Positions 1 through 43,378 are shown, numbered from the stretch's first letter. The stretch is DNA of 43,378 nt from Rhodocyclaceae bacterium (GCA_016880655.1 JAEHDA010000051.1:1-43378); one strand, 5' to 3'. Notes: a model not told the origin generated them from the sequence alone. Numbers and translations are program-made.

Positions 1-1859
1 GCCTGGCTCGCTTCGATCACCAGGCTGCCTTGAAGCACGCCATCGTCGAGCGTCAGGCGGCGGGTGGCCGAGAATTCGAGATGGTCGCCGAAGCCGCAGG
101 GCACGTCGCCGTTCTCCAGGATGTAGCGGCCCAGGTAGCCGTCGCAGCTGGGCATGGCGACGTTGAGCCGGATCTCGACGTGGCCGATCGCGGCCGCGCT
201 GCGATAGCGCACCGTCAAGCGGTTGCCGTCCATGCGGTAGGTCTTGGTCAGGTTGCCGGCGCACGCCACGGTCGAGAACGCCGCCTCGCCGGTTTCGCGA
301 TAGTCGTTGATCGGCCGGGGCGGGCCCTCGGTCGGGTACCAGCAGTCGTCGAACATGCCGCGCGCGCGCGTGTCCGGCTCGGCGTCCTGCAACTGGATGG
401 CGTGGCGGAAGGCGACGCGGTCATGCGCCGAATTGATGCCGCCGTGCTGCGCACCGTCTTCGGCCTGGCCATGCGCCGCATGCAGCTTGTCGTGATAGCC
501 CTCGTCATGGCGCCGCAGGGTGTCGCCGAAGTTGTGCGCCAGGGCGAGGCTGGACAGCTCGACCAGCGCCGCATCGCCGTCGGTGCGGACCACGGCGAGC
601 AGGTCGTCGCCGCGCAGGAACAGTTCGTCATGGCCGTCGCAGTCGAGATCGCGCCGCTCGAAAGTCAGCCGTGGCGACACGCCGAGGATTTCGGCTTCGA
701 GCGCCAGCAGGTTGTTCCAGATGGCCCGGCGCAGATGCGGCAGGTACAGGCCGCCGAACAGGCCGTGCCAGTAGGCGTCGTTGGCCTGGGCGCGGTGCAG
801 CATTTCCTGCATCTCGGGCGTGCGCTGCGCGAACGGCAGCGCGGCCAGTTTCGCCGAGACGTCGAGCATGCGCTTGTGCATCCAGTTCGATTCGGGGAAG
901 CGCATGAAGAAGTTGCGCCACATGCCGCCGCGCAGGAAGGGCTTGCGCTGCTCGAAGCGGCCGGCCTGCTTCTCCTGCTCGAGCAGGGCGTGGTAGGCGC
1001 GCGCGGCCGGGCCGGGCAGCGTCCATTCGTTCATCTCGATGTACGAGGTGGTCGGCAGGTAAACGATGCCGCGCGTCGGCTGACGGGAATGGAAATCGGC
1101 GTAGGTGTCGGTCTTGATCAGGGGCGAGGCCAGCACGCCTTCGATGAAGCGCGTCAGCCAGCCCTGCTCGTACACCCAGTGGAAGGTCTCGGGCCAGATG
1201 CCGAACTTTTCGATGTCGTCGAAGTAGACGGCGGCGCGATGACCCTCGCGCGCCTGGTGTTCGAGCCAGGTCACCGCCGCTTCGGCCGGCGAAAAAGGGA
1301 GGCGGTAGCGGGCCTGCTCCGAGATCGGGAAGAGGTCGAGCCTGCGGCCGTCCTCTTCGGTGGTGAAGAAGCTGTCGAGCTTGCCGGCAGGTTCGCCGGC
1401 GCACAGGAAATGGTAGTCGTCGACCGCCACGTACTCGATGCCGCAGTCGGCGAGCGAGGGTACCACTGCCGATTCCCAGACGCGCTCGGTGAGCCAGGCA
1501 CCCTTGGGCCGCTGGCCGAAGATGCGCTCGATCTTGTCGGAGAGCGTCCTGATCTGGCTGACGCGGTCGCGGTGCGGAATCGAGGCGAGCACCGGTTCGC
1601 AGTCACCCGAGCCAAACCACTCGACCTGGCCGCGCCGGGTCATCATCGCCAGCCGCTCCATGTCCTCGGGATAACGCTCGATCAGCCAGTCGAGCAGCCA
1701 GCCGGAGAAGTGCACGCTGAAGCGGAACTCGGGATAACGTTCCAGCGTTTGCAGGAACATGCGGTAGCAGCGGACGTGCGCTTCTTCCATCACGAAGTCG
1801 AAGTTGCCGACCGGCTGGTGGGCATGCACACCGAAGAGCAGGGAGATGGGCTGTGTCAT
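1..1859 (-). CDS. Glycoside hydrolase family 57 protein (alpha-amylase/4-alpha-glucanotransferase-like); 3' end lies beyond the window
   Basis: Absent from the ORF track because it has no in-window stop. Reading the minus strand from ATG 1859 gives an open frame to the window edge: MTQPISLLFGVHAHQPVGNFDFVMEEAHVRCYRMFLQTLERYPEFRFSVHFSGWLLDWL...RPKGAWLTERVWESAVVPSLADCGIEYVAVDDYHF. The HAHQP and WLTERVWE blocks match GH57 conserved regions. Tracked ORFs 30..1973(+) and 628..1404(-) are shadows of it. Confidence 0.8.
   Translation of the reverse strand, partial: MTQPISLLFGVHAHQPVGNFDFVMEEAHVRCYRMFLQTLERYPEFRFSVHFSGWLLDWLIERYPEDMERLAMMTRRGQVEWFGSGDCEPVLASIPHRDRVSQIRTLSDKIERIFGQRPKGAWLTERVWESAVVPSLADCGIEYVAVDDYHFLCAGEPAGKLDSFFTTEEDGRRLDLFPISEQARYRLPFSPAEAAVTWLEHQAREGHRAAVYFDDIEKFGIWPETFHWVYEQGWLTRFIEGVLASPLIKTDTYADFHSRQPTRGIVYLPTTSYIEMNEWTLPGPAARAYHALLEQEKQAGRFEQRKPFLRGGMWRNFFMRFPESNWMHKRMLDVSAKLAALPFAQRTPEMQEMLHRAQANDAYWHGLFGGLYLPHLRRAIWNNLLALEAEILGVSPRLTFERRDLDCDGHDELFLRGDDLLAVVRTDGDAALVELSSLALAHNFGDTLRRHDEGYHDKLHAAHGQAEDGAQHGGINSAHDRVAFRHAIQLQDAEPDTRARGMFDDCWYPTEGPPRPINDYRETGEAAFSTVACAGNLTKTYRMDGNRLTVRYRSAAAIGHVEIRLNVAMPSCDGYLGRYILENGDVPCGFGDHLEFSATRRLTLDDGVLQGSLVIEASQ
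660..683 (+). repeat. 24-nt word copy 1: GAAAGTCAGCCGTGGCGACACGCC (24/24)
   Basis: Inside the GH57 gene and antisense to it. The host reads GVSPRLTF. Confidence 0.9.
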
Positions 1860-1875
1860 TGGGGTTGGCGGGTTA

Positions 1876-3576
1876 TCAGCGGTGTTCCAGAGCCCGGCGC
1901 ATGGAGCCGCCTTCGGCGGTGTCGCTGCCCCGCGAGATCGGCATGTCCAGTTGCGACGGGGGCGGCAGCTTGAGCAGGTGGTAGAGGTTGGCGAGATTGC
2001 GGCGATAGAGCTGGTCGAAACTGGCGACCGCCTGGCTCGGGTTGTAGTCGCCGAACCACCAGAACCAGTCGGAGCTTTCGCAGATCGCCAGTTGGCGTTC
2101 CGCCGCCGCTGACTCTGCGGGCGCGAGGCGAGCGCTGCCGACCACCATGTCGTAGCTCTGCTTGGCGGCGCAGAGCAGGTCCCAGGCGCGATTTTTTTCG
2201 GTGTCGCCGATCCAGGTCGACATCGTTCCGTACACCCAGCTGCCCGCGGTCAGGCCGGTGAGCTGCGCCGCGTGCGGCCGGCTGGCGGCAGGCCGGGCGA
2301 GGATTTCCGCGTAGGTGGTGGTGCGGATGCGCGGATGCTTTTCGAGCAGGCCGTAGAGATCCTCGAAGAAGAAGAAGCCGTTGTACGGATAGTGCTCCCA
2401 GGCGTTTTCCCCGTCGAGGATGATGCTTACCACCGGTCGCTCGCCCGGCGGGCTGTCGGCGAGGATCGCCTCCAGTTGGCCGATCAGGTGCTGGGCGGCA
2501 TCGCGGCCGTGCCATTTGGCGTACTCGAAGCCGATCAGGTCGGAAAGCCGCTCGTCGCGGAAGAACAGCGTGATGCCGGGCGCCTCGGGCAAGGCCCAGG
2601 GCTGGTAGGCGGCACGGTGGCCATTGCCGCCGTGGCTGGCGAGACTGTTGCGCAGCACACCCTCGCCGCTGGCGAGCCAGGCGCAGCCGTGGGCGGCAAG
2701 CTGCTGCACGACCCCGGTCGAGATGGCGCCCTCGGCCGGCCACATGCCCGTGGGCGGCACGCCGAAGCGCCGTGCGTGCGATCTCCGCGCCGCTTCGATG
2801 TGCGCGACGAGGCGCTGGCGCCCGCCCGGGTAGGTGCTGGCCAGCGGCAGCGGCGCTTCGGGCAGGCTTTCGCGGGCGGAGTGAAAGTCGAGCAGCAGCG
2901 GTGCCAGCGGGTGGGTGTCGGGTGTGGCGGAAAGTTCGATCTGGCCGCGCTCCTGCAAGGTGCGGTAACGCGGCACCAGGCTGCGCATGATGTCGCCGAT
3001 CACCCGCAGCAGCGCCAGCCGTTCCGGGTGTCCGTAACCCTCGCCCTTGCTCATCAGTTCGGCGACGAGCGGCTGGCGCCGCCGCTCGGTCTCGCCGATC
3101 CACGCCAGGTGATACCAGGTGACCAGGTCCCCGAAATAGTCGCCGGAAAGGTAGGCGAGCGCCGCGTCGCCCTCGGGCGCCAGGCGTTCGTAGAGATCGT
3201 GCAGGCGCTTGTAGCGCGGGAAAGGCGCCAGCATGGTGTGATGGTTGCTGCGGAAGCAGGCCTCCAGCAGCAGTTCCCGGTCGGCCGTCGTGAGATGCGT
3301 CAGGTCCGGCGTCGCCAGCAGGCGCAACAGCGGTTCGCGGTATTCCCCCGAGTCGACCTGCCGGCAGTAGTCCTCGATCTGGTCGAGCAGCACGGGGACG
3401 AAATTGACCACCGCGTGAACGCCCGGATGCCGCTCCAGGTGGCCGGCCATGTCCGCATAGTCCTTGATGGCGTGGAGATACACCCACGGCAGCACATGCT
3501 CCCCGCTGGAGTGGTCGCGGTAATCCGGCTGGTGCATGTGCCAGAGGAAAACCAGGTCGAGCCGCTTGTCGGACAT
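1876..3576 (-). CDS. Glycoside hydrolase family 57 protein (second, tandem copy; amylase/branching-enzyme-like)
   Basis: ORF 1876..3720 trimmed to ATG 3576: MSDKRLDLVFLWHMHQPDYRDHSSGEHVLPWVYLHAIKDYADMAGHLE...PPTGMWPAEGAIS. The HMHQP and GMWPAEG blocks are GH57-like. The 48 codons upstream of this ATG are Arg/Pro-rich and run across the glgC stop. Confidence 0.8.
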   Translation of the reverse strand: MSDKRLDLVFLWHMHQPDYRDHSSGEHVLPWVYLHAIKDYADMAGHLERHPGVHAVVNFVPVLLDQIEDYCRQVDSGEYREPLLRLLATPDLTHLTTADRELLLEACFRSNHHTMLAPFPRYKRLHDLYERLAPEGDAALAYLSGDYFGDLVTWYHLAWIGETERRRQPLVAELMSKGEGYGHPERLALLRVIGDIMRSLVPRYRTLQERGQIELSATPDTHPLAPLLLDFHSARESLPEAPLPLASTYPGGRQRLVAHIEAARRSHARRFGVPPTGMWPAEGAISTGVVQQLAAHGCAWLASGEGVLRNSLASHGGNGHRAAYQPWALPEAPGITLFFRDERLSDLIGFEYAKWHGRDAAQHLIGQLEAILADSPPGERPVVSIILDGENAWEHYPYNGFFFFEDLYGLLEKHPRIRTTTYAEILARPAASRPHAAQLTGLTAGSWVYGTMSTWIGDTEKNRAWDLLCAAKQSYDMVVGSARLAPAESAAAERQLAICESSDWFWWFGDYNPSQAVASFDQLYRRNLANLYHLLKLPPPSQLDMPISRGSDTAEGGSMRRALEHR

Positions 3577-3587
3577 CTTTGGCGAAC

Positions 3588-4892
3588 CTAGCGAATCTGG
3601 TGGATGCGCTGACCGAGCATCTCGGGCGTCACCAGCGTGACGCCGCGGGCCGAGACGTGGAAGTGCTTGGCATCCGCGATCGGGTCGAAGCCGATCTTCA
3701 TCCCGGCGGGGATCTGGCAATGCTTGTCGACCACGACGCGGCGCAGCCGCGCGCCTTCGCCGATGTCGACTTTGGGCAGGATCACCGAATCCTCGACCAC
3801 CGCCTTGCTATGGACGTGAACGCTGGAAAACAGCAGCGAGCGGCGCACCGCGGCGCCACTGATGACGTTGCCGCCCGAGACCAGCGAGTCGATCGCCATG
3901 CCGCGGCGATCGTCGTCGTCGAAGACGAACTTCGCCGGCGGCAGTTGTTCCTGGTAGGTCCAGATCGGCCATTCCTGGTCGTACATGTTGAGCTCGGGCG
4001 TCACCTTGGTCAGCTCGATGTTGGCTTCCCAGTAGGCATCGACGGTGCCGACGTCGCGCCAGTAGGGCGTGCCGCTGTCGGTGACACCGACGCAGCTGTC
4101 GGCGAAGTTGTGGGCGAAGCAGCGGTAGCGGGAGACGCACTTCGGGATCACGTCCTTGCCGAAGTCGTGCGACGACTTGGGATCGTCGGCATCGCGGATC
4201 AGTTGTTCGAAGAGGAATTCGGCGTTGAAGACATAGATGCCCATGCTCGCCAGAGCCCGGTCCGGCCTGCCCGGCATGGCGGGAGGATCCTTCGGCTTTT
4301 CGAGGAAGCTGGTGACGTGTTGCTGGTCGTCGATGCCCATGACGCCGAAGGCGCTGGCTTCCTCGATGGGCACGTCCATGCAGGCGACCGTCATGTCGGC
4401 CTGCGACTGCGCGTGCTGCGCCAGCATGCGGCCGTAGTCCATCTTGTAGATGTGGTCGCCGGAAAGGATCAGCACATACTTCGGACTGCGCCGGCGGATC
4501 AGGTCGAGGTTCTGGAACACCGCATCGGCGGTGCCCTGGTACCAGTTCTCGGTGATCTGCTGCTGCGCGGGCAGGAGGTCGATGAATTCGTCGAAGCGGC
4601 CGTCGAGGAAGCTCCAGCCGCGCTGCAGGTGCATGATCAGGCTTTGCGCCTTGTACTGCGTGGCGACGCCGATGCGGCGGATGCCGGAATTGACGCAGTT
4701 GGAAAGCGTGAAATCGAGAATGCGGAACTTGCCGCCAAAAGGTACGGCCGGCTTCGACCGCCAGTCGGTGAGCTGCATCAGGCGGCTGCCGCGGCCGCCG
4801 GCCAGGACCATGGCGAAGGTACTGCGAGTCAGATGACTGACGAAACGGCCGTGGGTATCGTGCGGGTCGTTCGATGCCAGGTCTTGCTGCAT
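3588..4892 (-). CDS. glgC: Glucose-1-phosphate adenylyltransferase (ADP-glucose pyrophosphorylase)
   Basis: ORF 3588..4955 trimmed to ATG 4892, which is preceded by [56 protein letters not shown] is the classic GlgC N-terminal signature. Length of 434 aa fits. Confidence 0.92.
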
Positions 4893-4927
4893 GGGGTATC
4901 CTCCTCTCCAAACTCTAATTATGGCCA

Positions 4928-7091
<2,164 letters not shown>

Positions 7092-7102
<11 letters not shown>

Positions 7103-7460
7103 GCTTGCCTTCCTTGAGCAGGCGGTCGATTTCGATTTCTGCGGCTGCCCAGTCGTCGGCCTCGTTGCCACCGATGAAGCCGCGTCGCTCGGCGATGTAG
7201 TAGGCGGCCATTTCGATGTAGTTGCGGCGCTGGCCAGGATCGACACGCTTGATCCTGGCCTTGGCGACTGCCGGCTTCGCGGTTGCAGCCGTCTTGGTCG
7301 GCGACTTCTTCGCCGTTACGGCGGGCTTGGCGTCGGGCTTTGCCTTCGTGGCCGTTGCTGCGGGCTTGCTGCTCGTCCTGGTTTTCGCGGCAGTCGCTGC
7401 CGGCGCGGCTTTCACCGTCTTCTTCTTGGGGGTAACACTGGTCTTGGCCGTGGCTGCCAT
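7092..7460 (-). CDS. DUF2934-like small protein with Lys/Ala/Pro/Thr-rich (histone H1-like) N-terminal tail
   Basis: The last 122 codons of ORF 7092..8303, starting at ATG 7460 with AGGAGA 6 nt upstream. The N-terminus is [68 protein letters not shown]. The C-terminus [36 protein letters not shown] resembles the DUF2934 core. The rest of the tracked ORF is a shadow over glk. Confidence 0.7.
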
Positions 7461-7537
7461 CGCTGTCTCCTGTGCAAATCTCGTGAAATAGTTATCTTTT
7501 TTTGTTGCAGGAGTATTGCTCCAATGCAATGCCAACG

Positions 7538-8470
7538 TCAAGCACGGGGATTTGCCAGGCAGGCGCCGCCGCGCAGTCCGAGCGACGGGTCGGTGACGAC
7601 GGCGACAGGCATCCGCCGTACCAGTTCGGCGTGTTCGGCCTTGGCGTTGAAGGCCGCCAGGAAGGGGCTCGCTGGCAGGACCGGCAGCAGCCTGGCGGCG
7701 ATGCCGCCGGCAAGATAGACGCCGCCGCGCGCCAGTGCGGCCATGGCCATGTCGCCGGCAAAGGCGCCATAGGCGGAAAGGAAGATGTCGAGCGAGTCGA
7801 GTGCCGGCTGGTCGGCGTCGATCAGGGCCCGGCGGGTGATTTCGGCCGGATCGAGGTCGTCGCCGGCCATGATGCGGTGAATTGCCGCAAGGCCGGGGCC
7901 GGAGATCACACGCTCGGCGGTAACGCGGCCGTGCTCGGCGCGCAGCGCGTGCAGGACGCGATCCTGATCCTCGTCCAGCGGCGCGAAGCCGACGTGACCG
8001 CCTTCGCCCGGCAGTACGCGCCAGCCGTGGCCGTCCGAAGCCAGAATCGCCATGCCGAGCCCGGTACCCGCGCCGATCACCAGCTTCGGCGCATTCACCA
8101 GCGGTTCGCCCTCCTGTAGGTAGACGATGGTTTCCGCCGGCGCGACGGTGACGCCCATCGCCGCCGCGGCGAAGTCGTTGGCCAGCGTGAGGCCGCCGAT
8201 GCGAAAGCGTGCTGCCAGCGCGTCGGCGTCGATGATCCAGGGCAAGTTGGTGAGTCTTGCGTGGCGGCCGTCGTCGCTGATCGGCCCGGCGACGGCGAGG
8301 CAACCTGACGTGATGTGTGCCTGGGTCTTGGCGAGAAAGGCCGCCAGCACCGCAGCGAAATCGGGAAAGTCAGCCGTGGCGACACGCCACTCCTCTAGCG
8401 GCTCGGTGGCCCCCGCTTCGGTCAGCGCCAGCCGGGCATTGGTGCCGCCGATGTCGCCGACGAGGATCAT
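7538..8470 (-). CDS. glk: Glucokinase
   Basis: MILVGDIGGTNARLAL (DxGGTNxR ATP-binding motif), LANDFAAAAMG. At 310 aa it is collinear with enterobacterial Glk as I recall it. Confidence 0.88.
   Translation of the reverse strand: MILVGDIGGTNARLALTEAGATEPLEEWRVATADFPDFAAVLAAFLAKTQAHITSGCLAVAGPISDDGRHARLTNLPWIIDADALAARFRIGGLTLANDFAAAAMGVTVAPAETIVYLQEGEPLVNAPKLVIGAGTGLGMAILASDGHGWRVLPGEGGHVGFAPLDEDQDRVLHALRAEHGRVTAERVISGPGLAAIHRIMAGDDLDPAEITRRALIDADQPALDSLDIFLSAYGAFAGDMAMAALARGGVYLAGGIAARLLPVLPASPFLAAFNAKAEHAELVRRMPVAVVTDPSLGLRGGACLANPRA
8365..8388 (+). repeat. 24-nt word copy 2: GAAAGTCAGCCGTGGCGACACGCC (24/24)
   Basis: Inside glk, antisense, in a different frame from copy 1. The host reads W-RVATADF-P. 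Confidence 0.9.
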
Positions 8471-8471
8471 G

Positions 8472-9278
8472 TCAGACCGCCACCGGTGCCGCGATGTGCG
8501 GGTGCGGGTCGTAGCCTTCGAGCGTGAAGTCCTCGAAGCGGAAGGCGAAGATATCCTTTACGTCCGGGTTGATGCGCATGTTCGGCAGCGGCTTGGTCGT
8601 ACGCGAGAGTTGCAGGCGCGTTTGCTCCAGATGGTTGCTGTAGAGGTGTGCATCGCCCAGCGTGTGCACGAAGTCGCCCGGCTTGAGGCCGACGACCTGG
8701 GCGACCATCATGGTGAGTAGCGCATAGGAGGCGATGTTGAAGGGCACGCCGAGGAAGATGTCGGCGCTGCGCTGGTAGAGCTGGCAGGAGAGCTTGCCGT
8801 CGGCGACGTAGAACTGGAACAGCGCGTGGCAGGGCGGCAGCTTCATCTTCGGTACGTCGCCCGGGTTCCATGCGGAAACGATGTGGCGCCGCGAATCCGG
8901 GTTCTTCTTCAGGCCTTCGATGAGTTCGGCGATCTGGTCGACTTCGCCGCTGGGGTTGTCAACTGAGGGCTTCGGCCAGTGGCGCCACTGGTGGCCATAG
9001 ACCGGGCCGAGGTCGCCGTTCTCGTCGGCCCACTCGTTCCAGATCGAGACCTTGTTGTCCTTCAGCCAGGCGATGTTGGTGTCGCCGCGCAGGAACCAGA
9101 GCAGCTCGATGATGATCGAGCGCAGGTGCAGCTTCTTGGTGGTGAGTGCCGGGAAGCCCTGGGCGAGATCGAAGCGCATCTGCCAGCCGAACACCGAGCG
9201 CGTACCGGTGCCGGTACGGTCGGCTTTGACGTGCCCGCGGTCGAGCACGTGGCGCATGAGGTCGAGATACTGTTGCAT
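8472..9278 (-). CDS. thyA: Thymidylate synthase
   Basis: [31 protein letters not shown]..., the [12 protein letters not shown] active-site Cys block, and DAHLYSNH. 268 aa. The stop lies 1 nt upstream of the glk start. Confidence 0.95.
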
Positions 9279-9300
9279 GGGAGGCGCATCCGGGCGTGTC

Positions 9301-9306
9301 TATAAT
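9301..9306 (+). promoter_or_regulatory. Candidate -10 box (TATAAT) for the aminopeptidase gene
   Basis: A perfect TATAAT lies 28 nt upstream of GTG 9334, in the 55-nt thyA/aminopeptidase divergent gap. No convincing -35 was seen. Confidence 0.3.
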
Positions 9307-9333
9307 CGTCCGGTCATTCTAAAGGATTGCCCC

Positions 9334-10776
9334 GTGCCCCCTGTTTCGCTGCCCAAACTGATTGTCCGTCCCGACGCCGCCGCGTCGCATCTCCTGTTCC
9401 TGCTGCCGGTCGCCAAGACGCTGCCCCGCGATCTGCCCGAGCGTGCGCGCTGGCAGGCGGTGTTGAAGCGCCGCGACCTGAAGGCCGAGGAACTGGCCAA
9501 GTCGCCGCTGGCCATCGATCTCGAAGACGGCTGCCGCGCCGCCTGCGTGATGGTCGATGAAGCGAAGCCGCGTTTTGAGCGCCTGACGGCGCTGCGCAAG
9601 GCCGTGATGCTGCTGCTCGACGAGGCGCCGACCGGGCTGGCCATCGTTCCGCTCGACGTGTCCGACGATGCGGTGCGTGATGCGGCCTATGTCGCCCTGA
9701 TCAATGCCGTACCCTTGCCGGCGAAGAAGAAGAAACCGGCGAAGGCTCTCCAGGCCCTGACGATCCTGGCGCCGCATGCCGGGGAAGCCGATTTCGGGCA
9801 GGTGGTGGCGCTGGCCGAAGCCAACGTGCTGGCCCGCCAACTCACTGCGCTGCCGCCCAACGAGCTGCCGCCGGCCGCGTATCGCAGGCGCATTCGCGAC
9901 CTGGCGAAGGCCCGTCGCTGGGGCATCGAGGAGTTCGATTACCGCAAGCTGAAGAAGATGGGGGCGGGCGCCTTCTGTGCCGTGGCGCAGGGCTCGGCCC
10001 ACGAAGATGCCGCCATCGTGCATCTGACCTACAAACCCAGGAATGCCAGGCAGCATGTGGCGCTGGTCGGCAAGGGCATCTGCTTCGACACGGGTGGTCA
10101 CAACCTCAAGCCGGCGCGTTACATGGCCGGCATGCACGAGGACATGAACGGCTCGGCGGTGGCGCTGGGGATCCTGCATGCCGCGCAAGCGCTGAAGTTG
10201 CCGGTCGCGCTCGATGTCTGGCTGGCCATTGCCCACAACCATCTCTCGCCCGAGGCCTACACGCAGGGCGACGTCGTGACGGCGCTCGACGGTACCACCA
10301 TCGAAGTGGTGCACACCGACGCCGAGGGGCGCATGGTGCTGGCCGATACGCTGGTGCTGGCGACGAAGGCCAAGCCCGATCTGACGATCGATTTCGCCAC
10401 GCTGACCGGCAGCATGGTATCCGCGCTCGGCAATCGCTATTCCGGCGTCTTCGCTTCCGACCGCGACCTCGCCCATCGTGCGGCGCGGGCCGGGACCGCC
10501 TCGGGCGAGCGCGTCTGTGTGTTCCCGATGGACGAGGACTACGAGGCGGCGCTCGATTCCAAGGTGGCGGACATCAAGCAATGCACGCTGACCGGCGATG
10601 CCGACCACATCCTCGCCGCGCGCTTCCTGCGCCGCTTTGTCGGCGAAAGCCCGTGGCTGCACGTCGATCTTTCCGCGTGCAACTGCGAGGGCGGCCTGGG
10701 CGCCGTCGCCACCGGGCTGACCGGCTTCGGCGTGGCGTGGGGACTGACTCTGCTTGCGGCCTCGGGCGCGGAATGA
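9334..10776 (+). CDS. Leucyl aminopeptidase family protein (peptidase M17)
   Basis: ORF 9052..10776 trimmed to GTG 9334 (AAAGGA upstream). Earlier in-frame starts would overlap thyA. VGKGICFDTGGHNLKP and HTDAEGRMVLAD match the M17 NTDAEGRL signature. Confidence 0.85.
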   Translation: MPPVSLPKLIVRPDAAASHLLFLLPVAKTLPRDLPERARWQAVLKRRDLKAEELAKSPLAIDLEDGCRAACVMVDEAKPRFERLTALRKAVMLLLDEAPTGLAIVPLDVSDDAVRDAAYVALINAVPLPAKKKKPAKALQALTILAPHAGEADFGQVVALAEANVLARQLTALPPNELPPAAYRRRIRDLAKARRWGIEEFDYRKLKKMGAGAFCAVAQGSAHEDAAIVHLTYKPRNARQHVALVGKGICFDTGGHNLKPARYMAGMHEDMNGSAVALGILHAAQALKLPVALDVWLAIAHNHLSPEAYTQGDVVTALDGTTIEVVHTDAEGRMVLADTLVLATKAKPDLTIDFATLTGSMVSALGNRYSGVFASDRDLAHRAARAGTASGERVCVFPMDEDYEAALDSKVADIKQCTLTGDADHILAARFLRRFVGESPWLHVDLSACNCEGGLGAVATGLTGFGVAWGLTLLAASGAE

Positions 10777-10827
10777 GACGATAGAGGCGGTCATGTTGTT
10801 TCAATCTTCAGGAAGCGCACCGGCATC

Positions 10828-12318
10828 ATGATGAAACTGTTCGGAAACAAGGTCGACCATCCGTTGGCCGACGATGCTGAAGTCCAGCGCGTCCTGAAAG
10901 ACCTGCCCGCCCAGGAGGCCTCCGTGGCGCTCGAGAGCGCCGCCGCCTGGTACGAATCGCTGATGGCGACGACCGAGTTCCGGCCCGAACGGCGGCTGGA
11001 ATTGCTGCTCCAGATCGACGAGGCAGTGCTGCCGCACACCCGCCGTCTGGCGCGCGATTACTTGGTGACGCCGCGCCAGACCCGTGCCCACGAATTCCGG
11101 CTCTGGCACGTCAATCACAACTATTGGACCCGCCTCGCCGCGGCCTACGAAGATACGCTGAGCCGTTGCCGTGCCGACGAGAAGGTGGCGGCCGCCATCA
11201 AGCCGCAGATCGCTCTGTTGTGCGCGCGCTGCCTCAATGCTTGCGGCGGCCGGCTGAAGTGGCAGCAGTTCCGTTACGGCCCGATCACCGGCGAGCTCTG
11301 GACCAGTGCCGGCGAAGCCTGGCTGGAAGCGGTTCGGGCGCAAGTGACCGACATGCGCGTCAACCTCTTTGGCAGCGCGACGACGACGCCCGAGGCCGAG
11401 TACCTGCGCATCCTGATTCTCTATTCCTCGTCGCCGGACAACCTGCTGCCGGTCGAGATCGAGGTCGCCGAGCGCTTGATCGCCCATTTGCTGCCGAACT
11501 TCTCGCTCACCGATCTGGCGCGTCCGGAAAACGTCTATTGGGTCGACGCCGCCAAGCCGCTGCCGCCGACGCGGCTGGCCCGCATTCCCGAAATCACGCC
11601 GACACTGCGTTTCTACGGCACCGGCTCGGCGCTGGATGCGCTCGGCAAACTGCGCGCGAACATCGAGTCGCGCGGCGCCCTGCCGGGCGAGATCAACTTC
11701 GGTGCCCAGTATTCGCCGCGGCTGGTCATGCAGGTCATCGACCACCTGGCCGCCTGCTGGTCGCCCAAGCCGCCGATGCGTCATCACGAGCGGCGCCGCA
11801 TCAAGTCGCGCATGACCGTGGTGGGCCGACTCGACGCCATCTGCCTGCATCTGATCGGGCAGGGCGACGACGAGGGCGAGCGCGCCGAAAGCTGGGTGGT
11901 CGAGGATGTCAGCCAGGGCGGCATCGGCGCCCAGGTGTCGCTGGTCGGCAAGGACTGGCTGCGTGTCGGCTCGCTGGTCGCCATGCAGCCCGAGGGTGGC
12001 AGCAACTGGCTGGTGGGCATCGTCCGCCGCTTCAGCCGCGAGTCCGAGGCGATCGGCATCGTCGGCATCGAAACGCTGTCCAAGAATCCGACCGGCCACA
12101 TTGCCGACAGCCAGGGGCTGCCGACGCCTGTGGTGCTGCTGGATCCGCCGCAGGAAGGCGGCGAGGTCAGGGTGACTCTGTCCATTGCCGCCTGGGAAGA
12201 GCAGAAGCCGCTGCTGGTCGATGTCGGCGGCCACTTCTGGCGGCTCGCGCCGGGCACCCTGGTCGAGACGGGTGCGGGCCACGTGATCGGTACCTGCCGG
12301 GCGAAGCGCGCTTCCTAA
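10828..12318 (+). CDS. PilZ-domain (c-di-GMP receptor-like) protein with a large uncharacterised N-terminal domain
   Basis: 496-aa ORF with good codon bias. Residues 322-328 RRRIKSR (RxxxR) and 360-365 DVSQGG (DxSxxG) have the canonical PilZ motif spacing. I do not recognise residues 1-310. Confidence 0.7.
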   Translation: MMKLFGNKVDHPLADDAEVQRVLKDLPAQEASVALESAAAWYESLMATTEFRPERRLELLLQIDEAVLPHTRRLARDYLVTPRQTRAHEFRLWHVNHNYWTRLAAAYEDTLSRCRADEKVAAAIKPQIALLCARCLNACGGRLKWQQFRYGPITGELWTSAGEAWLEAVRAQVTDMRVNLFGSATTTPEAEYLRILILYSSSPDNLLPVEIEVAERLIAHLLPNFSLTDLARPENVYWVDAAKPLPPTRLARIPEITPTLRFYGTGSALDALGKLRANIESRGALPGEINFGAQYSPRLVMQVIDHLAACWSPKPPMRHHERRRIKSRMTVVGRLDAICLHLIGQGDDEGERAESWVVEDVSQGGIGAQVSLVGKDWLRVGSLVAMQPEGGSNWLVGIVRRFSRESEAIGIVGIETLSKNPTGHIADSQGLPTPVVLLDPPQEGGEVRVTLSIAAWEEQKPLLVDVGGHFWRLAPGTLVETGAGHVIGTCRAKRAS

Positions 12319-12869
12319 GTCCGGGTGGGCCGCTGCGCCGACTTGGGCCGGAAGGCCTTGACGACTGCTTCGTCGGTTTCGACGTACGGCCCGCCGATCA
12401 GGTCCAGGCAATAGGGCACGGCAGCGAAAACGCCATCGAGCGTTTCCTTGATCGCCTTCGGCTGGCCGGGCAGGTTCAGGATCAATGACTTCCCACGGAT
12501 GGCGCCGACCTGCCGCGACAGGATCGCGGTCGGCACGTACTTGAGGCTGACGGCGCGCATCTGTTCGCCGAAGCCGGGCATCACCTTGTGCGCGACGGCC
12601 AGTGTCGCTTCGGGCGTCACGTCGCGCGGCGCCGGGCCGGTGCCGCCGGTGGTGAGCACGAGGTGGCAGCCGGCCGTGTCGCAGAGTTCGATCAGCGTCG
12701 CTTCGATCACCGATTGCTCGTCGGGAATCAGGCGCGATTCCATGCGCCACGGCGAGACCAGCGCGGCGGCGAACCATTCCTGCAATGCCGGGATGCCCTT
12801 GTCCTCGTAGACGCCGCTCGAGGCCCGGTCGGAGATCGAGACCAGGCCGATCAACAGCTCTTCAGTCAT
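12315..12869 (-). CDS. mog: Molybdopterin adenylyltransferase MogA
   Basis: ORF trimmed to ATG 12869: MTEELLIGLVSISDRASSGVYEDKGIPALQEWF...LVLTTGGTGPAPRDVTPEAT, the MoaB/MogA signature. Confidence 0.88.
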   Translation of the reverse strand: MTEELLIGLVSISDRASSGVYEDKGIPALQEWFAAALVSPWRMESRLIPDEQSVIEATLIELCDTAGCHLVLTTGGTGPAPRDVTPEATLAVAHKVMPGFGEQMRAVSLKYVPTAILSRQVGAIRGKSLILNLPGQPKAIKETLDGVFAAVPYCLDLIGGPYVETDEAVVKAFRPKSAQRPTRT

Positions 12870-13425
12870 CTGCCTGGTCCTCCAGTTCGCGCAACACGCG
12901 GAACAGTTCGCGGAAGGCGCGCGGCGGTTTGTTCTCGGCGCGCTCCTTGAGCGCATTGCGGCGCAACTGGCGCAGGTGCTGAAAGTCAGCCGTGGCGGTA
13001 CGCCGCGCGATTTCGTTGAGTACGCTCTCGTCCTCCAGCAGCCGCTCGCGCAGGCGCTCCAGCGCGTGCATGCGCGCCTTGGCGACTGCCGAGATGCCGT
13101 CGAACTCGTCGAGCGCGGCCTGGATCGGCGCGGGGTCGATGTTGCGCATCAGGCGGCCGATGTACTGCAACTGGCGCCGTCTCGCCTCGTGCTTGGTAAA
13201 GCGCTGGGCGTCCTTGACGGCGTCGCGCAGGTCGTCGGGCATGTCGACCTTTGCCAGCCGTTCGGCGCCAAGCCCTACCAGGCGCTCGCCCAGCGCCTGC
13301 AAGGCATCCATCTCGCGCTTGAGCTGCGACTTGCTTGGCGGGCCGGGCCGCTCGGGCTGATCGGACTGGGGGTCTTCGGGGTCGTATTCGGGGTGCACGG
13401 GTATCATTGTAACTTTCACAGCCAC
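12862..13425 (-). CDS. yjgA: Ribosome-associated protein YjgA (DUF615)
   Basis: SKSQLKREMDALQALGERLV..., RRRQLQYIGRLMR and ENKPPRAFRELFRVLRELED parallel E. coli YjgA as I recall it. The start is GTG 13425 or ATG 13407. The 3' end overlaps the mog start by 8 nt. Confidence 0.8.
   Translation of the reverse strand: MAVKVTMIPVHPEYDPEDPQSDQPERPGPPSKSQLKREMDALQALGERLVGLGAERLAKVDMPDDLRDAVKDAQRFTKHEARRRQLQYIGRLMRNIDPAPIQAALDEFDGISAVAKARMHALERLRERLLEDESVLNEIARRTATADFQHLRQLRRNALKERAENKPPRAFRELFRVLRELEDQADD
12981..13004 (+). repeat. 24-nt word copy 3: GAAAGTCAGCCGTGGCGGTACGCC (22/24)
   Basis: Inside yjgA, antisense. The host reads RRTATADF. Confidence 0.9.
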
Positions 13426-13438
13426 TCAGCCACCACTC

Positions 13439-14779
13439 ATGTCCGGACAGGATTTCAGCTACAGCCCCGCGCACCTGCAAGCGCTGGCGCAGCAGGTGCT
13501 CGACGAGGCGAAGCGTTGCGGCGCCACTGCCTGCGAGACCGACGTCTCCGAAGGCTTCGGTCAGTCGGTAACCGTGCGCCGCCAGCAGGTCGAGACCATC
13601 GAATACAACCGCGACAAGGGCATCGGCGTCACCGTCTATCTCGGCCAGCGGCGCGGCCACGCCTCGACTTCCGACTTTTCCGACGACGCCGTCCGCTCGA
13701 CGGTCGGGGCGGCGCTCTCGATTGCCCGGTTTACCGCCGAGGACGACTGCGCCGGCCTGCCCGACGCCGCCCTGCTGGCGCACGATATCCGCGACCCCGG
13801 CCTTTATTTCCCGTGGGATCTGCCGGTCGAAGAAGCGATCGCCATCGCCAGTCGCTGCGAGCAGGCGGCGCTGGACGTGAGCGCGATGATCACCAACACC
13901 GAAGGCGCCAGCGTCTCGGTGCATCAGTCGCAATTCGTCTCCGCCAACAGCCTGGGCTTCATGGGCGGCTACCCGACTTCGCGGCATTACATCTCCTGTT
14001 CCGCCATCGCCGGCGATGGCGACGACATGCAGCGCGACGACTGGTATTCCGGCCTGCGCGATCCGCTCGAGCTGGCCCGGCCGGAAAGCATCGGCGACTA
14101 TGCGGCACGCCGCACGCTCGCCCGCCTGGGCGCGCGGAAGCTCAAGACGCGCAAGGTGCCGGTGCTGCTGGAGGCGCCGCTCGCGGCCGGCCTGATCGGC
14201 AGCTTCGTGCATGCCGCCAGCGGCGGTGCGCTGTACCGCAAGTCATCCTTTCTGCTCGGCAGCCTGGGCAAGCAGATATTCCCGGATTTCGTGCGGATCA
14301 GCGAACGCGCCTACCTGCCCAAGGGACTCGCCTCCAGCCCGTTCGACGACGACGGCGTCGTCACCAGGGACAGGGAGGTGGTCGAGGGCGGCGTGCTGCA
14401 AGGCTATTTCCTTTCCACCTACTCGGCGCGCAAGCTGGGGATGACGACCACCGGCAACGCTGGCGGCAGCCACAACCTGCTCGTGGAACCGGGCCGGCAC
14501 GACTTCGCAAGCCTGCTCAAGGAGATGGACACGGGATTGCTGGTCACCGAAGTGCTCGGCCACGGGATCAACTACGTTAACGGCGACTACTCGCGCGGCG
14601 CGGCTGGTTACTGGGTCGAGAACGGCGAGATTGCCTACCCGGTGCATGAGATCACCATTGCAGGCAACCTCAAGGACATGTTCCGCGGCATCGTCGCCAT
14701 CGGCAACGACGTCCTGATCCGGGGCTCCAAGCAGTGCGGCTCGATCCTGATCGACCGGATGACCGTCGCAGGACAGTAG
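13439..14779 (+). CDS. pmbA: Metalloprotease PmbA (TldE)
   Basis: 446 aa with TldD/PmbA family blocks (GIGVTVYLGQRRGHASTSD, GNAGGSHNL, VTEVLGHGINYVNGDYSRGAAGYWVENGEI). Confidence 0.88.
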   Translation: MSGQDFSYSPAHLQALAQQVLDEAKRCGATACETDVSEGFGQSVTVRRQQVETIEYNRDKGIGVTVYLGQRRGHASTSDFSDDAVRSTVGAALSIARFTAEDDCAGLPDAALLAHDIRDPGLYFPWDLPVEEAIAIASRCEQAALDVSAMITNTEGASVSVHQSQFVSANSLGFMGGYPTSRHYISCSAIAGDGDDMQRDDWYSGLRDPLELARPESIGDYAARRTLARLGARKLKTRKVPVLLEAPLAAGLIGSFVHAASGGALYRKSSFLLGSLGKQIFPDFVRISERAYLPKGLASSPFDDDGVVTRDREVVEGGVLQGYFLSTYSARKLGMTTTGNAGGSHNLLVEPGRHDFASLLKEMDTGLLVTEVLGHGINYVNGDYSRGAAGYWVENGEIAYPVHEITIAGNLKDMFRGIVAIGNDVLIRGSKQCGSILIDRMTVAGQ

Positions 14780-14861
14780 CACCACAATTATTCCCTCGAT
14801 TCGGCGCAAAAGGGCGTACATTGGCCCGACGATCGTTAGCCTAGAATGAAGGGGTCTTCAG

Positions 14862-15101
14862 TTGGATGGAGTACTGCAATACCTGCGGCACCACGGCCAG
14901 GGTTTCGATACCGAGATCGCCGCGGCGATCGGCATGCCGATCGAAAAGGTTCGCCGGCAGTTGGCCGACCTTTCGGCGGACGGCGATGTTCTGGTATGCC
15001 GCTCGATTCAGTTCAAGGAAGGCAAGCCGATCGAGGCAATGCTCTGCCGGGTTTCGGGCTACATTCCGCCCGCCAGCCCTGGCAGGAAGCCCAAGAGATG
15101 A
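14862..15101 (+). CDS. Small winged-helix DNA-binding-like protein (79 aa)
   Basis: TTG start with GAAGGGG upstream. MDGVLQYLRHHGQGFDTEIAAAIGMPIEKVRRQLADLSADGDVLVC looks like a wHTH fold, followed by a basic tail PGRKPKR. The overlapping ORF 14866..15315 is out of frame here. Confidence 0.55.
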   Translation: MDGVLQYLRHHGQGFDTEIAAAIGMPIEKVRRQLADLSADGDVLVCRSIQFKEGKPIEAMLCRVSGYIPPASPGRKPKR

Positions 15102-15135
15102 TCCTGGGCCAAGCCCGGGCGCCCCGGAGGCAAGC

Positions 15136-15315
15136 ATGCTGATCAGGCGGCGGATCTGGCTCTACCGGTTGCCAGGACAGGTGTTCGCGCAACAGATTTC
15201 CTTTGAAAGACCCGTGACCGCCGCTACCGTTCGGCGGGTTCTGCGGAGTACCGTCGGCAACCCGCTGGAGTTGTGGGGCCGCGGCCTCGGCGATCCCGTT
15301 GCCGGGCACGGCTAG
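15136..15315 (+). CDS. Hypothetical small protein (59 aa)
   Basis: ATG 15136 lies 6 nt after a perfect GGAGG. MLIRRRIWLYRLPGQVFAQQISFERPVTAATVRRVLRSTVGNPLELWGRGLGDPVAGHG. GC3-rich codons. No recognised family. Confidence 0.45.
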   Translation: MLIRRRIWLYRLPGQVFAQQISFERPVTAATVRRVLRSTVGNPLELWGRGLGDPVAGHG

Positions 15316-15368
15316 CCGGCCGTCGTGGCGATGGCGGGGCCGACCATCGGTTGCAAATGAGATTTTCC

Positions 15369-15397
15369 TTGCAATTGAGCGCGTTGCAGTCCATAGT
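15369..15397 (+). promoter_or_regulatory. Candidate sigma70 promoter of cspA (TTGCAA-17nt-CATAGT), implying a 5' UTR of about 140 nt
   Basis: TTGCAA at 15369-15374, a 17-nt spacer, then CATAGT at 15392-15397. Long 5' UTRs are typical of cold-shock csp mRNAs. Confidence 0.3.
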
Positions 15398-15544
15398 GCG
15401 CGCCAGCGATCTTCAAGAGTAGCGCTGTTGTTGTTCGGTTCAGTACCCGCTATCGCGGCATCTCCCTGCATCACCCTGCCGTCTTGATCTTCGTTCTACC
15501 CGAGGGATTTCCCTCTTTTTACGTTATTTCAGGAGTTTCAAGAC

Positions 15545-15751
15545 ATGGCAACAGGTACCGTCAAGTGGTTCAACGATTCCAAGGGCTTCGGCTTCATCAC
15601 CCCCGAGGGCGGTGGTGAAGATCTCTTCGCCCATTTCTCCGCCATCCAGGCGAATGGCTTCAAGACCCTGAGCGAAGGTCAGCGCGTCACGTTCGACGTC
15701 ACGACCGGTCCGAAGGGCAAGCAGGCCGCGAATATCCGTCCGGCCGAGTAA
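15545..15751 (+). CDS. cspA: Cold-shock protein, CspA family
   Basis: [34 protein letters not shown] carries the RNP1/RNP2 motifs. AGGAG lies 9 nt upstream. Confidence 0.95.
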
Positions 15752-15795
15752 GTGCCTGTCCGGCATGGCTTGGCGCCATGCCGATAGCACCCGGT

Positions 15796-15826
15796 AAGAA
15801 GCCCGGCATCCGCCGGGCTTTTTTGT
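15796..15826 (+). terminator. Rho-independent terminator after cspA
   Basis: GCCCGG(15801-06)-catccg-CCGGGC(15813-18) followed by TTTTTT. It is preceded by a second 9-bp hairpin, CGGCATGGC/GCCATGCCG, at 15761-15783. Confidence 0.8.
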
Positions 15827-15851
15827 TCCACATTCGCCTGGAGGCAAACTT

Positions 15852-16109
15852 TTGGCCAAGGAAGAACTTATTGAAATGAACGGCGTGGTGGATGAAGTCC
15901 TGCCCGATGCGCGCTTTCGCGTCACGCTCGAGAACGGCCACATGCTGGTTGCCTACAGCGCGGGCAAGATGCGAAAGCACCACATCCGCATCATCGCCGG
16001 CGACAAGGTATCGCTGGAACTCTCGCCCTATGATCTCTCCAAGGGGCGCATCACCTTCCGTCACATCGAAGGCCGCGGTGCCGCTTCGCCATCGCCGCGC
16101 CGCCACTGA
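15852..16109 (+). CDS. infA: Translation initiation factor IF-1 (csp-linked copy, TTG start, C-terminal extension)
   Basis: TTG 15852 with GGAGG 8 nt upstream. [70 protein letters not shown] is the IF-1 S1 fold. It runs 85 aa against the usual roughly 72. Confidence 0.88.
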
Positions 16110-16144
16110 ACGGATCCATCAGTCGATACGGGAATCCGAGTCTT

Positions 16145-16169
16145 CCGCAACCGAGAACGATTGCGGTTT
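16145..16169 (+). terminator. Weak candidate terminator after infA
   Basis: CCGCAA-10nt-TTGCGG followed only by TTT. Confidence 0.3.
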
Positions 16170-16261
16170 ACCGAAACATTGTTTTTTCGCGATGGGTGTA
16201 GTATCGGCCCACAGTTCCGCTTCCGCTGGAATTGCCCGTCAAAACAATACAGGAGACGAGA

Positions 16262-17344
16262 ATGGAAAGACGCAAGTTTCTGAAGCAGGCCGGCCTGACC
16301 GGCATTCTGGCGGCAGGTGTCGCCCCGGCCGTGCAAGCACAGACCCCGGCCGTGAAGTGGCGCCTGACCTCCAGCTTCCCCAAGAGCCTCGACACCATCT
16401 ACGGCGGCGCCGAAGTGCTGGCCAACCGCGTACGTGCGATCACCGGCGGAAAATTCGACATCCAGGTGTTCGCCGGCGGCGAAATCGCCCCGGGCCTGCA
16501 GGCGCTCGACGTTACGCAGAACGGCACGGTCGAGTGCTGCCACACCTGCTCCTACTACTATGTCGGCAAGGACAAGGCTTTCGGCTTCGGTACCTCGGTG
16601 CCGTTCGGCATGAACTTCCGCCAGCTCAACGCCTGGATCTACTATGGCAACGGCGGCAAACTGCTGGACGAGTTCTACGGCAACTACAACGTCGTGCACT
16701 TCCTCGGTGGCAACACCGGCGTGCAGATGGGCGGCTGGTTCCGCAAGGAGGTCAACTCGCTGGCCGACGTCAAGGGCATCAAGATGCGTATCGCCGGCCT
16801 CGGCGGCACGGTATTCTCGTCGCTGGGCATGGTGACGCAGCAGATTGCTGGTTCCGACATCTACCCGGCGCTGGAAAAGGGCACGATCGACGCTGCCGAG
16901 TGGGTCGGCCCGTATGACGACGAGAAGCTCGGCTTCTACAAGGTGGCCAAGAACTATTACTTCCCGGGCTGGTGGGAGCCGGGCCCCGGCATCAACTTCT
17001 TCATCAACAAGGAAGCCTGGGCCAAGCTGCCGAAGGAATACCAGGAAGCCTTCAAGGCCGGCGCCTATGAGGCCAACGTAACGATGATGGCCGAGTACGA
17101 CCACAAGAACCCGGCCGCGCTGATGCGCCTGATCCAGAACGGCGTCAAGCTCAAGAAGTATCCGAACGAGATCCTTGATGGCGCCTACAAGGCTGCGGTT
17201 CAGCTCTACTCGGACGAGTCGGCCAAGAACCCGGCGTTCAAGAAGATCTACGACGATTACCTGAAGTATCAGAAGGTGACCAACCAGTGGTTCAGCGTTG
17301 CCGAGAGCGGCATCGACTCCTTCCTGCAGACGCACATCAAGTAG
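16262..17344 (+). CDS. dctP: TRAP transporter solute-binding protein (DctP family) with Tat-type signal
   Basis: ORF trimmed to ATG 16262 (AGGAGA upstream). MERRKFLKQAGLTGILAAGVAPAVQAQ is a twin-arginine signal. The mature part resembles TRAP periplasmic binding proteins. Substrate unknown. Confidence 0.8.
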   Translation: MERRKFLKQAGLTGILAAGVAPAVQAQTPAVKWRLTSSFPKSLDTIYGGAEVLANRVRAITGGKFDIQVFAGGEIAPGLQALDVTQNGTVECCHTCSYYYVGKDKAFGFGTSVPFGMNFRQLNAWIYYGNGGKLLDEFYGNYNVVHFLGGNTGVQMGGWFRKEVNSLADVKGIKMRIAGLGGTVFSSLGMVTQQIAGSDIYPALEKGTIDAAEWVGPYDDEKLGFYKVAKNYYFPGWWEPGPGINFFINKEAWAKLPKEYQEAFKAGAYEANVTMMAEYDHKNPAALMRLIQNGVKLKKYPNEILDGAYKAAVQLYSDESAKNPAFKKIYDDYLKYQKVTNQWFSVAESGIDSFLQTHIK

Positions 17345-17358
17345 GACGACAGACGGTC

Positions 17359-17392
17359 AAAAAAAAGCCCCGCTTTGGCGGGGCTTTTTCTT
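17359..17392. terminator. Bidirectional rho-independent terminator between convergent dctP and dctM
   Basis: An A8 run, then GCCCCGC(17367-73)-tttg-GCGGGGC(17378-84), then TTTTT. It would work on both strands. Confidence 0.85.
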
Positions 17393-17406
17393 TCCAGATC
17401 GCACCC

Positions 17407-19089
17407 CTACTTTGGCGTGTCGCCCGGGCTGACTTTCGCGGCTTCGCGGGCGGCATCGGCGGCCGCGTCGTCCTGTAGCATCCTCTGGATGTCGATGACT
17501 TGCTCCTGGCCCTCCGGAACGACAACCACCGGGTCGTGCCCAACCAGCTGCGGGAAGGCGATCACCAGTCCGACCATGATGACTTGGATGACCACGAAGG
17601 GAATCGCGCCCCAGTAGATCTGGCCCGTGGTGACGGGGTCGGTGAGCTTGCCGGTGATGTGATCCTTGTACCGCTGGACCGGCGCCACCGAGCGCAGGTA
17701 GAAGAGCGCGAAGCCGAAGGGAGGATGCATGAAGGACGTCTGCATGTTGATCGCAAGCAGCACGCCGAACCAGATCAGATCGATGCCCAACTTCTCGGCA
17801 GCCGGGGCGAGCAATGGTACGACGATGAACGCCAGTTCGAAGAAGTCGAGGAAGAAGGCCAGGAAGAAGATCAGCACGTTGACGACGATAAGGAAGCCGA
17901 TTTCGCCGCCCGGCAGGTCGGACAGCAGGTGCTCGACCCAGCGATGGCCATCGACGCCGTAAAAGGTAAGCGAGAACACCCGTGCGCCGACCAGAATGAA
18001 AACGACGAAGGTCGTCAGCTTGGCCGTCGAATCCATGGCCTGCTTGAGCAGCGACCACGAAAGGCGCCTGCGCGCGATGGCCATGATCAGCGCGCCGGTG
18101 GCGCCCATGGCGCCGCCTTCCGTGGGTGTCGCGACGCCGATGAAAATGGTGCCGAGGACGAGGAAGATCAGTGCCAGCGGCGGGATCAGCACGAAGGTAA
18201 CCTTTTCCGCCATCTTCGACAGCAGGCCGAGTTTCGTTACCCGGTTGATGACCGCGGCGGCAAATGCGACGCCCATGCCGATGCACATGGCGATGACGAT
18301 CTTCTCGTCCAGCGCCTTGTCAGCCGGCTGGTTCATCGCCCAGCCGATGGCGGCTGCTGCCGATATCGCCGTCAGGATCAGCAGCGAAATGCCGCCGGTC
18401 CTGCCGCTGGCTTCGCGAAAAACACGCGCTTCGGGCGGCAAGGCGGGTGCCGACTGCGGCTTGAACAGCGTCATGCCGAGGACGTAGATCAGGTAAAGGC
18501 CGGTCAGCACGAAGCCGGGTACGAAAGCGCCCTTGTACATGTCGCCGACCGACTTGCCGAGCTGGTCGGCGATGATGATGAGCACCAGCGACGGCGGGAT
18601 GATCTGCGCCAGCGTGCCCGAGGCGGCGATGACGCCGGAGGCCAGGCGCCGGTCATAGCCGTAGCGCAGCATGATGGGCAGCGAGATCAGGCCCATCGAG
18701 ATCACCGAGGCGGCAACCACGCCGGTGGTGGCGGCGAGCATGGCGCCGACGAAGATCACCGCGTAGGCGAGCCCTCCGCGGATCGGCCCGAACAGTTGCC
18801 CGATCGTCTCGAGCAGATCTTCGGCCATGCCCGACCGTTCCAGGATAAGGCCCATGAAGGTGAAGAACGGAATGGCCAGCAGGGTATCGTTGTTCATGAT
18901 GCCGCCGAAGATGCGCTCCGGCAGCGCCTGGAAGAAGGCGGGGTTGAACAGGCCGAGCTCGATGCCGATCCAGCCGAAGATGATGCCGTTGGCGGCAAGC
19001 GCGAAGGCGACCGGGAAGCCGAGCAGGAGGAAGAGGACCAGCGACCCGAAGATGATCGGCGCCATGTTGGCGATGAGGAACTCGGTCAC
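17407..19089 (-). CDS. dctM: TRAP transporter large permease (DctM family, long form)
   Basis: 560-aa polytopic membrane protein. MTEFLIANMAPIIFGSLVLFLLLGFPVAFALA..., TLLAIPFFTFMG..., SGTLAQIIPPS. Hydrophilic C-terminal tail of about 45 aa. Confidence 0.85.
   Translation of the reverse strand: MTEFLIANMAPIIFGSLVLFLLLGFPVAFALAANGIIFGWIGIELGLFNPAFFQALPERIFGGIMNNDTLLAIPFFTFMGLILERSGMAEDLLETIGQLFGPIRGGLAYAVIFVGAMLAATTGVVAASVISMGLISLPIMLRYGYDRRLASGVIAASGTLAQIIPPSLVLIIIADQLGKSVGDMYKGAFVPGFVLTGLYLIYVLGMTLFKPQSAPALPPEARVFREASGRTGGISLLILTAISAAAAIGWAMNQPADKALDEKIVIAMCIGMGVAFAAAVINRVTKLGLLSKMAEKVTFVLIPPLALIFLVLGTIFIGVATPTEGGAMGATGALIMAIARRRLSWSLLKQAMDSTAKLTTFVVFILVGARVFSLTFYGVDGHRWVEHLLSDLPGGEIGFLIVVNVLIFFLAFFLDFFELAFIVVPLLAPAAEKLGIDLIWFGVLLAINMQTSFMHPPFGFALFYLRSVAPVQRYKDHITGKLTDPVTTGQIYWGAIPFVVIQVIMVGLVIAFPQLVGHDPVVVVPEGQEQVIDIQRMLQDDAAADAAREAAKVSPGDTPK
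17414..17437 (-). repeat. 24-nt word copy 4: GAAAGTCAGCCCGGGCGACACGCC (22/24)
   Basis: In the last codons of dctM, sense. The host reads KVSPGDTPK-stop. Confidence 0.9.
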
Positions 19090-19736
19090 TTGCGTTCTCC
19101 TTCCCGATCCTCGACCATTTCGTGGTTGGCCTTGACGAAGCTCACCACCTCGGGTGCCACCTGGTGCTTCTTGATCTCTGCCGCCAGATCTTCTTCAGCA
19201 CTGGGGCTCGTGGCCTTCGAGAGTGGATTCGGGCCCGCGCCGGACAGGAACGCTAGCCGCTTGACAAGTTCGGCGACCGCCTGAAGGATCAGGAGCGCGA
19301 AGCCGATGGGCATCATCAGGCGTACCGGCCAGCGGATCAGGCCGCCCGGGTTGGGCGACATTTCGCCGGAGTTCCATGCGTTCATGAATACCGGCCAGGA
19401 CAGCCAGGCGATCATGATTGCCATCGGCAGAAGGAAGACGAGGATGCCGAAGACGTCGATCCAGTTTTGCACCCGGTCGGAGAAACGTCCGGTCACCACG
19501 TCAATGCGGATGTGCTCGTTTTTCTTCAGCACGTAGGCTGCGCAGAACAGGAAGGTGGCCGAGAACAGGTACCACTGGATCTCGAGCATCGCATTCGAGC
19601 TGAGGTTGAATGCGAATCGCGAAATGGCATTTCCGGCGCTGATGACGACGACGATCAGCACCAGCCAGATTGCCATCCTTCCGATGCGCTCGCTGACGGC
19701 GTCGATGCCGTACGCGAGCCTGAGCAAGGCGTTCAT
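19086..19736 (-). CDS. dctQ: TRAP transporter small permease (DctQ family)
   Basis: 216 aa with four hydrophobic segments followed by a hydrophilic tail of about 60 aa. ATGA overlap with the dctM start. Confidence 0.8.
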   Translation of the reverse strand: MNALLRLAYGIDAVSERIGRMAIWLVLIVVVISAGNAISRFAFNLSSNAMLEIQWYLFSATFLFCAAYVLKKNEHIRIDVVTGRFSDRVQNWIDVFGILVFLLPMAIMIAWLSWPVFMNAWNSGEMSPNPGGLIRWPVRLMMPIGFALLILQAVAELVKRLAFLSGAGPNPLSKATSPSAEEDLAAEIKKHQVAPEVVSFVKANHEMVEDREGERK

Positions 19737-19849
19737 CGAGTCCCCTCCGCGGCGTTGAGCCGTCGCTTGGCGTTAGAATTGGCGCCCGCCGCAAGGCAGG
19801 TCAGTCAAGATCGGCCATCATTCTAACCGTTCGGTCCGCCAGTACCGCT

Positions 19850-20497
19850 GTGGAAAACCGCAACCGCCTCACCCGCATCTGCATCGTTCGCCATGGCGAG
19901 ACCGACTGGAACGTCGAGAAGCGCATCCAGGGCCATATCGACATTTCCCTGAACGCCGCCGGCCTGGCCCAGGCCGCCGCCGCCGCCGACGGGCTTGCCG
20001 GCCATGAATTCGATGCCGCATACAGCAGCGATCTCGACCGTGCCTGGCAGACCGCGCAGGCTATCGGCCGTAGGCAGGGGCTGGTGGTGCAGCGGGCTGC
20101 GAGCCTGCGCGAGCGGCATTACGGGGTGTTGCAGGGCCTCACCACGGCGGAAATCGCGGTACGTTATCCGAAGGCCTATGCCCGTTACCTGGCGCGGGAT
20201 CCCGATCATTCTTTCAAGACCGGCGAAAGCCTGGTGACATTCGCAGCGCGGATCGTCGCGGCCGTCGAAGCGCTGGCGGCGGCCCATTCCGGCCAGACGC
20301 TGCTGCTGGTCTCCCATGGCGGCGTACTCGACATCTGCTATCGGCGGGCCACCGGCCGCGATCTTTCGGCGCCGCGCGATTTCACGATCCCCAATGCCGC
20401 GCTGAACTGGTTCGACGTAGGGCAGGGCGGTTGGAGCCTGCTGACTTGGGCCGATAGAAGCCACCTGGAGCGGTCGCTGGAAGAATCCCCCGAATGA
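19850..20497 (+). CDS. Histidine phosphatase family protein (phosphoglycerate mutase-like)
   Basis: [12 protein letters not shown] is the RHG catalytic motif, with [10 protein letters not shown] and LLVSHGGVL also present. GTG start. Confidence 0.8.
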
Positions 20498-20503
20498 TAA
20501 AAT
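20495..20503 (+). promoter_or_regulatory. Candidate extended -10 promoter (TGaTAAAAT) for glyA
   Basis: TGATAAAAT overlaps the upstream stop codon and lies 35 nt before ATG 20538. Confidence 0.35.
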
Positions 20504-20537
20504 CGTAGTTTTCCCTCTTGCCACGAAAGCCGCCGCC

Positions 20538-21785
20538 ATGTTCTCCAGACAAAATACCCTCGCCAAGGTCGACGCCGAGCTCTGGACCGCCATCCAGGCC
20601 GAGAACCGCCGCCAGGAAGATCACATCGAGCTGATCGCCTCGGAGAACTACGTCTCCTGGGCGGTGATGGAGGCTCAGGGATCGCAGCTGACCAACAAGT
20701 ACGCCGAAGGCTATCCTGGCAAGCGCTACTACGGCGGCTGCGAGCATGTCGACGTCGTCGAGCAGCTGGCCATCGATCGCGCCAAGAAGCTGTTCGGCGC
20801 CGATTGCGCCAATGTCCAGCCCAATTCCGGGTCGCAGGCCAACCAGGCCGTGTTCCTGGCCTTCCTCAAGCCCGGGGATACCATTCTGGGCATGAACCTG
20901 GCCATGGGCGGCCACCTGACCCACGGCTCCTCGGTCAATGTATCCGGCAAGTGGTTCAACGTCGTGCCCTACGGCCTTGACGCCCACGAGGACATCGACT
21001 ACGCGGCGCTGGAGAAGCTGGCTCACGAGCACAAGCCCAAGCTGGTCATTGCCGGCGCGTCCGCCTTCGCGCTGAAGATCGATTTCGAGCGCTTCGCCAG
21101 GATCGCCAAGGCGGTCGGCGCCATCTTCATGGTGGACATGGCGCACTACGCCGGCCTGGTCGCCGCGGGCTTCTACCCGAATCCGGTGCCGCACGCCGAC
21201 GTGGTCACCTCCACCACCCACAAGACGTTGCGCGGTCCGCGCGGCGGCCTGATCCTGATGAAGGCCGAGCACGAGAAGGCGATCAACTCCGCGATCTTTC
21301 CCGGCCTGCAAGGCGGTCCGCTGGAGCATGTGATTGCCGGCAAGGCCGTCGCCTTCAAGGAGGCGATGACCAAGGAGTTCAAGGCCTACCAGGAGCAGGT
21401 GATCGATAACGCCCAGGTGATGGTCAAGGTGTTGAAGAGCCGCGGCCTGCGCATCGTTTCCGGCCGCACCGAATCGCATGTCTTCCTGGTCGATCTGCAA
21501 GCGAAGAACATCACCGGCAAGGACGCCGAGGCCGCGCTGGGCAAGGCGCACATCACGGTGAACAAGAATTCGATCCCGAACGATCCGCAAAAGCCCTTCG
21601 TCACCTCGGGCATCCGGATCGGCGCACCGGCCATGACCACGCGCGGCTTCACCGAGATCGAGGCAGAGCAGGTCGCCAACCTGATCGCCGACGTGCTCGA
21701 TCAGCCTGCCGACGAGACGGTGCTGACGCGCGTTCGCAACGAGGTTGGCGCGCTGTGCAAGAAGTTCCCGGTCTACGGAGCGTAA
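20538..21785 (+). CDS. glyA: Serine hydroxymethyltransferase
   Basis: [38 protein letters not shown] and [16 protein letters not shown] (PLP-lysine block). Confidence 0.96.
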
Positions 21786-21794
21786 CGAAACACC

Positions 21795-22271
21795 ATGAAG
21801 TGTCCGTACTGCGCCGATCCGAACACGCAGGTCGTGGACACCCGCGAGAACGAGGAAGGCGACACCGTGCGCCGTCGTCGGCGCTGCCTCGCCTGCGACA
21901 AGCGTTTCACCACCTACGAGCGCGTCGAACTGCAACTGCCGCTGGTGGTGAAGAAGAACGGCAGCCGCGTCGAGTACGATCGCGACAAGATCGTGGCCAG
22001 CATGGCGCTGGCATTGCGCAAACGGCCGGTGACGACCGAGAGCGTCGACGCCGCCATCGATCGCATCGAGGAGCGGCTGGTGACGCTGGGCGAGCGGGAG
22101 GTGGCGTCGGATCGGGTCGGCGAACTGGTCATGCGCGAGTTGAAGAAGCTCGACAAGATCGCCTACATCCGCTTCGCTTCCGTCTATCGCAACTTCGAGG
22201 ATCTCGACGAGTTCTCGGATGCCATCCGCGAAGTGAAGAAGCCGCGCGTCAAGCGCCCGCCGAGGACATGA
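21795..22271 (+). CDS. nrdR: Transcriptional repressor NrdR
   Basis: [45 protein letters not shown] is the zinc ribbon, followed by an ATP-cone. Confidence 0.95.
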
Positions 22272-23335
22272 CGTTTTCCACCGCCGACCGGGAGTACATG
22301 ATCCGTGCGCTCCGGCTGGCGGCGCAGGGACTCAACACCACTACGCCGAACCCGCGCGTCGGCTGCGTGCTGGTCAAGGACGACAACGTCGTCGGCGAAG
22401 GCTGGCACGAGCGCGCCGGCGAGGCGCACGCCGAAGTGCATGCGTTGCACAATGCGGGCGCCGCCGCACGCGGCGCCACCGCCTATGTCACCCTCGAACC
22501 CTGTGCCCATCACGGCCGCACACCGCCCTGTGCCGAAGCCTTGGTCGACGCCGGTGTCGCCCGCGTGGTCGCGGCGATGCGCGATCCGAATCCGCTCGTG
22601 GCGGGCGAAGGTTTCGCAAAACTGATGCTGGCGGGCATCGAGGTCGAAAGCGGTCTGCTGGAAGAAGATGCGACAAGGCTCAACGTCGGTTTCGTCTCGC
22701 GCATGACGCGCGGGCGCCCCTGGGTGCGCCTGAAGGTCGCCGCGAGCCTCGATGGCAAGACGGCGCTGCTGAATGGCCGATCCCAATGGATCACCGGACC
22801 GGAGGCACGCCGCCATGCCCACGGCTGGCGCGCACGCTCGTGCGCGATCATGACCGGCAGCGGCACCGTGATCGACGACGATCCGAGCCTGACCGTGCGC
22901 GACGTTCCCTGTCAACGACAGCCGCTGCGCGTCGTGGTGGACGGCCGGCTGCAAACGCCGTCGACGGCGAAGGTGCTGGCCGGTGACGGGGCGCTGATCT
23001 TCTCGGCGATGGACGGCAGCCTGCCGGGCGCGGAACTGGTGGTCATGCCGGCCAGTTCCGGCAAGGTCGACCTCGCCGGCGTCATTTCCGAACTCGGCCG
23101 GCGCGGCATCAACGAGCTGATGGTGGAAGGCGGCGCCCGCCTCAACGGTGCCCTGCTGCGAGCCGGACTGGTCGACGAGTTGCTGGTCTATCAGGCACCG
23201 CTGCTGATCGGCGACCAGGCGCGCGGCATGTTCGACCTGCCCGAACTCCTCGACCTCGAAGAGGCGCGTCGACTGGAAGTCGTCGAGCGGCGTGCGCTGG
23301 GACCGGACATCTTCCTGCGCGCGCGCTTCGCCTGA
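22268..23335 (+). CDS. ribD: Bifunctional riboflavin biosynthesis deaminase/reductase RibD
   Basis: ATG 22268 overlaps the nrdR stop (ATGA). HAEVHAL...[14 protein letters not shown] is the CDA zinc motif, with a C-terminal reductase domain. The tracked ORF 21755..23335 is over-extended. Confidence 0.92.
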
Positions 23336-23346
23336 GCGGCGCCCCG

Positions 23347-23370
23347 GAAAGTCAGCCGCGGCGGTACGCC
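23347..23370 (+). repeat. 24-nt word copy 5: GAAAGTCAGCCGCGGCGGTACGCC (21/24)
   Basis: Spans the ribD/moeB convergent gap and the moeB 3' end. Its antisense supplies AYRRG-stop. Confidence 0.9.
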
Positions 23371-24110
23371 GCGCAGACGGCGCAGCCAGGGTCGCGCGGC
23401 ACCGCGATCTGCCGCCACTCCATGCCCAGGCCATCGAGCAGCAGCAGCCGGCCGGCCAGCGAGTTGCCGCAGCCGATGACGAGCTTGAGCGCTTCGGCTG
23501 CCTGCACCGTACCAATGATGCCGGTCAGCGGCGCGAACACGCCCATCACCGCGCAGCGTACTTCCTCGACATCTTCGCTCTCGGGGAAGAGGCAGTGGTA
23601 GCAGGGCGCATCGGCGCGGCGGCTGTCGAATACCGCAACCTGGCCGTCGAACCGGATCGCGGCGCCCGATACCAGCGGCTTGCCGAACTTCACGCAGGCG
23701 CGGTTGACGGCATGCCGGGTGGCGAAGTTGTCGCAGCAGTCGAGTATCACGTCGGCCGCCGCGACTTCCTCATCCAGTCGGGCGCCCTCCAGCCGCTCCA
23801 GCAGCGGTACGACGCGGCACGCCGGATTGATGCGCGCCAGCGTGTCGCGGCCCGATTCGGCCTTTGGCTGGCCGATCGCGCCGGTGTGATGGAGGATCTG
23901 CCGTTGCAGGTTGGTGAGGTCCACCGTGTCGCCGTCGGCCAGCACCAGCGTGCCGATGCCTGCGGAAGCAAGATAGTAGGCGGCTGGGGAGCCAAGTCCG
24001 CCGGCGCCGATCACCAGCGCGCGGGCGGCGAGCAGGCGCTCCTGGCCCTCGACGCCGATTTGCGGCAGCAGGATGTGACGGCTGTAGCGGAGGAGTTGCC
24101 GGTCGTCCAT
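23352..24110 (-). CDS. moeB: Molybdopterin-synthase adenylyltransferase (MoeB/ThiF/HesA family)
   Basis: RYSRHILLPQIGVEGQERLLAARALVIGAGGLGSPAAYYLASAGIG is the E1-like Rossmann fold. CYHC and CAVC are the zinc cysteine pairs. Confidence 0.8.
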   Translation of the reverse strand: MDDRQLLRYSRHILLPQIGVEGQERLLAARALVIGAGGLGSPAAYYLASAGIGTLVLADGDTVDLTNLQRQILHHTGAIGQPKAESGRDTLARINPACRVVPLLERLEGARLDEEVAAADVILDCCDNFATRHAVNRACVKFGKPLVSGAAIRFDGQVAVFDSRRADAPCYHCLFPESEDVEEVRCAVMGVFAPLTGIIGTVQAAEALKLVIGCGNSLAGRLLLLDGLGMEWRQIAVPRDPGCAVCAAYRRG

Positions 24111-24126
24111 GTCGGACGGCCCGATC

Positions 24127-24597
24127 TCAGCGATCGACCCGCAGCTCGGGCGGCGTGTCGTCGTGATCGCCGTGCGGATGGTGTTCCCAGGCCTTCGAAT
24201 AGACCTCGTGCGACTTCTTGATCAGTCGCTGCGGACCGTGCATGTTGCGCAACTGGGTGTCCTCGGAATAGTAGACCAGTGCGCGGACCAGTTTGGCGAA
24301 GAGGGAGCTGTCGAGATGAAAACCCTCGTGACGCAATGCGGTTTCCACGCCCTCCAGGGTATGCTCCTCGATCTCGTAGGTAAGCGAGATGCTGTATTGC
24401 GCGGAACCGAACGCCAGTTCCAGCCCCTTGAGGCGCTCCAGCAGCAGCCACGCCCGCTCCACTTGTCCCAAGGGCACTTCGGCGAAGCGCACTTCGCGGT
24501 GCTTGCGCGTCCCCGTCTGCGGCAGCAGCGGGTGGGGGCGCGAAAGGCCGCGCTCCTTGTCCCTGATCAGCCGTGCCTGCTCGGGGTTGAGTCTCAT
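24127..24597 (-). CDS. Hypothetical protein (156 aa) with His/Asp-rich C-terminus, translationally coupled to ctpA
   Basis: The last 156 codons of tracked ORF 24127..26238. ATG 24597 overlaps the ctpA stop (ATGA). MRLNPEQARLIRDKERGL...YSISLTYEIEEHTLEGVETALRHEGFHLD...WEHHPHGDHDDTPPELRVDR. Family not recognised. Confidence 0.6.
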   Translation of the reverse strand: MRLNPEQARLIRDKERGLSRPHPLLPQTGTRKHREVRFAEVPLGQVERAWLLLERLKGLELAFGSAQYSISLTYEIEEHTLEGVETALRHEGFHLDSSLFAKLVRALVYYSEDTQLRNMHGPQRLIKKSHEVYSKAWEHHPHGDHDDTPPELRVDR

Positions 24598-26027
24598 TTT
24601 GCCTTGATCACCTGCCAGGCCTTGAGCAGATTCATGGCTTGAGCAAGCTGGTAGTCGTTCTTGGACGCGATTTCGAAGGGCGCCTGCTTGGCGGCCTCTT
24701 CGTCGTCGTCCTTGCCGCTCTTGCCCTTGCCGTTCTTCGTTTGCGGCTTGGCCGGCTTGTCTGCGTCCCTGGTTTCCTTGGCCGGCAGCTTTTCCTTGTC
24801 GTTGTCGAGATGGCGATCGAGGTCGGCTTCGCGCAGGCGCTCGTGGCGGTCGCCATTGGCGGTTTCCTCGACGACGACATCCGGCTCGATACCCTTGGCC
24901 TGGATCGAGCGGCCGCTGGGCGTGTAGTAGCGCGCGGTCGTCAGCTTGACCGCGGTGTTGTTCGACAGCGGCAACACAGTCTGCACCGAGCCCTTGCCGA
25001 AGGTCTGGGTGCCCATGATCACGGCACGTTTGTGATCCTGTAGCGCGCCGGCGACGATTTCCGAAGCCGAGGCGGAGCCACCGTTGACCAATACCACCAG
25101 CGGCACCGTCTTGATGCTGGCGGGCAGATCCTTCAGGAAGTCCGCCTTTTGGCCGCGCAGGTAATCTTCCGTGCTCGCCAGATACTTGCGCTTGGCGTCC
25201 TCGGTGCGGCCGTCGGTCGAGGTGATCAGAGTCTTGGCCGGCAGGAAGGCCGCGGACACGCCGATCGCGCCGTGCAGCAGGCCGCCCGGGTCGTTGCGCA
25301 GGTCGAGCACCAGTCCCTTGATCGGTTCGACCTTGCCGTCCTTGTCCTTCTCCTTGTACAGCTTGTCGATATGCCGTGCCAGATCGGCCGCGGTTTCCTC
25401 CTGGAATTGGGTGACGCGCAGGTAGCCGTAGCCCGACTCGACGAGCTTCGACTTGACGCTTTGCACCTTGATCTTGTCGCGCACGATGACGAATTCGAGC
25501 GGCTTGGTCTCGCCCTTGCGGGCCACGGTCAGCTTTATCGAGGTCTTCGGCTTGCCGCGCATTTTCTTGACGGCGTCGGCAAGCGTCATGCCCTTCACGG
25601 GGGTATCGTCGAGCTTGATGATCAGGTCGCCGGACTTGATGCCGGCGCGATAGGCGGGCGTGTCCTCGATGGGCGAGACGACCTTGACGAAGCCATCTTC
25701 CATGCCGACCTCGATGCCCAGGCCGCCGAATTCGCCCTGCGTGCTGACCTGCAAATCCTTGAACGCCTCGGCGTCGAGGTAGGCGGAGTGCGGATCGAGG
25801 TTGGCGAGCATGCCGCTGATCGCGTAGGTGATCAGCTTCTTGTCCTCGACGGGCTCGACATAGCCCTGCTTGATGGCGCCGAATACATCGGCGAAGGTGC
25901 GCAACTCCTCGACCGGCAGCGGCGAAGCTGCTTCCTTCTGGGCCACTGCCGAGAACTGGACGCTGATCAGGATGCCGGCAACGAGGCCGACGAGGACCAG
26001 ACCGGCTTGCTGAAATTTGCTGCGCAT
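24594..26027 (-). CDS. ctpA: Carboxy-terminal processing protease (peptidase S41)
   Basis: Signal anchor, a PDZ domain (GGLGIEVGMEDGFVKVVSPIEDTPAYRAGIKSGDLIIKLD), then LDLRNDPGGLL, GSASASEIVAGALQD and TFGKGSVQ. Confidence 0.92.
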   Translation of the reverse strand: MRSKFQQAGLVLVGLVAGILISVQFSAVAQKEAASPLPVEELRTFADVFGAIKQGYVEPVEDKKLITYAISGMLANLDPHSAYLDAEAFKDLQVSTQGEFGGLGIEVGMEDGFVKVVSPIEDTPAYRAGIKSGDLIIKLDDTPVKGMTLADAVKKMRGKPKTSIKLTVARKGETKPLEFVIVRDKIKVQSVKSKLVESGYGYLRVTQFQEETAADLARHIDKLYKEKDKDGKVEPIKGLVLDLRNDPGGLLHGAIGVSAAFLPAKTLITSTDGRTEDAKRKYLASTEDYLRGQKADFLKDLPASIKTVPLVVLVNGGSASASEIVAGALQDHKRAVIMGTQTFGKGSVQTVLPLSNNTAVKLTTARYYTPSGRSIQAKGIEPDVVVEETANGDRHERLREADLDRHLDNDKEKLPAKETRDADKPAKPQTKNGKGKSGKDDDEEAAKQAPFEIASKNDYQLAQAMNLLKAWQVIKAK

Positions 26028-26050
26028 GGATGCTCCGTCGAAGAAGGGAA

Positions 26051-27286
26051 TCAGCGCAGACGGACCCAGCGGATCGGGTCGAATGCCTGTCCCTGATGTC
26101 TAAGCTCAAAGTATAAACCCGATTCCGGGTTGCCGCCCGTGCTGCCGACCGTGGCGACGACCTCGCCGGGCGCGACGCGCTGGCCGGTTTCCTTGAGCAG
26201 CGACTGGTTGTTGCCATAGACGGAGAGGAAGTCATCACCGTGGTCCACCACCATCAGGTTGCCGAATCCGCGCAACCAGTCGGCGAAGACTACTTCGCCT
26301 GCGGCGACCGCCTTTACCTCGGCGCCCTCCGTGGCGCGGATGAACAATCCCTTCCAGGTGGCGCCGCCTTCCGGACGCGCCTTGCCGAAGCGGCTGGCAA
26401 TCTCGCCGCGTACCGGCAGGCTCAACTTGCCGCGCAAGGCCGCGAAAGCGCCGCCGGCTTGCGCCGGGTCGGGCGTCCGTTCATTGCGAACCGAGGTGGA
26501 CGGCTTCCTGCCCGGTGCCGGTTTGGCCGGACGCTTGGCGGCCTGGGCCAGCTTCGCGAGCAGATCGGTCAGCCGTTTCTCGTCGCGCTGTAGCGCGCCT
26601 ATCTCCTTCCGCTGCGCCTTGATCTTGTCGGCGGTGCGGACCAGCAGCGCGTGACGCTGCTTCTGCTGGTCGAGCAGCCTGGTGCGCGCCTGCTGCTGCT
26701 TCTCCTCGATGGCGGCCAGTTCCGCGTTTTTTTCCCGTGCCGATTCGGCCAGGCGTTTCTTTTCCCTGGCCTTGCCGCGCAGGTCGGCGATCAGTTCGGC
26801 TTTCGCCAGCGACAGGCGCTTCAGGTAGTGATAGTCAAGCGCCGCTTGATTGGGGTCGCGACCGCTCATCAGCAGGCTGAAGGCATCCATCTCGGTGCGG
26901 CTGCCGAGCGTGTAGTGGCGGTAGAGCAGGCGCGACAGGTGTTCCTGTTGCACTGCGGTCTGCTCGGCGAGTCGCCGCGACTGACTTTCGAGGCCGCGGA
27001 TATCGCCCTGGACGGCAATGCGCTTATCGGCAAGATGGTGAATGCCGCGGTTGGCGTCCGATATCGCCGACTCGGTTTCGCGCAACTGGTCGGCAACGTC
27101 GGCGCGCGATTCCTCGCTCTTGGCCAGGTCGCGACGCAGGGTCTCGATGCGTTCCCGCACTTCCCCCTGCTGTTCCTTCAGTTCCGCCTTGCGCGTCGCC
27201 GGAGAAGCGGCGAGCGTCGTCCCGCAGATGACCGCGAAAAGGACGCCGACAACGGCGCCGCTACTTCGCCTTGCCTTGGTTGGCAA
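26051..27286 (-). CDS. Murein hydrolase activator / M23 peptidase (EnvC-like, coiled-coil N-terminus)
   Basis: A long coiled coil followed by a C-terminal LytM domain ([29 protein letters not shown]...[24 protein letters not shown]). The start is set at TTG 27286, giving the signal peptide [29 protein letters not shown]. No ATG or GTG start exists downstream of the gpmA stop, so this start is uncertain. Confidence 0.8.
26966..26989 (-). repeat. 24-nt word copy 6: GAAAGTCAGTCGCGGCGACTCGCC (21/24)
   Basis: Inside the M23 peptidase coiled coil, sense. The host reads ESQSRRLA. Confidence 0.85.
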
Positions 27287-28007
27287 CCGCGTCCATCGCC
27301 TTCTTGATCGCCTCTTCGTCGCCCAGGTAGTAACTCTTGATGGGCTTGAGGTCGGCATCCAGTTCATAGACCAGCGGCTGACCCGTGGGAACGTTGAGGC
27401 CGACGATGTCCTGGTCGGGGATGTTGTCGAGATACTTGATCAGGGCGCGCAGGCTGTTGCCATGCGCAACGACGATGATACTCTTGCCGGACTTGACGGC
27501 CGGTGCAATGGTTTCGTGCCAGTAAGGCAGGAAGCGGGCGACTGTGTCCTTGAGGCATTCGGTGCGCGGAAACTGGCCGGTCGCCAGGTTTGCGTAGCGC
27601 GGATCGGCGGCCTCGATGCGCGGATCGCCCTCAGCCAGCGCTGGCGGCGGCGTGTCGTAGGAACGGCGCCAGACCTTGACCTGGTCCTCGCCGAACTTCA
27701 CCGCGGTTTCTGCCTTGTTGAGGCCTTGCAGGGCGCCGTAGTGGCGCTCGTTCAGCCGCCAGGAGTGATGGATCGGAATCCACATCCGGTCCATGACTTC
27801 CAGCGCCGTCCACAGCGTCTTGATGGCGCGCTTGAGCACCGAGGTGTAGGCGACGTCGAAGGCGAACCCGGCATCTTTCATCAATCTGCCGGCGGTATTC
27901 GCTTCGGCCATGCCCTTGTCGGTCAGGCCGACGTCGGTCCAGCCGGTGAAGCGGTTTTCCTGGTTCCAGACGGATTCGCCGTGGCGGAGGAGGACGAGCT
28001 TGTACAT
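27261..28007 (-). CDS. gpmA: 2,3-bisphosphoglycerate-dependent phosphoglycerate mutase
   Basis: ORF trimmed to ATG 28007: [29 protein letters not shown]..., and RSYDTPPP. 248 aa. Confidence 0.95.
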
Positions 28008-28087
28008 GATGGAATGGGAGGTTGGGCGGATGGGAGGCAGAGGCCGCAAATGATAAAACCAATCGCCGCAGCGCAAAAACAGTATTC

Positions 28088-28093
28088 TATAAT
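28088..28093 (+). promoter_or_regulatory. Candidate -10 box (TATAAT) in the gpmA/arsR-like divergent region
   Basis: A perfect TATAAT inside the AT-rich stretch agtattcTATAATatttgca, 34 nt upstream of ATG 28127. The reverse strand of the same stretch offers TATTAT/TAGAAT for gpmA. Confidence 0.35.
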
Positions 28094-28126
28094 ATTTGCA
28101 TTGTCCGGAATGCGAAGGGGGAAGGC

Positions 28127-28456
28127 ATGGGCACCAGCGCGATTCATGATCTGATCGACCAGCAGGATCACATTGAAACTGCCGCCCGGTCGTTGAAGGC
28201 GATATCCCACCCGTTGCGCCTGAAGATTCTCTGCGTGGTCGGCGACGAGGAAGTCTGCGTGCAGGACATCGTCGATGCCGTTGGCACCTCGCAGAGCAAT
28301 ATCTCGCAGCATCTGGGCATCCTGCGCGACAAAGGCGTGCTACAGACGCGCAAGGATGCCAATCGTGTTTATTATCGCGTCGCCGATCCGCGCACCCTGC
28401 AACTGATCGGGCTGATGCGCGAGGTGTTCTGCGGGGTTGCGGGATACAAGAGCTGA
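28127..28456 (+). CDS. ArsR/SmtB-family transcriptional regulator (BigR/SqrR-like cysteine pair)
   Basis: ORF trimmed to ATG 28127. [58 protein letters not shown] is the ArsR wHTH. Cys36 and Cys102 are 66 residues apart. Confidence 0.85.
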
Positions 28457-28465
28457 GAGGGCCAG

Positions 28466-28873
28466 ATGGAATTCGTGCAGCAGAACATGATGTGGGTCAT
28501 TGCCGCCATTGTCAGCGGCGCCATGCTCGTCAATTCGTTCATCCGCGGTGGCGGCAAGGGTGTTTCGGTCTCCGAGGCGACGCTGCTGATCAACCGCGAG
28601 GACGCCCTGGTGCTCGACGTGCGGGAGACCAGCGAGTGGTCGACCGGACATATCCCCAACGCCCGCCACATCGCGCTCGGCCAGTTGTCGAAGCACGTCA
28701 GCGAACTGGAAAAGTTCAAGGACAAGCCTGTGATCGTTTGCTGCGCCAGCGGCAATCGTTCGTCGAATGCCTGCGGCACCTTGCAGCGCGCCGGCTTTCC
28801 GCGGGTATTCAATCTCAGCGGCGGCATTGGCGCCTGGACCGGCGCCGGCCTGCCCGTCACCACCAAGGGTTGA
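28466..28873 (+). CDS. Membrane-anchored rhodanese-domain sulfurtransferase
   Basis: N-terminal TM segment ([15 protein letters not shown]), then a rhodanese fold with the active-site loop VCCASGNRS. Confidence 0.85.
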
Positions 28874-28878
28874 ACGCC

Positions 28879-29136
28879 GTGCCGAACGTTCTCATGTATT
28901 GCACCGCCGTGTGCCCGTACTGTGTCCGCGCCGAGGCGCTGCTCAAGCGCAAAGGCGTGACGGAGATCGAAAAGGTTCGCATCGACCTCGAACCCGCCCG
29001 CAGTGACGAGATGATCGCCCGCACCGGCCGTCGCACCGTGCCGCAGATCTACATCGGCGAAACGCACGTCGGAGGCTGCGACGACCTGCACGATCTCGAC
29101 CGCCAGGGGAAGCTCGATGCCCTGCTGGCGGTGTAA
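28879..29136 (+). CDS. grxC: Glutaredoxin 3
   Basis: GTG 28879. (M)PNVLMYCTAVCPYCVRAEALLKRKGV...RTVPQIYIGETHVGGCDDL carries the CPYC active site. Confidence 0.88.
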   Translation: MPNVLMYCTAVCPYCVRAEALLKRKGVTEIEKVRIDLEPARSDEMIARTGRRTVPQIYIGETHVGGCDDLHDLDRQGKLDALLAV

Positions 29137-29199
29137 CGGGTTGGCAATCGGGCCTGCGGTAGAATCGCCGCTCGTTTCCACTTACCGCGTCCCACCGTC

Positions 29200-29655
29200 A
29201 TGAGCGAACAGCAACAACCCGTCTTCAGCATCGAGAAGATCTACGTCAAGGATCTTTCGCTCGAACTGCCCAATGCGCCACAGTGCTTCCTCGAACGTGA
29301 ATCGGCGCAGATCGCCGTGCAGATGGGTTCTTCCGGCACGGCAGTCGGCGAGGGCACCTTCGAAGTGGTGCTGACCGTCACCATTACCGCCACCATCGGC
29401 GACAAGACGCAGTTCCTGGTCGAAGTCTCCCAGGCCGGCATCTTCCTGATCCAGAACGTGCCGGAACAGGAAATCGAGCCGATCGTGGCCATCGCCTGCC
29501 CCAACATCCTTTTTCCGTATGCGCGCGAGGCGGTCTCCGATTGCGTCACGCGCGCCGGCTTCCCGCCCGTGCTGCTGGCCCCGGTCAACTTCGAGGCCGT
29601 CTATCGCCAGCGTGCCGAAGCGGAGCAACGCCCGCACGACGTGCCCATCCAGTAA
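29200..29655 (+). CDS. secB: Protein-export chaperone SecB
   Basis: PVFSIEKIYVKDLSLELPNAP..., CPNILFPYAREAVSDCVTRAGFPPVLLAPVNF. Confidence 0.95.
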   Translation: MSEQQQPVFSIEKIYVKDLSLELPNAPQCFLERESAQIAVQMGSSGTAVGEGTFEVVLTVTITATIGDKTQFLVEVSQAGIFLIQNVPEQEIEPIVAIACPNILFPYAREAVSDCVTRAGFPPVLLAPVNFEAVYRQRAEAEQRPHDVPIQ

Positions 29656-29659
29656 CACC

Positions 29660-30097
29660 ATGCGACATCTGTCGGCGGTCCCGATCCTCGGCCTGATCGC
29701 GGCATTGCCCGCCGCGGCGCTCGACTACCGTTCCGTCGTCGAGCCGGCGCTGCTCTACGATGCGCCGTCGCAGCAGGGCAAGCCGCTCTACGCCATCGCC
29801 CGCGGCACGCCGGTCGAGACGGTGGTCATGCTGGATGCCTGGGTCAAGGTGCGCGACGCCAAGGGCGAATTGGCCTGGATCGAAAAGCGGCAGCTTTCCG
29901 AAAAGCGCACCCTGATGGTCCGGACGGAACGCGCCCAGGTGCGCGCGCAGCCCGAAGAGGCCGCCGCGCTGGTGTTCGAGGCCGAGCGCGATGTGCTGCT
30001 CGATTTCGTCGAGGCCGGGCCGACCGGCTGGGTCAAGGTGCGCCATCGCGACGGCCAGCAGGGCTACGTCAAGGCCCTTCAGGTCTGGGGACTCTGA
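29660..30097 (+). CDS. Secreted SH3b-domain protein (two SH3-like repeats)
   Basis: ATG 29660. Signal peptide [22 protein letters not shown]. The patterns ...[19 protein letters not shown] and ...[20 protein letters not shown] are typical of bacterial SH3. Confidence 0.65.
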
Positions 30098-30101
30098 GTT
30101 C

Positions 30102-31073
30102 ATGAAGATCGCCGTGCTGGGGGCGGGCGCCTGGGGCACCGCCCTGGCCTTGGCCTTTTCCAGCCGCCATTCCGTGCGCCTGTGGACCTGGCAAGCCGCG
30201 CATGCCGCGGCGATGAACGCGGCGCGAGAGAACGTCGAATTCCTGCCCGGCCACGCGCTGCCCGCCGATCTGACCGTGAGCGCCGACATGGCCTTGGCGG
30301 TCGCCGACGCCGACCTGGCGATCGTTGCCACACCCATGTCCGGGCTGCGCGGCACAGTCGGCGTGCTCGCCGGCCGGCTGCCCTTCCTTTGGGTCTGCAA
30401 GGGCCTGGAAGCCGGCACCGGCCTGCTGCCGCATCAGGTCGTCGAGCAGGGTGGCAATGCCGCCCTCTGCGGCGCGCTCACCGGGCCGAGTTTCGCCGAG
30501 GAAGTGGCCAAGGGCATGCCAACGGCGGTGACGCTTGCTTCGCGCGACCTCGCCTTCGCGCGGGACATGGCCGAGGCGCTGCACACGCCACGCCTGCGCA
30601 TCTATGCCAACGACGACATCGTCGGCGCCGAGGTCGGCGGCGCGGTGAAGAACGTGCTGGCCATCGCCACGGGCCTGTGCGACGGCCTCGGCTTGGGTCT
30701 CAACGCCCGTGCTGCGCTGATGACGCGCGGCCTGGCGGAGATCACCCGCTTCGGCACCGCGCTCGGCGGCAAGCGGGAAACCTTCATGGGCCTGGCGGGC
30801 CTGGGCGACATGATCCTTACCTGTACGGGCGATCTCTCGCGCAACCGTCGCGTCGGCCTGGCGCTATCTTCCGGGCGCCCCGTCGAGGTCATCCAGCGCG
30901 AACTCGGCCATGTTGCCGAGGGCGTGATGACCGCGCGCGAAGTCCTGCGGCGGGCCGCGGAACTGGGCGTCGAGATGCCCATCACCGAAGCCGTCTGCGC
31001 CGTACTCGACGGCCGCATCAAGGCAGCCGAAACCGTCGAGCGGCTCATGGGCCGCGACACCAAGACCGAGTAA
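30102..31073 (+). CDS. gpsA: NAD(P)H-dependent glycerol-3-phosphate dehydrogenase
   Basis: ATG 30102. [32 protein letters not shown] and [12 protein letters not shown]. Confidence 0.93.
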
Positions 31074-31076
31074 GTT

Positions 31077-31541
31077 CTAGCTCCCGCCGGCAAAGTCCCG
31101 TTGCCGCCAGGCTTCGAACACCACTACCGCCACCGAATTCGACAGATTGAGGCTGCGGTTTCCCGGCAGCATCGGCAGCCGCAGCCGTTGCCCGGCGGAA
31201 AACTCCGCCAGCACTTCCGGCGGCAGGCCGCGCGACTCGGGCCCGAACACGAAGCCGTCGCCTGGCTGGAACTGCACCGCATGCAGGGCGGTTTCTCCCT
31301 TGGTGGTGATCGCGAACAGGCGCGCAGACGCCAGCGCGGCCCGGCATGCCGGCCAGTTCTCATGCACCTTCATCGTGGCGAACTCGTGGTAGTCCAGGCC
31401 GGCGCGGCGCAGCGACTTGTCGTCGATATCGAAGCCGAGCGGCTTGACCAGGTGCAGGGCGGCGCCCGTGTTGGCGGCCAGCCGGATCACGTTGCCGGTG
31501 TTGGGCGGAATCTCGGGCTGGAACAGGACGATGTGGAACAT
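31077..31541 (-). CDS. trmL: tRNA (cytidine/uridine-2'-O)-methyltransferase TrmL (SpoU family)
   Basis: MFHIVLFQPEIPPNTGNVIRLAANTGAALHLV..., GFVFGPESRGLP, LRLPMLPGNRSLNLSNSVAVVVFEAWRQ. Confidence 0.92.
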   Translation of the reverse strand: MFHIVLFQPEIPPNTGNVIRLAANTGAALHLVKPLGFDIDDKSLRRAGLDYHEFATMKVHENWPACRAALASARLFAITTKGETALHAVQFQPGDGFVFGPESRGLPPEVLAEFSAGQRLRLPMLPGNRSLNLSNSVAVVVFEAWRQRDFAGGS

Positions 31542-31592
31542 GGCCGCGCAATTCGATTAGGATGGCCGCCAGTCTATTGGGGAAACGAGTCC

Positions 31593-31976
31593 ATGGCACG
31601 TGGCGATCCGGCAGAGCAGGCGGTGTTGCGGCTCGAATCGCGCCGCTTTGTTTCCCGTTGCGAAGGCCAGATTGCGCTCATCCAGCGGGCGGACAGCCTC
31701 AGGGAACTATCGAGGCTGGCAACGATTCCGCTGCCGTATCGCCTTGCCGAGGACTACCCTGCTCGCGACGCGCAACGCCATGTCACCCAGGCGGCGGAGG
31801 AACGGGCGCGCGAAATCATCCATGACCAGATAGACCGTTGCCTGCGGGCCGAGCCGGAACGGCGCGACATTCTGAAGAGCAAGCTGGCCGAGGATTGGGC
31901 CAATTTGACGGGTGTACTTGGCCATTTGCGAGCCTGGGCGCAGGGCAAACTGGCGTCAGCGCAACAGTTGCGGTGA
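31593..31976 (+). CDS. Hypothetical protein (127 aa)
   Basis: In-frame ATG 31593 within tracked ORF 31101..31976, whose upstream part shadows trmL. Plausible codon usage, no recognised motif. Confidence 0.45.
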   Translation: MARGDPAEQAVLRLESRRFVSRCEGQIALIQRADSLRELSRLATIPLPYRLAEDYPARDAQRHVTQAAEERAREIIHDQIDRCLRAEPERRDILKSKLAEDWANLTGVLGHLRAWAQGKLASAQQLR

Positions 31977-32094
31977 GCCGCAATGCGGGTATTTCTTGCG
32001 ATTCGGCTTAATTGGTACTATTTTTAGCCGTTAAATCATTGTGCTGCATAAAACATTTCACGTTTTTCCTTAGATAGGAATCGCCGGATATCCG

Positions 32095-33807
32095 ATGGCT
32101 CGGCCACCACAACGCATACGCCTGGGTGACTTGCTGATACAGGAAGGGCTGCTCACCGATGAGCAGCTCAGGCTCGCGCTCGAAGAACAGAAACGCAGCG
32201 GGCGCAAGCTCGGCCGCATTTTCGTCGATAGCGGCTACGTCACCGAAGACGGCATCGCCAAGGCCTTGGCGCGCCAATTGCGCGCCGAGTTCGTCGACCT
32301 GCGCAGTTTCCAGCCCAGGCCCGAACTCATCAAGCTCTTGCCCGAGCCGCAGGCGCGCCGTTTCCGCGCCATCGTGCTCGACGATCAGGCCGGCCTGCTG
32401 CGCGTCGGATTTGCCGATCCCACCGACATCACCGCCTACGACGAGGTCGCCCGGATCGTCCGGCGCGACATCGAACTGGTGGTGGTGCTCGAAAGCCAGT
32501 TGGTGCCATTGCTGGACCGGGTCTATCGCCGCACCGAGGAAATCACCGGCCTGGCGAAAGAACTGACCCAGGAGATGGGCGACATTCCGTTCGAGTTCGG
32601 CTCGGTGCTGGGGCTTGCGCCGGGCGCCGAGGACGCGCCGGTCGTCAAGCTGCTCAACACCGTGTTCGAGGAGGCGCTGAAGATGCGTGCCTCGGACATC
32701 CACGTCGAGCCGCAGGAAAAGTCGCTGATCATCCGCTTCCGCATCGACGGCGTGCTGCATGTGCAGACCGAAGCGGACGCCAAGATCGCCACCGCGCTGG
32801 TGCTGCGCCTGAAGCTGATGTCCGGCCTCGATATCTCGGAAAAGCGCCTGCCGCAGGACGGCCGCTTCGCACTGCAACTGCGCGGCGCGCCGGTCGACGT
32901 GCGCATTTCGAGCATGCCGACCCAGTTCGGCGAGTCGGTCGTGATGCGCCTGCTGGTGCAGAACGCCGCGCTGATGGATGTCGGCCGTCTGAACATGCCG
33001 CCGCGCGTGCTGGAACGCTTCCGCGCCGCCATCCATCGTCCGTCGGGCATCGTCCTGGTCACCGGCCCGACCGGTTCCGGCAAGACGACCACGCTCTACG
33101 CCGCGCTCAACGAACTCAACACGCCCGAGAAGAAGATCATCACGGTCGAGGACCCGGTCGAGTACCGCCTCGCCGGCCTCAACCAGGTGCAGGTGCACGA
33201 GAAGATCGACCTCTCGTTCGCGCGCGTGCTGCGCAGCACCCTGCGCCAGGACCCGGACATCATCCTGGTCGGCGAAATGCGCGACCAGGACACCGCCGAA
33301 ATCGGCATGCGCGCGGCCATGACCGGCCACATGGTGCTTTCCACCCTGCACACCAACGACGCGCTGTCCACGCCGATCCGCCTGCTCGACATGGGCGTGC
33401 CGCGCTACATGGTGGCGCTCTCGATCCAGATGGTGCTGGCGCAGCGGCTGATCCGCGTCATCTGCGAATCCTGCGCCGAGCCGCACACGCTGGCGCCGCA
33501 CGAGCGCGAGTGGTTGCGCTACGAACTCGGCGACCGCGTCGACAGCGTCCAGTACCGCCACGGCCGCGGCTGCGCGCATTGCGCCAATACCGGCTATCAG
33601 GGCCGGCAGGCCGTGTACGAATTCCTGGAAATGACCAACAGCCTCGTCGAGGCTGTTAACCACGGCGATCCGAACGAATTCATCCGCATCGGCCGCGAGC
33701 AGATGGCCGGTGAGACGCTGCGCCGTGACGCGGTGCGTCTGGTGACGGCGGGGCGCACCACGCCCGAAGAGGCGATGCGCATCTCCAGCCAGGTGGACGA
33801 GGACTAG
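32095..33807 (+). CDS. mshE: Type IV pilus (MSHA-type) assembly ATPase with N-terminal MshEN c-di-GMP-binding domain
   Basis: GspE/PilB family: Walker A GPTGSGKTTT, VEDPVEY, ILVGEMRD, a tetracysteine CESC...CAHC. The N-terminus RLGDLLIQEGLLTDEQLRLALEEQ matches the MshEN 24-residue motif, followed by a second half-motif KLGRIFVDSGYVTEDGIAKALARQ. Confidence 0.88.
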   Translation: MARPPQRIRLGDLLIQEGLLTDEQLRLALEEQKRSGRKLGRIFVDSGYVTEDGIAKALARQLRAEFVDLRSFQPRPELIKLLPEPQARRFRAIVLDDQAGLLRVGFADPTDITAYDEVARIVRRDIELVVVLESQLVPLLDRVYRRTEEITGLAKELTQEMGDIPFEFGSVLGLAPGAEDAPVVKLLNTVFEEALKMRASDIHVEPQEKSLIIRFRIDGVLHVQTEADAKIATALVLRLKLMSGLDISEKRLPQDGRFALQLRGAPVDVRISSMPTQFGESVVMRLLVQNAALMDVGRLNMPPRVLERFRAAIHRPSGIVLVTGPTGSGKTTTLYAALNELNTPEKKIITVEDPVEYRLAGLNQVQVHEKIDLSFARVLRSTLRQDPDIILVGEMRDQDTAEIGMRAAMTGHMVLSTLHTNDALSTPIRLLDMGVPRYMVALSIQMVLAQRLIRVICESCAEPHTLAPHEREWLRYELGDRVDSVQYRHGRGCAHCANTGYQGRQAVYEFLEMTNSLVEAVNHGDPNEFIRIGREQMAGETLRRDAVRLVTAGRTTPEEAMRISSQVDED

Positions 33808-33811
33808 CGGA

Positions 33812-35050
33812 GTGCCCGCGTTCGCCTATCGCGGCCGCAACTCTGCCGGCGAAGCCGTCGAAGGCATGCTCGACGGCAACAACGCAGCGGCGGTGGCCGA
33901 CTTGCTGTTCGGCACCGGCATCACGCCGCTGGAAATCAAGCCCGCGCCGGCCGGCGCCACGGAAAAGAAAGTTGGTGGCGGCGCCATCAATCTGGAGTTC
34001 TTCGCCGAGAAGGTCGCCCACGTCGACATCCTGATGTTCACCCGCCAGCTCTATACGCTGCTGAAGGCGGGCGTGCCGATCATGCGTGCGCTGGCGGGCT
34101 TGCAGGAGTCGAGCCAGAACAAGGCGATGAAGAATCTCCTCGGCGACGTGCGCCAGAGCCTCGACAGCGGCCGCGAGTTGTCGGTGTCGCTGGCCCGGCA
34201 TCCCAAGGAGTTCTCGAACTTCTATCTCGCCATGGTGCGCGTCGGCGAAATGACCGGCCGGCTGGAGGAGATCTTCCTGCGCCTGTTCGACCACATGGAG
34301 TTCGAGCGCTTCATGCGCGAACAGGTCAAGTCGGCGCTGCGCTACCCCAGCTTCGTCATCCTCGCCATGGCCGTGGCCCTGTTCGTGGTGAACGTCTGGG
34401 TGATCCCGACCTTCGCCAAGGTCTTCCAGGGCTTCAACGCCGAACTGCCGATGGTGACGCGCATGCTGATCGGCTTCTCCGAATTCACCGTCGCCTGGTG
34501 GCACTTCATCGTGGTCGGGGCAATCGCGGCCGCGTTCGCCTTCCGCGCCTGGATCGGCACGCCGCGCGGCCGCTACCTGTGGGACGAGGCCAAGATGCGC
34601 ATCCCGGTCGCCGGCAAGATCATCCGCAAGGCGACGCTGGCCCGCTTCGCGCGCAGTTATGCGCTGGCGCTGCGTTCCGGGGTACCCGTGATCCAGGCGC
34701 TGACCACGGTCGCGCAGACCGTGGACAACGCGTTCATCTCCGAGAAGGTCGAGCAGATGCGCGACGGCGTCGAGCGCGGCGAATCCATCCTGCGCGCCGC
34801 CATCGGCACCGGTGCCTTCACGCCCGTGGTGCTACAGATGATCGCCGTCGGCGAGGAGTCCGGCACCATCGACGAGATGATGGAAGAAATCGCCGGCATG
34901 TACCAGAGCGAAGTCGAGTACGAACTCAAGACGCTCTCGCAACAGATCGAGCCGATCCTGATCGTCATGCTCGGCGGCCTGGTGCTGGTTCTGGCGCTCG
35001 GCATCTTCCTGCCCATGTGGGACCTTGGCAAGGTGGCGATGAAGAAATGA
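33812..35050 (+). CDS. mshG: Type IV pilus platform protein (GspF/PilC family, MshG-like)
   Basis: 412 aa, GTG start after GAGGA. Two GspF repeats (FTRQLYTLLKAGVPIMRAL... and FARSYALALRSGVPVIQAL...) and three TM segments. Confidence 0.85.
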   Translation: MPAFAYRGRNSAGEAVEGMLDGNNAAAVADLLFGTGITPLEIKPAPAGATEKKVGGGAINLEFFAEKVAHVDILMFTRQLYTLLKAGVPIMRALAGLQESSQNKAMKNLLGDVRQSLDSGRELSVSLARHPKEFSNFYLAMVRVGEMTGRLEEIFLRLFDHMEFERFMREQVKSALRYPSFVILAMAVALFVVNVWVIPTFAKVFQGFNAELPMVTRMLIGFSEFTVAWWHFIVVGAIAAAFAFRAWIGTPRGRYLWDEAKMRIPVAGKIIRKATLARFARSYALALRSGVPVIQALTTVAQTVDNAFISEKVEQMRDGVERGESILRAAIGTGAFTPVVLQMIAVGEESGTIDEMMEEIAGMYQSEVEYELKTLSQQIEPILIVMLGGLVLVLALGIFLPMWDLGKVAMKK

Positions 35051-35574
35051 ACATGCGCTCGCGCCAATCCGGCTTCACGCTCATGGAACTGGTGGTCGTC
35101 ATTGCCATCATCGCCATCCTCGCCGCCGTCGCCCTGCCGCGCCTGATCGAAACCCAGCGTGATGCCCGCGTCGCCAAAGCCATGGCCATCTACGGTTCGC
35201 TGCGCTCGGCCTCGTCGCTGGCGCGTGCCCGCTGCGAACTCGACCTGGCCGGCACTCCTGTTCCAGGGAAAGTCAGTTGTCGCGACACGCCGCCGATGGT
35301 GGAAATGGATGGACATCGGGTGCGCATCGTCAATCATTATCCGGCCGCAGCGGCGGACGGCATCGACGTGGCGGCGGACATCAACCTGGCGGGCGACGGA
35401 CTGGTCGCCGGCAACGGCAGCGACACCAACAGTCTCGGCATCGGCGTGCCCAGCCGTACCTTCAAAGTCAGCGGTGGCAGCACGCCGAATTGCAGCGCGA
35501 CCTACCTGGAGGCGGGTCTCAAGGGGGGCAGCGTCGTTGGCGCGGAAGTGCGCGTCGCCACCGACGGCTGCTGA
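35047..35574 (+). CDS. Type IV pilin-like protein (MshB-like minor pilin, 175 aa)
   Basis: ATG 35047 overlaps the mshG stop (ATGA). Prepilin signal [31 protein letters not shown] with Glu5. Confidence 0.8.
35268..35291 (+). repeat. 24-nt word copy 7: GAAAGTCAGTTGTCGCGACACGCC (21/24)
   Basis: Inside the 175-aa pilin gene, sense. The host reads KVSCRDTP. Confidence 0.85.
35463..35486 (+). repeat. 24-nt word copy 8: CAAAGTCAGCGGTGGCAGCACGCC (20/24)
   Basis: In the same pilin gene, 195 nt downstream of copy 7, sense. The host reads KVSGGSTP. Confidence 0.8.
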
Positions 35575-35621
35575 TTCGTTCTATTATTCCTAAAGTCATA
35601 TTCTCACCACGGAGGCACAGC

Positions 35622-36038
35622 ATGAAAAAGCAGATACAGCAAGGCTTCACCCTGATCGAACTGGTCGTGGTCATCGTCATCCTCGGCATCCTCGCCGCCG
35701 TTGCGCTGCCGCGCTTCATCAATCTCAGTGCCGATGCGGCCAACGCCGCCGCACAGGGCGTTGCGGGCTCAATCGCTTCCGGAACCTCGATTAACTTTGC
35801 AGCCCGCTCTGCCAACAATGCCGCTGCGACTGTGCTCAATCAGGCCAACGTCTGTACGTCGGCGATTCTGGGTACGTTCGTTACCGGCGTAACGCTCGTT
35901 GCCGTGGCGCCGACAAGCAACAGCCAGTTCCAGATTGCCGGCACCGGCGACTGTAGTGGTACGAACAACACCGTTTTCTGCACCGTCACGGCCCAGAACG
36001 GCACGGCACAGAACGCAACGGTTGTTTGCGCCCGGTAG
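35622..36038 (+). CDS. mshA: Type IV major pilin candidate (MshA-like, 138 aa)
   Basis: GGAGG lies 6 nt upstream. [32 protein letters not shown]. It is short, has a C-terminal Cys pair, and the variable part has lower GC3. An AT-rich 47-nt gap lies upstream. Confidence 0.7.
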
Positions 36039-36099
36039 TTGGCGATCTCGCTGGGCTAACGCGGCGCAGTGGCGCCGCGGGCGCCGCAGTGTCGACCCG

Positions 36100-39000
36100 A
36101 TGAGCGGGTGGCGGGGAGCATGGCTCGCGGCCGCGCCGGCGTTTGTGGCCGGCGCGGGCAAACGGCTTGGATGCGTAGCCGTCCTGCTGTGCGGGCTCTG
36201 GCTGTCTGCCGTTCCGGCGCACGCCCAAACCTACCAGAGCGCCTCGACGCCGTTTAGCTGGGTCGACCCCGCGACCCACACCCGGATCGGCTACAACACG
36301 CCGACCTACAAGTTCAATGGCGGTGGTGGCTGCGGTTCGACGCCGCCCGTGCTGGACGACACCATCAGCGACCTCATTCCGATCGGTTTTACCTTCGTTT
36401 ACGGCACTATCGGCTACACGCAACTGCGCATCCAGACCAACGGTCGGCTACAGTTCAACAACGCCGAGTGCGGCTACGGTACCGCGAGTGTCGGACCGCC
36501 GCAGACCTATCCCTACGGCTATCCGGTCGCCACCATGAACAACACCATGAAGGTGTTCGGTGTCGATCTGGATCCGACCAACAGGGCCGATTCGGCGACC
36601 TACCCGACGACCTGCAATGGCCATGCGAATTGCTACGTCAAATGGGCGTCGATCGGTACGGCACCCAACCGTCAGTTCGTCGTGACCTGGTTCCACGTCC
36701 CCGAATGGGTAACGTCAACCAACACCAGCGGCTCCTTCGACCTGCAGGTCATCCTCAACGAAGACGGTTCCTTCGTCTACCAGTACGGCACCATTACCCA
36801 CGGCGGCACCGGCACCGCACAGGTGGGCTGGCAACTGACGACTACCGATTACGCGGTGTTGACCTTCGGCGCCTCGACCGAGCCCCCGCCGAACACGTCC
36901 ATCGTCTTCTTCAAGCCGTCGGCCGTGGCCAATTACCGCTTCGACGAGGGCGGCTGGCTTCCGGGAGCTGCCGGCCAGGTGCTCGACACCACCGCGAATG
37001 CCCGGCATGGCATGTCGGTGGGCACCGCCCAGACCACCGCCGCCGGCTATGTCTGCCGCGGCGCGAATATTCCCGCCAATACCACCGGCCCTGCTGTCGA
37101 TGCGGTCCAGACCGGGGTCAACGTCGGTACGGCGAGCCTCAATCTCCTGGGCACGGGGACGATTGCATTCTGGTACAAGTCCAACAGTGCATGGAGCGGC
37201 GCGGCGGCGCAATTGATCGATGCGACCAGCGTCGGCGGCCAGTGGTTCTACCTGGCCAAGAAAGCCGGCGGCACTTTGTACTTCGGGGTGACTGACAGCA
37301 CCGGTACCTTCCGTTCGGTGGAAACGCCGGTACAGACGTTCGCCGCCAATACCTGGGTGCATGTCGCGGTCAGCTGGAACTTCAACGGCCTCGCCGCGGC
37401 GAACTCGGACCAGTTGAGAATCTTTGTCAATGCGGGTACGCCGACGACGTCGTCATTCACCAGCAACGGCACGGTCACGACCCAGGCCGGCTTGTTGTAT
37501 GTCGGCGACAATCCCGTCGGCATCGCGGATACCAACGGCAGCGTCAATTCCGCCAACGGCGTGATCGACGAGGTCACGGTCTACAATTCGGCGTTGAGCA
37601 CTGCGCAAGTGGGTGCCCACAAGGTCGGCACCCACACCTGTCCAACATCCAATATCCACCACCTGGAAATTCAGAGCAGCGGCAGCGGCCTGACTTGCGC
37701 TGCGAGCCCCATCACCATCCGCGCCTGCACGAATGCCCCATGCTCGACGCTCTATACCGGCGGCATCAGCGGCACACTGACCGCGACGGGGACGCCGGTC
37801 GTCATATCCGACACCAGTTCGGGTGGTTTTCCCGGCAGCGGTTTCGCGATCGGCCTGGGATCGAGCTCGACGGTGAAGTACATCCAGGTTGCGTCGGCAG
37901 GAAGCGTGGTGCTCGGCATCGCCGGGGTCAACCAGGCCGTGCCCAATGCCACCACCTGCAATTTCGGCTCGCCCGCCTGCACCTTCACGGCCAATACGGC
38001 GGGATTCATATATGCCAATGCGAGCACGGGCACCAGCTACACGATTCCGGCCCAGGTTTCCGGCACGGCGACGGCGGCAAACGCCATCTACCTTCGGGCA
38101 GTACAGGCACTGACCACCAATCCGGCGGTGTGCACGCCGGCGATCATCAGCCAGTCCAACGTCCCGGTAACGCTCGGTTACACCTGCGTCGATCCGGCGA
38201 CCTGCCAGGCCGGCAACCTGATGACGATCAATTCGACCGCCGTGCCCGCCGGCGGCGGCAGCGTCAATCTGAATTTCGATGCGAATGGCTCGGCGCCGAT
38301 CACCATTCGCTACGACGATGTCGGGCGAATCACCGTGGATGCAAGCAAGACAGTGACGCCTTTCGGCGGCGCGACTCCCGTCACCCTCACCGGCAGCAGC
38401 AACGGCTTCGTCGTTGCGCCGGCGAGCTTCGCTGTGACTCCCGCCGGCCCATATGTTGCCGGCAGCCCGTTCAACGTCACGGTCGCCGCGAAGAACGCCC
38501 TGGGCGGTACGACGCAAAACTTCGGCAAGGAAAGCACTACCGAGAACGTGACGCTCGGCCGCACGCTGACTGCACCGGCCGGTGGCAACAACCCCGCGCT
38601 CGCAGGCACGACGACCTTGGCCGACGCCGCATTCCAGACCGGCAATGGCGTGGCGTCGACCAGTGCCGTCCAATGGGGCGAGGTCGGCGACATCGCCGTT
38701 ACTGCGACGCTGGCGAGCGGCAGCTATCTCGGCTCCGGCTTGACGGCTACCGGTTCCGGGGCGGCAGGCCCGTTCAAGCCGGCCTATTTCGACACCGCGG
38801 CAATCGAGGGTTGCAGTGCCTTCACCTATTCCGGCCAGCCTTTTGGCGTGACCGTCACGGCGAAAAACGCCGCGGGCACGACGACCCAGAACTACAAGGG
38901 CGCCTACGCCCGGGCGACGACCCTGGCCGATGCCAACAGCGCGACCAACAACAGCACGACGCTGGGCGTTCTTGCGAACACCGGCATTACCGCGGCGACT

Positions 39001-39570
39001 TTCAGCAACGGCGTAGCGACCACAGCCACGCTCGTCTATGCCTTCAATGCCAAGATTACCGCGCCGCTGGAAGCGCCCGGTTCGGCGCCGCTCAAGTTGC
39101 GCGCCACGGATACGGATGCGGTGACATCCAGTGGCCACACCGAGGGCACGACAGCCATCCGCAGCGGCCGGCTGCGGCTCTCGAATGTCTACGGCTCGGT
39201 GGCGCCGCTCGACATGCCGGTCGAGCCGCAGTACTGGACCGGCAATTCCTGGACCAGGAACGGTAGCGACGGCTGCACGACGCTGGTCCCGGGCACCATT
39301 TCGCTGTCGCCGGCCGGTTGGGGCGTGGCCGTCGTGCCGGGCTTCATCAGGCTGACGCCGACCGGCGCCGGCAGTGTGTCCGTCTGTGCCGACCTTGCGG
39401 CCGACCCGGTCGGTGGCGTCGTGTGTTCGGCCGCCAGCGCCGCGTTGCCGTGGCTGCAATCGAAATGGCCGCCGGGCGCCAACCACGACAACGATCCCTC
39501 CGCCACGGCCACCTTCGGCGTGTTCAGTCCCGAGGGCCGGCGCGGCGTGTACAACCGGGAGATGTACTGA
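36100..39570 (+). CDS. mshQ: MshQ-like large secreted pilus-associated protein with LamG (concanavalin A-like lectin) domain
   Basis: Tracked ORF 35899..39570 trimmed to ATG 36100 (GTG 36145 is an alternative). Signal peptide ...LGCVAVLLCGLWLSAVPAHA/QT. LamG-like block at about 37150-37615 (GTIAFWYKS...NTWVHVAVSW...LRIFVNAG...VIDEVTVYNSALS). C-terminal Ig-like repeats. Confidence 0.75.
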   Translation: MSGWRGAWLAAAPAFVAGAGKRLGCVAVLLCGLWLSAVPAHAQTYQSASTPFSWVDPATHTRIGYNTPTYKFNGGGGCGSTPPVLDDTISDLIPIGFTFVYGTIGYTQLRIQTNGRLQFNNAECGYGTASVGPPQTYPYGYPVATMNNTMKVFGVDLDPTNRADSATYPTTCNGHANCYVKWASIGTAPNRQFVVTWFHVPEWVTSTNTSGSFDLQVILNEDGSFVYQYGTITHGGTGTAQVGWQLTTTDYAVLTFGASTEPPPNTSIVFFKPSAVANYRFDEGGWLPGAAGQVLDTTANARHGMSVGTAQTTAAGYVCRGANIPANTTGPAVDAVQTGVNVGTASLNLLGTGTIAFWYKSNSAWSGAAAQLIDATSVGGQWFYLAKKAGGTLYFGVTDSTGTFRSVETPVQTFAANTWVHVAVSWNFNGLAAANSDQLRIFVNAGTPTTSSFTSNGTVTTQAGLLYVGDNPVGIADTNGSVNSANGVIDEVTVYNSALSTAQVGAHKVGTHTCPTSNIHHLEIQSSGSGLTCAASPITIRACTNAPCSTLYTGGISGTLTATGTPVVISDTSSGGFPGSGFAIGLGSSSTVKYIQVASAGSVVLGIAGVNQAVPNATTCNFGSPACTFTANTAGFIYANASTGTSYTIPAQVSGTATAANAIYLRAVQALTTNPAVCTPAIISQSNVPVTLGYTCVDPATCQAGNLMTINSTAVPAGGGSVNLNFDANGSAPITIRYDDVGRITVDASKTVTPFGGATPVTLTGSSNGFVVAPASFAVTPAGPYVAGSPFNVTVAAKNALGGTTQNFGKESTTENVTLGRTLTAPAGGNNPALAGTTTLADAAFQTGNGVASTSAVQWGEVGDIAVTATLASGSYLGSGLTATGSGAAGPFKPAYFDTAAIEGCSAFTYSGQPFGVTVTAKNAAGTTTQNYKGAYARATTLADANSATNNSTTLGVLANTGITAATFSNGVATTATLVYAFNAKITAPLEAPGSAPLKLRATDTDAVTSSGHTEGTTAIRSGRLRLSNVYGSVAPLDMPVEPQYWTGNSWTRNGSDGCTTLVPGTISLSPAGWGVAVVPGFIRLTPTGAGSVSVCADLAADPVGGVVCSAASAALPWLQSKWPPGANHDNDPSATATFGVFSPEGRRGVYNREMY

Positions 39571-40046
39571 TGGCTGGCCGCCGCGCCAGCCAAGGCTTCA
39601 CGCTGATCGAACTCGTCACCATCATGATCCTGATCGGCATCCTCGCGGTGGTCGCCTTGCCCAATCTCGATCAGGCACAGGGCTTCGGCGCCGCCAGCTT
39701 CAATGACCGTGTCGCGGCCTCGCTGCGCTTCGCGCAAAAGTCAGCCGTGGCGAAACGCCGCATGGTGTGCGCGACGGTCGCTCCGGGCAGCCTGACACTG
39801 ACGGTTGCCACCGCGTTTGGCGATGCGGCCTGTCCCGGTGTGCTGGCTGGTCCGGACGGCGCGAACCCGGCGGCGGTGGCGCCGGCCAACGTCACGCTGA
39901 CCGCCGTGCCGGGCGGTCCGCTCTTCTTCCAGCCCTCGGGCGCGGTGACCAGCGATGCCGCCGGGGCTTCCCCCGCCACCTTCACGCTGACCGCGACCGG
40001 GCAGACGCCGATAACGGTCAATGGAGCGACCGGCTATGTCGATTAG
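39570..40046 (+). CDS. Pilin-like protein, GspH/FimT family (MshC-like)
   Basis: The ATG shares one base with the mshQ stop (TGATG). [31 protein letters not shown]. Confidence 0.75.
   Translation: MAGRRASQGFTLIELVTIMILIGILAVVALPNLDQAQGFGAASFNDRVAASLRFAQKSAVAKRRMVCATVAPGSLTLTVATAFGDAACPGVLAGPDGANPAAVAPANVTLTAVPGGPLFFQPSGAVTSDAAGASPATFTLTATGQTPITVNGATGYVD
39736..39759 (+). repeat. 24-nt word copy 9: AAAAGTCAGCCGTGGCGAAACGCC (22/24)
   Basis: Inside the GspH/FimT-like pilin gene, sense, in a third frame. The host reads (Q)KSAVAKR. Confidence 0.9.
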
Positions 40047-40497
40047 GTCGCGTCGCCGCGCGCGCGGCATGACGCTGATTGAGCTGATCCTGTCCATCGT
40101 CATCATCGGCGTCGGCCTTGCCGGCGTGCTGGTGGCGTTCAACCAGGCGGTGCTCCATTCCGCCGACCCGATGGTCAGGAAGCAGATGCTCGCCATCGCC
40201 GAGGAGATGATGGAGGAGATCAGCCTCAAGCCCTTTGCCGCCGCCGCCAACGCCGCACCGGCCGTTTGCGCGCGGGATACCTACAACGATGTTGCCGACT
40301 ACAACGGCTATGCCACTGCGGCCGGCATCTGCGACATCGACGGCGCGGCGATAGCTGCGCTGGCCACCTACAACGTCGCCGTCGCGGTGACTGTGGGAGC
40401 CTTGCCGAATGGAGTAGCCGCGTTGCGGGTCGTCGTTACGGTCACGCATGGCGGCGAGACGCTGACGCTGACCGGCTACCGCACGGGCTGGGCCTGA
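40036..40497 (+). CDS. Pilin-like protein (MshD-like)
   Basis: MSIRSRRRARG/MTLIELILSIVIIGVGLAG. ATG 40036 is preferred over ATG 40021. It overlaps the upstream gene by 11 nt. Confidence 0.7.
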   Translation: MSIRSRRRARGMTLIELILSIVIIGVGLAGVLVAFNQAVLHSADPMVRKQMLAIAEEMMEEISLKPFAAAANAAPAVCARDTYNDVADYNGYATAAGICDIDGAAIAALATYNVAVAVTVGALPNGVAALRVVVTVTHGGETLTLTGYRTGWA

Positions 40498-40500
40498 GCG

Positions 40501-41322
40501 ATGAACGGCACGCGCGGCTTCACGCTGATCGAACTGGTGGTGGTGATGATGATCACGGGCATCATGGCGGCCAGCATCGCCGTGTTCTTCGTGCCGGCCA
40601 TCAACGCCTATTTCGACGCTCGGCGGCGCGCGGAACTCACCGACACGGCCGACACCGCCTTGCGGCGCATGGGACGCGACGTGCGCCGCGCCGTGCCGAA
40701 CTCGATCCGCATTCCGAACACCCAATGCTTCGAATTGGTGCCGACCAAGGCCGGAGGCCTGTATCGTCGCGCCACCGACATCGTCAATGCCAATTCCAAT
40801 CCGCTCGACACGACGGCGGCGGATATCAGCTTCGACGTGCTGTCGCCGCTGGCGGCGGCGCCCGCGGCCGGCGACTTCGTGGTCATCGGCAACCAGAACG
40901 GCAACGACGTCTATACGGGAACGACGCGCGGCACCCTCAATGCCTGGGCGAGCCCGCCCGCCCCCGGCGGCGTGAATGTGGGCGACAGCCGCGTCACGCT
41001 GACGGCGGCAACCCAGTTCCCCGCCGGCTACGACGGCGGGCGTTTCCAGATCGTCGACGCAGCCGAGCAGAGCGTGTTCTACATCTGCGATGGCGCGGGG
41101 AACCTGCGCCGGTTGGTGCGCGCCTTCACCGCGGCGGCGCCGGCCGCTTGTCCGGCCGGCGGCGTGGTGCTGGCGAGCAATGTCTCCGCCTGCGAGTTCA
41201 TCTACAACCCGAACCAGGGCGCCACCCAGCAGTCGGGCTTCGTCTGGATGCGCATCGAACTGACCGCGGGCGGCGAGACCATGGCCCTGGCCAACGGCGT
41301 CCACGTGAGCAACGTGCCATGA
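40501..41322 (+). CDS. Pilin-like protein (MshO/PulJ-like, 273 aa)
   Basis: [24 protein letters not shown], a prepilin N-terminus with a large C-terminal domain. Confidence 0.7.
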   Translation: MNGTRGFTLIELVVVMMITGIMAASIAVFFVPAINAYFDARRRAELTDTADTALRRMGRDVRRAVPNSIRIPNTQCFELVPTKAGGLYRRATDIVNANSNPLDTTAADISFDVLSPLAAAPAAGDFVVIGNQNGNDVYTGTTRGTLNAWASPPAPGGVNVGDSRVTLTAATQFPAGYDGGRFQIVDAAEQSVFYICDGAGNLRRLVRAFTAAAPAACPAGGVVLASNVSACEFIYNPNQGATQQSGFVWMRIELTAGGETMALANGVHVSNVP

Positions 41323-41780
41323 AGCGACGCCAGAGCGGCCTCGGCGCCATCGCCGCCATCATGATCCTGGTGATACTGGGGACGTTGTCGGCGGCGATCA
41401 TCTCGTTTTCCACCGGCCAGCACATGGCCTCGGCACAGGACGTGCTGTCCTCGCGGGCCTGGCAGGTCGCCTCGGCGGGCACCGAGGGCGGGCTGTTCCG
41501 GGCCTTGCAGAATGCCACTTGCGATAGTCAGACGTGGGTGAGCGCCGACTATCCGGCGTTCAGGGTAACGGTCGACTGCACATCCCACGATTACAACGAC
41601 GGCGAAACGACGCCCGGCGTCGCCCGCGTGCTGCGGGTCTTCCGGGTGGTCGCCACCGCCTGCAACGTTCCCGCCGGAACCTGCCCGGACAACGCGGCGT
41701 CGGCGGGCGCGGGCTATGTCGAACGGCAGCGGATCGCCATCGCCCATTGCGAGTGGACGGGCGCGGCGTGCCTTCCGTAG
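41319..41780 (+). CDS. Pseudopilin-like protein lacking Phe1/Glu5 (MshP-like)
   Basis: ATGA overlap with the upstream gene. MKRRQSGLGAIAAIMILVILGTLSAAII has a hydrophobic N-terminal helix but no G/FTLxE motif. Four Cys in the C-terminal part. Confidence 0.6.
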   Translation: MKRRQSGLGAIAAIMILVILGTLSAAIISFSTGQHMASAQDVLSSRAWQVASAGTEGGLFRALQNATCDSQTWVSADYPAFRVTVDCTSHDYNDGETTPGVARVLRVFRVVATACNVPAGTCPDNAASAGAGYVERQRIAIAHCEWTGAACLP

Positions 41781-41815
41781 CGGCGAGCCGGCGAGGGAAA
41801 GAGGAACCACGGGAT

Positions 41816-41830
41816 TGGCACGGTATTTGG
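41816..41830 (+). promoter_or_regulatory. Sigma54-like element TGGCACG-N4-TTGG upstream of the PilM-like gene
   Basis: TGGCAC at 41816-21 and TTGG at 41827-30 have the correct -24/-12 spacing, but the -12 element reads GG instead of the conserved GC. Confidence 0.3.
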
Positions 41831-41920
41831 GGTTTCAAACCACGGTGTTTCCTTTATTAATGCTGGAATCGACCGCCGTGTTTCCGGCGGTGCGCTGACT
41901 TGGGATCGGGACGGGATCGT

Positions 41921-42844
41921 ATGTGGCCTTTCGGGCTGACTTCGCCGGGCGAAAATGAATGGACAGCGGTGGTCTTTTCCGGCCAGACGGTGCAGGTCGC
42001 GCGTATCCGCCGTCCGGCCGGCGAGCGGCCGGAACTGACCGGCTGGGAGACCTACCCGCGCGAGGGAACCGACCTCGATGTGGTGAAGCGGCTGCGGGCC
42101 GGCAAGCGGCTCGGCTCCGGGCGCTGCGTCCTGCTGCTGCCGCATGGCCAGTACCAGATGTTGCAGATCGAGGCGCCCGCGGTGGCCGCGGGAGAGCTGC
42201 GCAACGCCGTGCGCTGGAAGATCAAGGACATGGTCGATTTTCCGGTCGACGATGCGGGTATCGACTGCCTGCCGCCCATGGCCGGTGCGCGTGCCGCGCA
42301 GATCTATGTCGTGGCCGCCAGCCGCAGCGTGTTGCAGTCGTGGACCCGCCTGTTCCAGGATGCCAAGGCGCCGCTGCACGCCATCGACGTGCCCGAACTG
42401 GCGCAGCGCAACGTCGCCGCGCTGTTCGAGGACAAGAACCGCGGCCTGGCGCTGCTGTCGTTCGACGACGGCGGCGGGCGGCTGACCTTCACCTATCAGG
42501 GCGAACTCTACTTTTCGCGGCACATCGATGTCGCACCGGGCGAGATGACCGGCAGCGACACGGTTCTCTACGAGCGAGTGCTGCTCGACGTGCAGCGGAC
42601 GCTGGACAACGTCGACCGCAGCTACAGCGCCATCTCGATCACGCGGCTGCTGGTGTCGCCCCCGCCGGGGGCGGCGAAGTTCGTCGACTACCTGCGCGAA
42701 AACCTCTACCAGCCGGTCGAGACGCTCGACCTGTCCCGGCAGATCGATATCGCCAAGGTTCCCGGGCTGGCCAAACCGGCCGCGCAAGGCCCGGCATTGC
42801 TGGCCGTCGGCGCCGCGCTGCGCGGGGCGGAGGCGACGGCATGA
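41921..42844 (+). CDS. PilM-like pilus assembly protein (MshI-like)
   Basis: Tracked ORF 41900..42844, with ATG 41921 preferred. QMLQIEAPAVAAGELRNAVRWKIKDMVDFPVDD and LHAIDVPELAQRNV resemble the PilM/MshI N-terminal actin-like fold. Confidence 0.6.
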   Translation: MWPFGLTSPGENEWTAVVFSGQTVQVARIRRPAGERPELTGWETYPREGTDLDVVKRLRAGKRLGSGRCVLLLPHGQYQMLQIEAPAVAAGELRNAVRWKIKDMVDFPVDDAGIDCLPPMAGARAAQIYVVAASRSVLQSWTRLFQDAKAPLHAIDVPELAQRNVAALFEDKNRGLALLSFDDGGGRLTFTYQGELYFSRHIDVAPGEMTGSDTVLYERVLLDVQRTLDNVDRSYSAISITRLLVSPPPGAAKFVDYLRENLYQPVETLDLSRQIDIAKVPGLAKPAAQGPALLAVGAALRGAEATA

Positions 42845-43378
42845 GCCATCAGATCAACCTCTACGATCCCGCCCTGTTGCGCCATAGGAATTGGCTGACG
42901 GCGCCCAATCTCCTGTTCGCCGTGGTGTTGCTGGCGGTGCTATTGCTGGGATGGGGCGCCTGGGCACGCATCCAGGCGAGCGAGCTGGCGACCGAGGCCG
43001 CGACGCTGGACAGCCGGACCAAAAGCGCGCGCGAGGAATCGGTGGCGCTCGGCAGCCAGTTGGCCAGCCGCAAGCCGGACCCGAAACTCGAACTCGATCT
43101 GGCGGCGATGCGGGAACTGCTGGGCGTCCGGCAGGGAATCCTGGATGCGCTGGGGCAGGGTGGCGCGGAGGGTGCGCCCGAGCCCGTTCGCTACGCCGAC
43201 TATTTGCGCGGCCTGGCACGGCAGTCCGTCAGCGGACTCTGGATCACGGGCTTCTCGGTCGGCGCCGACGGCAGCCGCATGGAGATCCTCGGGCGTACGC
43301 TCGATCCGGCCTTGCTGCCCGAGTACATCCGTCGCCTGAATGCCGAGGCGGCATTCCGTGGCCATCGCTTTGCCGCGC
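42841..43378 (+). CDS. PilN-like pilus assembly protein (MshI2/MshJ-like); 3' end beyond the window
   Basis: Not in the ORF track (no stop). The ATG overlaps the upstream stop (ATGA). MSHQINLYDPALLRHRNWLTAPNLLFAVVLLAVLLLGWGAWARIQASELATEAATLD shows the INLY motif, one TM segment and a coiled coil, typical of PilN. Confidence 0.6.
   Translation, partial: MSHQINLYDPALLRHRNWLTAPNLLFAVVLLAVLLLGWGAWARIQASELATEAATLDSRTKSAREESVALGSQLASRKPDPKLELDLAAMRELLGVRQGILDALGQGGAEGAPEPVRYADYLRGLARQSVSGLWITGFSVGADGSRMEILGRTLDPALLPEYIRRLNAEAAFRGHRFAA

Follow-up and report, generated by a model that had tools for sequence, protein, structure and literature searches.

A 24-nt word recurring across Rhodocyclaceae genomes appears to match the genomic signature of DNA uptake sequences

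A 24-nt word recurs inside unrelated genes of the 43,378-nt stretch of Rhodocyclaceae DNA analysed here (the window), and it is genome- and lineage-wide rather than the product of a local duplication. Its behaviour appears to match the genomic signature of DNA uptake sequences, so far known in only two bacterial families, and we lean towards regarding it as a third family of DNA-uptake or self-recognition sequences, maintained by transfer-biased molecular drive. The form found in the window would then represent, as we are somewhat inclined to believe, one local dialect within a family of ~24-nt genomic words that is specific to the lineage and behaves like the DUS of Neisseriaceae and the USS of Pasteurellaceae.

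Eight copies in the window carry at most three mismatches to the 24-nt word, compared to none in 100 dinucleotide shuffles, and a further copy (35463+) carries four. The octamer AAAGTCAG occurs nine times in the window compared to 0.44 expected, every time within a copy of the word, and is invariant in all nine copies together with GC (positions 15–16) and CGCC (positions 21–24). The original prediction had listed these nine copies, and their positions, strands, mismatch counts, invariant blocks and translations were all reproduced, as was the confinement of the octamer to them within the window. A wider scan of the window, scored against the degenerate consensus NAAAGTCAGCCGTGGCGRYACGCC with a threshold of four mismatches, returned ten copies compared to 0.005 expected from 200 triplet-preserving shuffles.

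Pfam assigns the host genes to GH57, glucokinase, DarP/YjgA, DctM, ThiF/MoeB, M23 peptidase and two N_methyl pilins (one of which also has a GspH domain), bearing out the claim that they are unrelated. The copies that run antisense to their genes lie on the plus strand at 660–683 (GAAAGTCAGCCGTGGCGACACGCC, exact; GH57 4-alpha-glucanotransferase, frame GVSPRLTF), 8365–8388 (exact; glucokinase, frame RVATADF), 12981–13004 (GAAAGTCAGCCGTGGCGGTACGCC; DarP/YjgA, frame TATADF) and 23347–23370 (GAAAGTCAGCCGCGGCGGTACGCC; spanning the stop codon of a ThiF/MoeB-family gene, AYRRG-stop). Sense copies are found on the minus strand at 17414–17437 (GAAAGTCAGCCCGGGCGACACGCC), encoding the final codons of a DctM-type TRAP permease (KVSPGDTP) with a terminator-like hairpin immediately downstream, and at 26966–26989 (GAAAGTCAGTCGCGGCGACTCGCC; M23 peptidase gene, ESQSRRLA). 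On the plus strand, 35268–35291 (GAAAGTCAGTTGTCGCGACACGCC, KVSCRDTP) and 35463–35486 (CAAAGTCAGCGGTGGCAGCACGCC, KVSGGSTP) share a sense frame within a single MshA-like pilin gene (approximately 35050–35574), while 39736–39759 (AAAAGTCAGCCGTGGCGAAACGCC, KSAVAKR) is sense in a GspH/FimT-like minor pilin gene (approximately 39579–40046). The tenth copy, 2094–2117 on the minus strand (CAGAGTCAGCGGCGGCGGAACGCC), is degenerate, with four mismatches to the degenerate consensus, and lies within the overlap of two GH57 open frames (3–2249 and 1876–3807, both minus strand); its orthologue in the related locus L071, at 6344(-), is a better match.

The architecture of the word is a near-invariant core, AAAGTCAG, plus a weaker extension. 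In sequence logos positions 2–9 are at least 95% conserved and positions 10–24 80–95% conserved, with positions 18–19 degenerate (R and Y only) and positions 25–26 biased; the local consensus is RAAAGTCAGCCGTGGCGRYACGCCR, and consensus A as written out in the logos is RAAAGTCAGCCGTGGCGRYACGCC. Approximately 93% of the AAAGTCAG octamers in 750 kb fall within the word. The centres of the sub-blocks AAAGTC and TGGCG are ~10.5 nt apart in the logos, which places both on one face of the helix. Copies use five of the six reading frames in both orientations (62 sense, 58 antisense, with about one third of copies outside crude ORF calls) and the word is therefore a DNA-level signal and not a protein motif, as originally proposed; the sixth frame contains TGA. 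No hairpin, significant fold or stem covariation was detected in the word, it has no Rfam family, and no mention of it was found in the literature.

The word arose in situ and not by insertion, since comparison with homologues shows no indel at its sites: those in glucokinase (Glk) and DarP align without gaps to PDB homologues (E. coli-type in the case of Glk), in keeping with the predicted lack of an eight-codon insertion, and comparison of word sites with distant orthologues reveals no indel either. At the Glk site RRYANADF/RRLASADF has become RVATADF, including a synonymous change from GCC to GCT despite a GC3 of 85%, and a related word or near-match is present in nearly all betaproteobacterial Glk orthologues.

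The exact 23-mer was found in at least 97 stretches, representing 13 GTDB species assemblies among the matches listed, nearly all of them Rhodocyclaceae or Rhodocyclales; among them are no fewer than 12 species-level Rhodocyclaceae MAGs, and the carriers are uncultured. Assemblies with the exact 23-mer and more than one locus contain 0.07–0.17 non-seed extra copies per kb. In an unbiased sample of Glk-centred loci, picked without reference to the word, it is present only in close relatives (Glk identity of at least 74%), at ~0.18 per kb with the Glk site itself excluded and often at orthologous sites. Overall density in the window and the unbiased loci is 0.1–0.3 per kb (about one copy per 5 kb), which extrapolates on that basis to roughly 700–900 copies per 4-Mb genome. 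Host words are also present in prophage-like IMG/VR contigs, where dialect B (described below) occurs and the word is not excluded but reaches a host-like density.

Where sites are orthologous, identity in the word columns is 88–100% among carriers, compared to 81–84% overall and 67–86% in the flanking 60 nt on either side. The GH57 copy at 660–683 is retained in L098 and, as an exact match, in L071, and the DarP site in L098, L100 and L103, the latter site being absent from distant orthologues. Both are decayed in the syntenic sister lineage L104, in which all three shared copies have decayed and identity in the word columns is 78% compared to 80% overall.

More distant relatives carry variant words, which can be accommodated with the others in a family scaffold, AAAGTC-N6-(T)GGCG-NN-ACG(G/C)C. 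Dialect B, AAAGTCGGCGCTGGCGRRACGGC, has eight matches in 20.9 kb of L123 and dialect C, AAAGTCTGGCGCC..GGACGGC, five in 12.1 kb of L107 (0.01 expected in each case), while an AAACTC variant is present in L115; shuffling of 530 kb yielded essentially no dialect matches (at most 0.1 per dialect pattern). Variants A, B and C, the AAACTC form and a D-like form occupy separate loci or lineages, with one dialect per locus. Presence is patchy among relatives, and the dialect state differs between close ones, being A, C or none at Glk identities of 70–85%.

We propose that a component of DNA import by natural transformation, probably a surface- or pilus-associated receptor, prefers double-stranded DNA bearing the word, so that better-matching fragments would be imported and recombined more often. 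Such preferential uptake would cause mutations towards the word to spread through the population, even within genes and against codon preference, wherever the resulting peptide is tolerated. Copies would be continually eroded by mutation and restored by drive; a shift in receptor specificity would draw the whole set of sites to a new dialect, and loss of the uptake system would leave the copies to decay. Both the identification of the biased process as DNA uptake and the existence of a receptor are our inference from these patterns; a DNA-binding function other than uptake could give rise to a similar static pattern.

One such function would be binding by a chromosomal protein that has no part in DNA import, the copies forming an array of sites kept by selection. 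Asymmetric sites that extrapolate to hundreds per genome, exceed their flanks in conservation at orthologous positions and place AAAGTC and TGGCG on one helix face would suit such a protein. It could be a factor that organises the chromosome or associates with the nucleoid, or belong to a nuclease or defence system for which the word serves as a self-marker, and a self-marker would also be expected at host-like density in prophage-like contigs. However, the quick turnover of dialects and the clean decay in L104 better fit a dispensable, drive-maintained word, patchy presence among relatives argues against a core chromosomal role, and we know of no nucleoid or architectural protein that recognises an asymmetric 24-nt word occurring about once per 5 kb; we consider this array reading, including its candidate proteins, unlikely. 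Distinctly improbable, in our view, is another sequence-biased drive of transfer or repair that does not involve pilus-mediated uptake, such as pac-like packaging by a gene-transfer agent or phage-like particle, or biased short-patch repair or gene conversion. Any preferential transmission or restoration would produce words that originate in place, disregard reading frame, diverge into dialects and decay once the process is lost; words do occur in prophage-like contigs, and, at ~24 nt, the word resembles packaging or recombination sites in length more than it does the known DUES. On the other hand, no candidate gene linked to the word was found in the window or the examined loci, replication-coupled conversion predicts a strand bias that is not seen, packaging by gene-transfer agents is to our knowledge not sequence-specific, and we are aware of no packaging or repair system that writes a word genome-wide.

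The original prediction had also raised an architecture word of the KOPS or Chi type, polarised with replication, on the strength of the 7:2 strand split in the window, a split that is not general across loci; a recombination hotspot of this type was considered alongside it. The density of about one per 5 kb is near that of E. coli Chi (roughly one per 4.5 kb), and the stretch GCTGGCGG within dialect B differs from the Chi sequence GCTGGTGG at a single base. Nevertheless, using GC skew as the proxy for replication polarity rather than mapped oriC/ter, we found no polarity, with 51 plus and 52 minus copies in positive-skew loci, 50 plus and 28 minus in negative-skew loci, and 44% of 181 copies on the G-rich strand; both orientations are mixed within single 8-kb blocks along long contigs, and conservation within the word is highest in AAAGTC rather than in the Chi-like part. 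Chi and KOPS, moreover, measure 5–8 nt and are conserved over wide taxa, whereas the word is ~24 nt and differs between close relatives, which together make this explanation very improbable. Least credible of all are origins from a small mobile element (REP, MITE, Ssn-related motif or attC) or the footprint of one, from a shared peptide motif, or from chance. The word is indeed a short dispersed repeat, small tandem duplications account for some of the close pairs, and one IMG/VR contig carries it within tandemly duplicated integron-type cassettes, but the flanks of the window copies are mutually unrelated with likeness ending at ~25 nt, the copies are mostly intragenic, and the lack of hairpin or covariation is unlike such elements. 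The missing indels, the use of five frames and a shuffle expectation of about zero effectively refute this group, and convergence in place was favoured over a mini-element from the outset.

Among known systems, Chi (RecBCD/AddAB) and KOPS (FtsK) resemble the word in being over-represented, intragenic and frame-independent at a similar density, and differ in being strongly co-oriented with replication, compared to an unpolarised and fast-evolving word. REP/BIME elements, the Ssn-related motifs (NTS) and chromosomal attC sites are likewise abundant, short, lineage-specific genomic repeats, but these form palindromic hairpins in intergenic or gene-flanking positions, and a dedicated enzyme gene spreads them or is associated with them; the Ssn-related motifs, for example, are hairpin-forming inverted repeats of 20–50 nt flanking genes (PMC11893778). 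The word has neither fold nor covariation, is mostly coding and is free of indels.

The resemblance to DUS and USS noted at the outset has been strengthened by the dialects, the orthologous conservation and the sister-lineage decay, and has failed on the sequence definitions of both. The USS of Pasteurellaceae have a 9-nt core, AAGTGCGGT or ACAAGCGGT, within an extended consensus of roughly 30 bp. The word shares this design, a near-invariant core set in a weaker consensus over about two helical turns, as well as copies within genes in several frames, in-situ origin by point mutation and presence in prophages, USS being present and accumulated in the temperate prophages of Pasteurellaceae (PMC6776037). 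Its sequence is unrelated, the core here being AAAGTCAG, so it is not a USS by that definition; its extension is G+C-rich and specific where that of USS consists of A/T tracts, and the host family is different.

A second comparison is with Neisseriaceae DUS, words of 10–12 nt (GCCGTCTGAA and its dialects) with a CTG core and the minor pilin ComP as receptor. Uptake words in Neisseria and Haemophilus occur at roughly one per kb. The DUES of the two known families have dialects, occur both within and between genes, keep out of stop-containing frames and accumulate in permissive regions (bioRxiv 10.1101/2025.10.24.684340). Like DUS, the word is lineage-specific and over-represented in betaproteobacterial hosts, occurs in both genes and spacers, avoids stop-containing frames and is without replication polarity, and its dialects are common to related species while distant ones differ. 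Several differences count against the uptake reading. With 23–25 informative positions the word is 2–3 times longer than DUS (10–12 nt) or the USS core (9 nt), and at ~0.2 per kb its density is about fivefold lower than that of the Neisseria and Haemophilus words. Pairs within 300 nt are mostly direct (13, compared to five inverted) and form no terminator hairpins, whereas inverted terminator pairs are frequent among DUS; in addition, prophage-like elements are not free of the word. The pilus cluster in the window is MSHA-like; N_methyl and GspH were the only domains matched by the window's pilins, none of which hit ComP_DUS. The neisserial ComP sequence was checked against PDB 2M3K.

By its sequence the word is not a DUS, neither consensus A nor dialect B being a 10–12-nt CTG-core form. 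The reverse complement of dialect B (GCCGTCTCGCC) and the 10-mer DUS nevertheless have GCCGTCT in common, although the former has C in place of the core G and because of this replacement lacks the essential CTG. If the uptake reading is correct, self-DNA recognition would extend beyond Neisseriaceae and Pasteurellaceae to Rhodocyclaceae and their relatives. A broader possibility, which we regard as rather doubtful, is that sequence-specific self-DNA recognition is widespread in environmental Betaproteobacteria, based on a bipartite ~24-nt word with fast-changing dialects that is either related to DUS or read by a new kind of receptor. The length of the word would favour a new kind of receptor, while the common GCCGTCT suggests a possible relationship to neisserial DUS, in which case DUS may be the shortened descendant of an older, longer signal.

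The word GAAAGTCAGCCGTGGCGACACGCC matches the window eight times at three or fewer mismatches when both strands are searched, with lower coordinates 660, 8365, 12981, 23347, 35268 and 39736 on the forward strand and 17414 and 26966 on the reverse strand, compared to no such match in 100 dinucleotide-preserving shuffles of the window. The original prediction had the coordinates and strands of all eight exactly right, and its ninth copy, 35463(+), is also genuine, with four mismatches to the 24-mer. It had further claimed that the octamer AAAGTCAG is confined to the word, and all nine occurrences in the window (0.44 expected) do lie within word copies, with none elsewhere. Rescoring with the degenerate consensus NAAAGTCAGCCGTGGCGRYACGCC, at a cut-off of four mismatches, gave ten copies, the tenth at 2094–2117(-), compared to a mean of 0.005 in 200 triplet-preserving shuffles; the over-representation in the window, for which a shuffle test had been proposed, is thus upheld by dinucleotide- and triplet-preserving shuffles alike. 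The copies share no similarity in the 50 bases on either side, and therefore the repeat unit is the word itself.

Two sets of logos, one built from non-seed copies and one from copies anchored on the octamer alone, agree on its shape. Position 1 is weak (A>G>C), positions 2–9 (AAAGTCAG) are almost invariant and positions 10–17 (CCGTGGCG) are 80–95% conserved, followed by R at position 18, Y at 19, A at 20 and CGCC at 21–24; position 25 takes G or A, and T is seldom seen at position 26. About 93% of AAAGTCAG octamers in the sequence used for the logos fall within the word.

Pfam matches confirm the predicted host genes, namely those for GH57, glucokinase (Glk), DarP/YjgA, DctM, ThiF/MoeB, an M23 peptidase, an MshA-like pilin and a GspH/FimT-like pilin, and the translations quoted for the copies are correct. 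Elsewhere the window consists of core-genome genes of an ordinary kind, among them glycogen genes, thyA, pmbA, a TRAP transporter, glyA, nrdR, ctpA, gpmA, secB, gpsA and an MSHA-type pilus cluster. The proposed frame independence was borne out in a survey of 194 copies from the window and related genomes, with ORFs crudely called. Approximately 120 copies lie inside these ORFs, 62 in sense and 58 in antisense orientation, and five of the six frames are in use (GVSPRLTF 38, KVSRGDTP 39, RVATADF 20, KSAVATR 13, ESQPWRHA 10), the sixth containing TGA. About one third lie outside ORF calls, many of them close to a gene end, at distances ranging from a few bases to some tens. Every frame imposes two or three A/T-ending codons on a genome with a GC3 of ~85%. 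As had been suggested, there is no codon insertion at the Glk site, which aligns without gaps to E. coli-type glucokinase structures ("wrvatadfpdf" vs "TYSGLDYPSL"), or at the DarP/YjgA site, which aligns likewise to PSPTO_4464 (2p0t). Nucleotide alignments with distant orthologues contain no 24-nt gap at 660, 8365 or 12981, the antisense copies in the GH57, Glk and DarP/YjgA genes. Given gapless alignment to both PDB homologues and distant orthologues, we rejected an inserted mini-element.

The word is not a local duplication confined to the window, as the exact 23-mer is present in at least 97 stretches from at least 13 assemblies among GTDB representative genomes; nearly all carriers among the matches listed are labelled Rhodocyclaceae, Rhodocyclales or Betaproteobacteria. 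Where an assembly has more than one locus, its 8-kb blocks contain 0.07–0.17 extra non-seed copies per kb. We also drew a word-independent sample of 80 metagenome loci, retrieved via the glucokinase protein. Six of these (L098–L103; Glk at least 74% identical, ~81–84% nucleotide identity to the window) have the word at 16 sites in 55.6 kb, a density of 0.18 per kb with the Glk site excluded, and the sites include orthologues of the copies at 660, 8365 and 12981. When these loci are aligned to the window, the word columns are 88–100% identical, compared to 81–84% overall and 67–86% in the ±60-nt flanks. Copies can be much denser: JAHJPX010000017.1 has nine in 16 kb (160–176 kb), above the average of about one per 5 kb, with eight in the same orientation and several flanking small genes (FeMo-cofactor-like, ankyrin). 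Loci dense in words contain ordinary housekeeping genes rather than a linked system. A 587-bp contig of a Sideroxydans sp. bin (JBNKBO010000162.1), 84% identical to the glk region of the window, has the exact word in the window's form and probably derives from a member of the Rhodocyclaceae, having been assigned to the wrong MAG; binning errors could be flagged by the word.

Conservation gives way to decay in L104 (Ga0187786_10000077), a locus with 15 kb of synteny to the window (80% identity). The remnants at all three orthologous sites (660, 8365, 12981) are mutated (GATAGTCAGTGGTGGCGCGACGCC, GGAAGTCAGTCGTAGCGTAGCGCC, GAAAGTCAGCCGTGACATGACGCT), the word columns are 78% identical, which is no better than background, and no intact or new copy is present across 18 kb. 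Judged by its sequence, L104 resembles a lineage that has naturally lost the drive, which would suit it ideally to genome comparisons aimed at the gene reading the word. Carriers of the word show turnover as well: L071 has a good copy at the position of the degenerate copy at 2094, and L098 has copies in stretches without alignment to the window. The degenerate variant AAAGTCAGTCCCCACGCCACGCC occupies one orthologous position, unalignable to the window, in L098 (4267), L100 (7641), L103 (3584) and L102 (527), and may represent an old copy whose drift the four share.

De novo k-mer counts in more distant Glk loci revealed related words. Dialect A, RAAAGTCAGCCGTGGCGRYACGCC, is that of the window (10 in 43.4 kb vs ~0.005 expected), L098, L100 and L103. 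Dialect B, AAAGTCGGCGCTGGCG(G/A)(G/A)ACGGC, is found in 17 of 30 long loci (L175, L177, L148, L115 and others), with 8 copies in 20.9 kb of L123 vs 0.01 expected; dialect C, RAAAGTCTGGCGCC...GGACGGCC, is that of L107 (Glk 72% identical; 5 in 12.1 kb vs 0.01 expected). A D-like form, AAAGTCAGCGGYGCCGGNACGGC, occurs in some viral contigs and once, as a single copy in 21 kb, in Ca. Nitricoxidivorans perseverans. An AAACTC form, AAACTCGGCGCTGGCGRGACGGCAC, has three copies in 21 kb of L115 (10080, 18952, 19968), a sequence pattern indicating that the core block itself can shift between lineages. The scaffold AAAGTC-N6-(T)GGCG-NN-ACG(G/C)C fits all variants, and each locus has one variant; where B and D seemed to co-occur within a single genome, the overlap of their patterns was responsible. 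In triplet shuffles of 530 kb, A, B and D gave 0 matches and the looser C pattern gave 0.1. The distribution is patchy, since several loci of 12–21 kb (L114, L118, L155, L158, L174, L276, L279) have no word of any kind; three further named or MAG loci likewise have no copy.

The Glk site follows the local variant, encoding RVATADF (A) in the window clade and, in B lineages, RRLASADF (B), whose word differs from the B consensus by one mismatch; other lineages have RRYANADF. A rare TTT codon is mostly retained at this site across lineages. The site may have been a word since ancient times and evolved along with the dialect, or it may be a near-match, constrained by the protein, that was tuned toward the local word more than once. 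Under either reading the site changed by point substitutions that bring it closer to the local word, among them a synonymous GCC->GCT.

The 7:2 strand split in the window, originally taken as a hint of replication polarity, is not general. Among 181 copies compared with the sign of local GC skew, there were 51+/52- in positive-skew loci and 50+/28- in negative-skew loci, and both orientations are intermingled inside single 8-kb blocks along long contigs; a Chi- or KOPS-like word was rejected on these strand statistics. A hairpin or RNA reading was also dismissed, as we found no compensatory changes in the GGCG...CGCC mini-stem, no fold better than shuffles on either strand for dialect A or B, and no Rfam family in the window. 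Pairs within 300 nt are mostly direct (13, vs 5 inverted) and some are small tandem duplications, and thus they are not terminator pairs. At 17360–17413, directly 3' of the DctM stop and copy 4 (17414–17437), a G+C-rich hairpin is followed by a T-run on the gene strand (AAAAAGCCCCGCCAAAGCGGGGCTTT); by sequence, copy 4 abuts this intrinsic-terminator-like site and lies outside it.

Dialect A has no match in IMG/VR, a zero that is uninformative; the commoner dialect B is in at least 97 IMG/VR viral contigs (~0.06 extra copies per kb), some clearly prophage-like, and we dropped the idea that the word is absent from viruses. One viral contig with primase, ParB-methyltransferase and minor tail genes has five dialect-B words in 12.6 kb. 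Temperate Pasteurellaceae phages accumulate USS (PMC6776037), a parallel that leaves the viral words unable to discriminate between explanations. On L193 (IMGVR_UViG_3300009945_000063), 629–2238 and 3489–4058 hold a 316-nt unit repeated 4.7 times at 91% identity, with a dialect-B word per unit; the unit ends look attC-like (...TAAC / GTTAGGC) and the repeat adjoins an ORF with an integron-integrase-like N-terminus. The array seems to have formed by tandem duplication of an integron cassette with the word inside. Among IMG/VR contigs L196 (3841–3920) and L227, a dialect-B word lies 57 nt from a D-like word (AAAGTCAGCGGCGCCGGCACGGC) on one viral contig, and such a "bilingual" element may have met hosts of different dialects. 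BLAST of the dialect-B word against PLSDB plasmids and GenBank phages returned chance partial matches only.

Scanning 1.35 Mb of chromosomal (non-viral) loci for pilin signatures yielded a single pilin, and the FimT-like pilin of the window has no obvious C-terminal arginine motif of the FimT kind. The MSHA-type cluster (32095–41322) comprises an MshE-like ATPase with an MshEN domain, an MshG-like platform protein, an MshA-like pilin, a 1223-aa DUF6701/MshQ-like protein with a laminin-G domain, the GspH/FimT-like pilin and two more pilins. Two copies of the word, at a spacing of 195 nt, share a reading frame in the gene for the 175-aa pilin, and dialect-B loci L123 and L177 have homologous msh genes, also with a word, at the mshQ end.

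We consider it slightly more probable than not that this is a self-recognition word resembling DNA uptake enhancing sequences (DUES), which are maintained by uptake-biased recombination (bioRxiv 10.1101/2025.10.24.684340). This reading ranks first because the full set of properties has one well-described precedent, DUES: the word is extremely over-represented, does not depend on frame or strand, arose in situ against codon bias, has a conserved core and a weaker extension, is shared across the lineage, changes dialect in concert, is better conserved than its flanks, is lost patchily and decays where lost, and shows neither polarity nor structure. We infer from this correspondence that the word may function in uptake. 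An array of sites for a DNA-binding protein unconnected with uptake is an unlikely source of the same copies, site-by-site functional selection being disfavoured by rapid dialect turnover and clean decay in the sister lineage. A drive arising from some other bias in transfer or repair, for instance a packaging signal, seems a little more doubtful still. The same turnover and decay tell against Chi and KOPS, which are highly conserved systems, and make a word of that type very improbable; a mobile element, a peptide motif or chance, set beside the gapless alignments, the five frames and the shuffles, is hardly credible.

Nothing relevant came from full-text searches with 10- and 13-mers of either orientation of dialects A and B, or from searches combining uptake sequences with Rhodocyclaceae, Accumulibacter or Dechloromonas. 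According to an October 2025 preprint, DUES are known only in Neisseriaceae (8 dialects and 3 new) and Pasteurellaceae (2 dialects) (bioRxiv 10.1101/2025.10.24.684340), and the word differs from Ssn-related motifs, which are gene-flanking hairpin repeats (PMC11893778); the word family therefore appears undescribed within the searchable literature. Uptake sequences are the main model for bacterial exchange restricted to a bacterium's own kind and for molecular drive that rewrites coding sequence. A third DUES family would be independent and much longer, with several dialects, gains and visible loss, in abundant wastewater and groundwater bacteria. It would provide natural replicates for testing the drive model, the search for a new DNA receptor could be guided by candidate proteins that change in step with the dialect, and the word would tag recombination and binning errors in metagenomic data. 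Should the word prove not to be an uptake signal, there would be no precedent for a 24-nt asymmetric word maintained at hundreds of sites by another process.

The reverse complement of dialect B (GCCGTCTCGCC) has GCCGTCT in common with the neisserial 10-mer DUS but lacks the essential G of the CTG core; with a chance probability of ~0.01–0.05 by rough estimate, this 7-mer match is a lead toward common ancestry with DUS rather than evidence for it. On present evidence the word works like a DUES, yet is a member of neither known family: it fails the sequence definitions of both DUS and USS, lacks the inverted terminator pairs of DUS, is several-fold sparser, and is two to three times longer than DUS or the USS core.
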